NCBI GenBank assembly: GCA_039804105.1 | Contig: JBDRZU010000001.1 | Location: 480,001 to 544,000 of the forward strand | Direction: 5' to 3' | Origin: a candidate division WOR-3 bacterium | GTDB taxonomy: Bacteria > Hydrothermota > 32-111 | Length of the DNA: 64,000 nucleotides | In this document: positions 1 to 64,000 of the stretch, piece by piece | Position numbering within the stretch: the stretch's first letter is position 1 | Layout of the letters: the number at the start of each line of letters is the position of its first letter | Notes under the pieces: model-generated | Database searches by the model: none | What the model saw: the letters and a program-made list of their open reading frames with translations, nothing else | What the model was told of the DNA's origin: nothing | Made by a program: the position numbers and the translations under genes

Positions 1-1196
1 AAACTCAATAAATCTTCAGGAGAATTATTAAATGGGGTTGCTGAAACTAAAATAACTTTTTTCCCACTACAAATTTCTGAAAGTTTTTCATATCCTTGTG
101 TTATTTCATTTCTGAATTTATGTGCTTCATCAATAATTACATTTTCATATTTTCTTTGTTCTGTCTGATAGATACCATCATAAAGATCACCAGATGAAAC
201 AAAAGTAGCATTTATATTAAAATCTAAAAATACATTTCTCCATGAACCAGGATTATTTTTATTAAGTAAACTGGGGGGTGCTATTACAAGGATTCTACCT
301 TGGAGTTTTTTAGCAAGCATTGCAGCCATGTAAGTTTTACCAAGACCAACAACATCTGAAAGAAAACAGCCTCCATATTCATCCAATATTTTTTTTGCAT
401 TTAAAACTGCCTGTTTTTGATAATCAAATTCTTTAAAATCATCTGGTAGATATTCGTTTTCAGTCTCTTCTACCTGACTTAATTCATTTTTAAAATATTC
501 ATATAAAAATTTCAAGAAAAGTTCATAGGGAGTAATCGTTTCATTAAGCCACGTTTTTTCGGTTATTATTTCAACAAATCTTTCAGTTACATCAACAGAA
601 TCTTTCCATAATTCTTCAAATTTTTTCTTTGCAAACTCATAATCTGCACTATTTTTTAATTCTACATTGAATTCAAGGTTATCCATAAGTCCTGATTTGG
701 TAAAATTACTTGAACCTGTAATAACTCTTCCAATATCTCTATCACCCTCTTTAAAAGTAATAATATACAACTTTGAATGAATATTTTTGGAAGGATACAC
801 TCTTATTTCAAGTTTTCCATTTTTTAACCAATCAACAAATTTTTTTATGCCCAACTCAATTTCTTTTTCCTGTTTTGAATTTGAAATTTCTGTTTTTGTT
901 AATTTTTCAACTTCTTCAATAGTTTCATAATGTGACAACTCTTTATTTTTTTCAAATAAATCTTGTTCATCAAGATTTTCAATCAATTCATAAGTTTTTT
1001 CATCAGTTGCGATTCCAATAAGAATTCTAATTTTCTCAGTTTTTTCAAGTGAATCATAAATCGTATGAAAACCACTTATTCTAAAATAACCAACAAGACA
1101 ATCAAAATACTTACTATCTCTAATTAAAGTTTTAAATCTCTCTGTTAAAGTCTGTCCATTTTCGTTAATTATAAAAGTTAAATCGTTTTTACTCAT
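1..1196 (-). CDS. PLD-like (HxK) nuclease domain fused to SF2/SNF2-type helicase, runs off window edge; restriction/defence-associated family
   Basis: Not in the ORF track; translated by hand from ATG at 1196 (AGGAG upstream): MSKNDLTFIINENGQTLTERF...IHSKLYII...ITGSSNFTKSGL...LEFNVEL (PLD motifs), then SDVVGLGKT (motif I), IIDEAHKFRN (motif II), LVSATPFNN (motif III); open to position 1. Confidence 0.85.
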   Translation of the reverse strand, partial: MSKNDLTFIINENGQTLTERFKTLIRDSKYFDCLVGYFRISGFHTIYDSLEKTEKIRILIGIATDEKTYELIENLDEQDLFEKNKELSHYETIEEVEKLTKTEISNSKQEKEIELGIKKFVDWLKNGKLEIRVYPSKNIHSKLYIITFKEGDRDIGRVITGSSNFTKSGLMDNLEFNVELKNSADYEFAKKKFEELWKDSVDVTERFVEIITEKTWLNETITPYELFLKFLYEYFKNELSQVEETENEYLPDDFKEFDYQKQAVLNAKKILDEYGGCFLSDVVGLGKTYMAAMLAKKLQGRILVIAPPSLLNKNNPGSWRNVFLDFNINATFVSSGDLYDGIYQTEQRKYENVIIDEAHKFRNEITQGYEKLSEICSGKKVILVSATPFNNSPEDLLS

Positions 1197-1413
1197 GTTG
1201 TATACTCCTTTAGGCTATTATTTCTAAAAAAATTTTAACAATAAATAATACATCGGGAAACTCAAAAATTCTTCTCCTCCACTATTTCTTTATCAAAAAC
1301 CCTCATTTTGCAAAATATTTAAAATTTTATCAATTATTTTACCTAAAAAATTTTTAAATTTCAACAAAAAAGTGAATCTTAATGATAGGGGAAGATTTTG
1401 GGATAAAATTAAA

Positions 1414-1503
1414 CGGAGAGGCCGGGATTTGAACCCGGGGTAGCGGTATTCCCACTACAACGGATTAGCAATCCGCCGCCTTCGACCACTCGGCCACCTC
1501 TCC
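1414..1503 (-). tRNA. tRNA-Ser (anticodon GCT)
   Basis: Reverse complement GGAGAGGTGGCCGAGTGGTCGAAGGCG GCGGA-TT-GCT-AA-TCCGT, long variable arm, GGTTCAAATCC T-arm, acceptor CTCTCC-G; CCA not encoded. Confidence 0.97.
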
Positions 1504-1515
1504 GTAAAAAAATTT

Positions 1516-1543
1516 AGTATATAAAGAATCAAACTTTTGTCAA
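1516..1543 (-). promoter_or_regulatory. sigma70-type promoter for tRNA-Ser
   Basis: TTGACA-N16-TATACT on the minus strand, 12 nt before the tRNA 5' end. Confidence 0.7.
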
Positions 1544-2941
1544 TCAAAAATATAATTCAAACTCAAAAGGATGTGGTCTTTTCTCCATTTCAAGTGCTTC
1601 TTTCTCTTTGTATTCAATATAGCCGTTTATGAGATCCTCTGTGAATACACCACCTGCAAGTAGATAATCGTGATCTTTTTTGAGTTCTTCAAGTGCTTCA
1701 AGAAGGTTTGTCGGGCATGAGTCAATTTTTTCGACAATCTTTTTATCCATCTTTTCAAGATCCTCTTCATAAGGACCAAAATTGTTATCTTTGAGTGAAA
1801 TCTTGTTTTTAATTCCATCGATTCCTGCCATGAGCATTGCTGCTGTTGCAAGGTATGAGTTACATGTTCCATCTGGTGGTCTGAATTCAATCCTTTTTTC
1901 ACTTTCACTCGTTGCATATTTTGGAATCCTTATCGCTGCTGATCTGTTTGCAAGTGAGTAGAAAAGTTTTACAGGTGCTTCAAATCCTTTAACGAGTCGT
2001 TTGTATGAGTTGGTTGATGGATTTGTGAACGCAAGAAGTGATTTACCATGTTTCAAAAGTCCTGCAACATAATACTCTCCGATTTCAGAAAGTCCACCAT
2101 AACCGTTACCGAAGAAAAGATTTTTGTTTCCGTTGAAAAGATGTTGATGGAAGTGCATTCCGTTTCCTGGCATTCCATAAAGTGGTTTTGGCATAAATGT
2201 TGCCGAAAGGTTGTTCTGATAACAAACATTCTTTATGAAATATTTGATTATCTGAATATTATCACCTGTTGCAAGAAGTGGATACCTCTTGATTTCAATC
2301 TCGTTCTGTGCTGAACCAACCTCATGGTGATGGTATATCAAATCTATTCCATAATCGATTATCACTTTTGATATTTTACTTCTAATATCTGTAAACTTAT
2401 CTTTTGGAGGAATCGAATGGTAACCTGCTTTTTTCATCAAAAATTCACCACTCTCATTGATATAAGAATCATCAAATCCAAACTTGCCTTCATAAGATTC
2501 AATTTTATATTCAGCGAGATTTTCTTTGTTGTTAACAACAACTCTATCAAAAATATAGAATTCAAACTCAGGTCCAAAAAGAACATCTGTTGCAATCTTC
2601 TCTTTTTTAAGATATTCCTGCGCTTTCAAAGCAACAGTTCTTGGATCCCTTGAATAGTCCTTTCTTGTATCTGCTTCTTTTATAAAACAGAAATATGATA
2701 TAGTTGGTTCTTCAAAAAATGGATCCTCAAAACCTGTTTCCTCATCGATCATCAAAACCATATCTCCACCTTCAACACTCTTAAAACCTGGGCAGCTTGA
2801 TGAATCAAAACCAACTCCATTCTCTTTTATTTCATTGTAATTTTTTGCTGGAAGTGTTAAATGGTGGAAATTCCCAACAAGATCTGTAAATTTTAAATCT
2901 ATCCATTTAAAATCTTTATCCTTTATATCGACCTTTTTCAT
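1544..2941 (-). CDS. glnA: Glutamine synthetase type I
   Basis: GFDSSS, FGPEFEFY, HHHEV, ATFMPKP...GNGMHFHQ, NSYKRLV.GFEAP, NRSAAIRIP, IEFRPPD motifs; AGGAGG RBS. Confidence 0.97.
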   Translation of the reverse strand: MKKVDIKDKDFKWIDLKFTDLVGNFHHLTLPAKNYNEIKENGVGFDSSSCPGFKSVEGGDMVLMIDEETGFEDPFFEEPTISYFCFIKEADTRKDYSRDPRTVALKAQEYLKKEKIATDVLFGPEFEFYIFDRVVVNNKENLAEYKIESYEGKFGFDDSYINESGEFLMKKAGYHSIPPKDKFTDIRSKISKVIIDYGIDLIYHHHEVGSAQNEIEIKRYPLLATGDNIQIIKYFIKNVCYQNNLSATFMPKPLYGMPGNGMHFHQHLFNGNKNLFFGNGYGGLSEIGEYYVAGLLKHGKSLLAFTNPSTNSYKRLVKGFEAPVKLFYSLANRSAAIRIPKYATSESEKRIEFRPPDGTCNSYLATAAMLMAGIDGIKNKISLKDNNFGPYEEDLEKMDKKIVEKIDSCPTNLLEALEELKKDHDYLLAGGVFTEDLINGYIEYKEKEALEMEKRPHPFEFELYF

Positions 2942-2965
2942 CTGTCCTCCTTTTGTAAACCTTAT

Positions 2966-2993
2966 ATTATATATAAGAAAATTTTTAATTCAA
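2966..2993 (-). promoter_or_regulatory. sigma70-type promoter for glnA
   Basis: TTGAAT-N16-TATAAT followed by AAGGAGG and ATG. Confidence 0.65.
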
Positions 2994-4370
2994 TTATTTT
3001 TTGTCAGGTGAAATTAAACTTTCAAGTCGTCCTTTTATAGCCTGATGTAGATATTGTAAAACATATTTTGTGGGTTTTCCTCTTTTTTCTCTAACAAGTG
3101 TTAAAGGAATCTCTGCTGTTAATCTCAAAAAACCTGTTAAAGCGAATAGCACCTGTTCACCCGATAAATTTAAATGAAAAATTGCTAATGGTTTTGGAAT
3201 CAAAATACTTGAAACCATCATCGAAAACATCATAGCAAGTCCTGAGATTGTTCCCTGTATCGCTGTGTAAATTTGTCTTTTCTTATCGGGTGCTATAGAT
3301 AAAACAAAATTTGTTGCAACTATGTTCGCTCCTGACCACATCATTCCTGATGTGAACGCTTCAAAATAGATTATCCACTTTGTTTGTTCTGTTGCAAAAA
3401 CCCAAATCAAAGGGTTTAAAGCACCAAGGATCAGAGCGAATCTCATCGCTGTTCTGTTTCCAAATCTATCGATAAAAACTCCCCACGGTCTTAAAAAATA
3501 TAAGGCGGAAATAGTGCTTATAGTTCCATAGATCTGAACCTCAAAAAGGGACATTTTTAAATTTTTTAGCATAAACGGCTGCCAGAAAGGAGCGCCAACT
3601 CCAACAGCAAGCATCCACCAAACATTATAAACGAGAAACCTTAAAAAATTTTTATCTTTAAAAGGTGAAGTCAAAAACTCCTTTATACTCTCCTTTTCAA
3701 TCTCCTTTTCCTTTTCGGGCTGGTTGTTTAAAATTTTTACCCCGATTATTCCCATAACTGTTGCAACAAAGAAGATGAAAAGAAAAACATAGGAAACATT
3801 GTGCTCTTTGAAAATAGAAAAATTTTTCAAAAATTTTGCATCGTTTTTGGTTAAAAAGTCAAAGAGGATTGAAAATATATATCCAGTAAGAAGTCCAACA
3901 ACCATCAAAATCTGAGATCTTCGTGAGAAAAATCTTCCCCTGATGTCTATTGGAATCATATCTGAAATCCAGGCGATCCACATATTAGCACTTATCGTCT
4001 GTAAAATGTTGCTTATCAAAAATAGAGTTAAAAAGATGTATATCGCATCCTGTTTCCAAAAAATAAAAGGAATAAAACCAAAAAGAATTGTAAGAAATCT
4101 TCCCCAGAAAGCAAAATCAACAACAAGTTTTTTTCTCGTTTTCAACTCTTTTGTTAAGATAACACCAACGATCTGGAAAATCTGTGAAATTTGACCTATA
4201 GAAGAGTATAAACCAAAATGCAAAGGTGTAGCGTTTAAAAACACCAAAAACTTTGTAATGAAAACACTTCCCGGTGAAGCGAGAGTTGAAAAAATCTGAG
4301 CAAAACTTCCATCAAGATAGGAAATTTTTACAGTCTTTTTTATAACAGGATCCTTCAAATATTTTTCCAT
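2994..4370 (-). CDS. MFS transporter
   Basis: About 12 hydrophobic segments; WISDMIP..IRGRFFS.R and WG.FIDRFGNR loop motifs. Confidence 0.85.
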   Translation of the reverse strand: MEKYLKDPVIKKTVKISYLDGSFAQIFSTLASPGSVFITKFLVFLNATPLHFGLYSSIGQISQIFQIVGVILTKELKTRKKLVVDFAFWGRFLTILFGFIPFIFWKQDAIYIFLTLFLISNILQTISANMWIAWISDMIPIDIRGRFFSRRSQILMVVGLLTGYIFSILFDFLTKNDAKFLKNFSIFKEHNVSYVFLFIFFVATVMGIIGVKILNNQPEKEKEIEKESIKEFLTSPFKDKNFLRFLVYNVWWMLAVGVGAPFWQPFMLKNLKMSLFEVQIYGTISTISALYFLRPWGVFIDRFGNRTAMRFALILGALNPLIWVFATEQTKWIIYFEAFTSGMMWSGANIVATNFVLSIAPDKKRQIYTAIQGTISGLAMMFSMMVSSILIPKPLAIFHLNLSGEQVLFALTGFLRLTAEIPLTLVREKRGKPTKYVLQYLHQAIKGRLESLISPDKK

Positions 4371-4454
4371 AAGTTATACAAAAATATATTCTTTTACAAA
4401 AATGTCAATAGAAAACATTTGACATTTTTTTTTAAGTGTGATATATAAATTACT

Positions 4455-4934
4455 ATGAATAGTATCATTATATATTTTTCTTACCACAGAGGTAATACGA
4501 GTAAAATCGCTCATGTTATTGGAAGAGAGTTGCATAGCGATATTGCTCGGTCAAAAGATTTTAATGTGAAAAATTTAAAGCAATATGATCTTATTGGCCT
4601 TGGGTCAGGGATCTATAACGGAAAACCACATAAATCGATTTTAGAACTTGTTGATAAACTTGATGAGAGTTGTAAAGATAAATACTTCTTCATTTTCTGC
4701 ACGAGCAGAAAAAATCAGGACTGTTATCTTGATGAACTTGAATTCAAATTGAAAAGTAAAGGTGTCAAATATTTAGGGAAATTTCAAACTTATGGAGAAT
4801 ATGATAGAGGAATCTTTAAATTTTTTGGTGGTTTGAACAGAGGAAGACCAAATATCGATGATTTCCATAATGCAGTCGAATTTGCAAAAAAAATAAAGGA
4901 GATGCTTCAAAATGAAAAACTGGAAAACAATTGA
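4455..4934 (+). CDS. Flavodoxin family protein
   Basis: IYFSYHRGNT.KIA FMN-binding loop, YDLIGLGSGIY, GRP..DD..NA..FA. Confidence 0.85.
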   Translation: MNSIIIYFSYHRGNTSKIAHVIGRELHSDIARSKDFNVKNLKQYDLIGLGSGIYNGKPHKSILELVDKLDESCKDKYFFIFCTSRKNQDCYLDELEFKLKSKGVKYLGKFQTYGEYDRGIFKFFGGLNRGRPNIDDFHNAVEFAKKIKEMLQNEKLENN

Positions 4935-5619
4935 TATTGTTTCTGGTCTTTTTATTTCCGTTTTACTCGTTTCAAACATCGTTTCAACAAAACTTGTTTC
5001 TTTCTATAAATTCACTTTCGATGGTGGAACATTTCTGTTTCCATTATCTTATATTTTTGGAGATATTCTAACAGAAGTTTACGGCTATTCATCAGCAAGA
5101 AGGGTTATCTGGATCGGTTTCATTTCAGCACTTCTGATGAGTATAAACATTTATGTAGTCGGCAAAGTGCCTCCATCACCTGAATGGCAATTTCAGGACT
5201 ATTATGACATCATTCTTGGGATCACACCAAGGATAGTTCTTGCGAGTTTGATTGGATACCTTGTTGGGAACTTTTCAAACTCATTTATTCTTGCAAAGTT
5301 GAAAGTTTTAACAAATGGAAAATTTTTATTTGTAAGAACAATCTCTTCAACTATCGTTGGTGAGTTTCTTGATACAAATTTCTTTGTTTTAATAGCGTTT
5401 TATGGACTTTACAGGGGAAGGGTTCTTCTTGCGATAGCAATATCTAACTATATCTTCAAAACACTTGTTGAAGTATTTTTTACACCTCTAACCTATATAA
5501 TAGTAAATCACCTGAAAAAGGTTGAGGGTATTGACTGGTTTGATCGAAAAACCAACTTCAATCCGTTTCTGTTCAGAAGTACCAATCTACCTTCCGATGG
5601 AGAAATATCTAAAACCTAA
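4912..5619 (+). CDS. yhhQ: Queuosine precursor transporter (Vut_1/YhhQ family)
   Basis: LLVSNIVSTK, FPLSYIFGDILTEVYG..ARRVIW.GF, RTI.ST.VGE.LDT, K..EG.D..D.KTNFNPF. Confidence 0.9.
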   Translation: MKNWKTIDIVSGLFISVLLVSNIVSTKLVSFYKFTFDGGTFLFPLSYIFGDILTEVYGYSSARRVIWIGFISALLMSINIYVVGKVPPSPEWQFQDYYDIILGITPRIVLASLIGYLVGNFSNSFILAKLKVLTNGKFLFVRTISSTIVGEFLDTNFFVLIAFYGLYRGRVLLAIAISNYIFKTLVEVFFTPLTYIIVNHLKKVEGIDWFDRKTNFNPFLFRSTNLPSDGEISKT

Positions 5620-6876
5620 AGATTTCATTATCCCAGGATCATAAACATTTCTTCCATCAAAGAAAAGATCTCCATTCATAAGTGCTTTTATCTTTTTCAT
5701 ATCAGCATTTTTAAAAATATCCCACTCAGTCACAAGAATAGTTATATCAACACCTTCAACACAATCATAAATGTCTTTTGAATATACAACTTTGTTCTTT
5801 AATACCTTTTTCACATTTTCAACAGCAACTGGATCAAAGACCTTAATTTTCGCTTTTTGTTTTAAAAGAAGATTGATAAGTTTCAAAGATGGTGCTTCTC
5901 TGATATCATCTGTATTAGGTTTGAACGAAAGTCCCAAAATTGCTACTTTTTTATTCGAAAGATTTGTGTGTTTTTTGATCTTTTCAACGAATCTTTTAAC
6001 TCTGTTGTCATTAACCTTTTTGACTTCTTTTAAAATTCCAAAATCATATCCCAAACTTTTTGCTGTATAAATCAAAGAACCAATATCTTTTGGAAAACAT
6101 GATCCACCATAACCGATCCCTGCATTCAAAAACTCTCTCCCGATTCTTTTATCAAGACCCATCCCTTCTGCAATTTCAGTTACATCGGATCCTGTTATTT
6201 CTGCTAAATCTGCGATCGAGTTGATGAAGGAAATTTTCATTCCCAAAAATGAGTTTGAAGCATATTTTATAAGTTCTGCACTTTTCAATTTTGTTATCTT
6301 AATCACACTGTTCATCTCCTGATAGAGTTCAACAACCTTCATCGCTGCCTCAACCGACTCACTTCCAATTATGATTCTATCAGGATGCAATGTATCGTAT
6401 ATCGCCTGCCCTTCTCTTAAAAATTCGGGATTTGAAACAATATCAAATTTATAATCCTTTTTCAAATTTTTTCTTATAATCTTACCAACAAGATCTCCAG
6501 TTCCAACAGGCACAGTTGATTTGTTAACAATTATCTTGTATCCATTCATATATTTCCCGATATCCTCAGCAACCTTTTTCACACTTGAAAGATCTGTCTG
6601 CCAGTTCTTTTTGGGCATCGTATCAACTGCGATAAAAATGATATCAGATTTTTCAACTGCATCTTTGATTGAAGTGGTATACTCCAATCTTCCTTCTTTA
6701 TAACTTTTGTTAGCCATCTCTTCAAGTCCAGGTTCATAGATGGGCATTATTCCATTTTTCAATTTGTTTATCTTCTCTTCATTTTTATCCATACATATAA
6801 CATTGTGTCCAAGATGTGCAAATACAACACCCGTTACAAGTCCAACATAACCTGTTCCAATAACTGATATTTTCAT
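5587..6876 (-). CDS. ugd: UDP-glucose/GDP-mannose 6-dehydrogenase
   Basis: GTGYVG Rossmann motif, KSTVPVGT, SNPEFLREG, GYGGSCFPKD catalytic Cys, FKPNTDDIRE. Confidence 0.93.
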   Translation of the reverse strand: MKISVIGTGYVGLVTGVVFAHLGHNVICMDKNEEKINKLKNGIMPIYEPGLEEMANKSYKEGRLEYTTSIKDAVEKSDIIFIAVDTMPKKNWQTDLSSVKKVAEDIGKYMNGYKIIVNKSTVPVGTGDLVGKIIRKNLKKDYKFDIVSNPEFLREGQAIYDTLHPDRIIIGSESVEAAMKVVELYQEMNSVIKITKLKSAELIKYASNSFLGMKISFINSIADLAEITGSDVTEIAEGMGLDKRIGREFLNAGIGYGGSCFPKDIGSLIYTAKSLGYDFGILKEVKKVNDNRVKRFVEKIKKHTNLSNKKVAILGLSFKPNTDDIREAPSLKLINLLLKQKAKIKVFDPVAVENVKKVLKNKVVYSKDIYDCVEGVDITILVTEWDIFKNADMKKIKALMNGDLFFDGRNVYDPGIMKSLGFRYFSIGR

Positions 6877-6884
6877 AACACTCC

Positions 6885-7355
6885 TTATTTAAAAATTATA
6901 TCCCAATTGTATGGGATTTTATCAGTATTATAAGGTAATCTTAACTCATCAGGATTCTCTCTGTTGTAAGGTTCACTTATAGTCGAAACAACGATACTTT
7001 CAAACTCTCCTATATTTTTCCATCCATGGTAAACACCTTGGGGAATCACAACAAGTTTTGGAGAAAAATCACCTATGAAAATTTCCATCAACTCTTTGTA
7101 TGTTTTTGAACTTTCTCTCATATCGTAAAGAACAAGTTTGATCATACCTTTTACACAGCATACAAAGTCGATCTGTTTTTTATGGCAATGCCATGCTTTC
7201 ACAACACCCGGATAATTTGTGGTCATATAAACCTGTCCAAATTTTGTGAAGAATGGGTCATCTACCCTTAAAATCTCCATAACCCTTCCCCTTTCATCAC
7301 AGTTGTATTTCAAATCTTTTATGTGAACTCCATCTATCATAATTCCTCCTATCAT
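6885..7355 (-). CDS. dTDP-4-dehydrorhamnose 3,5-epimerase-like cupin (RmlC family); start may be 7340
   Basis: DERG, GVVKAWH.H..Q.D, LYD.R..S.T, IP.GV.HG cupin motifs. Confidence 0.8.
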   Translation of the reverse strand: MIGGIMIDGVHIKDLKYNCDERGRVMEILRVDDPFFTKFGQVYMTTNYPGVVKAWHCHKKQIDFVCCVKGMIKLVLYDMRESSKTYKELMEIFIGDFSPKLVVIPQGVYHGWKNIGEFESIVVSTISEPYNRENPDELRLPYNTDKIPYNWDIIFK

Positions 7356-9304
7356 TCTTTTGAAATATTGTTCGCAATTTTATAAAGATGGAAATTTATT
7401 CTTTCAAAATCATTCAAAATATCAAGATGAAGTGTTGATGTTTCAATAGATTCTTTCTGCCCTTCCTTTAATCTGTTCAGATGTTTATTCTGGAGTTCAG
7501 AAAGTTTATTCAAAACATACTCCCTTCTCTGTAAAACCTGTGATGCTAAATTCTTATCATATAGAGTGAACGCTTCAAGTGTAAGGGAGTATGTCTTTAA
7601 AACTTCGTTGTAAAATTCTTTTATCTCATCAATTCCTTCCTCTGAAAAGTAATAATTTTCATTTATCTTTTTCTTCAATGATATCATGAGATTTTTGCTT
7701 ATAACATCACCTATATGTTCAAGTTCATCAACAATGAAAAGGAAATCTTTCGTTTTTCTTGTTACAACTTCTGAAACTTCCTCTTCATATATTGAAACAA
7801 GAAATAGAGAAATTTCTCTCTCATAATTATCAACAACATTGTCAAGTTCAATCGTCCCTGTTAATTTGTTCGAATCGTTCGTTTTCAAAATATAAAAACT
7901 GTTTTCAAGCATCTTTCCAACAGTTTCAAACATCTTGATTATTTCCCTCTGTGCTTTCCCAAGTGCAACAGTTGGATTCTGAACGATATTCTCTTTCAAC
8001 ATTTTTTCACCATCTTTTGAAAGCCGTTCTATCTTCAAAAATTTTGAGAAATAGTTGATCAAAGGAAGCATAACTATAATTATCAAAGAAAACAAGATGT
8101 TGTAATACAGATGGAAGTTTGCTATATCTCGCCCACTTGTTAAAACATATCCTGTTATTTTTTCAAATTTGAACATTATCACAATAAAAAGTATTGATGT
8201 CACAATCCTTGAACTTATGTTAATGTAGTTTAAATATTTCGCTCTACTACCACCTTTTAAGGCAGCAAAAAAAGCGGTAAAGGATGTGCCAAGGTTTGCT
8301 GCACTAACCATTACAATTGCTGATCTAAAAGTTATTACCCCTGTTGTGAACAAACTTATTGCAAAAGCAACTGTAACCGCTGATGAATGAACAAGAAAAG
8401 TTAAAATTGAAAATACTATGAAAAGAAGCCAAAGATTGTTTTCGATTAATATTAAAAAATTTAAAAACATCTGGGTACTTTTTATCGGTGTAATAACATT
8501 TGCCATATATTGTATCGAAAAGAATATAAAACCAAAACCCATTATTATGAGTCCAACATACTTAAACTTTTTGTTTTTATCGTTTAGATAGAATCCAAAA
8601 ATTATCATCAAAAAAGAGAAGAAAGAAATGTTGAAAGAAATTATTTGAACGATTATTGAAGTCCCTATAGCAGAACCTGCAAACATATAAACTGAGCCTG
8701 CTATCGACAAAAGTCCATCAGAAACAAACGATAAAACCATTATCGAAAAGAGTGTTGACGATTGCATCATCAGAGTTAGAATCAGCCCTGAAAGAAAACC
8801 TTTTATATTTGAGCCTGACAGGTTCCAGAGTATCTCTTTCAATCTATAACCAGAAATCCTTGAAATACCTTTTGACGAGAATTTCAAACCGAGCATGAAC
8901 AGAACAAGTCCAAAAAGAAGTTTTAAAATCGTTTCAAAGATTGAAAAAGATTGTTCAACTTTAAAATAAAAATCAAGTTTTTTTTCTCTACTTTTATTTA
9001 AAATCTCAAGATGGTAATTACCTGTTTCCAATTTTGAAGGATTTATATCAACTCTAAAAATTTTCAAAGAATCAGGTAAGACAAGAATAGTATCAGATCC
9101 TTTTCCCCAAAGAACATAGTATGCTGAGTCCTCCTGTGAAACGAATTTGAACTGAAAATGTTTCAGGTTGTTTTTTACCACCTGTCCATTGTTTGAAATA
9201 TCGTTTCCCTCAGGATCCTTTAAAAAATCTATTTGCTTGTTTGATGAAAAAATCAAAAAGAAGGAAAAAAAGATTAAAAGAGTGATAAAAAACTTTTTAA
9301 ACAT
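7352..9304 (-). CDS. Na+/Pi cotransporter family protein with C-terminal PhoU-like domains and N-terminal exported extension
   Basis: Two QSST/HSSA repeats with AIGT/NLGT, C-terminal ELEHIGD and DFERI PhoU-like helices. Confidence 0.88.
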   Translation of the reverse strand: MFKKFFITLLIFFSFFLIFSSNKQIDFLKDPEGNDISNNGQVVKNNLKHFQFKFVSQEDSAYYVLWGKGSDTILVLPDSLKIFRVDINPSKLETGNYHLEILNKSREKKLDFYFKVEQSFSIFETILKLLFGLVLFMLGLKFSSKGISRISGYRLKEILWNLSGSNIKGFLSGLILTLMMQSSTLFSIMVLSFVSDGLLSIAGSVYMFAGSAIGTSIIVQIISFNISFFSFLMIIFGFYLNDKNKKFKYVGLIIMGFGFIFFSIQYMANVITPIKSTQMFLNFLILIENNLWLLFIVFSILTFLVHSSAVTVAFAISLFTTGVITFRSAIVMVSAANLGTSFTAFFAALKGGSRAKYLNYINISSRIVTSILFIVIMFKFEKITGYVLTSGRDIANFHLYYNILFSLIIIVMLPLINYFSKFLKIERLSKDGEKMLKENIVQNPTVALGKAQREIIKMFETVGKMLENSFYILKTNDSNKLTGTIELDNVVDNYEREISLFLVSIYEEEVSEVVTRKTKDFLFIVDELEHIGDVISKNLMISLKKKINENYYFSEEGIDEIKEFYNEVLKTYSLTLEAFTLYDKNLASQVLQRREYVLNKLSELQNKHLNRLKEGQKESIETSTLHLDILNDFERINFHLYKIANNISKE

Positions 9305-10004
9305 TTTGAAAATCGTTTTTCTTAAAAATTTTAAATTCTCCAGGTTTTAACCCCTTTATCGAAAGGTTTCCAACTGATAACCTTTTCAAAACAATAACAG
9401 GATGACCAAGTGCTTTGAGTATATCTTTTATCTCATGATGTTTACCATGAGTTAAAATTATCTCGATTTCTGATTTATCCCTTGATGAATCATAATAAAC
9501 AATTTTTACATCATCCAGTTTTAAAAATCTTTCTTCAACCTTTAACCCTTTTTTCAAAATTTTTATTTGACTCTCACTTAAATTTCCAAAAATTCTTGCC
9601 CTGTAAACTTTTTGAACCTGATTTTTTGGATGTGTTAAATAATTTATAAAATCACCATCATCAGTTAAAATCAATGCGCCCTCAGTGTCAAAATCGAGTC
9701 GCCCTGCTGGTCTTAATTTTTCAAATTTTTTTGGCAAAAAATCCATCACTGTTGGTCTACCCTTTTCGTCACTCCTTGAAGTTATACAATTCTTTGGTTT
9801 ATAAAGAAGAATATAAGTATAATCCTTTTTCGTTTGATTTAATCTCATTCCATCTATTTCTATTTTATCATTTTCATCAACCATCTCTCCAAGTTTTGCA
9901 AGTTTTCCATTAACTGCAACTCTTGCTTCCTTGATCAACTGATCAACCTCTCGTCTTGAAATACCTGTAATTGAGGAAATAAACTTATTGATCCTTATCT
10001 TCAA
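9297..10004 (-). CDS. rRNA pseudouridine synthase, RsuA/RluB family (start revised to TTG at 10004)
   Basis: S4 domain (RINKFIS...SRRE...VAVNG), catalytic GRLD, K.YRA; AGGAGG directly upstream of TTG 10004. Confidence 0.88.
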   Translation of the reverse strand: MKIRINKFISSITGISRREVDQLIKEARVAVNGKLAKLGEMVDENDKIEIDGMRLNQTKKDYTYILLYKPKNCITSRSDEKGRPTVMDFLPKKFEKLRPAGRLDFDTEGALILTDDGDFINYLTHPKNQVQKVYRARIFGNLSESQIKILKKGLKVEERFLKLDDVKIVYYDSSRDKSEIEIILTHGKHHEIKDILKALGHPVIVLKRLSVGNLSIKGLKPGEFKIFKKNDFQNV

Positions 10005-10542
10005 AGAGTTCCTCCTGTTTTGGTTGATCGGTTGTGATCTCATCAAGTGCAGGTAATTCTTTCAAACTTGAGATTTTGAAATATGAAAGAAACTTTTTTG
10101 TTGTATGGTAAAGGGATGGTTTACCTGGTAAATCAGCGTTTCCCCTTTTCACTATAAGTTCTCTATCAAGAAGTGTTTTGAAAACACCATCACAGTTAAC
10201 ACCTCTTATCTCCTCAACTTCCTGTTTTGTTATCGGTTGTTTGTATGCTATTATTGCAAGAGTTTCAAGTGCTGGAGTTGAAAGTCGTGGTGCTTTTTTG
10301 TTGCCAAAAAAATTTTCAAGAATATCAGCGTATTGTGGTTTTGTAACAAGTTGATAACCAGAAGCGACCTCAATTATCATTATCCCCGAATCTTCTGAAG
10401 AGTATTTTTCTTTAAGATACTCTATAACTTGCAACAACAATGTTTTTTCGATTCCAAGTGCTTTTGCAAGTTCATCCTTATCTATAGGTTCCGATGAAGA
10501 GAAAAGTATTGCTTCAACCTGTGGTATTATCCGTTCCATCAA
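9985..10542 (-). CDS. scpB: SMC-Scp complex subunit ScpB
   Basis: EAILF, GYQLVTKP, LS.PALETLAIIAYKQPIT..EVE.IRGV, PG.P.LY.TT..FL.YF. Confidence 0.95.
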   Translation of the reverse strand: MMERIIPQVEAILFSSSEPIDKDELAKALGIEKTLLLQVIEYLKEKYSSEDSGIMIIEVASGYQLVTKPQYADILENFFGNKKAPRLSTPALETLAIIAYKQPITKQEVEEIRGVNCDGVFKTLLDRELIVKRGNADLPGKPSLYHTTKKFLSYFKISSLKELPALDEITTDQPKQEELFEDKDQ

Positions 10543-11473
10543 AATCCTCCGTTACAGTGATCCTGTTGTTAAAAGTTTTATTGATTATACCTTTCATCTC
10601 AAGTGTAGTCAGAAGAGATAAAATTCTCGATTTTTCAAATCCTTCTGTTTTTAATATATTTTCAAGATTACCATATTTTTTGATAAGTTCAACAACCTTT
10701 TTTTCATCATCTGATAATATCGTCTCGATATCGTTTCTTTTCTGTTTTGAAACACCAGGTAGAATGTCCAAAGAATATAAAGGGATAGCACCTTTAAAGA
10801 TCGCATAGTTAGGAGCGTATGATAATTTGTTTGTGATTTCACCAGGTAAAGCAAAAATCTGTTTTTTCAATTTCAAAGAAAAAAGAAATGTTGAAAGTGT
10901 CCCACTGTTAACAGCACCCTGGATGATTATCAGAATATCAGAGATCACCGAAATGATAAAATTCCTTTTTATAAAATTATGTTTGTATGGTTTAATAAAA
11001 GGAGAATACTCAGAAACCAAAAGACCATTTTTTTTTATCTCATCTTTCAATTTTATATTTGAAACAGGATAATTGATCCCAAAACCACATGGTAAAACTG
11101 CAACGGTTCCTATACCTTTCTGAATCGATTCCCTATGAACGAGAGAATCTATTCCCTGTGCAAAACCACTAACTGTGACAATATCTTTGTTCTTATAACC
11201 TTCAACGATATCCTTTACTCCTTTGATACCATAACTATCTGGTTTTCTCGTTCCAACTATTCCGATTTTAAATTTTTTTAAATTTTCTGTATTTCCAAGA
11301 GCAAAAAGATATGCGGGAAAATTTTCGACTCTTTTTTGAAAAAATTGTTCACTCTCTAAAATTTTAACATTCTCTTTTTCGATAAACTTCAAACTCTTCT
11401 CATAAGTTGAATCTGGAAGGTTGTAAAGTTTTATCTGTTCTTTTAGATATTTCAAAAACTTTTCATCAAACAT
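10514..11473 (-). CDS. dprA: DNA-processing protein DprA/Smf with C-terminal winged helix
   Basis: IVGTRK, VSGFAQGIDS.VH, AVLPCG, LVSEY, F..RN.II, SGTL.T, FALPG; LTTLEMKG wHTH. Confidence 0.9.
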   Translation of the reverse strand: MFDEKFLKYLKEQIKLYNLPDSTYEKSLKFIEKENVKILESEQFFQKRVENFPAYLFALGNTENLKKFKIGIVGTRKPDSYGIKGVKDIVEGYKNKDIVTVSGFAQGIDSLVHRESIQKGIGTVAVLPCGFGINYPVSNIKLKDEIKKNGLLVSEYSPFIKPYKHNFIKRNFIISVISDILIIIQGAVNSGTLSTFLFSLKLKKQIFALPGEITNKLSYAPNYAIFKGAIPLYSLDILPGVSKQKRNDIETILSDDEKKVVELIKKYGNLENILKTEGFEKSRILSLLTTLEMKGIINKTFNNRITVTEDFDGTDNTTG

Positions 11474-12437
11474 AATTCTCGATCTCTTTCAAAATTATAT
11501 CCTCAATATTTCCTGTATCATTGTTGATCAAAGAGGCAAAAGTGTATTTAACATCTTTGAAAATCTCTCCAACCTCGATATTTTTATTCTCCAGTAAATC
11601 GGTTTTATTGAAAATCACTATTCTTTTCTTTTTCAACAATCTTCTGTCATAATTTTCAAGTTCACTCAAAAGGATCTTATATGTTTTTTCAATATCACCT
11701 GTAACATCTATAACAAATACAAGAATGTTAACTCTGCTGATATGTTTTAAAAATCTGTTTCCAAGCCCTTTCCCTTCACTTGCTCCTTCGATAATCCCTG
11801 GAATATCAGCGATTCTGACTATTTTGACACCATCGGTTAAAATTCCAAGATTTGGTTCAAGTGTCGTAAAAGGATAATCGGCGATTTTTGGATTCGCTTT
11901 CGCTACAACTTTTAAAAATGTTGATTTTCCTGCATTAGGAAGCCCAACGAGTCCAACATCTGCTATCAGTCGAAGTTCCAGGATCACCTCTTCATTTTCA
12001 CCACTTTTCCCTTTTTCAAATCTTCTTGGTGCCTGATTGACTGAACTTTTAAAATGGACATTCCCTCTTCCACCTCTTCCACCTCTTAGAAAAACTATTT
12101 CACCTTCAAGTAACTCATTGAGTTCATTCCCCATCTTATCGAGAATTACGGTTCCAGGCGGGACTTCTATAACAACATCTTTTCCATCTCTTCCATGTTT
12201 TTGTTGCCCTTTTCCATTCTCTCCATCCTCTGCTCTGAAATGGTGTTTGTATCTGAGATGGTTTAGAGTGAACAATCGTTTGTTGACCCTGAAGATTACA
12301 TCTCCACCTTTACCACCATCACCACCATCTGGCCCACCTTTTGGCACATAGATCTCTCTTCTGAAAGAGCAACTCCCATCCCCTCCTTTTCCTGATTGTA
12401 AAAATAATGTAACTCTATCGATATATTTACTTTTCAT
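11466..12437 (-). CDS. obg: GTPase Obg/CgtA
   Basis: Gly-rich Obg fold (GGPDGGDGGKGG), ADVGLVGLPNAGKST, YPFTTL.PNLG, DIPG, NKTD. Confidence 0.97.
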   Translation of the reverse strand: MKSKYIDRVTLFLQSGKGGDGSCSFRREIYVPKGGPDGGDGGKGGDVIFRVNKRLFTLNHLRYKHHFRAEDGENGKGQQKHGRDGKDVVIEVPPGTVILDKMGNELNELLEGEIVFLRGGRGGRGNVHFKSSVNQAPRRFEKGKSGENEEVILELRLIADVGLVGLPNAGKSTFLKVVAKANPKIADYPFTTLEPNLGILTDGVKIVRIADIPGIIEGASEGKGLGNRFLKHISRVNILVFVIDVTGDIEKTYKILLSELENYDRRLLKKKRIVIFNKTDLLENKNIEVGEIFKDVKYTFASLINNDTGNIEDIILKEIENYV

Positions 12438-13609
12438 ACATTCTCTTTCAAAAACTTCTCTATCCTTTCGATTCCCTTTTCAATCTCACTCATCGAAGCA
12501 GCATAAGAGATTCTTATAAATCCTTCAGCACCGAATGCACCACCAGGAATAACTGCAACTTTATAATCTTCAAGAAGTTTTGTGCATATTTCTTCTGAGT
12601 CCTTAAACTTTTTCCCAATAAATTTTCTGAAATCAACGAAAAGATAAAATGCGCCCTGTGGTTCAACATATTTTAACCCTTCAATCTTTTCAACCTTTTT
12701 CATCAAAAACTCTCTTCTTTTTGCAAACTCATCGATCATCTTGTTCACTATCTTTTCATCAAGTTTTAATGCAGCAACCGCTGCTTTCTGGGATATCGAT
12801 GAGGTGCATGAAGTTGAATGTGTTTGAACCATCAACGCTTTTTCAACAAGTTTCTTTTCACCTCCAAGATAACCGATCCTCCAGCCGGTCATCGCGTATG
12901 TTTTTGATAGTCCATTTACAGTAAAAGTTAAGTCCTTTATTTTGTCGTTAAAAGAGGCAATCGAATAATGTTTGTTAGGGCTATAAATAATTTTTTCATA
13001 AATCTCATCAGAAATACAATAGATATTGTGTTCAACTATAAGATCAGCAAGTGCCTTCAACTCTTTCTCTGTGAAAACAACACCTGTTGGATTGTTTGGT
13101 GAATTGATTATTATCATCCTTGTTTTTTTTGTTATCTTCTCTTTGACTCTATCCACATTTATTCTGAAATTATCAAGTGATGTATCAACTATAACTGGAA
13201 CAGCACCTGTCATTTTGACCATCTCAATGTATGACACCCAATAAGGTGCAAGAAGTATAACTTCTGAGTCCTCATCGCACAAAGCCTGTAAAACATTGTA
13301 TATCGATTGCTTCGCACCTGTTGAAACTATTATATTCTCAGGTTTGTATTCAAGGTTATTTTCTTTTTTGAACTTTTCACATATAAGTTCAAGAAGTTCG
13401 TTTATACCTCTGACCGCTGTATAACCAGTGAAACCTTCTTTTATCGCTTTTATCGCTTCCTCTTTGATTTTATCGGGTGTATCAAAATCTGGCTCTCCTG
13501 CAGCAAGTATTGCAACATCAATGTTTTTACTTTTCATACTTTTTGCAAGGGATGTAATTTTTAATGTTGAAGAGTCGCCAACATTTGCAAATCTTTTTGA
13601 TATTTTCAT
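12434..13609 (-). CDS. Class I PLP-dependent aminotransferase (aspartate aminotransferase type)
   Basis: GEPDFDTP, NSPNNPTG, SDEIY, NGLSKTYAMTGWRIGY, FIRISYA. Confidence 0.92.
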   Translation of the reverse strand: MKISKRFANVGDSSTLKITSLAKSMKSKNIDVAILAAGEPDFDTPDKIKEEAIKAIKEGFTGYTAVRGINELLELICEKFKKENNLEYKPENIIVSTGAKQSIYNVLQALCDEDSEVILLAPYWVSYIEMVKMTGAVPVIVDTSLDNFRINVDRVKEKITKKTRMIIINSPNNPTGVVFTEKELKALADLIVEHNIYCISDEIYEKIIYSPNKHYSIASFNDKIKDLTFTVNGLSKTYAMTGWRIGYLGGEKKLVEKALMVQTHSTSCTSSISQKAAVAALKLDEKIVNKMIDEFAKRREFLMKKVEKIEGLKYVEPQGAFYLFVDFRKFIGKKFKDSEEICTKLLEDYKVAVIPGGAFGAEGFIRISYAASMSEIEKGIERIEKFLKENV

Positions 13610-13640
13610 CTTTTCTCCTTTTAAATTAATTAAAATAAAT

Positions 13641-13668
13641 ATTTTAAATCATTATAGAGTTAAGTCAA
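13641..13668 (-). promoter_or_regulatory. sigma70-type promoter for the aminotransferase-obg-dprA-scpB-rluB operon
   Basis: TTGACT-N16-TAAAAT, then AAGGAG and ATG. Confidence 0.6.
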
Positions 13669-13700
13669 TATTTTAAAGTGGATAAAGGGATTTTTTAGAG

Positions 13701-13774
13701 TGGGCCCACTAGGGATCGAACCTAGGACCTGATGATTATGAGTCATCCGCTCTAACCAGCTGAGCTATGGGCCC
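13701..13774 (-). tRNA. tRNA with CAT anticodon, most likely tRNA-Ile2 (lysidine) rather than Met
   Basis: GGGCCCATAGCTCAGCTGGTTAGAGCG GATGA-CT-CAT-AA-TCATC AGGTC CTAGGTTCGATCCCTAG TGGGCCC-A. It lacks the initiator GGG/CCC anticodon-stem pairs and the CTCATAA loop resembles ileX; the Ile2 versus elongator Met call is inference. Confidence 0.9.
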
Positions 13775-13786
13775 AAGTGTTTTTGT

Positions 13787-13814
13787 ATTATATGATTTTT
13801 TTCTTTCTTGTCAA
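13787..13814 (-). promoter_or_regulatory. sigma70-type promoter for the CAT tRNA
   Basis: Perfect TTGACA-N16-TATAAT. Confidence 0.75.
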
Positions 13815-13878
13815 TATAAAATAATTCCATTTCGCATAAGTTTTTTAAAAAACTTGTTTTATTACTTTTAAACAAAAT

Positions 13879-16095
13879 CTATCGAACAATTACAAATTTT
13901 TTATTTAACTTTATCTTTCCATCTGTTAAATTTAAAAAGTATACTCCCGGGTTCAATTTTTTTAAACTCAAAGAGTATCGTCCTGCGACTCTGTTCATCT
14001 GTTGTTTTACAATCTTTCCTGTAATATCGTAAATTACAAGTTCATTTTTATTATGTGCATTATAACTTACCTGATCATTTGTAACCACAAGATTTAAACT
14101 CGTTTGATTTTCATTTTCCGGATCAATGTTTTTGTTGATACCAGTCAATAGAAAATCTAATATGTAAATTCCTCTAAAATCTGTAACATAAACATTATCC
14201 CCATATACAAAAACATCACGGGAATACCCTGGTGTATCATAATAACCGACCTCAACTGGATTTGCTGGATTTTTTACATCAATTATACGCAGCCCACTGC
14301 TACCATCAGCAACATAAGCATATCCTTTGGAAACATAAATACCATTTGCATTTCCTGGAGTATCATAAAAACCAACCTCAACAGGATTTGCTGGATTGTT
14401 GATATTTATGATTCTTAATCCATAGTTGCTATCGGCAATATAAGCATATCCATTTGATATATAAACATTCAAAGCGTTTCCAGGTGTATCGCAGTATCCC
14501 ACCTCTATTGGGCTTAATGGATTTGATATATCTATAACTCTTAATCCGGCACTACTTGCAGCAACAAAAGCGTAATTACCGGAAATATAAACATCATAAA
14601 GATGCCCTGCGGTTGAATAAGAAACAACCTGTTTTGGTTTTGTTAAATCAGAGATATCGATTATCCTTAATCCATAATCGTAGTCAGCAATGTAAGCGTA
14701 ATTACCTGATACATAAACATCGTATGCAAACCCCCAATCTCCAAAGGAACCAACTTTTACAGGGTTCGAAGGATCACTCACATCAAGTATGTTGAACTTC
14801 ATAAGGTCTATATCATAAATATAATATCCACTAACAACATACGCATAATTACCAGATTTGTATACTCCTAAGGCTGGAGAAGCAGAAAGATAACTTCCTG
14901 ATGGGTTTGGATTTACAGGAGTAGAAACATCATATATTTTCAATCCAAAATCATCATTTGCAACATAAGCGTAATTATCTGAAACAACTATTCCTTCTGC
15001 TGAAGTCGGAGTATCATAACGACTTATCTTGACAGGTGAGGTCGGTGTGGTTACATCAACTATTATCAATCCATAACTTTCATTCGCAACATAAGCATAA
15101 CCACTTTTAACATAAATATTTTTAGGAAACGGATAAAGTCCAGTGCTACCAACCTGAACGATATTTGCAGGGTCAGCAATATTTAAAATATTCAACTCAT
15201 AAGTTTCTGAGTCATACTCCCATTCTGTAAGATAAGCATAAGCACCCGAAATATGCAGATCCTCTATAAAATTAAAAGTTGAATAAGAACCTTTTTCTTC
15301 TGGATTGGATGGATCGGATACATCTATTATATTCATTTTGAAGTCAAATAAACCATTATTTATGATCACATAAGCACAGGTTAATGAGATGAAAACCTTT
15401 TCAACAGAACCAGTTGTTATACAATATCCTGTTTCTGTTGGAGTCGAAGGATCTGATACATCGACTATTCTTAAACCTCCACCACCATCAGCAATATAAG
15501 CATAATCAGCAAAAACATAAACATCGTAAGCATAACCGGGAGTGATATAATACCCTGTTTTTACGGGATTTGCTGGATTTGATATATCAAGGATCCGTAA
15601 TCCAGAATCACCATCAGCAACAAAAAGATATACTTTATACACAAAAATTCCTTCAGCATCACCAGGTGTATCAAAAGAAGTCACTTCAACTGGATTAGAA
15701 GGATTTGAAACATCTATAACCCATATTTTAGAACTGGAATCGACCACATAAGCATAATTTCCCAAAACAAAAATTTTATTTAAAATAACACTCATGTCGA
15801 GAAATCCTACAAGAACTGGATTTTGGGGATCTTTCACATTTAAAATTACAAAACTGTATCCCATAGAAACATAAGCAAAACTATCAACTCTGAAAACATC
15901 GTAAGCACTTCCAAAATATGGCACTCTGCCGATTCCTGCAACATTTAAACTATCTGTTGCCCATTCTAAATTTTTTTGATCAAATAAATTTTTAAATTCT
16001 GATGTTTTTATCTTATCCCAATTATATGAACTCTTCGATGCAAAAATAAACAAACTCAAAAAAATCAATGAGGAAATAAAGAATATCTTTTTCAT
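13879..16095 (-). CDS. Secreted LVIVD-repeat (beta-propeller) protein with C-terminal Por/T9SS-like sorting tail
   Basis: Signal peptide MKKIFFISSLIFLSLFIFA; more than ten ~42-aa repeats A.DVYV.G.YAYVAD...GLRIIDVS.P..P..VG.YDTPG; tail IYDITGKIV...LNPGVYFL...KKFVIVR. Confidence 0.85.
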   Translation of the reverse strand: MKKIFFISSLIFLSLFIFASKSSYNWDKIKTSEFKNLFDQKNLEWATDSLNVAGIGRVPYFGSAYDVFRVDSFAYVSMGYSFVILNVKDPQNPVLVGFLDMSVILNKIFVLGNYAYVVDSSSKIWVIDVSNPSNPVEVTSFDTPGDAEGIFVYKVYLFVADGDSGLRILDISNPANPVKTGYYITPGYAYDVYVFADYAYIADGGGGLRIVDVSDPSTPTETGYCITTGSVEKVFISLTCAYVIINNGLFDFKMNIIDVSDPSNPEEKGSYSTFNFIEDLHISGAYAYLTEWEYDSETYELNILNIADPANIVQVGSTGLYPFPKNIYVKSGYAYVANESYGLIIVDVTTPTSPVKISRYDTPTSAEGIVVSDNYAYVANDDFGLKIYDVSTPVNPNPSGSYLSASPALGVYKSGNYAYVVSGYYIYDIDLMKFNILDVSDPSNPVKVGSFGDWGFAYDVYVSGNYAYIADYDYGLRIIDISDLTKPKQVVSYSTAGHLYDVYISGNYAFVAASSAGLRVIDISNPLSPIEVGYCDTPGNALNVYISNGYAYIADSNYGLRIININNPANPVEVGFYDTPGNANGIYVSKGYAYVADGSSGLRIIDVKNPANPVEVGYYDTPGYSRDVFVYGDNVYVTDFRGIYILDFLLTGINKNIDPENENQTSLNLVVTNDQVSYNAHNKNELVIYDITGKIVKQQMNRVAGRYSLSLKKLNPGVYFLNLTDGKIKLNKKFVIVR

Positions 16096-16156
16096 TCATC
16101 CTCCCACTACTGATTGAGTATTCTAATCTTTTAATATTTTTTTAAAACTTTTCAAA

Positions 16157-16189
16157 ACAAAAATGTCAAAAAGTCAAGCACCGTCCCCA
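16157..16189. repeat. Cassette-end motif, copy 1
   Basis: ACAAAAATGTCAAAAAGTCAAGCACCGTCCCCA; matches 45374..45407 with 3 substitutions and 1 indel. Confidence 0.8.
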
Positions 16190-16199
16190 GGTTTTTTTT

Positions 16200-18299
16200 T
16201 TATTCAAATTTCAATAACTTTTTTACAATTGTATGTGAAGGTGTTTTCAATTTTATAAAATAAATTCCTTTTTTTAAATTTTTTACATTCGTTTTATGTT
16301 TACCCCCTTTAGATTCTTCTCTTATTACTTCTCTTCCCGTTATATCGTATAACATCAACATTCCTTCAGTAAGGGTATTCCATATTATGTATTGTTCAGA
16401 TATTTCGATTTTTAAATCATTATTTTCAACTTCAATTAAAAGTTTTTTTTCATTATTTCCCGCCGGACTAAAATTACCATTTATTACTGTTGGATTAAAG
16501 CATGGAACCTTCAATAAAGTTTCCTGTATTGTTAAACTATCTGGATAGACTGTATCTCCAACCAATACTGTGGAAGATGTATCTCTGAATTCTATCCTTA
16601 ACCTATCCTTCTGAATTAGTCGAGGAAGCCAGTAAGCACTATCTATATTTAACCATGAATGTTCATTGTTTAATTGTAATATTTTATCTATATTACTGCT
16701 ATCTATTTTTGGTTGATTGGTTAGACCATGGAAATATATTATTACATAATCATCACCATCAACTCCACTTTGTGCTACAAAACCATCTGATGCTTTAATG
16801 CTGTCTATCCTGCATTCAACTCCTAATCCTCCCTTCAATGTTGTTATATATTTGTTTTTATCTCCATATACATACATTTCGCTCTGATAGTATCCCGTAC
16901 TTTCTGCATAAAAACCTGTTTTGATTTTCATACTATCATCAGGATATATTTTTAATGGATAAGTTAGTTCAGTATCGACAAAAAACTCCTGATTTTTAAA
17001 CCTTATTGAATCAACTAAAATTGTATCTCTCCCTTCGTTGAAAATAAAAAAACTATCACTTGTTAAAGAATCTGGAACCATAGTATTACCATAGATTATT
17101 GTATCCGGAGAATTTAACATTCTCCACTCAATTATATATGTCTTCATCATATCTATTCCATATGTATATGGGAGAAGAGGGTCTGATTCCCCACTCCATA
17201 TTATCTCTTTTCTGCAATTTCCATTCATATCAGCCATTATCACACTGCTTCCGGAAAATGTATCATTATCCATACTCCATATCAATTCAAAACTATCATT
17301 TCCCATTACCTTGAATATCTCTAAAATAGATCCAGCACAAAGAACCAGTTCATCGTATCCATCGCCATCCATATCACCTGCTGTTCCCCCACAACCACTT
17401 CCCACTGAACCTGATGGTCCATAATCTTTTCTTTGCCAGCGACTCCATTTTTTAAAATAGTGATTGTCACCATCACATTCAAACAAGTCATGTAACCATT
17501 CGGCAGGAGATTGATCATACGCTTTTCCACCAAATACATAATCATTATAGCCATCTTTGTCAATATCCCCTATTAATTTAACATAATAAGTACCAGCAAG
17601 AGTTGTGTCAAAAACCGAAACAAATGAATCCTGATTCATATTCTTTGATTCATACACTTTGTGTCCTAAATGAGTCATTGTAACAATATCTAAAAGTGAA
17701 TCATTGTCCATATATCCGATATCCATCGCATAAACTTTTCTTTTAAATGTATCTTTGTAAGCGAAATAATAACTATCATCACTATCGCTATCCATATAAA
17801 ACCAGCCATAAGGGTCATTATAAGTTGTATTAGGGTTCGGCGCTCCAAATATCCTGTTTTTCCCATCTCCTTTCAACAATGAGGTAACCCCAAAACAATG
17901 ATATTCCCCATTTTCATTCATTTTCAATTTCCAAGTCCACTCTTTACTTATACTATCTTTATATAGCTGTTCAATTATAAATATCATATTACTGTCTGAA
18001 GGATTTATTCCCATTAAATCCAAAAATCCATCACTATCAAAATCACCAATTCCTCTTATCCAACCGCCTTTAATAAAATCCAAAAATTCAAATTGATATT
18101 TACTCCATTTATAAATAGCATTATTATAGTCTCCTGTATAACAAAGCATTGACAGTAAAGTATCCGTTTCTCTATTTATAATAATGGGAGAATAAATATT
18201 AGGCTCAAAACTTCCAAATGGTATTTCTTGCTTTATCTCTATTACAGAAAATAATGCCATTGATCCCAAAATCAATACCAATAGTATCATCCATTTCAT
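16200..18299 (-). CDS. Secreted FG-GAP/VCBS-like repeat protein with Ig-like domain and C-terminal sorting tail (cassette 1, gene B; start revised to 18299)
   Basis: Signal peptide MKWMILLVLILGSMALFS from ATG 18299; GDFDSDG.LD, GDIDKDGYND, GDMDGDGYDEL, ADMNGN..KEI repeats; tail LYDITGREV...LKKGIYFIKL...KKLLK. Paralog of 45412..47550. Confidence 0.8.
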   Translation of the reverse strand: MKWMILLVLILGSMALFSVIEIKQEIPFGSFEPNIYSPIIINRETDTLLSMLCYTGDYNNAIYKWSKYQFEFLDFIKGGWIRGIGDFDSDGFLDLMGINPSDSNMIFIIEQLYKDSISKEWTWKLKMNENGEYHCFGVTSLLKGDGKNRIFGAPNPNTTYNDPYGWFYMDSDSDDSYYFAYKDTFKRKVYAMDIGYMDNDSLLDIVTMTHLGHKVYESKNMNQDSFVSVFDTTLAGTYYVKLIGDIDKDGYNDYVFGGKAYDQSPAEWLHDLFECDGDNHYFKKWSRWQRKDYGPSGSVGSGCGGTAGDMDGDGYDELVLCAGSILEIFKVMGNDSFELIWSMDNDTFSGSSVIMADMNGNCRKEIIWSGESDPLLPYTYGIDMMKTYIIEWRMLNSPDTIIYGNTMVPDSLTSDSFFIFNEGRDTILVDSIRFKNQEFFVDTELTYPLKIYPDDSMKIKTGFYAESTGYYQSEMYVYGDKNKYITTLKGGLGVECRIDSIKASDGFVAQSGVDGDDYVIIYFHGLTNQPKIDSSNIDKILQLNNEHSWLNIDSAYWLPRLIQKDRLRIEFRDTSSTVLVGDTVYPDSLTIQETLLKVPCFNPTVINGNFSPAGNNEKKLLIEVENNDLKIEISEQYIIWNTLTEGMLMLYDITGREVIREESKGGKHKTNVKNLKKGIYFIKLKTPSHTIVKKLLKFE

Positions 18300-18324
18300 T
18301 GGAGGGAATTTTATTCCCTCCAAT
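18298..18324. promoter_or_regulatory. Perfect 12-bp hairpin overlapping the start of gene B
   Basis: ATTGGAGGGAAT-TTT-ATTCCCTCCAAT; on the mRNA the GGAGG pairs with an arm that ends in the AT of the ATG. On the + strand it is followed by a T run (terminator-like). Confidence 0.75.
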
Positions 18325-18342
18325 AGTTTTTTTAGCTTAATT

Positions 18343-21300
18343 CTATTTAATAAAACCAATCTTACCACTCTCCTTTCCATATTTGCTTTCAAATATATAA
18401 AAATAAATGCCGCTTGACAAACCAGTTGTTTTTCCATCAACTCTTATGATATTTTCTCCTTTCTGACCATTCATTTTTTTTGAGTAAATCTCTCTACCCA
18501 TTATATTAAAAATTTTTAACTCAATCAACCCACTTTCAGGAAGCAAAAAATTAAATTCTATCTTTTTGTCTGAAAATCCTGCTCCTCTCCATTTATATTT
18601 AAATTCGCCAACACTTTCATTAATTTTTCCAAATTGCAAATAACTATTTTTAGTAGCACTGAAATCTTTAATTATTTTATCATATTCGTAAAGATGAATA
18701 TTTATGGTTCTATTTGGATTACCTCTTATCCTATCGATGTTTAATTTTATATCTCCATCCTGATAATCTGATTTATCAAGAACAAAGAATGTTCTGTTTT
18801 CTTTACCTTCTATAAGCTTCACAAATTCTTCTTCTATACTTAATGCATAAGGTTGATTTTTGTTATTATTTGTCGTAATAATTTCAAGTAGATAATCCAT
18901 CGCAGGATTCAGACATTCTATTTGAGCACTCAATCTTTCAATAGGTTGTCTACTCTGTGGCGAAGGTAAAAAATTTCTCAGTACACTTTCAGAAATACTG
19001 GTTAATGTATCAGTTAAAGTAATACTCCTTGGATTTTCCAGTATTGGATAGATCGAATCAGTATAAATCCTAAAATTTGTTCCACCACATTCTATTTTAT
19101 AGTGGTTATTATGCCCTTCGACCCATAAAGCTCTTATTTTAGTATTTTTTATATATACATCCTGCCCAGTTGATGGGTTAAGTCCTATTGAAAGGGATAT
19201 AGAATCAACTAACACAGGATAGAAACAACTATCCAATCCTTTATTTAAAGTTACATTCTCAACTTCATTTGAAAATTCTTGAGTATTTATTCTGACCAAT
19301 TTGTCATCTCCAACATATGTAATAATTGAATTGTAAATACGTGGATATTTCATATCATTAACAACATTATCAACAATTTTTTTAAATGAATTATCAAGAT
19401 ATATTTCATTTCTAAAATGTAAATCATTATATTCCTGCCAAATTATTTTGTTGGTATCATTAAATGATTTCAGGTTAACATCTGGATTAAAGGAATAAAA
19501 AGTTGAATTTGAAACCTTTTCTGAAATAAGCCAAATATTTTTTGTAGCATCAAACTTTTTTCTAATAATCTCTCCATTTGCATCTTGAAAGACAATTTCA
19601 GGTCCTAATTTATTATTTGTTGTGGTAACACCTATACACGAAAAATCATAAGGTTTCACAAGATAATTGTTTTTATCCAGTTCACCTTCTTCACCTATTA
19701 GTTGAATAAATTCAGGGATTGTTAAATTATTATACATAAATGAAGTATATTGCAATGTCCATTGATTATCAATTGTCAGATGATCCGTTGTTATACCTGC
19801 AAACCATAATTGTGACAAATTAGCAGGATTCGCTAATATTGAAGGGCTTCGATATCCCATAACAGTCGGTATTAAAGGAACTGTCCATGGGGATGTTGAA
19901 TATGCATATTGCCATGTTTCTCCATCTTTCCAGACAGCAGCTATTCCACCTGAAATTGTCGTTATACTAACATCTCTACCACTACCAATTTTTTTAAGTT
20001 CCCAATTGTTTCCAAAATCCTTGCTCCTACCATATACAATACTATCACCATCAGAATAAGCCAGATGAAGTAACCCATTTTGTTTAACCAGATGGGTGCT
20101 ACTGCTAGGGCCCAGGGCAACATTTGTTGTTGACCACATAAATGGTTTCAAGGTATCAACCGCTGTAAAATATCCTAATTTATCTGCTCTTATTATTACT
20201 GGATAGGTTGTATTTGTTCTTAAATTGAAGTATGCTTTTCCATTGCTATCTGTGTATTTGATTAGTGTTGCTTTTTCAATTGACCCATCATCATTTACCG
20301 TATCATAAGTGATTGTTATTTTCACACTATCTATTCCAAAAAGATCGATATTCTTGTTTCGATAACAAGCATAAACATTAAAAGTATTATTTTTAAGAAC
20401 AGAAATTTCAGTTGGAGAAAACAAATATATTGTATCTCTTGCTACCAGAGGTAAAGTATCTGAAAAAAATGGACATTTTAACGCTCCACCTCTTAATGCA
20501 TAAGCCTTTACAACTAAAGTGTCTGTTTTAAGTGTTTCTCCATCAAATACTAAATTACCAAAGGGAATTTTATATGTTATTCCTTTCAAAACATTGTAAA
20601 GAGTATCCTTTAGATGATATTCAGCATTTTTATCTGGATCATATAATTCAATAACAATGGTATCTCTATATCCTGTATAATTATACAACGAATTAAGTTC
20701 AACATACACCCTGTCACCATTTACAAAAGTTTCAATTTGTTGACTATCTACAGGCAAAACAGACACCGGTAAAATTCCTATTTTTACAGAAAAAGGAGTA
20801 TAAAATCTCTTATAATATTGAAAATAACCGTCTTCAGGATTGAAACTATCAATAATACCTGTAATAAACTCAAATGTTTGGGGTTTATATTCAGTCAACC
20901 CATAAAATTTAAACATTTGATATTTAAGATCTGAGGAAAAAGGAAAATATTTTAAACTATCATGATAAGAACCGTCAAGATATGGATAATAACTATAATT
21001 TCCTGTAGTTTCTGAACCAGGAATAACCATTAAATATTTTATTGTATTGAACATTTTAATCATATCATCTTTTCCAAAAACATCATCAGGGAATTTTTTG
21101 TGATAATCGTTCATAAAAATAAATGAAAGTCCACCATGAGAGATATCATCCGCTTTTCCTTTAACATAATTGACAGAATATGCCCAGAGAAAGGTGGAAT
21201 CAGTGCCATTTCCAAAAACAAAAGTAGAGTCATCAATGTTATTTCTGAAATAATGAGCAAATTTTTTCGTCTGTTCTAAATATATATTTTCTTTTGTGAG

Positions 21301-22177
21301 CTCATAAAGAAATAGTCCCGCATCTGCCATAGTTGAATTTTTATTAAAAGGGTGCCTCATCTTTGCTCTAAAAGGATATTGTGGGTAAAAAGTGTCAATT
21401 TTAACTTCATCATTTATAAAGTTAATATCAATTACATCAAATATGTGTTTCCACGCCCCACAATATGAATCGTTATTTATTGTTGTATCCTGAAACCATT
21501 GAATATATTCATTATAACTCTCTTTACAATCATATATCAATTTTGACCTGTAAGACCAACCTCCAATTTCATCCCATTTGCCAATAGTGTCCATTGCAAT
21601 TACAAATCTTAAAATTGTTTGTAAAATTCTTCCTGTTAAAACCAGATCTGGGTAAGCAAAATATTTTGCAGGAATTCCATGAGAAGGTCCATAATAAATA
21701 AAACGATCCAAGGAAGAGTCATAACCACATATATGGATATTATAGGTAAACAATGAATCATTTCTTTCAATCAATGAATATTTTAACCCTCTCCATGTTT
21801 TTAATGTTCTTTCTGTTCCACTGCTATCTATATAACTATGGACTCCTCTTCGATCATCCCTTAAAGATAAGATTAAATTTATATTATTCGCTATAGAATT
21901 AGCGATTTCAAAATCATATTTATGTTTTAATTTATAGATTGATTTTTCAATTCCATAGCAAAAACTCCATGAAATTTCTCCATAATCATTACCATCTTGT
22001 TGAATATTATCTAAATTTAATTCAAAACTTAAATCACTATAATCCCAACAATTGATGTCTTCAATACTCAAGTTATCTCCAAAACAAAAAATTAATGCAA
22101 AACCTAAAATGAAAACAAAAACTATCTGTAAGTATCGGGGGGGGGGCGATAGTTAGAATTTTTGAAATACTCTTCAT
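18343..22177 (-). CDS. Large secreted modular protein (cassette 1, gene A), frameshifted at a C10 tract: putative phase-variable gene in OFF state
   Basis: AAGGAGGT-ATT-ATG at 22177 is 106 nt (one base out of frame) upstream of the track ORF start at 22071. C9 gives MKSISKILTIAPPRYLQIVFVFILGFALIFCFG-DNLSIED (signal peptide). Body has Asp-box-like SKDFGNNW and tail IFNIMGREI...LSSGIYFY. Confidence 0.8.
22137..22146. repeat. G10 (C10 on coding strand) homopolymer
   Basis: Directly visible; the only long G/C run noticed in the window. Confidence 0.97.
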
Positions 22178-22199
22178 AATACCTCCTTTTATGATTTAA

Positions 22200-22227
22200 A
22201 TTTTAAATGACCTTTTTAAAAAGTCAA
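22200..22227 (-). promoter_or_regulatory. Promoter of cassette 1
   Basis: TTGACT-N16-TAAAAT upstream of AAGGAGGT and ATG 22177. Confidence 0.65.
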
Positions 22228-22295
22228 TAGTTGTATGTATTGTTCTTATGAAAAATTAAAATTTGTTGTGAGTTTAACAAAAAATTTTTCTTCCC

Positions 22296-22323
22296 TTGAA
22301 TAATCCTTCTAAATTACTATAAT
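22296..22323 (+). promoter_or_regulatory. Promoter of SSS symporter operon (leaderless or near-leaderless)
   Basis: TTGAAT-N16-TATAAT, ATG 8 nt downstream, no SD. Confidence 0.6.
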
Positions 22324-22331
22324 TTAAAATT

Positions 22332-23720
22332 ATGATCCAGAGTTTAGATATTTTTGTGATTTTTTTATTTTTCTTTTTTCTGTTAATGATTTCCTATTTT
22401 GCATCAAAAAATGTGAAAGGGAAAGATTCTTTTTTGATCAACAGCAGGAAAACCGGACTATTCCTTTTCATAGCAACAAATGTATCAACATGGTATGGTG
22501 GAATACTTGGAGTTGGTGAATTCACTTACAATTATGGAATTGTTAACTGGGTAACTCAGGGAGTTCCATATTATATTTTTGGTTTCCTTTTCGCTTTTCT
22601 TTTCGCAAAAAGGATAAGGGAAACTTCACTTATAACTATACCGCAAAAGATGGAAAAAGAGTATGGGAAAAAAGTTTCAATATTATCAGCTCTGATTGTT
22701 CTTATTCTTTCATCCCCAGCTCCATATATTTTAATGTTAGGTATAATCTTTGCAAAAATATTTTCAATCAACCTTACATTTTCAATGATAATCTCACTTC
22801 TATTTATACTTCCATTCATACTTAAAGGAGGATTCGTAACAGATATAAAAACTGATCTTTTCCAATTTTTCGTTATGTTTTTGGGTTTTATCCTACTTTT
22901 GTTATTCTCTTATAAAAATATCGGTGATTTTACAATTCTGAAGGAAAATTTACCAAAAGAACATCTATCAGTTACAGGAGGACTTCCCTTCTTTTATGTT
23001 ATCGTCTGGTTTTTTATAGCATCATGGACTTTTGTAGATCCAGGTTTCCATCAGAGATGTTACAGTGCAAAAGATGGAAATGTAGCAAGAAATGGGATAT
23101 TAATATCAATACTTTTTTGGATGCTTTTCGATTTTTTAACAACAACAACAGCACTCTATTCAAGGATAATCTTTCCATCATTGGAATTCCCCCAATGGTC
23201 TTATCTTTTCCTCGCTGATAAAATAATGCCTTCTGGATTTAAAGGTCTATTTTATGCTGCAATATTTGCAACAGTAATTTCTACCTTAAACTCACTTCTC
23301 GTTATAAGTGGAACAACCTTCTCCTTAGACATTGTAAAAAAATTCAAGGATGATATAGACCACAAGAAGGTTACGATTTGGGGAATAATTGTTTCAACTA
23401 TAGTTGGATTTATACTCGCCATTCTTGTTCCATCGGTTGTAAACCTCTGGTACCTTATAGGTTCAGTTTGTATACCTGGTCTTATTTTACCTTTACTTGG
23501 AGCTTATTACAAAAAAATTAAAATATCAAAAAGAATAACATTTTTTGAAATTATTTTTGGATTCTTTGTTCCAATAATTTGGATTTTCATAAGAAAAAGG
23601 TTGGAAAAGAATTCAATTTTATACCTTGTTGAACCCATGTTCGCAGGGCTTATATTTTCATCAATAATTCATATTTATGGGATGATGGAAAATGAAAAGA
23701 AGAAAAATGAGTTTGATTGA
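22332..23720 (+). CDS. Sodium:solute symporter (SSS) family protein
   Basis: About 13 TM segments; ATNVSTWYGG, GG...D..TD..QF, DPGFHQRCYSAK, A.FA..ISTLNS. Confidence 0.88.
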   Translation: MIQSLDIFVIFLFFFFLLMISYFASKNVKGKDSFLINSRKTGLFLFIATNVSTWYGGILGVGEFTYNYGIVNWVTQGVPYYIFGFLFAFLFAKRIRETSLITIPQKMEKEYGKKVSILSALIVLILSSPAPYILMLGIIFAKIFSINLTFSMIISLLFILPFILKGGFVTDIKTDLFQFFVMFLGFILLLLFSYKNIGDFTILKENLPKEHLSVTGGLPFFYVIVWFFIASWTFVDPGFHQRCYSAKDGNVARNGILISILFWMLFDFLTTTTALYSRIIFPSLEFPQWSYLFLADKIMPSGFKGLFYAAIFATVISTLNSLLVISGTTFSLDIVKKFKDDIDHKKVTIWGIIVSTIVGFILAILVPSVVNLWYLIGSVCIPGLILPLLGAYYKKIKISKRITFFEIIFGFFVPIIWIFIRKRLEKNSILYLVEPMFAGLIFSSIIHIYGMMENEKKKNEFD

Positions 23721-24336
23721 AGAAATTTTTAATTCTGTAACACATGGTTTAGGTTTTCTGCTTAGTATTACTGGACTTGTTCTATGTGTTATATTTTCTG
23801 TTAAAGTGAAAAATGTTTATGCGATCGTTTCATCTTCGATATATGGTGCTTCGTTGATCCTCCTTTACATAAGTTCAACACTTTACCACTCTTTTCCGGA
23901 AGGAAATGTTAAAAAAATTTTTAAATTTTTCGATCATACATCAATATATATTCTCATAGCAGGTACATACACTCCATTTACTCTCTTACCTCTTAGAGGC
24001 CCTCTCGGATGGACAATTTTTGGTGTAATTTGGGGATTAGCTCTTTTCGGAATAGTTTTCAAGACATTTTTCATAAACAAAACAGACATAATTTCCACAA
24101 TAATATATATACTGATGGGATGGATGATAGTAATAGCCATAAAACAGGTTTACCTATCGGTTCCCAAAATATCCTTTATCTTTCTTGTTATAGGTGGTAT
24201 CTCTTACACTATAGGGACAATTTTCTATATTCTTGACAGATTATTCTTCTTCCATATAGTTTGGCATATATTCGTTCTAATCGGTTCAATAACCCATTTC
24301 TTTTCAATTTTTCTTTATATAAAATCTTTAAGTTGA
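23692..24336 (+). CDS. Hemolysin III / PAQR family membrane protein (start may be 23707)
   Basis: EEIFNSVTHG, STLYH, DH.SIY.LIAGTYTPF, H.VWH.FV..GS..H. Confidence 0.92.
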   Translation: MKRRKMSLIEEIFNSVTHGLGFLLSITGLVLCVIFSVKVKNVYAIVSSSIYGASLILLYISSTLYHSFPEGNVKKIFKFFDHTSIYILIAGTYTPFTLLPLRGPLGWTIFGVIWGLALFGIVFKTFFINKTDIISTIIYILMGWMIVIAIKQVYLSVPKISFIFLVIGGISYTIGTIFYILDRLFFFHIVWHIFVLIGSITHFFSIFLYIKSLS

Positions 24337-24337
24337 G

Positions 24338-25144
24338 GTGAATATGAAATCAAAAAAAGAGTTGGAACTTGAAAAAACTATAATTTCAAAACTTAGCGGA
24401 AAATGCCTTGAAACAGCCAAGTTAATTTTTCAGGATAAAGAGATAGAATACCTGATGAACTACTCAAACAATGTTTCGATAAAAAGGTTAGGGTTCAACG
24501 ATCATGGGCCTGTTCATATGAAAAGAGCATGTCTTAACTCACTTTTGATGTTCGAACTTTTACATAACGCTGGAGTCAAATTTAACCTTGAAAATGAAGG
24601 TATTGGAAATGTTGATGATAGCAAAATAGCTGTAATTATAGCATCTCTCTTGCATGACATAGGGATGAGTGTTAGCAGAGAAAACCATGAGATCTATTCT
24701 TCACTTATTGGATTAAATATAATCGATAGGATACTTGAGAAAATTTACCAGCACGAATTTGAAAAACATATAATAGTCAGGTCTATGGTTATCGAAGGTA
24801 TAATAGGACATATGGCAACAAAAAGTATAAATTCACTTGAAGCAGGACTCGTCCTTATAGGTGATGGTTGCGACATGGAAAAAGGCAGGGCGAGAATCAC
24901 ATCAATGATCCAAAGAAAACCAAGAGTAGGTGATATTCACAAATACTCTGCATCTGCGATCCAAACAGTCAGTATAGAAAAAGGTATCATAAAACCTATA
25001 AAGATAACTGTTCTTATGAGAGAATCGGTTGGATTCTTCCAGATTGAAGAGGTACTTTTCCCAAAAATAAGTTCAAGTCCCGTAAAACCTTACATAGAGC
25101 TTTTTGCAGGGGTTATTGGAGATGAACTTATGCAGTATCTATAA
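24338..25144 (+). CDS. HD-superfamily metal-dependent phosphohydrolase
   Basis: RLGFNDHG.VH, LLHDIGM...RE.HE, GDGCDMEKGRAR, DIH.YSA.AI. Confidence 0.85.
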   Translation: MNMKSKKELELEKTIISKLSGKCLETAKLIFQDKEIEYLMNYSNNVSIKRLGFNDHGPVHMKRACLNSLLMFELLHNAGVKFNLENEGIGNVDDSKIAVIIASLLHDIGMSVSRENHEIYSSLIGLNIIDRILEKIYQHEFEKHIIVRSMVIEGIIGHMATKSINSLEAGLVLIGDGCDMEKGRARITSMIQRKPRVGDIHKYSASAIQTVSIEKGIIKPIKITVLMRESVGFFQIEEVLFPKISSSPVKPYIELFAGVIGDELMQYL

Positions 25145-25146
25145 TA

Positions 25147-25174
25147 TTGACATTTTGAAATAAAAAGTTAAATT
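25147..25174 (+). promoter_or_regulatory. Promoter of GNAT gene (leaderless)
   Basis: TTGACA-N16-TAAATT, ATG 6 nt after the -10, no SD. Confidence 0.55.
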
Positions 25175-25180
25175 ATATTT

Positions 25181-25930
25181 ATGGAAATAAAAATAGTTAA
25201 ACTCAACAAAGATAACCTTGGACTTGCTTACTCTTGCACAAAGGAAACAAACCTTTGGGGTTCACATTCTCATCAGAAGAGTATAGATTTCCTTTTAAAA
25301 AATTTGGATTATAAAATTTATGCTTACGGAATAACTTTAGATGGAGCTTTAGCAGGTCATGTTATTCTTTTTGACACGAAACAGCCTCTATCTTTAGTTG
25401 AAAGTAAAGATGGTGTTTTCCTGAACTGTATATACATCCTCGAAAGTTTAAGAAATCAAAAATTTGGAACGATGGTGTTAAAACATATTGAAAACCAGAT
25501 AAAAGAAGAGGGGAAAAAAATTATTTTTACACATTCCATCGGTGAAAATGAATGGATGAGCAAAAATTTCTTTATAAAAAATGGTTTTATCGAAGCTCCA
25601 ACAGAAGATGATCTTTTGAAAATACTTTATAAATCTTTCGATAAAGAGGTGAGTTTCAGGATAATTTCTGATGATAAGAATAGAGTCCAAACAAAGACAA
25701 ACCAAATTTTGATAATTTATAACCCTCTCTGCCCACTCGAAAATGAGAAATTCGACCATCTGAAAGAGATTGTTAAAAAAGAGTTCGAAGAGGTTGAGAT
25801 TGAGGAGATCCATTCCTTGGATAAAACTCTATCCTCAGGTATATTTTTCAACAACATTCCACTACTCTACAACAAAAAGAAAGACAAAGAGATATTGGAT
25901 ATAATAAGATCTCTTATGGTAAAAATTTAA
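25181..25930 (+). CDS. GNAT-family N-acetyltransferase (YoaP-like C-terminal extension possible)
   Basis: LNCIYI...RNQKFGT.VL acetyl-CoA motif A, FFIKNGF motif B. Confidence 0.7.
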   Translation: MEIKIVKLNKDNLGLAYSCTKETNLWGSHSHQKSIDFLLKNLDYKIYAYGITLDGALAGHVILFDTKQPLSLVESKDGVFLNCIYILESLRNQKFGTMVLKHIENQIKEEGKKIIFTHSIGENEWMSKNFFIKNGFIEAPTEDDLLKILYKSFDKEVSFRIISDDKNRVQTKTNQILIIYNPLCPLENEKFDHLKEIVKKEFEEVEIEEIHSLDKTLSSGIFFNNIPLLYNKKKDKEILDIIRSLMVKI

Positions 25931-26979
25931 ATTTCCCTCAATATTCTGTTTAAAATAAGAAAACCTATATCCGTGCAGGATATCCTTCCATTTTCTATTT
26001 TAAGATAACCTTCATCTATAAAATAGTTAACCTTATCTTTATCAACAACATTTAAAAATTTTTCATCGTAAAGGATACCTTCACTTTTTCTAAGACCAAG
26101 CATCAGATATTCCAGATTCCTTTTATCTTCATCAATAAACTCTCTCTGCATCGATTCCATGTATCCTTTCATATAAAGTTTTATATTATCACTATTTTTC
26201 ATCCTCTCCTTCCCGTCATAGGATGCTGCCGAAACTCCATAACCTATATAGACTGATGAGGTATCCCAATAGGAAAGATTGTGCAAAGATCTATAACCTT
26301 CTTTTGAAAAATTTGAAACCTCATATCTTTTAAATCCAAAATTTTTCAACTCGTCCAACAAAAAATAATATTCTTCTTCAATATCCTCATTCTCAAGTTC
26401 AGAACCAAAAAGTTTTGCTCCCTTTTCAAGAGTTAGGATATATGCTGAGATGTGTTTAACTGGGAAATTTTTTATTGGAGAAATATAAATCTTATGCCCT
26501 TTTATTCCATATATAAAATCAACTGAAAGATTATCGTTCACATTAAACAATGAAAGAACCTTAAATATTTTTTCAACACTTGCCAACCGTCCAAGTAGTT
26601 TTAAAACATTACCGTCGAACGACTGAATCCCGAGGGAAAACCTATTGAATCCAAGTTCTTTATAAAATTGAATCTTCTCTTCTGTTGTTGATTCGGGATT
26701 CATCTCGATTGTGATCTCTTTTAAATTTTGAAAATCATAGTTATCCTTTAAAACATCAAAAATCTTTTTTATGTATTCAAGATCAACTGATGAAGGTGTC
26801 CCTCCACCAAAATATATAGTATCAACCGAATCAAAAAATTTTTTTCTATCGACTATTTCAAAAGTTAAACTTTTAAAATATTTTCTTATCAGATCCTCAT
26901 CAAATCGTCCTGAAACAAAATTACAGTAAAAACATTTACCATCACAGAATGGGATATGTATGTATATACCTTTATTCAT
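25927..26979 (-). CDS. hemW: Radical SAM heme chaperone HemW (HemN-like)
   Basis: IYIHIPFC...C.YC.F, TIYFGGGTPS, E.NP, R.SLGIQSF, YEVSNFS...S.HNL.YW; downstream of lepA. Confidence 0.88.
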   Translation of the reverse strand: MNKGIYIHIPFCDGKCFYCNFVSGRFDEDLIRKYFKSLTFEIVDRKKFFDSVDTIYFGGGTPSSVDLEYIKKIFDVLKDNYDFQNLKEITIEMNPESTTEEKIQFYKELGFNRFSLGIQSFDGNVLKLLGRLASVEKIFKVLSLFNVNDNLSVDFIYGIKGHKIYISPIKNFPVKHISAYILTLEKGAKLFGSELENEDIEEEYYFLLDELKNFGFKRYEVSNFSKEGYRSLHNLSYWDTSSVYIGYGVSAASYDGKERMKNSDNIKLYMKGYMESMQREFIDEDKRNLEYLMLGLRKSEGILYDEKFLNVVDKDKVNYFIDEGYLKIENGRISCTDIGFLILNRILREI

Positions 26980-27508
26980 CGAATAAAATCTTTTTTATCC
27001 TGCTTAAAAACATCTTGTTGTAAACCAATCTTTCAAAAATAAGCATTATGGTTTTTTCGTCTTTCAAAATCAATACGACTGTTGCCTTTTTGAAATGTAA
27101 GAAAACAAAATCGGTTTTTATTATATTTGATTTTATTATCTGATTTATATATGTTGAAAAAATTTTTACTCTCTTTTCATTAAAAGATGTTGTAACCTTA
27201 TTATCATTTTCGATAATGAGATAATCCTGAAGTCCCTCAAGTTTTTTTAAAGAAGAAATGGGATCTTCCTTCTTTTTATCTTCTATTATGAAAACAACAT
27301 TCCCTTTTTTGAGTTTATAGAACGAGTTCAAACAAAAATCTAAATCTTTTTTCCCTTTAAATGAGATATCAACTATGTTTCCGGATTCAAAAATGATGAA
27401 CGAATTTTTATCATCCTCAATCGAGATTTCTCCACTCCTTTTATGTTTTCTAAACTGCTCGATTCTTCTTTTGAGATCAACATTCTCACAGTTTAAAATA
27501 AGTTTCAT
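26972..27508 (-). CDS. Hypothetical protein, possible DUF4388/PATAN-like N-terminal domain
   Basis: KRSGEISI....FIIFESGNIVDI pattern resembles DUF4388; overlapping start/stop junctions in the lepA operon. Confidence 0.5.
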   Translation of the reverse strand: MKLILNCENVDLKRRIEQFRKHKRSGEISIEDDKNSFIIFESGNIVDISFKGKKDLDFCLNSFYKLKKGNVVFIIEDKKKEDPISSLKKLEGLQDYLIIENDNKVTTSFNEKRVKIFSTYINQIIKSNIIKTDFVFLHFKKATVVLILKDEKTIMLIFERLVYNKMFLSRIKKILFDE

Positions 27509-27948
27509 AATTTTTTCTCAAAAACTATAATTCCCTTTATCTCTTTTAAACCAATAAAACCAAAACTCCTTGAATCGTAAGAATTTCTAAAATTGTCACC
27601 GATAACAAAGAAAGAATCCTGTGGCACTATAACTTTTTTTTCGTTTCCATAATTATCAAAAAATAGCAAAGTATCAAATGGAATCCCAACACACCTTTTT
27701 ATGATCTTTTTATTTTTATGTTCAACTATAACATTTTTATTTTTTAAAAAAGAATAATCTTTATCGTTAAGAAGAATTTTAAAAATCGAATATGTTTTTG
27801 TTGGAATAAAAAATGAGATGTCTCCATCATTAAAGGTCGAAGACATTGAATTTCCTTTTATAATAACTGGTGAAAACAAAAAAATTTTTATGAAAAAAAT
27901 TAAAAAAATAGAGATGAGAATCGAAAAAAGAATATCTTTACTCTTCAT
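27505..27948 (-). CDS. lepB: Signal peptidase I (S26)
   Basis: N-terminal TM, G.SM catalytic Ser, IKRCVG.P.D catalytic Lys, FV.GDN..NS.DSR.FG; immediately after lepA. Confidence 0.88.
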   Translation of the reverse strand: MKSKDILFSILISIFLIFFIKIFLFSPVIIKGNSMSSTFNDGDISFFIPTKTYSIFKILLNDKDYSFLKNKNVIVEHKNKKIIKRCVGIPFDTLLFFDNYGNEKKVIVPQDSFFVIGDNFRNSYDSRSFGFIGLKEIKGIIVFEKKL

Positions 27949-29728
27949 CTATCTTTAATGCAGCAAGGAAAGCTTCCTGTGGTATCTCGACTTTACCAAG
28001 CATCTTCATTCTCTTCTTTCCCTCTTTCTGTTTTTCAAGCAGTTTTCTTTTTCTTGTGATATCTCCCCCATAACATTTTGCAAGAACATCTTTTCTAACC
28101 GCTTTTACAATTGATTTTGCGATAACTTTACTACCGATTGCTGCCTGAATCGCTACTTCAAACTGCTGTCTATGAATAACCTCTTTGAGTTTATGTGTCA
28201 ATTTATTTCCAACATTGTATGCCTTCTCTCTTGGAACAATACTTGATAAAGCATCAACCTTGTCTCCATTTATCAGTATATCGAGTCGCACAAGATCTGA
28301 TTCTCTGTAATCGAGAAACTGGTAATCCATCGAACCATAACCTCTTGTGATCGTTTTCAACTTGTCAAAAAAGTCAAAAATTACTTCAGCCATCGGCATC
28401 TCATATTTTAAAAGAACCCTTTTGTCAGTGATATATTCCATACTCTTCTGAACACCCCTTCTCTCCATAACGAGTTGCATTATAGGTCCTATATAGTCGG
28501 GAGGTGTAAAAATATCAACAACAAGGAACGGTTCAAGAATTTTTTCGTTTCTTGTAATATCAGGCATTTTAGCAGGATTATCTATCAACTTTTCTTCACC
28601 TTTCACATCTATGAGTTTGTAAACAACATTGGGAATCGTCGCAATTATATCGAGTCCAAATTCACTCTCAAGACGCTCCTGAACGATTTTCATATGCAAC
28701 ATTCCAAGAAAACCGCACCTGAAACCAAAACCTAAAGCTTCTGAGTTTTCCTGTATAAAAGTGAACGCTGCATCGTTTAACTTTAACTTTTTTAAAGCAT
28801 CTTTCAACTTTTCATAGTCCTCACCATTTGAAGGATAGAATCCTGAAAAGACCATCGGCTTAACTTCCCTGTATCCTTTGAGCGGCTGAACATCCATCCC
28901 TTTTAAGGTTATCGTATCTCCTATATGAATTTCATCAATATTTTTTATATTGCAAATGATATAACCAACATCACCCGAAACGAGTTTCTCAACAGGTTTC
29001 ATCTTTGGTAAAAAAACTCCAACCTCTCCAACCTCATAAATACTTTTTGTTGAAATGAATGTTATCATATCTCCCTTTTTTACCTCACCATCAAATATTC
29101 TGACATAGGGAATCGCTCCCCTATAATTATCGTAGGTTGAATCAAAAATTAGTGCTTTCAATGGACTTGTAAAATCTATTTTTGGTGGAGGAAATTTTTC
29201 GATTATCGCATCGATCAACTGATCAACGCCTGTTCCATCCTTTGCTGAAATCAGTATTATATCATTTTCTTCACATCCCAAAAGTTCCATTATCTCTTTA
29301 CCTGAAAGTTCAATATCAGCAGCTGGAAGATCTATTTTATTCAAAACTGGAATGATCGGTAAATCGTTTGCAAGTGCCTCATGAAGATGGCTTATCGATT
29401 GTGCTTCAACACCCTGAGTGGCATCAACGAGTAAAACAGCGCCTTCACATGCAGCGAGAGATCTCGAAACCTCATAGGAAAAATCAACATGTCCGGGAGT
29501 GTCTATCAGATTGAATTGAATATCGTTACCCTTCCATTTAAAATTAATTCTGACATGATGCGCTTTAACAGTTATCCCATGCTCCCTTTCAACACTCATC
29601 GAATCAAGCACCTGCTCTCTGAACTCTCTCATATCAAAATTTTCGGATAACTCCAAAAACCTATCAGAAAGAGTGCTTTTCCCGTGATCTATATGTGCTA
29701 TAATTGAAAAATTCCTGATTATCTTCAT
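27938..29728 (-). CDS. lepA: Elongation factor 4
   Basis: IRNFSIIAHIDHGKSTL, LIDTPGHVDFSYEV, GFRCGFLG.LH, KCYGGDITRKRKLLEKQKEGKKRMK. Confidence 0.98.
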   Translation of the reverse strand: MKIIRNFSIIAHIDHGKSTLSDRFLELSENFDMREFREQVLDSMSVEREHGITVKAHHVRINFKWKGNDIQFNLIDTPGHVDFSYEVSRSLAACEGAVLLVDATQGVEAQSISHLHEALANDLPIIPVLNKIDLPAADIELSGKEIMELLGCEENDIILISAKDGTGVDQLIDAIIEKFPPPKIDFTSPLKALIFDSTYDNYRGAIPYVRIFDGEVKKGDMITFISTKSIYEVGEVGVFLPKMKPVEKLVSGDVGYIICNIKNIDEIHIGDTITLKGMDVQPLKGYREVKPMVFSGFYPSNGEDYEKLKDALKKLKLNDAAFTFIQENSEALGFGFRCGFLGMLHMKIVQERLESEFGLDIIATIPNVVYKLIDVKGEEKLIDNPAKMPDITRNEKILEPFLVVDIFTPPDYIGPIMQLVMERRGVQKSMEYITDKRVLLKYEMPMAEVIFDFFDKLKTITRGYGSMDYQFLDYRESDLVRLDILINGDKVDALSSIVPREKAYNVGNKLTHKLKEVIHRQQFEVAIQAAIGSKVIAKSIVKAVRKDVLAKCYGGDITRKRKLLEKQKEGKKRMKMLGKVEIPQEAFLAALKIDEE

Positions 29729-29817
29729 AGGTTTTATATATTATCATTTTTTTCTGTGTTGTAAAGAGACAAAATTACCTATTGATTTTTTTTATCAATA
29801 AATTTATAATTAACTTG

Positions 29818-29845
29818 TTGACAAAAGGGAAACTGAATTTATAAT
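29818..29845 (+). promoter_or_regulatory. Promoter of two-component operon
   Basis: Perfect TTGACA-N16-TATAAT; a second TTGATT-N17-TATAAT lies just upstream. Confidence 0.7.
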
Positions 29846-29867
29846 AAATTAAAAAGTGGGAGTTTAA

Positions 29868-30254
29868 ATGGAAGAAAGAAAGAAAACCCTGTTGATAGTT
29901 GATGACGATCTATTTCTCGTTGATATAATGGCATTCACATTGAAACAAAACGGTTTTGATATCATAAAAGCACACAACGGACAGGAAGCGATAGATATTA
30001 TAAACAAGGAACATGTTGATCTCGTGTTAACAGATATAATGATGCCTGTAATGGATGGATTTGAACTCGCAGCGAATTTGAGGCAGAATGAAAACACCAA
30101 AAATATACCGATAATCTTTCTCACAGCAAAATCGAATGTCGAAGACAAAAATAAAGGTTTCAACATAGGGATTAACGATTATGTTGTTAAACCTTTCAAC
30201 TTAAAAGACCTTGTTTCAAGGATAAACAAAGCATTGAATCCTGAGCAAAAATGA
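29868..30254 (+). CDS. Stand-alone response regulator receiver protein
   Basis: LIVDDD, LTDIMMP.MDG, IIFLTA, YVVKPF; no output domain. Confidence 0.93.
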   Translation: MEERKKTLLIVDDDLFLVDIMAFTLKQNGFDIIKAHNGQEAIDIINKEHVDLVLTDIMMPVMDGFELAANLRQNENTKNIPIIFLTAKSNVEDKNKGFNIGINDYVVKPFNLKDLVSRINKALNPEQK

Positions 30255-31804
30255 TTTTTGAACAGGAAAATGATCCAAAAGCACTTCTTTCAAAGATTGA
30301 AAATCTTACTCTTGCAAGTCCTTTCGATTTAACATATATCCTTGCCGCTATAAATAAAATAACAAAAGCCCAGACATCGGGAATATTTCTAAATATTGAA
30401 AACAGATTGGTTTATATTGCAACATACGGTAAAAATGATAATGTTCTTCTTTACCAATCTTTACTTGAAGATGAATCCGTTGAAGGTTATATATTCAAAA
30501 ACAATGATGTTTTGATTCCAAAATCACTTGAATTTGAACATTTTAAACCAAACTCATCTTCGGCAATCTCAGTGATGCCAATAACTATCGTTGGAACTCC
30601 TCTTGTGTCAGGTAATAAAACTATAGGTGGAATGATATCTTTCAACAGAGAAAAGAATACACTTTTTACACAGGATGATTTAAAAGTTTTAAAATCTCTA
30701 TCTTTAAAAATTGGAGAGTTTTTAGATCAAAACAGAAACAGATTCCAGTTTTTTGAAAAGAAACTTTTTCTGATCAACAAAACTATCATCGAAAGTTTCC
30801 CGTTCCCATTCTTTTTAACAAGTACAACAGGAAAGATCGAAAACTTTTCAGAAAAAACAAAAAATATTTTAAAAAGATCTGACCTGCTGGGTAAGGATAT
30901 CTTCGAAGTTTTCAAAATAACAAAGAATACAGGTGAAGAGGTTGATCTAAAAGAGATCTTTGAAGAGGTTGTAACAAAAGCAACAGAAAAAATTTTAAAA
31001 AATGTCAGAATCAACAATAATTTCGACGAAATCTATAATCTCACAATAAAATACATAAATCCAGATAAAATGATCCATAATATACTTTTCTATTTTATAA
31101 ATACTGAAGATATAAACGAAGAGAAACAGAAAATAGTTACAAACCTTTCCCATGAACTCAGAACACCGATGACTGCAATTTTAGGATCGGTTCAAATACT
31201 ACTTGCAGATTTTGAAGGAACAGAACTTACTCCAACACAAAAAGAATTTTTAACAATCTTAAAAAATGAAACAGAAAGATTCTCTACGATATTCTCGACG
31301 ATACTTGATTACAAAGAATCTTCTGACCTTCTTGGATTGAAAGAGGAAGAAATAGATATATCAAAACTTCTTATAGAAATCGGGAATGTTTTTACAATGA
31401 AAATTTTCAAAAAGGATATACATTTTAAGTTAACAAATTTCGATTCAGAAATACTTGTTCGAGCTGATTCAAACGCTATAAAACATATTTTTCATCAACT
31501 GATAGATAACGCGATAAAATTTTCACCTGAAGGTGGAAAAGTTGAAATTGTTTACGAAGGAACACGACTTGTTGAAAACAAATGGAAAAAAATTATAAGT
31601 ATTGAAGATGAAGGTCCAGGAATACCAACAGAGATTAAATCAAAAATCTTTGAACCATTTCAAAGGGATGATGAAAAGGTTCATACAAAAATAGGAACAG
31701 GCCTTGGGCTTACAATAGTAAAAGAGATTCTTGATACTGTTGGTGGATACATCGAAATAAAAGATAGAGAACCAAAAGGAACAAAAGTAACAATTCTACT
31801 ATAA
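30251..31804 (+). CDS. Cytoplasmic sensor histidine kinase (GAF/PAS-like - HisKA - HATPase)
   Basis: LSHELRTPMT H-box, LIDNAIKF N-box, DEGPGI G1, GTGLGL G2; N-terminal GAF-like region (PL....IGG....R....FT..DL..L). Confidence 0.9.
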   Translation: MIFEQENDPKALLSKIENLTLASPFDLTYILAAINKITKAQTSGIFLNIENRLVYIATYGKNDNVLLYQSLLEDESVEGYIFKNNDVLIPKSLEFEHFKPNSSSAISVMPITIVGTPLVSGNKTIGGMISFNREKNTLFTQDDLKVLKSLSLKIGEFLDQNRNRFQFFEKKLFLINKTIIESFPFPFFLTSTTGKIENFSEKTKNILKRSDLLGKDIFEVFKITKNTGEEVDLKEIFEEVVTKATEKILKNVRINNNFDEIYNLTIKYINPDKMIHNILFYFINTEDINEEKQKIVTNLSHELRTPMTAILGSVQILLADFEGTELTPTQKEFLTILKNETERFSTIFSTILDYKESSDLLGLKEEEIDISKLLIEIGNVFTMKIFKKDIHFKLTNFDSEILVRADSNAIKHIFHQLIDNAIKFSPEGGKVEIVYEGTRLVENKWKKIISIEDEGPGIPTEIKSKIFEPFQRDDEKVHTKIGTGLGLTIVKEILDTVGGYIEIKDREPKGTKVTILL

Positions 31805-31813
31805 GGAGGTTTT

Positions 31814-32053
31814 ATGAAAATTTTATCCTATCTTCTAATCAATACCGAGGCAGGAAAAGCACTGATGGTTTTGAAAGAGTTAAAAAAATTGAAAGAAGTT
31901 GAAAGTGCACATGTTGTTACCGGTCTTCATGACATCATAGCACTTGTAAACGCTGATTCCACAAAACATCTTGCTGATGAGATAGTCAACAAAATTCAGA
32001 AAATTGATGGAATACAGAGAACCGTTACCTGTATAGTTGTTAACGGAGATTAA
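31814..32053 (+). CDS. Lrp/AsnC ligand-binding (RAM) domain protein, stand-alone
   Basis: YLLINTE.G....V...L......V..AH.VTG.HDIIA.V...I..IDGI.RT.T; AAGGAGG RBS. Confidence 0.85.
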   Translation: MKILSYLLINTEAGKALMVLKELKKLKEVESAHVVTGLHDIIALVNADSTKHLADEIVNKIQKIDGIQRTVTCIVVNGD

Positions 32054-32060
32054 AAAATTT

Positions 32061-32081
32061 GCCCCCTTAAATAAAGGGGGC
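32061..32081. terminator. GC-rich hairpin, probable intrinsic terminator
   Basis: GCCCCCTT-AAATA-AAGGGGGC directly after the stop codon; U-tract weak on +, A-run upstream. Confidence 0.55.
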
Positions 32082-32088
32082 TTCCCAC

Positions 32089-32116
32089 TTGAAAAAATTT
32101 CTTTATTATATACAAT
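32089..32116 (+). promoter_or_regulatory. Promoter of pheST
   Basis: TTGAAA-N16-TACAAT, ATG 9 nt after the -10, no SD. Confidence 0.55.
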
Positions 32117-32125
32117 TGTAAAGTT

Positions 32126-33163
32126 ATGAAAAATTTAAAAGAAAATCTTGAACTTTTTTTTAAAGAATTTGAAAAAGAAATAGAAAATCTAAATTCTTTA
32201 GAAAAACTCAAAGAGATAGAGATCAAATATCTTGGCAAAAAAAGCCAGTTACATTCACTTCTAAAGTTTATAGGTGAACTGAAAACTCCTGAAGAGAAAA
32301 AAGAGGCAGGTTTCTTAATAAACAGAACAAAAGTTGAAATCGAAGAAAAAATAAAAAATTTAAAAGATAATTTTGAAAAGAGAGAGATCGAAAAAAAATT
32401 AAAAGAGCAGAGTATAGATTTCACAAAACCTGTATTTTCAGAGAGAGATGGCTCTTTACATCCGATAACATTCATCAAAAGGGATGTTGAAAGAATATTA
32501 ACAGGGATGGGATTTTCTCTCGTTACAGGTCCTGAGATGGAAACAGAGTATTATAACTTTGAAGCACTGAATATCCCGCCAACACATCCAGCAAGGGATA
32601 TGCAGGACACTTTTTTCCTGTTAAATGGAATGATCCTAAGAACACATACTTCAAGTTGTCAATCACGGACACTCGAAAAATTTAAACCACCTTTGAGAAT
32701 ATTTGCTCCAGGGAAATGTTTCAGATATGAATCGATAGATGCCTCACATGAAACAGCATTCTACCAGGTTGAAGGGCTTCTTGTTGATGAAAATATTACA
32801 ATTGCAAATCTTATCGCAACAATGAAAACACTACTTTCGGAAATTTTTCATAAAGAAGATATAGATGTAAGATTAAGGCCCGGATATTTCCCCTTCGTTG
32901 AGCCAGGTTTTGAACTTGATATAAAATGTATTATCTGTAATGGAAAAGGTTGTTCCACATGTAAACATAGCGGTTGGCTTGAACTCGTTCCATGTGGGAT
33001 GGTTCATCCAAATGTTTTAAAATATGGTGGAATCGATACCGAAAGATACAATGGTTTCGCCTTTGGACTTGGACTAACCAGATTGGCGATGATGAGATAT
33101 AAAATTAACGATATCAGATTCTTAAACAGTGGTGATCTAAGATTTTTAAAACAGTTCAGGTAA
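32126..33163 (+). CDS. pheS: Phenylalanine--tRNA ligase alpha subunit
   Basis: G.LHP, YNFEALN.P..HPARDMQDTF, LRTHTS, FYQVEGL, FPFVEPG, GFAFGLG..RLAM. Confidence 0.98.
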   Translation: MKNLKENLELFFKEFEKEIENLNSLEKLKEIEIKYLGKKSQLHSLLKFIGELKTPEEKKEAGFLINRTKVEIEEKIKNLKDNFEKREIEKKLKEQSIDFTKPVFSERDGSLHPITFIKRDVERILTGMGFSLVTGPEMETEYYNFEALNIPPTHPARDMQDTFFLLNGMILRTHTSSCQSRTLEKFKPPLRIFAPGKCFRYESIDASHETAFYQVEGLLVDENITIANLIATMKTLLSEIFHKEDIDVRLRPGYFPFVEPGFELDIKCIICNGKGCSTCKHSGWLELVPCGMVHPNVLKYGGIDTERYNGFAFGLGLTRLAMMRYKINDIRFLNSGDLRFLKQFR

Positions 33164-33166
33164 AAT

Positions 33167-35533
33167 ATGAAGATATCTTTAAGATGGTTGAACGATTTTG
33201 TAAAAGTTGATGATATTGATCCTTTTGAACTCTCTCAACTTTTAACGATGAAAACAGCGGAAACGGAGGGAGTATACTCAAGAAGTCAAGATTATTCTCA
33301 AATATATACTTGTGAAATTCTTGATGTTGTTAAAATAGATGAAAAACATTTCAAATGCAAAGTTGTTTCAGATAAAGAATATAATGTCATAAGTGGTGCT
33401 CCAAACACAAGAAAAGGTTTGAAAACTTTCCATATCAAACCGGGCGGAAAACTTGATGGTGAAACGATAACAACAAAATCTTTTTCAGGTGAAGTTTCCG
33501 AAGGAATGTTACTTTCTGGAAAAGAACTCGGGATCAACAACGATCATTCTGGGCTTTTTGAACTACCACCTGATATTAAATCTGGAGTTGAAATAGGCGA
33601 TTTCACCGATTATTACGATTATGTGATCGAGATCGATAACAAATCTTTAACACACAGACCAGATCTCTGGGGAATCTTCGGATTCTCAAGAGAGATCAAA
33701 GCGATCCTTGGGAGGGATAAAAGAGAACCAGCAATCTTTGATAAAAATAGTGTAAAAAATCTACCAGAATTTCCAATAGAAATAATCGATAGAGAAAAAT
33801 GTTATAGATATGTTGGAGTCAAAATCGGAAACATCAAGGTAAAACATTCTCCTTTAAACATCCAGATAAGATTATCAAACACAGGACATGTTCCAAGAAA
33901 TATAATCGTTGATCTTACAAACTATGTTATGACGGAGATAGGACAACCACTCCATGCTTTTGATGGAAACAGCATAAAGAAAATAGTTGTTGATTCAGCA
34001 AAAGAGGATTTCGTTTTCAAAACACTCGATAAAGTTGACAGAAAACTTCCAAAAGGAATTCTTCTGATAAAGAACGAGGACACACCTATTGCAATCGCTG
34101 GAATCATGGGTGGAGGAAATTCTGATATAAGGGATGATTCACAAACCCTTTTCCTTGAAAGTGCAAATTTTGATGCTTCACATATCAGAAAGATGAGCAC
34201 AAGGATATCTCTCAGAACAGATTCAAGTGCAAGATTTGAAAAATCACTTGATCCTGAAAATGCACTTATTGGATGTTTAAGGTATGTCCAACTTTTAAAA
34301 GAAAATCAGAATGATATAAGAATCGAAAGTTCAATAACTGATAAAAATTACAATCCATTCAAAAAAAATATCATCTATACTGACTATTCATACATTAAAA
34401 AAACTATAGGTATAGAAATTGAAAATGAAAAAATAAAAAGTATTTTAAAATCCTTAGAGTTTGAAGTCGAAGAAGAAAAAGACAGAATAAAAATAACAGC
34501 ACCAACATATAGAAGCACAAAAGATATTTCTATAAAAGAGGATATAGTTGAAGAGGTTGTAAGGATCTATGGATTCGATAATGTGAAACCTGTACTTCCG
34601 AAACTCCAAATAAGTGCAACTATAAAAAATATTGAGAACGAAAAGGATAATCTTGTAAAAGATCTGTTGACTTACAAATATAATTTGAACGAAGTTGATT
34701 CCCATCCCTGGTATGACGATAAATTCAACAAAAAAGTTGGATTCAAAACAGGTGGTGAAATCGAGATAAAAAATCCGATAACTATTGATAACAAACTTTT
34801 AAGAACAACACTCCTCCCAACACTTTTGAAATTTTCATTTGAAAATCTGAAATATTTTGATCAGTTCTCTTTATACGAGATTGGAAAAACTTTCCATAAA
34901 AACAGTGAAATTAAAAGATTGGGAATAATCTCTGTTGATAAAAAAACAAAGAATCAGGAAGAAAAATCCTTTTTTAATTTGAAATCGATTGTGAACGATA
35001 TATTCGAAAGGTTGACAGGAAAAGAACCTGTTTATAAAAATCCAACAGAACATCAACTGATAAATCCTTCGATTTCTGCTGATATATATTTTTCTTTCGA
35101 TGACAAAAATTATGAACCTGTTGGATACCTTGGAATAATTCACCCAAAGATCAACTCATTACTCGACAAAAAAGTTGTCATCGCTTTTACTGAAATAGAG
35201 ATTGAAAAAATATACGGATTTGAAAAAAGTATGCTTTTCAAACAATTTTCAACATTCCCACAGACGATTCTTGATTTTTCAATATTGAAAAATAAAAAAG
35301 AGTTGTTCATAGATTTTGAATATAAAATCAAAGAATTCAAAAACGAACTTGTGAAAGATTTTAAAATCTACGATATCTACTCAGGAGAAAACATTCCTGA
35401 AGGTTTCGAATCCGTCACCGTAAGATTCACGATCGGAAGTGATCAGAAAACTTTAACAGGTGAAGAGATATCAGAATTCCAGAATCAGTTTGTCTTGTTT
35501 ATCAAAGATAAAGGTTACACACTCAGAAGTTGA
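33167..35533 (+). CDS. pheT: Phenylalanine--tRNA ligase beta subunit
   Basis: MKISLRWL, SEGML.S..ELG, RPDL, VD.TNYVM.E.GQPLHAFD, FLESANF, EEVVRIYGF, C-terminal FDX-ACB domain. Confidence 0.96.
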   Translation: MKISLRWLNDFVKVDDIDPFELSQLLTMKTAETEGVYSRSQDYSQIYTCEILDVVKIDEKHFKCKVVSDKEYNVISGAPNTRKGLKTFHIKPGGKLDGETITTKSFSGEVSEGMLLSGKELGINNDHSGLFELPPDIKSGVEIGDFTDYYDYVIEIDNKSLTHRPDLWGIFGFSREIKAILGRDKREPAIFDKNSVKNLPEFPIEIIDREKCYRYVGVKIGNIKVKHSPLNIQIRLSNTGHVPRNIIVDLTNYVMTEIGQPLHAFDGNSIKKIVVDSAKEDFVFKTLDKVDRKLPKGILLIKNEDTPIAIAGIMGGGNSDIRDDSQTLFLESANFDASHIRKMSTRISLRTDSSARFEKSLDPENALIGCLRYVQLLKENQNDIRIESSITDKNYNPFKKNIIYTDYSYIKKTIGIEIENEKIKSILKSLEFEVEEEKDRIKITAPTYRSTKDISIKEDIVEEVVRIYGFDNVKPVLPKLQISATIKNIENEKDNLVKDLLTYKYNLNEVDSHPWYDDKFNKKVGFKTGGEIEIKNPITIDNKLLRTTLLPTLLKFSFENLKYFDQFSLYEIGKTFHKNSEIKRLGIISVDKKTKNQEEKSFFNLKSIVNDIFERLTGKEPVYKNPTEHQLINPSISADIYFSFDDKNYEPVGYLGIIHPKINSLLDKKVVIAFTEIEIEKIYGFEKSMLFKQFSTFPQTILDFSILKNKKELFIDFEYKIKEFKNELVKDFKIYDIYSGENIPEGFESVTVRFTIGSDQKTLTGEEISEFQNQFVLFIKDKGYTLRS

Positions 35534-36865
35534 TCAAAAGTTCCAGCAGAGTAAAAATATATTATATTTCAACTTTTTGAAAATATCACTATAACCATCA
35601 ACAGGTGAAAACCCAATCTGTATACCTATCGGATCAAAGATCTCCGTGAAAAACATAAAACCAACTCCATACCCGTAAAGATATTTACTCTTTTGAAACA
35701 ACTTTAATTCTTTAAAATCGTTTGCGATTGTTGTCCAATCAGCAAAAAGAGTGACAATATAGTTGAACGAAATTCTGCCAATTATAGGATATTCAAAAGG
35801 TATCTTAAACAGAGGATATCTTAACTCAAAAGTTCCAGAATACCTGTTAAAATCGGTTATATCGCTTTCAGGCACTGCCCTATTCTCAAAGGCATCTGGC
35901 TCAGAGAGATTATAATATGTTAAAGTTCCATTCTGTAATAAAAATTTGTTACGAAAAGCAATAGTTCCCTTGAAGAATTTAAAAAAGTTAACATTGTTGA
36001 AACTGAATTTTATTCTGTCAATATCTGTTCCCCAAAAATTCTTTTCATACAAAAAAGTTAATTCATCATAATTCCCAGATGTCGGGAAAAATGGATCATT
36101 CTTTTTATTCAGGGTCAACTTTAAACCTGATTGCAAAAACTCATCATAACCTTTCATATCACCACTCTTGTAAGACAAAGAGAAAGTATCATCTTTAAAA
36201 CTCACACGATCAAAACCAACTATCAACTGTGAAGACAGATCCTGAATGAAAGAATAACCTGTCGCAAGATATACACCTTTATGGTATTCAATTATATCAA
36301 GGATATCTCTGTTGTTTTGAGTGTAAAAAATCTTGTATTCACCGGAATATTTCCTTGAATAAACTGTTGGTATGAAATACAAAAGATAAATACCTTTCAC
36401 ATCAAGAAAAGTAAATGCGAGTTCTATCTTATGCCTCTGAGCAAAAAGGTTTCCATAAGAAGCACCAAGTGTTATCGAATATGGTTTTGTTGTCGAAAAC
36501 CCCAGTGATGGTAAAAACACAAGCATCTCTTTTGCAGTTACTCTAACATCAACAGTGTCATCAGTATTATCCTTTCTTAACAGTTTTGGATCGATTTTCT
36601 CTTCAAAACCACTATCCACCTTAAAAACATCTATCACAACTTCACCAAAAAGTTCGGTTTTCAAAAGGTTGAGTTTACTTTTCTCAATATCAATACTATC
36701 AACAGTATCAGAAGAACAGAATGTCAGCTGTTTTTTTATAAAATCTTCTTTTGTAAATGTTCTGTTCTCAAGAGAAATATTTCTGACATACTCAGCTTCA
36801 ACAAAAACAACAAAAAACAACGAAAGAACCATCAAAAATCTTTTAAACATTTTAAACTCCTTCAT
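35534..36865 (-). CDS. Omp85/BamA-TamA family outer-membrane protein with a single POTRA-like domain
   Basis: Signal peptide; POTRA-like N...T....I...L...NL....LF..V.I...V.V...E; NLF...H, D.FFPT.G, ELRYP, FAD, GYGVG barrel motifs; terminal Phe. Confidence 0.7.
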   Translation of the reverse strand: MKEFKMFKRFLMVLSLFFVVFVEAEYVRNISLENRTFTKEDFIKKQLTFCSSDTVDSIDIEKSKLNLLKTELFGEVVIDVFKVDSGFEEKIDPKLLRKDNTDDTVDVRVTAKEMLVFLPSLGFSTTKPYSITLGASYGNLFAQRHKIELAFTFLDVKGIYLLYFIPTVYSRKYSGEYKIFYTQNNRDILDIIEYHKGVYLATGYSFIQDLSSQLIVGFDRVSFKDDTFSLSYKSGDMKGYDEFLQSGLKLTLNKKNDPFFPTSGNYDELTFLYEKNFWGTDIDRIKFSFNNVNFFKFFKGTIAFRNKFLLQNGTLTYYNLSEPDAFENRAVPESDITDFNRYSGTFELRYPLFKIPFEYPIIGRISFNYIVTLFADWTTIANDFKELKLFQKSKYLYGYGVGFMFFTEIFDPIGIQIGFSPVDGYSDIFKKLKYNIFLLCWNF

Positions 36866-37613
36866 AAAAAAAGATTTTTCCTCTATCTTCTACGAATTCG
36901 ATATCTGTTTCGAAAATTTTCGCAAGTTCTCTTTTCATATAATCAGTTCCACCAAACCCGGCAATTTTCCCATCCTTGATTCCGATGATTTTATCAGAAA
37001 TGTTGAAACATATTCCAAGGTCATGTGAGGAGATCAAAATAATCTTTTCAGATTTTATTTCATCGATTATTTTAATGATTTTTTTTCTGTGTCTAAAATC
37101 TATGTTTGAAAATGGCTCATCCATAACAATTACCTTTCCACCTTGAAAAATAGCCCTTGCAAGTTGAACGAGTTGCATCTCTCCCCCACTCAAAGAAAAA
37201 CAGTTTCTGTTTTTTAAATGTCCAATTTCAAGTTTTTCCATCAATAAATTTATTTCTTCATAATCTTTCAAAGAAAGATTTCCAAAAATATCCATCTTTG
37301 AATATCTTCCATATTTTACAAATTCAAAAACAGGAAAATCATAATAAAGGTAAATCTTTTGTGGTATATAGGATATGATTTGAGACATCTCATTTTCAGT
37401 TAAAGTTTTTATTTCTCGACCAAAAAGATCTATTTTACCTTCATAGTAAACCAAAATTTTACACAAGAGTTTTAGAAAAGTTGTTTTACCGGATCCATTC
37501 TCCCCAATCAGAGAATATATACCATTTTCGTCAATAATCAGTTCATCTATTTTCATAAATTCTTTATCTTTTGTGTATGAAAATTTTAAATCCTTTATCT
37601 GTATCATATTCAC
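36852..37613 (-). CDS. ABC transporter ATP-binding protein (FecE/BtuD type)
   Basis: GENGSGKTT, LSGGE.Q, VMDEP, SSHD. Confidence 0.92.
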   Translation of the reverse strand: MNMIQIKDLKFSYTKDKEFMKIDELIIDENGIYSLIGENGSGKTTFLKLLCKILVYYEGKIDLFGREIKTLTENEMSQIISYIPQKIYLYYDFPVFEFVKYGRYSKMDIFGNLSLKDYEEINLLMEKLEIGHLKNRNCFSLSGGEMQLVQLARAIFQGGKVIVMDEPFSNIDFRHRKKIIKIIDEIKSEKIILISSHDLGICFNISDKIIGIKDGKIAGFGGTDYMKRELAKIFETDIEFVEDRGKIFFYEGV

Positions 37614-38551
37614 TCAAAATTTTTTTTAACAATAATAAAAAGAAAAGGTAGCGAAAAAAGCGATAAAACGACTCCTATTGGGAGTTCAAAAGAAAAAGAA
37701 TACTTACTTATAAAATCAGCGAAGAGAATCAAAAATGCACCTCCAGCAAAGGAATAAAAAATCAAATCGCGACTTTTCAAAACTCCAGAGATCCTAAGGA
37801 TGTTGGGAACTATTATTCCAACAAAACCTATTATTCCCACAAAAGAAACGATCAAAGATGTTTGATATATTAAAACTAATAAAATCAAAAGAAAATCTCT
37901 TTTAACATTGACTCCACTCGTTTTCGCTATATCCTCATCGATCGATATGATATCAAGTTCCCTCGATTTTAAAAGTATAAACAAAAAGGTTAAGATCAAT
38001 GTTAAAGATAAAAAAATGTAAAGGGGAAAATTTGAAGATAGAAAAATATGATTCAAAGATCCCATCAAAGCATAGAAGAGATAGGTTATGTCATTTTTTG
38101 AAAGAATTGAAAATATGATAACAAGAGAGGAAAAAAGTATGTTAACGAGTAGACCAGAAATCAAAATCGACACCTTTTTATCACCTTTTATGTTGAGTGA
38201 AAATGAAAGTGAAATCAAAGAAGAAATTGTTGAAAACAGAAAGGAAAAAAGGATTGAAACTAAAAGGTTTCCTTTAAAAAAGATTGAGGCGAGAACAAAA
38301 CCAAAAAGTCCTCCACCTGAAATCCCAAGGACATAAGGATCAAGCAAAGGATTTTTGAAAAGGATCTGCATAACAGAACCTGATGTCGTTAAAACCATTC
38401 CGGTAAAAAGAGCAAGGATGTATCTGAAAATCCTTAACTTCAAAATTTCATTTTTTACATCACTTTCAAAAGACGATAATTTAAAATTCATATAAAATAT
38501 AGAAATAAGAATAAACAAAAGAATGAATATCAAAAATTTTTTACCTTTCAC
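37610..38551 (-). CDS. FecCD/BtuC family ABC permease
   Basis: SG..MQ.LFKNPL.DPY.LGISGG, G.IGFVG.IVP, ELPIGV...L...PF. Confidence 0.9.
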   Translation of the reverse strand: MKGKKFLIFILLFILISIFYMNFKLSSFESDVKNEILKLRIFRYILALFTGMVLTTSGSVMQILFKNPLLDPYVLGISGGGLFGFVLASIFFKGNLLVSILFSFLFSTISSLISLSFSLNIKGDKKVSILISGLLVNILFSSLVIIFSILSKNDITYLFYALMGSLNHIFLSSNFPLYIFLSLTLILTFLFILLKSRELDIISIDEDIAKTSGVNVKRDFLLILLVLIYQTSLIVSFVGIIGFVGIIVPNILRISGVLKSRDLIFYSFAGGAFLILFADFISKYSFSFELPIGVVLSLFSLPFLFIIVKKNFE

Positions 38552-39326
38552 AAAAATCCTTTTCGACTATATCTATAGCATCTATAACCCTTGGTCCTGG
38601 TCTTGAAAAAATATCGATTTTTTCATCATCAAGAAAAACAAATTTCATCTTTTTAAAGTTTTTCAACAATGAATATTTTTCCTTTGCATCTTGAAATGTA
38701 TGCATAAATACAACAATGTCTGGTTTAAAAGAGAGAATGTTTTCATATGAAAAATTTATGTAAGGTTTTTCGCTTTCTATAATTTTATAACCATAAAGTT
38801 TCAAAAGAGAGCCGATATAACTTGAAGAAGTTGCAACAATGAATGGTTTTTCACTAACTTCGACTATAACTTTTTTCGAATGACCAACCTTTTTAATATT
38901 TAAAATTTTATTTTTTATTTCATTTACCTTCACAGTATCATAATCTTTTCCAACGATTTCTGTAATATTTTTTATACCTTCTATGATATCGTCAACTTTT
39001 TCCATTTTAATATTGTAATATTTTATTTTCTTTTCTTTCAAAAAGATTTCGGTTTTATCTGTTAGATTACCTGAAAAAAAAATTATGTCTGGCTTTAAAG
39101 ACAACAACTTTTCAAAATCGACTTCTATAAAAGAACCTGCAATTTCGATTTTTTTTGCTTCCTCAGGATAATTACAGAAAGATGTTCGACCAACAAGGTA
39201 TCTATCGTATGATAGAAAAAAAAGTGTCTCTGTAATATTTGGAGCAAAGGAAACGATCCTCTGACCATTTAAAAGAGAAAAAAATAAAAGAAGAATGAGA
39301 AAATTAAAACTTTTCAATCTCCCCAT
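38541..39326 (-). CDS. Periplasmic helical-backbone binding protein (BtuF-like); start revised to 39326
   Basis: Signal peptide then RIVS.APNITE.LF, LVGRT.FC.YP, D.EK.L.LKPD, RPGPR..DAI; cobalamin specificity is inference. Confidence 0.85.
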   Translation of the reverse strand: MGRLKSFNFLILLLFFSLLNGQRIVSFAPNITETLFFLSYDRYLVGRTSFCNYPEEAKKIEIAGSFIEVDFEKLLSLKPDIIFFSGNLTDKTEIFLKEKKIKYYNIKMEKVDDIIEGIKNITEIVGKDYDTVKVNEIKNKILNIKKVGHSKKVIVEVSEKPFIVATSSSYIGSLLKLYGYKIIESEKPYINFSYENILSFKPDIVVFMHTFQDAKEKYSLLKNFKKMKFVFLDDEKIDIFSRPGPRVIDAIDIVEKDFCER

Positions 39327-40629
39327 AAAATTCCCTTTTAAAATAACCCCTCGACGAATATAAAGGTTCAAGGATAACTTTAAATTTATATTTCCCGTTC
39401 TCAACTATTCTGTTGCCCTTGTCATCTTTAAGATCCCACACGATATAGTTCAATCCAATATTTCTTCTAAGATCAGAAGTTAACTCTCTTATAATCTTTC
39501 CACCTTTTGTAATTTCTATCGTAACCCTACATTGTTCGGTCGTAAAAAGTGAAATCGTCAAACCTTCTGTTGTATCAGTCAAAACCTGAGGAGTAAACTC
39601 TTTAATATATCCATCAACACCTATCCAGTAATATTGAAATCCGGTTCTTTCAGATATGAACACCTGTCCGTATTTCCTGTATATTGAGATACCTTCCGGT
39701 TTATAAAATTGATTTTTACCGTTTCCCTCTCTTCCAAAACTTGTTATATATTTTAAATCACTATCAAACTTATGTATACAACTATTTATTGTATCAGTTA
39801 CATAAATGTTTCCATTCTGATCGTAATCTATGAAATTGAAATCAACATCTTTGTATTTTGTTATATCAAAAGAGAAGAATTCTTTGACTATGTTTCCATA
39901 AAAATCGAGTTTCAGCAATCTTCTCCTATCAGAAGAAACAATGAGAAAAATTTTTTCTTTTAAATTCAGATAACCTTTTTTAGGATCAACGACACAGATC
40001 GAATGGGGATTTTGAACATTGTCAATGATCATAAATGGATTAAAATTTTTATCGATAACAACAATTCTGTTGTTTCTACTATCACATATAAAAAGATTAT
40101 CGTTCCCATCATAATCTATACCTTCGGGAATATTCAGAGAAAAAGAATCCATACCGAACGATCCAAAAGATCTTTCAAACAATAGAGAATCTTCATCGTA
40201 AATAAATTTTAATACTCTAAAATTGTAAGTATCAGAAATGTAGACCTCACCATCAGTTGTAGCGGCTATATCCGTAGGATAGTACAAAGATTCGGGGGAT
40301 TCACCTTTTCCTTTTTGACCATAAGTTTTTATTTTACTTAAACCAACATTGTAAACTATCTGGTGATTGTTTAAACCAAACAAAGTTAATATAGCATCAT
40401 CTTTGTCAGTTGTTCTATCATCGAGTTGTTTCAATTTCAAAGCACAGATACCCCCAACCCTTTCAAACTTAACATTCTTCTTTAACACCATTTTTGCGAT
40501 CGTTGAATTCGCTTTATAATAACCCATCGAATGTTGAAAAGGTGGTATTATAAGCGTTGTTTCCTGCGAGAAAACAATCAAGCAAACATCAAACACTATC
40601 GATAATAGTGTTAACCTCTTCAAAAACAT
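39304..40629 (-). CDS. Secreted NHL-repeat protein with C-terminal FlgD-type Ig domain
   Basis: P.DIA...DG.VYISDT.N.RV and related repeats; C-terminal IIRELT......G.N.IVWD.KDD.G......G.Y. Confidence 0.8.
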   Translation of the reverse strand: MFLKRLTLLSIVFDVCLIVFSQETTLIIPPFQHSMGYYKANSTIAKMVLKKNVKFERVGGICALKLKQLDDRTTDKDDAILTLFGLNNHQIVYNVGLSKIKTYGQKGKGESPESLYYPTDIAATTDGEVYISDTYNFRVLKFIYDEDSLLFERSFGSFGMDSFSLNIPEGIDYDGNDNLFICDSRNNRIVVIDKNFNPFMIIDNVQNPHSICVVDPKKGYLNLKEKIFLIVSSDRRRLLKLDFYGNIVKEFFSFDITKYKDVDFNFIDYDQNGNIYVTDTINSCIHKFDSDLKYITSFGREGNGKNQFYKPEGISIYRKYGQVFISERTGFQYYWIGVDGYIKEFTPQVLTDTTEGLTISLFTTEQCRVTIEITKGGKIIRELTSDLRRNIGLNYIVWDLKDDKGNRIVENGKYKFKVILEPLYSSRGYFKREFYGEIEKF

Positions 40630-41737
40630 TTTCCCATCCTTCTTTTGAAACTTGTTCCATTCTTTTCTTTTTTATACTATCGTCCTCTCTAAGCGCTCTG
40701 TTCAAATTATTATAAAACTCTTCATAAGTTTTTGAAATATAAATAAGATCCTTGAATTCATCAAACTCAGGGATGTATGTTGTTACCACAGGTTTACCTG
40801 TTGTGAGATACTCCCTCAATTTTATTGGAGAAGCATGTCTGTTCATCTGGTCTTCACTATCCCAAGGGATTATAAAACCAAAAGAAAATGTTGCATAAGA
40901 AGGCAATTTAAGATAGGTCTTTTCACCGACAAAAAATATTTTTTTGCTATCTTTAAAATCCTCATACTTAAAATCAAAGATTTTTCCGATAAATAGAAAA
41001 CAAAAATCGTTCGTTTTTTCTTCTAAAAATTTTAAAAGTTTATAGTCAACCTTTTTATAATCTATCGATCCCCAATATGTAAAAACTGGTTTGTCAGTTT
41101 TTGGAAAATCTTCTGGTTTTTCTTTTACAATTTTACTGAAATGTTTGATATCAACACCATGTTTCAACCTGTAAACTTTTTCTCCAAAATCTTTTCTTTT
41201 CTCTTCATATATCATTTTCCCTGGTGTTAAGATGATCAAAGATTTTTCGCATAACCTTTTATCAAAATTTTCAACAGATTTCCCAGCGTATTTATACTCC
41301 TGAACTTTATCGACAATCTGATACACAATTTTTTTTGATTTTATACCTCTTGCGAAAATATACCCATTTGGATTTGTGATCCAATATATCGGATCTTTAA
41401 ACTTAAAAATTTTTTCAACGAGTTTTATCTGAAAAAGTAAAAGAAAAGTGTTTAGATTCAAAATTATAGGGTTATCTTTAAAAGGTATAAAAAAAGGTGT
41501 GAAAATATAAAGGTTTTTGTTCTCCCTTTTTAAAAACCTTATTATACTAAAAAATTTATTTTTGACTTTTCTAAAAAAACCTTTTTTCCCCGCACTAAAA
41601 CCTATACCAACAGGCAAAGAATTCACATATAAAACTTTTTTCTCTTTCGAAAACTCTTTCATGAGGTGGTTATATGAATGCGGATGGTGATACCACCAAT
41701 CACCACCAGCAAAACAAACTATTGAAGAGAATTTCAT
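40589..41737 (-). CDS. Glycosyltransferase (GT-B, GT4-like)
   Basis: VYQIVD, HGVD..HF, Y..LP.Y......IIP......ASP.KL.EYL..GKPVV. Confidence 0.85.
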   Translation of the reverse strand: MKFSSIVCFAGGDWWYHHPHSYNHLMKEFSKEKKVLYVNSLPVGIGFSAGKKGFFRKVKNKFFSIIRFLKRENKNLYIFTPFFIPFKDNPIILNLNTFLLLFQIKLVEKIFKFKDPIYWITNPNGYIFARGIKSKKIVYQIVDKVQEYKYAGKSVENFDKRLCEKSLIILTPGKMIYEEKRKDFGEKVYRLKHGVDIKHFSKIVKEKPEDFPKTDKPVFTYWGSIDYKKVDYKLLKFLEEKTNDFCFLFIGKIFDFKYEDFKDSKKIFFVGEKTYLKLPSYATFSFGFIIPWDSEDQMNRHASPIKLREYLTTGKPVVTTYIPEFDEFKDLIYISKTYEEFYNNLNRALREDDSIKKKRMEQVSKEGWENVFEEVNTIIDSV

Positions 41738-43554
41738 TATTTTTTCTGTTTGACTATGTAGTTGCCTATAACAAGAACATCAACACAGTTGTTTAGAAGT
41801 GATCTGACAGCATCAACAGGAGAACAGAGGATAGGTTCCTCATGCATGTTGAAACTCGTATTCACAAAAAGTGGAAGTCCTGTGAGTTCTTTATATCTTT
41901 TTAAAAGTTTGTAGTATAATGGATTTTGCTCTTCTTTTACAGTCTGAGGTCTTGCTGTGTTATCGACATGGTTAACCGCTTCAATCTGTTTTCTCCACTC
42001 TTCCTTCACATTGAAAGTTATCGTCATAAAGTAGGATGGATAACTTCCCTTTTCAAAATTTTCAAAAACATTTTTGGCATCCTCATAGATACATGATGGT
42101 GCAAATGGCATAAATTCTGTTCTTCTTAATCTTTTGTTTAACCAATCATTTATTTTTTTGTCAGTTGGGTCAAAAAGTATCGAGCGATTCCCAAGTGCTC
42201 TTGGGCCATATTCCATTCTTCCCTGAAACCATCCAACAACAACTTTATCTTTGATCATAAGTGCTGTTTCTTCGATTATGTTTTCACTCTTTCGAAATTC
42301 TATTTTATCAGAGAAATCTTTTAAAACTTTTAAAATCTCATCATCATTATATTCTGGGCCATAGTAAACATTGTCGATTGTAAAAGGCAAAAATCTTTCA
42401 CCTCTCTTTTCAAGTTCTTCAGTCCATTTGACATAACATGCACCTGTTGATGTACCTCCATCACCCATATTCGGATGGATAAAAACAGATTCTACACCTT
42501 CGATTTCAAGAACCCTCTGGTTGACCTTCACATTTGAGAATAGTCCACCAGCAAGAACTATATCTTTGATTCCTGTATTTTTTATATGTGGTTCAATAAA
42601 TTTTACAACAAGATCCTCTGTTAACTTCTGTGCTGCTGCCGCTATATCCTCTTTTGATTCTTTTGAACAGTGTTTCTTCAAAAAATCAAGATAAAGGTTT
42701 GTATAGTTATGTCCATAATATTTGCCTTTCAAAAAGTCCTTCAACTGCTTCATCCTTAAAGAATCACCTTTTAAATTACCAGCAAGGGGAGAATAAAATC
42801 TTTTTCTATCATCTGTGATATCTATCATCTGTCTGAAAAGATCATAAAGTTTATCTGGATTCCCATAGGCAGCAAGTCCTGTTATTTTTCCTTCATGTCT
42901 ATTTCTTTTAAAACCAAGAAATTTTGTTATTGCAGAGTAAAACCTTCCAACCGAATATATATCCTCTACTTCAAGAATCCTTTTTATCTTTCCATCTTCA
43001 CCGATTGAAATCGTTGCTGAGAGTCCGTCACCTGCTCCATCCATGGTAACGATAAGCGCCTTATTTTTCCCACCTTCATAATAACATGAAGCAGCATGGC
43101 AGAGATGATGTTCAACCGTTTCAAGTGTGAATTCAGTAAGACCACACTTCTTCAAAGCATCCGTTATAGATTTTTTAGCATATTCCGATGCAAGTTTCCA
43201 GTACTTTTTTTCTCCAATAATTTTTCTGTACAGTATCTCTTTTATAGTATCAAACTTTTTTCTGTTATCGATTTCGTTTGATGGATCTATGGTTCCACTT
43301 CTTTTCACTATCAGATCAGTATAATGGAATGGGCTTCGTAAAAGATCGTTATCAAATGAAAGAACAACCTTTGAGATATCTTTTCCATCTACTTTCGCAA
43401 CTTTCATACATTCTTTTATTGCTCCATATGGAAAACCAAAATGGAACTTTACCCTTGAAACCCTTTCTTCAGCGATGGCTGTAACAATTCTTCCATCCTT
43501 TAAAAGTGATGCAGTTGCATCGTGCCCTATATTAAGACCAAGAATATACATCAA
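41737..43554 (-). CDS. Carbamoyltransferase, NodU/CmcH family
   Basis: ILG.N.GHD, AEER.SR.K, HHLCHAAS, DG.GD, EGKITGLAAYG, GRME.GPRALGNRSIL, NTSFN.H.EP. Confidence 0.95.
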   Translation of the reverse strand: MMYILGLNIGHDATASLLKDGRIVTAIAEERVSRVKFHFGFPYGAIKECMKVAKVDGKDISKVVLSFDNDLLRSPFHYTDLIVKRSGTIDPSNEIDNRKKFDTIKEILYRKIIGEKKYWKLASEYAKKSITDALKKCGLTEFTLETVEHHLCHAASCYYEGGKNKALIVTMDGAGDGLSATISIGEDGKIKRILEVEDIYSVGRFYSAITKFLGFKRNRHEGKITGLAAYGNPDKLYDLFRQMIDITDDRKRFYSPLAGNLKGDSLRMKQLKDFLKGKYYGHNYTNLYLDFLKKHCSKESKEDIAAAAQKLTEDLVVKFIEPHIKNTGIKDIVLAGGLFSNVKVNQRVLEIEGVESVFIHPNMGDGGTSTGACYVKWTEELEKRGERFLPFTIDNVYYGPEYNDDEILKVLKDFSDKIEFRKSENIIEETALMIKDKVVVGWFQGRMEYGPRALGNRSILFDPTDKKINDWLNKRLRRTEFMPFAPSCIYEDAKNVFENFEKGSYPSYFMTITFNVKEEWRKQIEAVNHVDNTARPQTVKEEQNPLYYKLLKRYKELTGLPLFVNTSFNMHEEPILCSPVDAVRSLLNNCVDVLVIGNYIVKQKK

Positions 43555-43576
43555 ACCTCCTGAATTTTAACATTTT

Positions 43577-43604
43577 ATTTTATCAAAAAAAGAAGTTTTA
43601 TCAA
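43577..43604 (-). promoter_or_regulatory. Promoter of carbamoyltransferase operon
   Basis: TTGATA-N16-TAAAAT upstream of AGGAGG. Confidence 0.55.
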
Positions 43605-43765
43605 TATTAAAAATAAAAGGCAACAATTTTTTAAGGTTTTTTTATTTGAAAAATTTCATCCTCTATTCTTTATAATCTCCTTTTCATCCATATCTGCAAC
43701 ATGATGACTGAAATGTGTATCTATATGTTCATTTCTGAAACCTGCTTCACCTTCAATGTTTAAAT

Positions 43766-45310
43766 TTATTTTATTATTCTTATTTTCTTAGTAATGGTTT
43801 TGTTAATTTCATAATTACATCTTACAATATAAACACCAGCAGGAATATTAAGTTTTAATTTTATTTGATGTTTTCTATTTAAAATACCATTATAGAGATT
43901 CATAATTTTTCTACCCTGAATATCATAAAGATCTATATTAAAATTCATCGATTTGTCTGAACTTAGAGAGATATTTATAAAATCAGTAAAAATATCATTT
44001 TTTACATCAAAGTAAATTTCGTTACTTGATCCTTTATCAAGTTCATCTATTGATGCTAAACTACCGCTTTTCCAAAAATTATAAATTTTCCAGCTGTTTT
44101 GAATTATTTCATCAGGTGTTTTATTCATTACAAATGCTACGACATAATTAATTGATTGATTATACTCTATATCAAAAGGCCCGGTCGATATTATAAATCG
44201 CTTATCACCTTTTTCTTCTTCTTTTTCAGTATGTCCAGGATAACCTATGACTCCAACACCCCAATCGGGAAAAGGGCTATATGATGAACCAGGATCTTCA
44301 GGATTAAACGATATAAAATCATATCCTGCTAAAGAAAGATATTTTTTAATCTTATTTGAAGGATCTGTCTCGATTGTTAATTTTCTAAATGATGTTAAAC
44401 CTAATTCTTCTCCTTCTTTTATAATATATACTCCATTCCCATATAAATCCATATCTTTCTTTGCGGGAGGTGTTTCAAGAACTACAAAAGATGGTATCCC
44501 CGGTAAACTATGCCATCCAGGTTCACTATCAAGTTGAAATTGATATACTGTATTCATTCTTATCATAGTATCCTTATCAGAAATGAATTTAACAGTCATC
44601 GTATCAATGAAACCCAATAAGTCATTACTTTTATTAATTGATTCATCACCGATATCAAGATCAAAAGAGAGTGCAGCATAACAATCTTTTATTTTCTTTT
44701 TATCTTCCCTTGTATTTTGTATTTTAAATTTGAATATAATAATATCTTTCAGAGGTTCTGATGTCCATGCATAAGAAAATTGAAAAACTTCAATTCCAAT
44801 TGGATGATTTTCAAAACTAAAATGATATGAACTATCCTTATCAGAGTACCATGAATAAGAATCCTGATCAGAAAAAATGGAATCTTTACCTGTGATATTT
44901 TTAATAGGCCAGCCATAACCATTATTATCACTGGTTGAAATATAAACTATCAGTTTTGGGTCTGTATAATAGGCAGTATCAGAAAAATTACCGGGTATAA
45001 ATTCGGATACACCTGCACTTGGATAATATCCACTCGTAACCAGAGTATCTCTTAATGTATCTTTTCCACTGACCAATGTATCTACGAGCGAACCGAACCA
45101 TAAGCCACTTCCGAAAAAATATGTTTCATCAGGATAACCTGCAGGCCAATAAGCACCTCCATTGCCACTAAAAAAATCCATACCTATCACTCCAAAATTC
45201 GTTATACAAATATGATAATTATTTATATCAAGCCATTTTGAATCCCAATCAGAAAATAGAAAGATTGAAACAAACAAAGAAATAATTATGACTGACACTG
45301 ATTTTTTCAT
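43766..45310 (-). CDS. Secreted protein with C-terminal Por/T9SS-like sorting tail
   Basis: Signal peptide; INN....TN.G, G..WP, F..GLW.G, Q.SYAW, D.DIG, GDKR...S.GPF; tail LYDIQGRKI...PAGVYIV...KKI.IIK. Confidence 0.75.
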   Translation of the reverse strand: MKKSVSVIIISLFVSIFLFSDWDSKWLDINNYHICITNFGVIGMDFFSGNGGAYWPAGYPDETYFFGSGLWFGSLVDTLVSGKDTLRDTLVTSGYYPSAGVSEFIPGNFSDTAYYTDPKLIVYISTSDNNGYGWPIKNITGKDSIFSDQDSYSWYSDKDSSYHFSFENHPIGIEVFQFSYAWTSEPLKDIIIFKFKIQNTREDKKKIKDCYAALSFDLDIGDESINKSNDLLGFIDTMTVKFISDKDTMIRMNTVYQFQLDSEPGWHSLPGIPSFVVLETPPAKKDMDLYGNGVYIIKEGEELGLTSFRKLTIETDPSNKIKKYLSLAGYDFISFNPEDPGSSYSPFPDWGVGVIGYPGHTEKEEEKGDKRFIISTGPFDIEYNQSINYVVAFVMNKTPDEIIQNSWKIYNFWKSGSLASIDELDKGSSNEIYFDVKNDIFTDFINISLSSDKSMNFNIDLYDIQGRKIMNLYNGILNRKHQIKLKLNIPAGVYIVRCNYEINKTITKKIRIIK

Positions 45311-45373
45311 AAGACCCTCCTTTTTTAAATCCCGATTATTATAACTTCTAACTGATAGTTTTTACACACTCAC

Positions 45374-45407
45374 ACAAAAAATGTCAAAAAGTCAAACACC
45401 GTTTCCA
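45374..45407. repeat. Cassette-end motif, copy 2 (left arm of inverted repeat around cassette 2)
   Basis: ACAAAAAATGTCAAAAAGTCAAACACCGTTTCCA, 4 nt from the stop of gene B. Confidence 0.8.
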
Positions 45408-45411
45408 AATT

Positions 45412-47550
45412 TTATCTTATCTTTATCATTTTTTCTGTTAGTGTTTGATTTTCTGTTTTCAATTTTATAAAGTATACACCATTACTTAACTTTCTTAAAT
45501 CTGTCTTATATTCCCCTGAAATATCTGTCTCTTCTCTTATTATCTTTCTCCCTGTTAAATCATATACAACCAATTCCCCTCTAGTATTCGTATTCCATAT
45601 TATATCTTGTCCTTCAATCTTTATCTTTTCCTCTTTGTCTATATCTGATATCTTATCTCTCTCTCTAAAACCATTAGGTCCAAAACTACCTGTAATAATA
45701 ATTTGTTTCTTCCACTTTTCCTGACACCACGTTCCTGTAATTGTCTGACTGTCTGTATATACCGTATCACCTACTTTAATCGTTGGTATTTTTCCATTTG
45801 TGTCAAAATATACATAAAACCTGTCTCCATCAGGATAGCTCAACCACTTCGTCAATTCTATTCCCCATCCATTTACTTCCCATTCATCTCCTCCACTCAA
45901 TCTCAATATGCTGTCTATGTTGCTTTTGTTTATATCGGGTTTGTTTGTCCACCAATTAAAGTAAAAAACAATTATATCATCATTATCTATCCCGCTTATT
46001 GGATTCACTCCATCATATGCTTTTATTGAGTCCACTATTAGTTCCAATTTATTGCCCGCTTTTAAATATTCTTTATATGAAGTTTTATCTACATACACAT
46101 TCATACTATCAAAATATCTACCCATACTGTCTCCTTTGAACCACACCTTTACACTTGTGCTATCATTACCTTTTATCGTCAGAGGCCATATTATAGTATC
46201 TACTCCAAAATAAGCACTATTTATTGTTATTGAATCTATACTTATTTCCGCATCGCTTTCATTTCTTATAACTAAAACTTTGTAAATAGTATCTCCATCA
46301 TCACTGTTCCCTATCAATAATGTGTCTCCTTCCATACTCCATCTCTTCATCTCAAATATCCTTGTACATTGTCCTGTCTGGCCTACTCCACTAAATATTA
46401 ACTCATCTATACCATTCTTATTGAAGTCATTACACCTAAGATGACTCTGAATAGTATATGTTGTAGGATCGGTCCACTCCCACATCATTTCAAACTGGTT
46501 ATCTCCAATTGATTCCCACACTTCTATGTGTCTACCACCACATATCACAAATTCATTTAAACCATCTCCATCTGTATCTCCATAATCAATATCTCCACTC
46601 GAAGTATATATATAGTCAGTGGCCACCTCAAAATCCCTTCGCCAGATAAGATCATATACTCCCGTTCCGTTCTTGTCTTCATAAATGAAATAACCATACG
46701 ATACATATCCCGACCAAGTAAGATAATTAATTTGATATTTCATTATTTCGTTGGTTCCATCCCTATCTATATCTGGAAGAATCAGCAGGGCCTCTGCTGG
46801 CCCTGCCCCTTCACTTAATGTTTCCAAGTATCTTATAAAAGTATCATCATCTATTGTCGTTGATTCATATCTGTAAATATAGTTTGATAATCCTATTATT
46901 ACATCTGTTAATCCATCTTCATCTATATCTCCTATATCGATTGCATATCCTGACCGAGTACTCTCTGCAAATGTATTTAGTAACTCATATCGATTATCTC
47001 CTGTACAGGTATAATAATACCATCCATACGCTCTTGATTGTGTTGTTAACCATGGTATCCCTATTCCAAATATCCTATTTACTCCATCATGCTTAAGTTT
47101 GTTGGTTATACCAATGTAATAACATGAGTTATGTATTGTATCAGATGTCCAGACCAATGAATCAAAAAATGATGTTGGGGAACTTTGTTCATATACCCAT
47201 AACCTTTTACTATCAGTTTTCCACAGAACAACATCTTTTAATCCATCTCCATCTAAATCTCCTATTCCTTGTATTCCTATATATAGATAATTTGTATCCA
47301 ATGGTATCGAATCTATTAAATCAAAACCATTCTTACCATTATATTCATAGAATAAAATCGCTATTGAATTATCTATTACAATCTCTTCATTCCCATCATT
47401 ATCATAATCTATGCCCTTCTGAGAGATAAAATTGAAATGACCGTGTATTCCTCTATCAAGATATGCATATTGGTGAAATACTAATGAACTAATCTTATCG
47501 GTTATTATCAGCTCCATTAGCAATATTATTATAAAAAAAATCTTTTTCAT
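45412..47550 (-). CDS. Secreted FG-GAP/VCBS-like repeat protein with Ig-like domain and sorting tail (cassette 2, gene B)
   Basis: DYDNDGNEEI, GDLDGDGLKD, GDIDEDGLTD, GDTDGDGLNEF repeats; shares DSIKA.DG.....G.D.DD, TN.P.I..SNID.IL.L and VGDTVY.DS.TI with 16200..18299; tail VYDLTGRKI...LSNGVYFIKL. Confidence 0.82.
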   Translation of the reverse strand: MKKIFFIIILLMELIITDKISSLVFHQYAYLDRGIHGHFNFISQKGIDYDNDGNEEIVIDNSIAILFYEYNGKNGFDLIDSIPLDTNYLYIGIQGIGDLDGDGLKDVVLWKTDSKRLWVYEQSSPTSFFDSLVWTSDTIHNSCYYIGITNKLKHDGVNRIFGIGIPWLTTQSRAYGWYYYTCTGDNRYELLNTFAESTRSGYAIDIGDIDEDGLTDVIIGLSNYIYRYESTTIDDDTFIRYLETLSEGAGPAEALLILPDIDRDGTNEIMKYQINYLTWSGYVSYGYFIYEDKNGTGVYDLIWRRDFEVATDYIYTSSGDIDYGDTDGDGLNEFVICGGRHIEVWESIGDNQFEMMWEWTDPTTYTIQSHLRCNDFNKNGIDELIFSGVGQTGQCTRIFEMKRWSMEGDTLLIGNSDDGDTIYKVLVIRNESDAEISIDSITINSAYFGVDTIIWPLTIKGNDSTSVKVWFKGDSMGRYFDSMNVYVDKTSYKEYLKAGNKLELIVDSIKAYDGVNPISGIDNDDIIVFYFNWWTNKPDINKSNIDSILRLSGGDEWEVNGWGIELTKWLSYPDGDRFYVYFDTNGKIPTIKVGDTVYTDSQTITGTWCQEKWKKQIIITGSFGPNGFRERDKISDIDKEEKIKIEGQDIIWNTNTRGELVVYDLTGRKIIREETDISGEYKTDLRKLSNGVYFIKLKTENQTLTEKMIKIR

Positions 47551-47560
47551 AATTGTTACC

Positions 47561-50500
47561 TTATCTTATTATATTTATTTTCTTGGTCTGAATACTATTA
47601 CCATCTTTTATCTTAACAAAATAAATCCCTGATGCATTTATTCCATTTAATATCACCTTATTAACCCCAGATTTTACTTCTCTTTTTACATTTATTATCT
47701 TGCTACCTCTTACATCATATACCATAATTTCTATCTCTCTTGCTTCAGTTGATATATAATTGACATATACATCTTCCCTCATTGAAAATAAATTCTTTGT
47801 TTTCATTTTTGTTTCGTCATCATTTACCTGTGTGAAAACTTTTATTTTATTTAATGCTGATATTATTCCCTCTCCTTCTGTTTCATATTGATAAACCAGA
47901 ACATCTGCAATTCTGTTTGGATTACCTCTCTTCCTGTCTATACTCACAACAACTTTATAATCCTCATATACCTCTTTTGGAAGCAATATTTCAGTTGTAT
48001 CTGGTTTATTTGCTTGTCCTGTTACCACTGCATATACTTCTCCATCTATCTGTATAACCTGTGACATTACCGGACTTCCCTCCGAAGTTATTACTTTTAT
48101 CGTATAATTCATCTCTGGATTTAGTCCATTTATAGTTGTATTCAATCTTTCTACTGGTATTCTTGATGATATATATTCATACAGCGGTGATATCGTTACC
48201 CTGTCTATCGTATCCTGTGGCTGAGATATCAAATATGGAATTATAGCCGGAGAATAATCCTTTATCAGCCATTTTATCCTGTAATTCCCATTGCTTCCCT
48301 CACTCCAGATATGATAACCTTTTATCTTTGTTGCAAATATTTGTTTTGTCTCAAACTCAGTTGAATGTATTGAATCTGCTCCCTTATATATACATATATC
48401 AGTTCCTCCATAATTTGTTATAAGTTTATTTTTATCACTAATATAATTTATTAGGATACCATTACTTGTTTTAGGATACTCATTCTTCCCTGTTGTTGTA
48501 TTTATTTTCACTGCACCTGCATCCAGTATTCCTTTTTTCAATCTTCTACTGTAAATATCATTTGTTCCGTCTGGATTGATTACTTCATAAGTAAATGTTG
48601 TTACCTCTCCATAGTAATCTGTTGTAGGTGCATTACAGATCTGGTTGGGATTATTTATAATTTTTCTACCCAGCCAAATTTTTAATTTTAAGTCCCATGT
48701 TTTAATAGCATATTCATTTAATGTATCTATAAATCCTATAAGATGTGAAACATATATACCATCATAGTACAATGAAAGTATAGGTGAATTCATTGGAATT
48801 TCATTACAAGATGTATCTCCTAAATATGAAACAACTGTATCGTAATAAATATCTTCTGTATTCAATTCATCCATACTCACCAATATGTAATCCCCTGCTT
48901 TACTCTGAAGATAACGATGATTTATATAGCCAAGATATGTTTTACCTATTGTGTAATTATATCCTAAAACTGGCTCACTCCACCATAATGTTGGAGACAC
49001 CATTGAATCCACTGGTGTCCAAGGACTCGTTCTAATTGTATAATAATATGAACTCGATCCTTTTCTCATTACCGATATCAATCCACTTGATGTCCTAGTT
49101 AATACAGGGTCTGTCCCTTCTCCTAATATCTCTAAATCCCATGTCTGTCCAAAATCTGTACTCTTACCAAATACAACACTATCTCCTGTTGTATACACCA
49201 TATTCATCTCATCTGTATTTGGCTTTCTGACTAAGTGCTCTTGATTGTTTTTGCCAAATGTTTCCGGTGTTTTGCTCCATAAATATACATCTATTGTTGA
49301 AATATATGGAACATAACCTACCCCATCTATAGTTAAATACAAAGGTCTGTTTGACTTTAAATATGCGGGGATGAACACTTGTCCAAATTTATTTGTTATT
49401 CCTTTAAAATAAAACCCATTAGGTTGACTATCTGTTAATAAAACTTCAAATCCAGAAATTCCTTTTATCGTATCAACTTCATCCAATACTCTAATATATA
49501 TTTTATTATCTTTTAAAACTGGGACATCTTTAGGTTTTAAAACATTTTTAAATATTTTATAATCAACTCTTAGTTCTTCTTTTTCTGTTATTATTTGTTC
49601 AGAACCATCTACCAATGGTATTTTCACTTCTGCCACTACATAAATTGGAAATGTATCCATTTTTAAAAGTTCGAAATTCACTTCTCCTGAATCATTAGGG
49701 ATTTTCTTATCACTTATCAAATCTCCCTTTCTATCTTCCAAATATATTATTGCATTACTATAAGATTCTTTATGACCATAATCCTTTGTCAGTGAAATCA
49801 GCAAATTAGTAGTATCTTCATATTTCAAAACATCTGGGGTAACAGTTAAATTGAATTTATATCCATCTTTTAAATGTTCAATTACCAGTAATCCATTTTT
49901 GTAAAATGCAGAATATATTATATTATTAACTGGAAATGTTCCTATTGCACCATAAGCAAAATTTTTGTCACCATAATTGCCAATTAACTTAATATTGGAA
50001 GGAGCTGAAACATCAAATATTATTAACCCAAAGGATTTTAACCCTATATAGGCTACTTTTTCTAAATCGTTTTTTACTACATAAACATTTCCTTCCTCTG
50101 GAACATCAATTGGATAATTATTATATTGTGTAACAATATAGGGACTATTAATATTTAATATATTCATTATTATAAAACCATTTAATTTATCTATCACATA
50201 AGCATAATCCCCTTCAACAAAAACATCCCAGGGTATACCTAGTTTAATACTTTTAACTATTGAGGGAAAAAATTTATTCGAAATATTAACTATATGTAAA
50301 TAACCAAGCTCATCTGCTAAATATGCATAATTACCTGCCACATGTAAACCATGCACACATACTCCATCTATACTTGATAATTTTTGATAATTATAATCAG
50401 TAATTTTATATATAATAAAATTTCTCTCTGTTCCCACATATGCATAATCAACATAATTATTTTCACTCTCATACTCTCGCACCACATAAACTTCTTTCAC

Positions 50501-50981
50501 ATGATCTGAAACAACACGGTATTTCAATGAAAGATCATAAGGATTAGATATATCCAAAACTATTAACCCACAATCATCCCATGCCACATAGGCATTGTTA
50601 CCCACCACTGTAATTTTCAATGCGTAAGATCCAGGTGATTCTTTTATTTTAAAACTATCTACAATAACCGGTTCAAAATAATTTGACACATTGGCCACTT
50701 TAACCCCACCAGCACCATCAGCAACATATGCAAATGAATCAACAACATAAACATCCTCTGCAAATCCTGTATCAAGCCAACCAATCCAAGTGCAATTCAA
50801 TGAATCTACTGAAGCTAGGGTTGAATAAGAGCCCTCACCAAAAACAATTAAACAACTAAAAATCAAGAGGAAAAAAATTCCTTTTCTAAACCAAATCACT
50901 GGTTTTGTAGAGAGAGAGAGAGAGAGAGTAAACTATTGGTCGGTTTACCTTTTTAATCCTTCTACACAATCTCTTTTTCAT
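47561..50981 (-). CDS. Large secreted modular protein (cassette 2, gene A) with N-terminal LVIVD repeats, frameshifted at a (CT)10 tract: putative phase-variable gene in OFF state
   Basis: AAGGAGGTAAA-ATG at 50981 is 82 nt upstream of and out of frame with the track GTG at 50899; (CT)11 or (CT)8 joins them. Body has Asp-box STDFGQTW and tail VYDVRGSKI...ASGIYFVKI...KKI.IIR. Confidence 0.8.
50909..50928. repeat. (AG)10 / (CT)10 dinucleotide microsatellite
   Basis: Directly visible; the only long dinucleotide repeat noticed in the window. Confidence 0.97.
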
Positions 50982-51023
50982 TTTACCTCCTTTTGGTTTT
51001 ATCAGCTTTTTGTTAACATAAAG

Positions 51024-51047
51024 AATAATTAAGTCAATAATTAAGTC
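51024..51047. repeat. 12-bp tandem duplication in the cassette 2 promoter region
   Basis: (AATAATTAAGTC)2 creates two TTGACT hexamers on the minus strand. Confidence 0.8.
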
Positions 51048-51195
51048 AAAAATATTGTATCTTTTTTTAATTACTGTGATTAATTTTTACTTTTATATTC
51101 AATCTCATTTTATATTCCTATAAAAATTTATTTTACTCCAGCAAAATTTTTTTGTCAAGTGGTCTGTTTAATTTACTTTTTACAATATTTAGGAA

Positions 51196-51220
51196 GGTGT
51201 TTGACTTTTTAACTTTTTTT
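51196..51220 (+). repeat. Cassette-end motif, copy 3 (right arm of inverted repeat around cassette 2)
   Basis: GGTGTTTGACTTTTTAACTTTTTTT versus reverse complement of 45376..45400 GGTGTTTGACTTTTTGACATTTTTT: 23/25 identical. Confidence 0.7.
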
Positions 51221-51272
51221 GGTTAACAAAAATTGTTTTTACTTTTTTCATTATTAAAGAAAATAAAAATTT

Positions 51273-52202
51273 TTAATTAAAAATTTTTCTATGAAAATGA
51301 CAATAAGGTTTCTTTTTGTTCTTTTCATAATAGTTTTGATGATACTCTTCAGCAACAAAAAATTTACTTACAGGTTTTAACTCTGTTGCAACTTTATAAC
51401 CTTTCAATTTTAAAGTTTCGATTATTTTTAAAGCAAAATTTTTTTCATTTTCATCGTTGTAAAATATCACAGATTTATATTGCTCACCAATATCGGGTCC
51501 CTGGCCATTTTCCTGTGAAAAATCATGTATTTCAAAAAAATATTTCACAAGTTCTTCAAAATTTGTTTTCGTGGTGTCATAGGTAACTTCAACAGTTTCA
51601 TAATGGCCTGTTTTGCCTGCGCACACCTGCTCATAAGATGGGTTTTCAAGAGTCCCTCCCATGTAACCTGAAACAGCATCAACAACACCTTCTTTTTTTT
51701 CAAAAAGGAACTCAACACCCCAAAAACATCCGCCTGCAAAATATGCTTTTTTCAAATTTTTGTCTGGCACAAAAACAAGTGATATCGAATTGACACAGTA
51801 TCTAACATTCTTTTCAGTAAAGCCCTCTCCTTCAAAGACATGTCCAAGATGTGCTCCACAGTTTGCACATTGAATTTCAATCCTGACTCCATCTTTATCA
51901 GGGACTCTTCTTATAGCACCCTCAATCTGATCATCAAAACTCGGCCAGCCACAGGTTGATCTGAATTTTGATTCTGATCTAAAAAGGGGAAAATTACACC
52001 TTTTACAGTGATATGTCCCCTTTTCAAAAAAATCGTTATATTCACCTGAAAAAGGTTTTTCTGTTCCCTTATGAACTATTACAAACTCCTCTTCAGGTGT
52101 TAATTTTCGAAAATTGTCTTCCTTTGCCATTTTCTCTTTTTTACATGAACAAAAAAGAAGAAAAAGAGTTAAAACGATAAGAAAAAAATTTTTTAGATTC
52201 AC
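51273..52202 (-). CDS. msrAB: Bifunctional methionine sulfoxide reductase MsrB-MsrA, probable lipoprotein
   Basis: MsrB: GTE.PF, C..C..PLF, GWPSF, C..C..HLGHVF, RYCVNS; MsrA: FAGGCFWG, GHYE.V, AE.YHQ.Y; N-terminal hydrophobic stretch ending LFCSC. Confidence 0.95.
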   Translation of the reverse strand: MNLKNFFLIVLTLFLLFCSCKKEKMAKEDNFRKLTPEEEFVIVHKGTEKPFSGEYNDFFEKGTYHCKRCNFPLFRSESKFRSTCGWPSFDDQIEGAIRRVPDKDGVRIEIQCANCGAHLGHVFEGEGFTEKNVRYCVNSISLVFVPDKNLKKAYFAGGCFWGVEFLFEKKEGVVDAVSGYMGGTLENPSYEQVCAGKTGHYETVEVTYDTTKTNFEELVKYFFEIHDFSQENGQGPDIGEQYKSVIFYNDENEKNFALKIIETLKLKGYKVATELKPVSKFFVAEEYHQNYYEKNKKKPYCHFHRKIFN

Positions 52203-52648
52203 TCTAAAATTATTTCAACTGGAGTTGAATTTAAAATGTTGTCAGATATCGGACATCTTGAATCAACTTCCTTTAAAAATTTCTCCTTTTCCTCTTTCGT
52301 CATATCACTATCAAAAGAAACTTTTACAGTGATCTTGAAAAATCCAGGTCTTTTATCTTTTGATTTCCCGAGAAGAATATCGGTATCGATATCACCACTC
52401 ACAACAACTTTCAAGTTCTTTATGTCCAACCTTTTTTGGTTTGCAACTATCCTTGCTATCGATGCGATACAACCACCCAAAGATACAAAAAGATATTCGA
52501 GTGGAGTTGGACCTTTATCAACTCCACCCATATTTTCTGGCTGGTCAACAAAAATTTTATGACCTCTTATTTCTGACTCTACTGTAAAATTTTCTTTTAA
52601 AAAACTTTCAACACAAACTTTTTTTATGTTAGCCAAATCAATCTCCAA
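52199..52648 (-). CDS. OsmC/Ohr family protein
   Basis: DQP...GG.D.GP.P.E....SLG.C and RCPISD. Confidence 0.9.
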   Translation of the reverse strand: MEIDLANIKKVCVESFLKENFTVESEIRGHKIFVDQPENMGGVDKGPTPLEYLFVSLGGCIASIARIVANQKRLDIKNLKVVVSGDIDTDILLGKSKDKRPGFFKITVKVSFDSDMTKEEKEKFLKEVDSRCPISDNILNSTPVEIILE

Positions 52649-53684
52649 GTTTACTTTTGGTTGATATTACATTCATCTTAAATGTTGCAGAAACCACATT
52701 CAGAACCGGTAAAACACCTTTATATATTTCAACCCTTCCATAAACCGTTGAATAGTATGGTGGTATCGTATCTGTAAACTGTGCTGTAACCTTCTGGATT
52801 GCTCCCTTTGTTCCAACACCGAGTTGATAGAACAGATCTTCAAGATCCTCAGCGACCTGTGCTTTTACAAAAATTCCACCTGTTGAATCAGCAAGCATCA
52901 TAAGATCTGGAGTATAAGCATAATCACCAAACGCAATATTTATAAGTGTAACATCCTTTGCCTTCGCTTCAGCGAGAACACTCTGTGCTGTTGAGTTCAA
53001 AAGATAACTATCATTATCTCCACCATCAGTTAAAGTCATCAAAACTCTGTTATATTCAGCACTGTTTATATCCCTTTCAAGTTTTCTACATCCAAGGACC
53101 ATCGCATCGTAAAGAGGTGTTGCACCTGAGTTGGCAAGTGAATCGAGAGCAGCGATAAGAAGATTTTTGTTTGTTCCAACTTCAACGAAATCCTGTAAAG
53201 TCCTGAAATAGTATAAAGTATCATAACCAACTGCAAAATCAAAAATTCCAACCATGGAATTTGGTCTGTCAGAGGCAAGATAATCTATCATTTTCGTCGC
53301 TGCATCCTTTCTGAGCCAATATGGATCTGAGGATGACATACTACCTGAACCATCAAAAAGCATCGCAAGTCCCATATCACCATCCTCAAAAACTATCTTT
53401 TGAAAATCTACAACTTTAACATCGAATCCTTTAGTTTTCGTTCCGTAATAATCAACAACAGAATCGATTATTATCTTAACATTTGAAGAGTTCAACTCAA
53501 CAGGATTTGAATCACCATCAAGAGCAAGAATGTTCAAAACGAATTTTCCATCAGTGTAAAATGTTGATAAAATGTAAGGTGTTCCAACAACCGAAACACT
53601 CTTTACAGGTTTTATAGCCACAAGTGAACAACCCAGCACAAACAATAAAAAGATGACCAGAATAAGAGATAAAATTCTCTTCAT
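52638..53684 (-). CDS. vWA-domain lipoprotein
   Basis: Lipobox VLGC; MIDAS DGSGS, TPLYDA, LTDG.DN. Confidence 0.85.
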
Positions 53685-54148
53685 TTTTCCTCCTTTTTTG
53701 TATTAAGAACAATGAGTTCAACTTTTGCTTCTTTCAATATTTCTTCAGCATATTTATCAGGATAACCCTCATTTATTATAACCCTTCTGATACCTGCGTT
53801 TATTATCATCTTCGCACAGATAAAACATGGCTGGTTTGTAACATACATATCAGCACCTTCGATGTTGATACCAAGTTTTGCTGCCTGTATTATAGCGTTC
53901 TGTTCAGCATGAACCGCTCTTGAAAGTTCCATTCTTTCTCCTGAAGGAACATTCAATTTCTCTCTCAAACAACCACCGAGTTCATCACAATGTTTCACAC
54001 CTTTTGGTGGTCCATTGTATCCTGTGGAAAGGATGTGTCTATCTTTAACGATTATTGCACCAACTTTTCTTCTGAGACATGTTGCCCTTGAGGCAACAAG
54101 TTTTGTTATCTCCATGAAATATTCATCCCAGGAAGGTCTCTTATCCAT
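53681..54148 (-). CDS. dCMP deaminase / ComEB family
   Basis: [31 protein letters not shown]. Confidence 0.92.
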
Positions 54149-55034
54149 TTTTTTCCCCTATCACTTCTTCAATTATAACTTTTATAAATTCGTTTTCAAC
54201 ATTATTTTTCATTTCTTCAAGTTCCTCTTTTGAAAACTTTTGAAAATATTTCTTAACAATAGAATCAAGATAATAAAAATCTTTTGTCCTGAACTTTTTG
54301 TAAAATTTTTCGATCGTTCCAGATTCGATTTTTTTACCTGACAGAATTGCACTTTCAATATAGAGTGAGAATGTTGGAATATCGTTTATCTGTTTTAAAT
54401 CAAAGATCTTTTCGAGAGAATCAGAAAAAAAGTTTGAAATTATGATAGATAAACTTCTGTTTATCCTTAAATTCTTTTTTGAGATCAAATTCTCGAAAAT
54501 TTTTTTGTTTTTTAAAATCTCATCTCTGCAAAACGAATCCTTCAAACCAGCATCGTTTAGAGATTGTAACGCTTTTACTGAGATATAGTCATTATAGTTT
54601 TTATTTATAATTTCAAAAATTGTGTTAACTTTTTTTCTTTTTTCAAGAAAAGTTATATAGGTGTTTAACTCATAAAGTTTCACATCCTCAATTTTCAAAT
54701 CGTTATACAGTGTAAAACCAGGATCATCTTCAAAAATTTTCATAATAAAAATTCTATCAACCTTTCTTTCCTGAAGTCTTGTTAAAAGCGATTCTTTATC
54801 TTTAACTTTTTTAAGAACCCTTATCGAGATATTTTTAAAAAACCAATCAGAAGAGTTTAACTTCCCTATCATATAATCAACAGTTCTTTCGTTGTAATCC
54901 GATAAAAGTGTAGAATCGATTTGAATCTGCAATGAATCCTCAAAATAATCAAGTTTTTTTATCAACTCTTCAAAAGAAGGGAAAATTTTTATAGAAGAAA
55001 ATAAAAAAAGCAAAAATAAAATTTTATTCTTCAT
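54141..55034 (-). CDS. Hypothetical exported, helical (possibly HEAT-like) protein
   Basis: Signal peptide-like N-terminus; amphipathic helical pattern; coupled to neighbours. Confidence 0.5.
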
Positions 55035-56607
55035 CTATCAACACTCCCATTTCAGATCTTACATCTGTTTTCTTATTTTTACCATTGTAAAAATCGTTAC
55101 CTTTTTTATCGAACAGAATACCGATCGAAAAAGTGTTCCTATCAGGATTCCCAAAACCCATACAATCCTGTTTTTTTGAAAAATAAAAATCATCACCTTC
55201 AAAATCTATCAAAATTCCATTGCCGTTAGCATTACCAGCTCCTATACTCAACCAGTCGGAATAGTAAATATCGTTCCCTTTATAATCGAACAGAAAACCC
55301 GATGAAAAATCGTGTCCACACCCAAGTGAAACTCCCCATGAATAATGTGCATCATCACCTTCTCTGTCGATCAAGACCCCCGTTGTGAAGTGGGTTCCTG
55401 CACCCTGGCTGTATCTTCTACTCGAATAGACATCGTTCCCGGTGCTATCGTACAAAAGCCCAAAAGCAAACCAATAGGAAGAACCCTGAACGAAATACTC
55501 CCCCTTGTAAAAATCGTTTCCCTCAAGATCCAGAATCACACCAACTCCGCCTGATGCGATATCTCTTATCCCAAATCCAAAACCCTGTGAAAGATGTGAG
55601 TGGTAATTTGTCTCTCGAAGATCTATACAGCCGTTTTGAACAAGATACACATCGTTTCCTGTTTTATCATATATAAACCCAATTCCTTTTGTAAAACCGA
55701 ATCCCTGCGAAAAACCTTCGGATATATAATTATCATTTCCTTCCTCATCAAAAATAAATCCAACACCAGCAAAACCAGCACCAATATTAGCAAAATCTGA
55801 TTTATAAATATCGTTACCCTTCATATCCCAGATAAAACCAACCCCAAAAACTCCAGTACCAATGTCAAAATTTTTTCCATAATATTTGTCATCTCCATCA
55901 ACATCGATTATCCCTCCAAGACCTTTGAACCCGGTTGCAAGACAACCTTCCTTTTTTGCTATGTATGTATCACTACCTCCCATATCAAAAATTAAAATAT
56001 TAGGTTTATCGATATAATAAAAATTATCCTCCTTTAAACTGTCGATGAGGATTTCCACTCCATTTCTTTTATAATTTTCTATATTCTTCTTAAAATAATC
56101 TAAAAGAATTTCAGGAGTGAATGAAAACAATCTCTCAACCTCTTTCAGCAAGATTTCTATATCGTTTTTTGAAAAATAAGAATCACAACTCTTCAAGAAC
56201 TTTTCAGCTTCAAGGTAATATATAGAATCGTTTATAACAGTATCATAAATAAAGGAAGGATACTCATAATAAAAAGAATTTGCTGAATATGAAAAATCTT
56301 TTTCAAATTTTTTATTTTTTTTTGAAAATTTTCCTTTGTCAACATAATCAAAAAGATTGAAAAACATTTTGTTCTCAATCAAAAACTTTAAATTTTCAGA
56401 ACATTCTTCACTTTTTTGAGGTTTTTTCAGTAAAAGATCGTTTATGAAAAAAATATAATTATCTCTTTTCAAATTTTCCAAAGGTATTGAAAGATTTTCT
56501 GTTTTCAACGAAAGGTAGGACAACGATGTTATTATCGATTTTTCGTTAGGAAACAAAAATTGAAAAAAAGTTGTTAAAAGAAGAAAAAAACTAATCCTTT
56601 TCATCAA
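55024..56607 (-). CDS. Exported protein with tandem G.G...D..G.D.Y repeats
   Basis: About 10 repeats such as GVGFIWDMKGNDIY, GIGFIYDKTGNDVY, GVLIDREGDDAH, with QG.G spacers. Confidence 0.7.
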   Translation of the reverse strand: MMKRISFFLLLTTFFQFLFPNEKSIITSLSYLSLKTENLSIPLENLKRDNYIFFINDLLLKKPQKSEECSENLKFLIENKMFFNLFDYVDKGKFSKKNKKFEKDFSYSANSFYYEYPSFIYDTVINDSIYYLEAEKFLKSCDSYFSKNDIEILLKEVERLFSFTPEILLDYFKKNIENYKRNGVEILIDSLKEDNFYYIDKPNILIFDMGGSDTYIAKKEGCLATGFKGLGGIIDVDGDDKYYGKNFDIGTGVFGVGFIWDMKGNDIYKSDFANIGAGFAGVGFIFDEEGNDNYISEGFSQGFGFTKGIGFIYDKTGNDVYLVQNGCIDLRETNYHSHLSQGFGFGIRDIASGGVGVILDLEGNDFYKGEYFVQGSSYWFAFGLLYDSTGNDVYSSRRYSQGAGTHFTTGVLIDREGDDAHYSWGVSLGCGHDFSSGFLFDYKGNDIYYSDWLSIGAGNANGNGILIDFEGDDFYFSKKQDCMGFGNPDRNTFSIGILFDKKGNDFYNGKNKKTDVRSEMGVLIDEE

Positions 56608-56845
56608 AAATCTCCTCTATTTTTTTTAGATCAGGTATTCCAATAAATTTTATTTCACCATCGATTATCGTCACTGGAATTACAGAAATCTCATATTTAT
56701 CCATAACTTCTGCACCTTCTTTTGTTGAAACATCTAAAATTTTAAGTTCAAATTTTTTACTTTTTTTTAACCGTAACCAGATCTCTTTCACTTCCTTAGA
56801 TTCTTTTGACCAGTTTCCAACAAGAAGAACGACCTTTTTCATCAA
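56591..56845 (-). CDS. Small thioredoxin/glutaredoxin-like protein lacking cysteines
   Basis: WSKES at the WCxxC position; Y.I..IP.TIIDG...F.G.P cis-Pro motif. Confidence 0.7.
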   Translation of the reverse strand: MMKKVVLLVGNWSKESKEVKEIWLRLKKSKKFELKILDVSTKEGAEVMDKYEISVIPVTIIDGEIKFIGIPDLKKIEEIFDEKD

Positions 56846-57861
56846 AACTCCATAGTGTTGACTATCGCCTTTAACTCCATCAGTTTGAAATATTTCCTTT
56901 CACCAGGATAAAAGATATGACCATCAATATACACAAGTTCTTTCCCTGTATTTATAAGATATGTGAAGAATGGTCCACCCAAATTTTCTTTATCGTTGGA
57001 ATAAACCCCCATCATGTAAAGTGCTTTGAAGCCTTTAAAATCAACTTCCTCTCTTTTCAATGGGACAAAAGATGTATCAATAAAATCACCATAATATTTT
57101 TCTTTCCCGATCTTATTTCTTGTTTTTATCATGAAATCAAAGTTAAAATTTTTTAACTCGTCTGTTTTTAGAATCGTAATAAACCTATCAGGATATCTGC
57201 CAACTATCGCATAAGAGTTAATATTCTTATCATAGAAAGATGTCTGAAAATCTGATGGAACTTTTAATTTTATTCCAAGTTTTTCATAAATCATAGAGGA
57301 TACTCTTTTATTTTCACCTGTGAAATAAACCATCATCTCAACAGATCTGTAGGAATTTTCAAGAAAGAATTTTTGAATTTTTTCTCTATTCTGTTTGATC
57401 GACTCTTTTATTAGATTTTCATCTGTTCCCGCTATTATAAGGATATTCTGTCCTTCAGCAAAACCATCAAAAACTCTAAAATAGGAAACTTTTTCTTTTT
57501 TAACAAGTTCAATATCATCTTTGTTTAAAAATTCATTTATTATTTTTGAATATTCATCGTTTCTGTTAATGTTTGTGATAAAAACAATGTTTTTGTTCTT
57601 CTTATGTATGTGAAGTTTTTCAAGAGATGAGTATACAGTATAAAATATCGATTCTTTTACTGGAAGATCTATCTGAATGTATAAAGCATCAAGCAACTCT
57701 TTTTCAACATTTGCATAAACCGGTTCACTCGCTGCGATAACAATCTCTTCAACTTTTCCTATAGCAAAATCTTTGATCCTTTTCTTTTTCTCACATGAGA
57801 AAGAAAAAATGGTCAGAATCACTAAAAAAAATAGAAACGAAAATTTAATCAACTTTTTCAT
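56842..57861 (-). CDS. DUF4837-like lipoprotein
   Basis: Lipobox FSFSC; G..EEIVI, F..GQ, G.Y......GGPF..Y, IDG.I.YP...K...L.EL.AI..T. Confidence 0.65.
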   Translation of the reverse strand: MKKLIKFSFLFFLVILTIFSFSCEKKKRIKDFAIGKVEEIVIAASEPVYANVEKELLDALYIQIDLPVKESIFYTVYSSLEKLHIHKKNKNIVFITNINRNDEYSKIINEFLNKDDIELVKKEKVSYFRVFDGFAEGQNILIIAGTDENLIKESIKQNREKIQKFFLENSYRSVEMMVYFTGENKRVSSMIYEKLGIKLKVPSDFQTSFYDKNINSYAIVGRYPDRFITILKTDELKNFNFDFMIKTRNKIGKEKYYGDFIDTSFVPLKREEVDFKGFKALYMMGVYSNDKENLGGPFFTYLINTGKELVYIDGHIFYPGERKYFKLMELKAIVNTMEF

Positions 57862-59911
57862 TCAATCTCCTCTCAAGATTTATTTTAATAACCCTATTTT
57901 CTTTTTTCAATAGATTCATATCCGAATATAAAAAATTCTCAGCATCTTTAAACGCTTCTTTCATCAGATCAAAATCATCAAAAAAGTTTGCAAACTTGAA
58001 CATTGGTATACCACTCTGTTTCCTTCCCCAGATTTCACCCGGACCTCTTAGTTTCAGATCATATTCAGAGATTTTAAAACCATCGTTGTATTTGGAAAAC
58101 ACCTGAAGACGTTTTTTGGCATCATCTGTTATATCTTCAGATGAGACAACGAAACAGAACGATTGTTTATCACCTCTTCCAACTCTTCCTCTTAACTGGT
58201 GTAACTGAGATAATCCGAACCTTTCAGCAGAAAGGATAACCATAACCGTTGCATCCTTAATATCTATTCCCACCTCAATTATCGTGGTACCAACGAGAAC
58301 ATCTATAACACCTTCTTTAAGTTCATTCATCACTTTTTCTCTATCCTTTGGACTCAACTTTGAATGGATTATTCCAAGTTTATACCCTTTAAGATATGTT
58401 TTTGAAAGATTTTCATAAACTTTTTTGACTGATTCATAATCCGCCTCTTCTCCACCCTCGATGGCAGGACAAACGATAAAAACTCTTTCTTTGTTATCTA
58501 TCCTTTTTCTGATGAATTCATACATCTTCACAATCCCTTCCGGAGAAACCCATTTCGTTTTTATCTCTTTTTGCATCGAAGGTCTCTGTCGTATCTCGGA
58601 TAGATCCATATCACCGTAGATCGCAAGAGATAAAGATCTTGGAATTGGCGTTGCGGTCATAACAAGATAGTCAACATCTATGCCCTTCTCTTTCAAAGAT
58701 GATCTATGGATAACACCAAATCTATGCTGTTCATCAACTATTACAAATTTAAGATTCTTGAAAACAACATCCTCTCCTATCAAAGCATGTGTTCCAATAA
58801 CTATTTTAATATCTCCATTCTTTATCTGATCATATCTTCTCTTATTTTCTGTAATCGATGAGGTTAAAAGTTCAACATCAACTCCAAGATTTTCAACCCA
58901 ATTTTTGATTTTAAGATAATGCTGTTGAGCGAGTATTTCTGTTGGTGCCATAAGTGCTGCCTGGTATCCACTATCAACAGCATAAAGCATCGCTATCGTT
59001 GCAACAACCGTTTTACCAACACCAACATCTCCCATCAAAAGGCGATTCATAGGTTTATCACTCTTCAGATCATTTAAAATTTCGTTGATAACCTTTTTCT
59101 GATCATCCGTTAATCTAAAATCAAGTGATGAAAGAAATCTATCAACAAGAGAACTGTTCAAAAGATAATTCTTTTCCACCCTTCTTTCTCTGTTTTCAAT
59201 CTTTCTTTTTGCAACAAGTAGTCCAGCATAGAAAAGTTCTCCATATTTTAATCTTCTTAAACTCTCTTCCTTTTTCTCTTCATTTTCAGGGAAATGTAGA
59301 TTCTTTATCGCCTTCGTTAAATCGATAAGATTTTTTTGAATTAAAAGATCTGAAGGTAAATCTTCATCGATCTGATCAATATCTTTTAGAAGATTGAAAA
59401 CAAGTTTTCTTAAATATTTTTGAGTTATGTTTGACCTCGTATGGTAGACGGGAACAATTTTCCCAGTATTAATGAGTTCAAAAAAATCATCCTGAAAAAT
59501 CTCAAAATCTGGATGTAAAATTTCAAATCCCCCTCTTTTGATACGAACTTTTCCACTGAAAAGTGCTACATCTCCCTTTTTTATACTGTTTTTTATAAAC
59601 CTGTTGTTGAACCAGGTTAAGAAAAAATAATTTTCCTTTTTTGTTTTTGCAAGTGCCTGGAAAATATATTTTCCTTTTCTTGTGAATATTTCCCCACAAT
59701 CTATCACCTGTGCAAAAATTGTTATATAATCACCATCTTCGATTTTATCCTCTTCTATAATATTTCTATCAATATATCTGAAAGGTGGATATGTTAAAAG
59801 ATCGTATTTGGTATATATACCCATCTGGTTTAAAATTTCTGCCATCTTAGGTCCAACACCTTTCAAATATTTTATGCTATCAAAAAGATTATTTTTCACC
59901 ATAATTTTCAA
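57845..59911 (-). CDS. recG: ATP-dependent DNA helicase RecG
   Basis: LKGVGPK, wedge OB fold, RLL.GDVG.GKT, VDEQHRFGV, MTATPIPRSL, QLHQLRGRVGRG, DL.LRGPGE..G..QSG. Confidence 0.97.
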   Translation of the reverse strand: MKIMVKNNLFDSIKYLKGVGPKMAEILNQMGIYTKYDLLTYPPFRYIDRNIIEEDKIEDGDYITIFAQVIDCGEIFTRKGKYIFQALAKTKKENYFFLTWFNNRFIKNSIKKGDVALFSGKVRIKRGGFEILHPDFEIFQDDFFELINTGKIVPVYHTRSNITQKYLRKLVFNLLKDIDQIDEDLPSDLLIQKNLIDLTKAIKNLHFPENEEKKEESLRRLKYGELFYAGLLVAKRKIENRERRVEKNYLLNSSLVDRFLSSLDFRLTDDQKKVINEILNDLKSDKPMNRLLMGDVGVGKTVVATIAMLYAVDSGYQAALMAPTEILAQQHYLKIKNWVENLGVDVELLTSSITENKRRYDQIKNGDIKIVIGTHALIGEDVVFKNLKFVIVDEQHRFGVIHRSSLKEKGIDVDYLVMTATPIPRSLSLAIYGDMDLSEIRQRPSMQKEIKTKWVSPEGIVKMYEFIRKRIDNKERVFIVCPAIEGGEEADYESVKKVYENLSKTYLKGYKLGIIHSKLSPKDREKVMNELKEGVIDVLVGTTIIEVGIDIKDATVMVILSAERFGLSQLHQLRGRVGRGDKQSFCFVVSSEDITDDAKKRLQVFSKYNDGFKISEYDLKLRGPGEIWGRKQSGIPMFKFANFFDDFDLMKEAFKDAENFLYSDMNLLKKENRVIKINLERRLNEKVD

Positions 59912-60464
59912 AAACCAATCTACTAGTTTTAAAACCCAACAACTGTTTTAAAAGAAAGATCTCTGGCAGTTCAATGAAAATTTTATTTATCGTGAAGTTC
60001 CTGTCAAACTCTAATATCGAAGTATCAGGAGAATCATTTCTGAAAGTTATATTGAAAATCTTGTATCCTGTTTCATCCTCTGAAACAAAACCGTAAGATT
60101 TGATCTTCGCTTTATGAAACGAAGATTTTTCAATTCCCTCATATTGCCATTTCTGCTCTTTTTCGAAAGGAAGGATAAACCTTAACCTTATGGGAGAGTA
60201 GTTTAAATCGTATGTTAAAAGTCCAACTTTAAAAACCCTCTTCAGAAGGAAGAAAGAGTCGTGGGATGCTACATATTTTTCAGAGTAGAAAAGTTTATCA
60301 CCTTTGAGAAAAAGTGCTAAAGAATCAATCTTTTTTTCAACTTTTAACTGGAAAATCTTTTTACTGGCCCTCTCAATGAAAACAAAATTACCTTCCCTTA
60401 TCTGCCCGTTTGAGATCAACATAAAAAAAAGAGAAAATAAAACTACAAAATATTTTCTTAACAC
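59889..60464 (-). CDS. Hypothetical exported protein
   Basis: Signal peptide-like N-terminus; coupled to neighbours. Confidence 0.55.
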   Translation of the reverse strand: MLRKYFVVLFSLFFMLISNGQIREGNFVFIERASKKIFQLKVEKKIDSLALFLKGDKLFYSEKYVASHDSFFLLKRVFKVGLLTYDLNYSPIRLRFILPFEKEQKWQYEGIEKSSFHKAKIKSYGFVSEDETGYKIFNITFRNDSPDTSILEFDRNFTINKIFIELPEIFLLKQLLGFKTSRLVFENYGEK

Positions 60465-60991
60465 TATTCTCTTGAAAATTCTAAACTACTGAAATAGAGT
60501 TTAAATTTTACTTTTATAGGGAGATTTAAAGAATCTTCTACAAAGTTTTCATCGATTTGACCTGTTAAGAAACCTTTCCCTGTATGAAGTTTTGAAGAAT
60601 ATAAGAAACCTTTTATATCAAAATCAAAGGGAGATATAGAATTCTGTTTTATTCTAACATTTGAAAAGAAAATTTTTATCTCATACTCTTGGGAATCTTT
60701 TAGAGATTCAAGTAAAGATAGATCAAGATCAGGTTTTGAAAAAATTACAATATAATTTTTGTTTTCTTTTTTCAAAGTTATTTCATCTTCTCTAAAAGAG
60801 AAAAAGTTTTCAGAATTTTTTGTGTAGTTGTAAAAAAGAAGAAATGTACCAAGAATAATAAGGATAAAACTATCAAAAAATTTATCCAAAAATATATTCT
60901 TGCTAAAAATTATTTTTATTCCCCCAACAAAGATTACGACTGAAAATAATGTTATAAGGAGAAGCCACATATACACCCTCCTACTTTTCAA
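60464..60991 (-). CDS. Hypothetical membrane protein, divergent LiaF-like
   Basis: Two N-terminal TM helices plus YIVIFS...LDL beta domain similar to the upstream gene. Confidence 0.5.
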   Translation of the reverse strand: MKSRRVYMWLLLITLFSVVIFVGGIKIIFSKNIFLDKFFDSFILIILGTFLLFYNYTKNSENFFSFREDEITLKKENKNYIVIFSKPDLDLSLLESLKDSQEYEIKIFFSNVRIKQNSISPFDFDIKGFLYSSKLHTGKGFLTGQIDENFVEDSLNLPIKVKFKLYFSSLEFSRE

Positions 60992-61472
60992 CTATTTCAA
61001 GTGTTCCTAAAACGACAGTCGCGATTATAATCAAACCTTCTTCGGGATTTTCTCCCATTTTCATATCTTTATTTCCAAAAACTATATTATCACCGTGTGG
61101 AGTGGTGAGTTGCCCAAAAACTGATGTTGCATATATTTTACAGTTCATACCTTTTTTTATATAGATAACACCCTGACCCAAAACTACATCCACATTCAAA
61201 ATCTTTTTACCTTCAACTTCAGATGCATCGATATTACTTGAAGAAAATAGAACAAGGTAATCTTTTCTGTTCTGATCAACTTTTTCTGTTACAAAAAATA
61301 AAGATTTTTTACCAAGAAGTATTGTGATTCCAAAATATATCAAAATGAATGAAACCGCTGTTTTAAATATTGGTATAGAAATGTTAAAAAATGTTGAAAT
61401 AAATAACATTCCACCGATCAAAACCATAAAAATTCCAAAAATCAGTTTAACAAGATCTCTATCATCCTTCAT
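60981..61472 (-). CDS. LiaF/DUF2154-like membrane protein
   Basis: Two TM helices then Y.VLFS...ID, V.VV.G...I, A.SVFG, I.A.VV.G..EI. Confidence 0.6.
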   Translation of the reverse strand: MKDDRDLVKLIFGIFMVLIGGMLFISTFFNISIPIFKTAVSFILIYFGITILLGKKSLFFVTEKVDQNRKDYLVLFSSSNIDASEVEGKKILNVDVVLGQGVIYIKKGMNCKIYATSVFGQLTTPHGDNIVFGNKDMKMGENPEEGLIIIATVVLGTLEIVEK

Positions 61473-61490
61473 ACTTTCTCCTTTTTTTTA

Positions 61491-61563
61491 ATGTTATCAG
61501 TATAAAAATAAATGTCAACAAAAATAAAAGTGTTGTTGACAAATAATAGTAAAGAAATAGAAT
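61491..61563. promoter_or_regulatory. Back-to-back divergent promoters
   Basis: Minus: TTGACA(61518-61513)-N16-TAACAT; plus: TTGACA(61536-61541)-N16-TAGAAT; both followed by AAGGAG. Confidence 0.7.
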
Positions 61564-61581
61564 TAAAAAAAAGGAGTTTTT

Positions 61582-62691
61582 ATGAAATCTATTGTTTTAG
61601 GTGGAGGAAGGCAGGGAATCGCATGTGGTGAATTCCTTTTTAAAAAAAATGTTGATGTAACTTTTGTAGATATCAACAATGAAAATCTGAACTATCTCTC
61701 TCAACTTGGTTTTAAAACTATCAAAGAAAATATTGATTCTACTGAAAAGGTAAACAAACTTTCAGAAGGATTCGACCTAATAATCTCCGCCTTACCTGCA
61801 AAACTTGGAAGAATCGCCCAAAAGGGAGCGATACTCGCACAAAAGAATATAGTTGATGTTTCATATTCTGAAAATGATCCTTTTGAACTTGATGAAGAAG
61901 CAAAAAAGGCAGGTATCACAATAATTCCAGATGCAGGAGTAGCACCTGGTTTGAGTAACCTTTTTGCAGGTAGAATATATAAAAGTTTTGAAAAATGTGA
62001 AAAGATAAAGATCTATGTTGGTGGAATGCCTGAAAAAAATATTCCACCTCTTGGATACACGATAACTTGGTCACCTGAAGATCTTATAGCAGAGTACGAA
62101 AGGGAAGTAAAAATTCTAAAAAATCGAAAAATTAAAATCGTTGAACCGCTGACAGGCGTTGAAAATGTGAAATTTAAAGGTTTTGAACAACTCGAAGGTT
62201 TTTATACAGATGGGTTAAGAACACTCTTAAACACTTTAAAAGATGTTAAAAATCTTGAAGAAAAAACTTTAAGATATAAAGGCCATATAGAAAAAATAAA
62301 ACTTTTAAAAGATCTGGGCTACTTTAAAGAGGAATTGAATGGAAAAAAACCAAAAGAGGTAACAATAGAAGTTTTGAAAAGTATTAAATATCCTCAGATA
62401 AAAGATGTCTTACTTTTAAGAGTAATAGGTGAAGGGAAAATAAATAAAAGGTGGAAAACCATCACATACGAACTTGTTGATCGAGGAGACGAAAAACATT
62501 CCGCAATGGAAAGAACAACAGGTTTTTCTCTTGGAATATTCTCTTATATTCTTTTAACAAATAAAATTGAAACAGGGGTTGTTCCACCAGAAGTCATCGG
62601 ATTTGATCAGAACAAGTTTAAAAAAATAATCTCATATCTCAAAGAATTGAACATAAAGGTAAAATTTAAAGATGAAAATAGTAGGAAGTGA
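61582..62691 (+). CDS. Saccharopine dehydrogenase / lysine 6-dehydrogenase family
   Basis: VLGGGRQG, D.GVAPGLSN, VGG.P....PPLGY..TWS..DLI.EY, EKTLRY.GH, AM.RTTGF. Confidence 0.9.
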   Translation: MKSIVLGGGRQGIACGEFLFKKNVDVTFVDINNENLNYLSQLGFKTIKENIDSTEKVNKLSEGFDLIISALPAKLGRIAQKGAILAQKNIVDVSYSENDPFELDEEAKKAGITIIPDAGVAPGLSNLFAGRIYKSFEKCEKIKIYVGGMPEKNIPPLGYTITWSPEDLIAEYEREVKILKNRKIKIVEPLTGVENVKFKGFEQLEGFYTDGLRTLLNTLKDVKNLEEKTLRYKGHIEKIKLLKDLGYFKEELNGKKPKEVTIEVLKSIKYPQIKDVLLLRVIGEGKINKRWKTITYELVDRGDEKHSAMERTTGFSLGIFSYILLTNKIETGVVPPEVIGFDQNKFKKIISYLKELNIKVKFKDENSRK

Positions 62692-63703
62692 AAGAATCAT
62701 TTTTGATAATTTCAAAGAGAATTTTCAAGAACCTTTTCAAAATTTCAATTTTAGAAAAAAATATTTTTTTTCATCTGGAAGAGGTGCTTTAAAAAATGTT
62801 GCTTACTATTTAAAAGAAAACGGTTACAGGGTTCTTTTTCCAGATTATTTTTGTGAGGAGATGTTAAAACCCTTCCTCGATGAAAATCTAAGCATAAAAT
62901 TTTATAAGATCAAAAATAATCTATCGTCTGACATAGATTTTTTGAAAAAAGAAAAAAGTAAAAAGACAGCCATATTCATCACAGATTATTTTGGTTTTCA
63001 GGATGAAGAACTATTAAAATTATCAAAGGAAAAAGGATTTTTTACCGTAAGGGATATAACACATTCTTTTTTATCTGAATTTCAATTCTCTTCTTCAGAG
63101 ATGGTTGTTGGAAGTTTGAGAAAGATTTTTCCTGTCCCAGATGGTGGAGTGCTTTTTACAGACCTAAAAAATTTTAAAAAGATTAGAAAGAGTTCAGATG
63201 AAAATTATTATATAGGAAAAATCGTATCAAAACTATACAGAGAAATATTTGAAAATTATAGATATGAAAAAGATTATTTTGAAAAAATTTATGTTTACTA
63301 CTCACAGAAAAGTGAAAAAGAGATCGGTGACATACCAAAAAATATTTCGCGATTCTCTTTGAATTTTCTCAAAATTTATGATCATAAAAGATCATCACAA
63401 AAAAGAAGAGAAAATTTCAATTTTTTACTTACAGATGATTTTGTTTATGAAAAGGCAATTTTTAAATTTTTACCTGAAAATGTAGTTCCACAATCTTTTC
63501 CGCTAAAAATAGAAAACAGAGATTTTGTGAAATCAGAGATGCAAAAATATAAAATCTTTCTTCCAGTTCTATGGAGATGCCAGAACAAACTTTCTGCAAA
63601 AATTTTGAATATACCTGTTGATGAAGAATACTCTAAAAACGATCTCAAAAGAACAATAGAAAAAATAAAACTCGTTTTAAGGAGAAAAAATGAATATAAA
63701 TGA
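62672..63703 (+). CDS. PLP-dependent DegT/DnrJ/EryC1/StrS-like protein
   Basis: SSGR.AL, P.YFC..M, DYFG, D.THS, SLRK..PVPDGG, RR.NF, IPVD..Y. Confidence 0.7.
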   Translation: MKIVGSERIIFDNFKENFQEPFQNFNFRKKYFFSSGRGALKNVAYYLKENGYRVLFPDYFCEEMLKPFLDENLSIKFYKIKNNLSSDIDFLKKEKSKKTAIFITDYFGFQDEELLKLSKEKGFFTVRDITHSFLSEFQFSSSEMVVGSLRKIFPVPDGGVLFTDLKNFKKIRKSSDENYYIGKIVSKLYREIFENYRYEKDYFEKIYVYYSQKSEKEIGDIPKNISRFSLNFLKIYDHKRSSQKRRENFNFLLTDDFVYEKAIFKFLPENVVPQSFPLKIENRDFVKSEMQKYKIFLPVLWRCQNKLSAKILNIPVDEEYSKNDLKRTIEKIKLVLRRKNEYK

Positions 63704-64000
63704 TTTTCTTATAGAAGAAAACTCAACTATATTAGAGTGCTTAAAAAAGTTAAACGAAAAAGGGGGAAAAATCCTTTTTCTTGTAGATGATAAAAAGAAA
63801 ACAAAAGGTTCTCTAACAGATGGTGACATCAGAAGAGCGTTGATAAAAGGATACAATGTTAACGATAAAGCAAAACAGATAGCAAAAAAGGATTTCATCT
63901 ATCTTTTAAAAGATTCAGAACACGAAGCAAAAAAGTTAATGGAAAAATTTAAAATAAAATTTGTTCCATTACTTGATAACAGAGGACGTATTTTGAAAAT
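63690..64000 (+). CDS. CBS-domain protein, probably CBS-nucleotidyltransferase; 3' partial
   Basis: Not in the ORF track; AAGGAG then ATG 63690: MNINDFLIEENSTILECLKKLNEKGGKILFLVDD..KGSLTDGDIRRALIKG...VPLLDNRG; runs off the window. Confidence 0.75.
   Translation, partial: MNINDFLIEENSTILECLKKLNEKGGKILFLVDDKKKTKGSLTDGDIRRALIKGYNVNDKAKQIAKKDFIYLLKDSEHEAKKLMEKFKIKFVPLLDNRGRILK

Follow-up and report, generated by a model that had tools for sequence, protein, structure and literature searches.

The genome of an uncultured hot-spring bacterium of candidate division WOR-3 (G000) carries four cassettes that pair a gene A with a gene B, two of them inside the 64,000-nucleotide stretch of DNA analysed here, referred to below as the window. 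We regard them, with a probability of roughly 0.6, as mobile contingency cassettes for a two-protein surface module that is predicted to leave the cell by a type IX-like route. Conservation of the gene pair extends across the phylum. The switch is of a known kind, and the scaffold and partner module appear to be undescribed. A first-pass annotation of the window had proposed a repertoire of such modules per genome, with which the four cassettes of G000 agree.

Both window cassettes lie on the minus strand in the order which that annotation gave them: promoter-like site, Shine-Dalgarno (SD) sequence with ATG, repeat, A and B (Table 1). The leader is frameshifted by the repeat as described, with GGAGG and ATG present in cassettes 1 and 2 and the A frame out of register with the ATG. 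The expected in-frame lengths of about 1140-1280 aa were also recovered, since A1 reaches 1277 aa with one C less and A2 1140 aa with one CT unit more, and the FG-GAP and sorting-tail (Por_Secre_tail) domains of B were confirmed. A further sorting-tail protein does follow B in both cassettes, but the two genes are unrelated (an LVIVD protein and a 514-aa protein) and there is no conserved third member; a third gene as a fixed part of the cassette was therefore rejected. Promoter scans of cassettes 1 and 2 gave little or no excess over shuffles, so the window promoters are placed by position only. Cassette 2 is without a junction hairpin. Ordinary genes fill the 21 kb between the two cassettes (22.3-43.6 kb).

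Table 1. Features of cassettes 1 and 2, in window coordinates.
Feature	Position	Strand	Remark
Cassette 1 insertion, full extent, beside tRNA-Met(CAT)	13827..22342	.	Site empty in G004
Cassette 1 sigma-70-like promoter, TTGACT-16-TAAAAT	22200..22227	-	Consensus match only
Cassette 1 Shine-Dalgarno GGAGG and ATG (22177)	22175..22186	-	
Cassette 1 C10 tract, off phase	22137..22146	-	Near-identical copies elsewhere have C7, C8 or C10
Gene A1: signal peptide, GH76-like helical-barrel head (weak match), propeller and beta-sandwich scaffold, T9SS-type tail	18343..22177	-	1277 aa in frame
Cassette 1 A-B junction hairpin, -18.5 kcal/mol, z -4.6	18298..18324	-	No U-run in sense direction; terminator-like on + strand
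Gene B1: FG-GAP propeller, Ig-like domain, DSIKA-type domain, T9SS-type tail	16200..18299	-	About 699 aa
Solo copy of genome-wide transposase end repeat after B1	16158..16188	-	Not specific to cassettes
LVIVD-repeat T9SS-type cargo	13879..16095	-	Passenger in cassette 1 insertion
Cassette 2 insertion, full extent	43610..51270	.	Site empty in G002-G004; type III RM and DarTG there in G001
Degenerate transposase end repeat copy upstream of cassette 2	51194..51214	+	
Cassette 2 sigma-70-like promoter, TTGACA-17-TAAAAT	51130..51158	-	Consensus match only; best of 53 sites in scan
Cassette 2 Shine-Dalgarno GGAGG and ATG (50981)	50979..50990	-	
Cassette 2 (CT)10 tract, off phase	50909..50928	-	
In-frame GTG without SD, 3' of cassette 2 (CT)10	50899	-	Possible leak
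Gene A2: signal peptide, LVIVD propeller head, conserved scaffold, T9SS-type tail	47561..50981	-	1140 aa in frame
Gene B2: FG-GAP propeller, Ig-like domain, DSIKA-type domain, T9SS-type tail	45412..47550	-	712 aa
Solo transposase end repeat copy after B2	45378..45406	-	
514-aa T9SS-type cargo, passenger after cassette 2	43766..45310	-	Homologue is the gene after cassette 4, not the gene after cassette 1

Long 5' repeats were found in 4 of the 1415 long ORFs of G000, and all four are the A genes. Their tracts, C10, (CT)10, (CT)18 and (AGAAG)5, are each one unit from a full ORF; cassette 1 has the homopolymer and cassette 4 the pentamer, and apart from C10 no G/C run in 1.81 Mb exceeds 8. Homologues also have repeats behind the start codon, of poly-C, CT, AGAAG/AAGAG and poly-G types, with CTAT in another family, giving four unit lengths (1, 2, 4 and 5). 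Our table of leaders holds 27 rows, two of which fall outside the frame count, one having N in the tract and one no tract. The remaining 25 tract-bearing leaders have a readable frame, and every one is off (12 by +1 and 13 by +2). Three further copies (L184, L196 and L198) are likewise off, and the sole on-phase tract (L167) belongs to a cassette whose A gene is deleted. No intact cassette in the on phase was seen among the 25 readable leaders, which come from contigs that cannot show rare variants.

Tract length varies between copies that are otherwise almost the same. Cassette 1 of G003 differs from that of the window by 2 substitutions over 6231 bp and by C8 in place of C10, with flanks only 81-85% identical; cassette 3 of G001 has 2 substitutions relative to that of G000 and has lost 6 bases at the tract, which leaves a shorter CT tract in G001; and one orthologue carries C7, C8 and C10 in near-identical copies. 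A contig of run X1, which may be the run that yielded this DNA, covers (CT)10 gap-free. CT-tract length variants were not found in contigs of four runs, a form of data that drops rare variants and in which the X2 and X3 pieces miss the tract. Another X1 contig joins 43618 to 51250 and was set aside, having just 26 bases on one side. The genes thus show three marks of slipped-strand phase-variable genes: a frame-setting 5' repeat, a length far above background and confined to surface genes, and a tract that varies among near-identical alleles. Values of dN/dS were 0.12-0.25 in five comparisons of off genes with off genes, 0.12-0.17 where the dS of two off genes was at least 1, and 0.46 and 1.05 in two close pairs. 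Taken together, the off bias, the tract-length variation in near-identical copies and the purifying selection fit phase variation in which the on state is rare.

Contigs break or carry N at tracts in some assemblies (L061 and L164). These breaks, and the use of metagenome assemblies throughout, might suggest that the frameshifts are assembly errors at repeats, which we consider extremely unlikely: the off state recurs in numerous separate assemblies and with units of two, four and five nucleotides, the (CT)10 length is the same in a Logan contig, and errors would leave the restriction of long tracts to A genes unexplained. The A genes could instead be recent pseudogenes whose repeats are fragile sites, broken once and without useful reversion. 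Decayed cassettes do exist (L166, L167, L184, also L120 and L141), and this reading would also account for the lack of any intact on allele. It is nevertheless very unlikely, given frames of 900-1400 codons that stay open behind the tract in divergent paralogues, the low dN/dS between off genes at high dS, the spread of off cassettes almost unchanged between species, and the lack of such tracts in other genes of the genome.

The tracts might also be sites of recoding or re-initiation, every cell making a little A by frameshifting, transcript slippage or re-initiation, with no switching of the DNA. CCC-C is a known +1 frameshift context, and the proposal accounts for assemblies that are always out of frame alongside genes that are conserved. 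Second starts, with or without SD, follow some tracts: in 4 tract-bearing A genes a second SD and ATG with a full signal peptide lies 3' of the tract, so these may not need the switch, and in several CT-type genes, A2 among them, an in-frame start without SD follows the tract and could leak. Against this, both offsets are about equally common (12 and 13), even within the one orthologue with C7, C8 and C10; four different unit lengths are used; and tract length shifts in near-identical DNA. We consider recoding unlikely. The tract is absent in 9 family-level A genes with an intact 5' end, the tract-free members being in frame, and among the distant A genes inspected only 1 has a tract. The two repeat types in the window had been taken to imply independent acquisition. 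The several types now known do fit repeated acquisition, but poly-C and CT leaders also recur before different heads, which makes the leaders shuffled modules as well.

The A proteins are each predicted to consist of a signal peptide, an exchangeable enzyme-like or binding-like head, a constant beta-propeller and beta-sandwich scaffold, and a type A sorting tail. Over about 720 shared C-terminal columns A1 and A2 are 25% identical (E 4e-44), whereas their N-terminal parts do not match significantly, in line with the common scaffold and unrelated heads first described. Heads vary in the homologues too. They include GH76-like, LVIVD, C25 protease and lipase types, as well as PGAP1-like, S8, beta-helix and BNR domains. 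On the scaffold tree, four well-supported sister pairs carry different heads and LVIVD heads require at least five changes. Heads, leaders and scaffolds recombine. The A profile finds only the four A genes in G000. The scaffold, modelled as almost all beta, spans 500 residues that have no sequence match in Pfam, NCBIfam or PDB; its best score in the ESM Atlas was 0.76, below the useful range, and word patterns gave no result in genome contigs. Sequence searches returned nothing for the A1 head, and the poly-C leader was absent from the viral contigs searched.

B, by sequence and model, is an FG-GAP propeller followed by Ig-like domains, has its own predicted signal peptide and tail, and is encoded directly behind A. 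It forms one conserved family across all heads (B1 and B2, 35% identity, E 1e-88). Linkage was conserved among homologues, with B behind A in 27 of 32 family-level loci and A upstream of B in 27 of the 38 informative distant loci. The two are not always together, contrary to the strict form of the expectation: an adjacent B is absent at 5 of the 32 family-level A genes and at 8 of 17 informative distant A genes, while 7 of the 38 distant loci have B without A, besides 4 fusion-like genes. The A-B junction carries a hairpin in 21 of 27 family-level cases (63 of 981 control junctions) and in 28 of 38 distant loci (3 of 32 controls).

It is a real possibility, though we give it somewhat less than even odds, that the switch is genuine and that A and B are separate, co-regulated cargo which do not bind each other, such as an enzyme or adhesin with a lectin-like helper. 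Each has a signal peptide and sorting tail of its own; orphan A genes, orphan B genes and A-B-B arrays occur; and the correlation of A with B identity (rho 0.73) is what adjacency alone predicts. The order A then B, however, is retained in five or more other families irrespective of the head, and this suggests that the link is to the scaffold and not to the substrate of the head. In addition, 4 B genes without an upstream A carry at the N-terminus a stretch similar to a portion of the A propeller (E 6e-15 to 6e-40 for an iterated profile, weak with the first profile).

Lipase-like, C25 and S8 protease and glycosidase-like heads (all predicted) raise the idea that A is a polymorphic antagonistic effector, that B is its delivery, chaperone or protective partner, and that the off bias reflects harm to the producer. 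The mobility of the cassettes and the presence of type III RM and DarTG at the cassette 2 site in G001 would suit this. Immunity proteins are head-specific, whereas B belongs to a single conserved family no matter which head A has, and B too is predicted to be exported; an immunity gene that changes with the toxin domain, as in polymorphic toxin-immunity systems, is absent. Many heads are LVIVD or BNR propellers with no known catalytic role, tract-free members are in frame, and PADLOC had no match for A1, A2 or B2. We find the effector reading quite unlikely. B as an immunity protein was rejected.

Whole cassettes insert at variable sites and pass between species, and off cassettes are almost unchanged between species. 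Mobility, the strong off bias and the A-B junction hairpin are points absent from the first-pass annotation. The shared motif of about 33 bp that it had noted is real (0 of 100 shuffles), but with 42 matches genome-wide it is a dispersed transposase end repeat. Inverted copies of it stand on either side of a Y1 tyrosine transposase (C1:1070318-1071296), many solo copies are dispersed, and cassettes 3 and 4 have none between B and the gene that follows. The pair of copies bracketing cassette 2 faces outward, in contrast to the pair at the transposase. A role for the motif as a regulator or recombination site of the cassettes was rejected on these grounds. In PMC3733652, TIRtron/TIRYT elements resemble it in having inverted copies at a Y1 tyrosine transposase and many solo copies, and the motif start fits the GGGGWSAS consensus given there at 7 of 8 positions; the likeness covers the 33-bp motif alone and not the movement of cassettes.

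The predicted export route is that of T9SS type A cargo (Por_Secre_tail PF18962, TIGR04183; C25 gingipains), with which A shares the signal peptide, the C-terminal sorting domain and modular heads, among them C25 with its propeptide. Scores of the A tails are weak: A1 reaches 22.9 bits against a cut-off of 23, and A2, A3, A4, B1 and B2 pass. The genome holds an SprA-like gene (29 bits, 1816-aa frame) and a PorV gene (E 5e-18). The queries used recovered no motor or ring genes; GldM and GldN had no match in this 85% complete genome, with controls that were weak or silent, and PorP/SprF none, with silent controls. The cassettes differ from type A cargo in the unmatched 500-residue scaffold between head and tail and in the conserved FG-GAP partner gene. 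In T9SS type B, a dedicated PorP/SprF partner gene lies downstream of the cargo gene. The gene order is thus alike, but B is an FG-GAP propeller, predicted to be soluble and to end in a type A tail, and not a PorP/SprF barrel.

Hop proteins of Helicobacter pylori have a barrel architecture. The Hop adhesins (babA/babB/babC, sabA, oipA and hopZ) are, according to PMC3960876, likewise multi-locus paralogous surface-protein genes with 5' coding CT-repeat on/off switching and recombination chimeras. They are single outer-membrane proteins of a pathogen, in contrast to a propeller-sandwich carrier with a T9SS-type tail and a partner gene, heads from unrelated enzyme and repeat families, five repeat types, and every intact copy seen off. 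No Hop-family match was found in the cassette proteins with Pfam or NCBIfam; the cassettes work alike without being members. Neisseria opa (CTCTT) and pilC (poly-G) vary in phase by a tract between the start codon and the signal-peptide core, the position held by the pentamer of cassette 4 and the homopolymer of cassette 1. They have no second gene and no domain-level head exchange; the likeness is in mechanism, and no kinship of sequence or fold is expected. Cellulosomes use dockerin-bearing enzymes and stem-loop-tuned operons, and may offer an analogy, in that diverse catalytic heads share one constant docking module and intergenic hairpins set ratios. The cassettes are without cohesin or dockerin domains and have other folds and another export route, and docking here is a proposal. 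Integrin alpha, CRTAC1 and other FG-GAP propellers are the known proteins closest to B. Integrin alpha tops the Foldseek matches of the B model (E 1e-12, TM 0.37; Z 24-25) and shares its FG-GAP propeller with Ig-like domains, but many unrelated propellers score alike (top Z 27.4). The A fold is not of integrin beta type, and a vWA-type beta-I domain with membrane anchors, as in the integrin partner, has no Pfam match in A.

In the preferred reading, that of mobile contingency cassettes, the simple repeat between start codon and signal-peptide core sets the reading frame of A in this family, and a minority of cells would have A turned on by replication slippage. Being on would mostly be selected against, through cost or exposure to phages or predators, and be used often enough to keep purifying selection on the genes. 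A and B would be co-transcribed, with the junction hairpin fixing their ratio, and the invariant part of A would work with, and probably dock on, the B propeller to display the fused head. More speculatively, and short of what we would bet on, A and B may together be a two-subunit display platform in general use in WOR-3 and in candidate phyla related to it, in which any fused enzyme or binding domain docks on a surface integrin-alpha-like B propeller at a hairpin-set ratio; one family would have made of it a horizontally shared, shuffled, default-silent library of heads, leaders and scaffolds, each variant shown by rare cells only.

Searches of the literature, excluding subscription papers and preprint supplements, gave no description of phase variation in WOR-3, of type IX secretion in WOR-3, or of T9SS with phase variation by simple sequence repeats or slipped strands. 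Gene callers place A starts at internal codons and lose the signal peptide, and the switch is consequently invisible in protein databases. With these cassettes, a repertoire of phase variation spread over several loci is documented for a free-living environmental lineage, and an unnamed 500-residue carrier scaffold with a linked partner gene organises a share of the T9SS-type cargo in the phylum, along a secretion route without prior study there as far as our searches show. It is unusual that 0 of 25 readable alleles are on, yet the genes are conserved and spread between species. Bet-hedging in uncultured bacteria becomes testable from deep metagenome reads alone, and should A and B dock, they could be used as a modular display part.

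Both window cassettes, each an A gene followed by a B gene, proved to be as the first-pass annotation gave them, and the system is real and larger than first seen: the source genome (G000; 1.81 Mb, 30% GC, two contigs, 85% complete) carries four. In cassette 1 a C10 tract comes after the ATG at 22177 and the native frame ends after 34 codons; removing one C yields the 1277-aa A1 frame, and no other start was found upstream of the signal-peptide core. Cassette 2 has (CT)10 after the ATG at 50981, and adding one unit gives 1140 aa; an SD-less GTG at 50899 could be a leaky start. A1 and A2 are alike in their C-terminal parts (E 4e-44) but not in their heads, and B1 and B2 are 35% identical. Long 5' repeats occur in 4 of 1415 G000 ORFs, only the four A genes, and seven such repeats exist genome-wide. 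Sequencing runs containing the window DNA are hot-spring metagenomes, and a record named 'candidate division TA06 bacterium 32_111' (L188) matches window 20628-23684 at 94% identity.

Coordinates of cassettes and associated features (contigs C1 and C2 of G000 unless stated; G001 is a related genome)
Feature	Location	Strand	Remarks
Cassette 3	C1:574843-579941		(CT)18, one unit out of frame; outside window
Cassette 4	C1:1229244-1234851		(AGAAG)5, one unit out of frame; outside window
tRNA-Met(CAT) bordering cassette 1 insertion	window 13700-13774	-	perfect consensus promoter 13814-13787
Type III restriction-modification locus with a DarTG pair lying between its Res and Mod genes (L203)	G001:C1:43300-50800		fills G001 site of cassette 2
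Y1 tyrosine transposase between inverted 33-bp repeat copies	C1:1070318-1071296		41 further repeat sites
Non-cassette proteins ending in B-type Ig + DSIKA-type domain	C1:471936-472811, C1:1270997-1271869, C2:243063-243917
SprA-like gene (T9SS translocon)	C1:154738
PorV (T9SS shuttle)	C1:419678

Among 27 tabulated leaders (start codon plus tract region) the tract frame was readable in 25, and in all 25 A was out of frame, or off; of the other two, the first has an N within its tract and the second is tract-free. Tracts are poly-C ahead of a conserved 9-base motif, CT, AGAAG/AAGAG or poly-G, and a CTAT tract occurs at a locus (L152) in a genome of another family. Four tract-bearing leaders have a second SD and ATG, and their A genes may be constitutive. 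With these removed and two identical pairs merged, the 19 leaders left are all off, for which the chance is ~5e-4 if one third were on, a figure weakened by kinship. Three further copies (L184, L196, L198) are off, rows identical to counted ones being omitted. Two of these, the poly-C leader cassettes L196 and L198, lie in records labelled Woesearchaeota and Gammaproteobacteria and are probably mis-binned contigs. Cassette 1 alleles with C7, C8 and C10 were seen, C9 never, and the sole on-phase tract is in a remnant (L167) that has lost A and retains a broken B. L167 and L166 are decayed cassettes in which most of A is gone and the leader almost abuts B; the C tract of L166 is interrupted.

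The expected recurrence of repeats after the start codon held for 25 leaders, but nine family A genes and nearly all distant A genes inspected are tract-free with an in-frame start. Because such genes exist in both the family and distant genomes, the A-B pair is the older element, and switching was added to it in a particular lineage. dN/dS between off genes was 0.12-0.25 in five comparisons; two close pairs gave 0.46 and 1.05. These values are averaged over a history that possibly includes unswitched ancestors.

Heads do vary over a common scaffold, as had been proposed. The A1 head bears a weak resemblance to GH76 mannanases (E 7e-6) and the A2 head contains LVIVD repeats. Sorting by head places the 43 ORFs with this scaffold, taken from G000, its family and a single genome further away, in 10 groups, among them a C25 peptidase with propeptide and a PGAP1-like hydrolase. 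A scaffold profile search of 1.84 billion representatives returned 480 relatives, 38 with E <1e-30, and 37 scanned relatives added S8, beta-helix, NHL, SBBP, BNR and FG-GAP heads. Scaffold relatives that have names carry the label WOR-3 or Ca. Edwardsbacteria. In a scaffold tree (n=26), four fully supported sister pairs bear unlike heads, with at least 5 changes for the LVIVD head and 3 for the GH76-like head; heads are nonetheless more clustered overall than shuffled labels. A3 and A4 have ~90% identical scaffolds and different heads, and in two A loci (L043, L067) the heads are 93% identical and the scaffolds dissimilar.

The A scaffold had no sequence match in Pfam, NCBIfam or PDB. Its model (pLDDT 84) is a beta-propeller (residues ~50-395) followed by a beta-sandwich, best matching propeller lectins and lyases (Z 28.5, rmsd 2.7, 295 aligned, 9% identity). 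Because many other propellers score close to these, function is not assignable from the fold. In its model (pLDDT 82) B combines an FG-GAP propeller and Ig-like domains and is similar to integrin alpha and LGI1, among others; only its propeller and tail are constant, the middle domains being optional. The Ig and DSIKA-type domain at its C-terminus, a separate mobile domain, also terminates three non-cassette G000 proteins, one with a 33-bp repeat copy immediately upstream.

Of the 12 other family genomes, 10 yielded the scaffold, as did 44 of the 250 phylum genomes, with only five candidates scored in each. The suggestion that A and B always co-occur stood as linkage but not as a rule: among the 32 family loci whose downstream sequence is available, A precedes B in 27, and the other five form one subgroup. 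Across 40 distant loci, selected by B score with one added on adjacency already seen, A lies directly upstream of B in 27 and is not so placed in seven; in four the B gene is longer and carries an A-like piece at its N-terminus, and two break off too early. Starting from 21 distant A genes, two of known B adjacency beforehand, B is next in nine and not in eight, with four uninformative. In the four longer B genes (L106, L108, L109, L125), which lack an A directly upstream, a 200-residue N-terminal extension resembles part of the A propeller, and these are possible natural A-B fusions.

A strong hairpin lies 3' of the A stop at 21 of the 27 junctions in the family, compared with 63 of 981 junctions of operon-like type in G000 (at -10 kcal/mol). 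At distant junctions, where some loci overlap, it occurs in 28 of 38, against 3 of 32 for local controls (at -15). Cassette 2 has none. The hairpin may protect RNA, control the A-to-B ratio or terminate antisense transcription. At four junctions (L107, L110, L118, L122) the post-hairpin B start is seemingly a non-ATG codon after a good SD, which suggests deliberately low B translation.

Two parts of the cassette as first drawn fell away. The 33-bp motif has 42 matches in the genome, and its inverted copies around a Y1 transposase are the same arrangement as the TIRtron, as outlined in PMC3733652; the sorting-tail gene after B differs among cassettes. Of 39 exact repeat copies, eight have a T9SS-tail gene no more than 300 bp away, such genes being ~4% of all.

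The cassettes themselves are mobile. Cassette 2 and a passenger gene form a 7.65-kb insertion whose site is vacant in three related genomes (G002, G003, G004). Cassette 1 adjoins tRNA-Met and is missing from that site in G004. G000 is empty at the sites where G001 and G002 have other cassettes. In G002 and G003, cassette 1 is ~100% identical to the window (over 6231 bp, two substitutions in G002 and two plus the tract in G003) and the flanks drop to 77-85%. Recent transfer is the simplest reading of these identities, although co-assembly of shared repeats may have produced the near-identity as an artefact. A second recent cross-species transfer, judged likewise by identity, is the cassette 3 region: with several flanking kb (G000:C1:574800-582684) it is 99.7-99.9% identical to loci in G001 and G002 (L055, L061), against ~90% or less elsewhere. 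In G001 its SD is mutated as well.

T9SS-type sorting tails have 49 matches in G000. GldM, GldN and PorP had no match in this 85% complete genome, and the type IX system of the lineage may be reduced or divergent. A and B would be co-transcribed and exported by a T9SS-like route; slippage would switch A on in rare cells, and the on state would carry a cost. Docking of A with B stands at about even odds, and to a two-protein display platform we give roughly one chance in three.

Phase variation of Neisseria opa genes works alike. So does that of the H. pylori Hop proteins, as presented in PMC3960876, and by these analogies the switch is not new in kind. Scaffold, fixed partner gene and junction hairpin matched no family tested, and no description of the three was found in the non-subscription literature searched. 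The cassettes are probably contingency loci for surface proteins, and the two-gene module beneath them is apparently undescribed.
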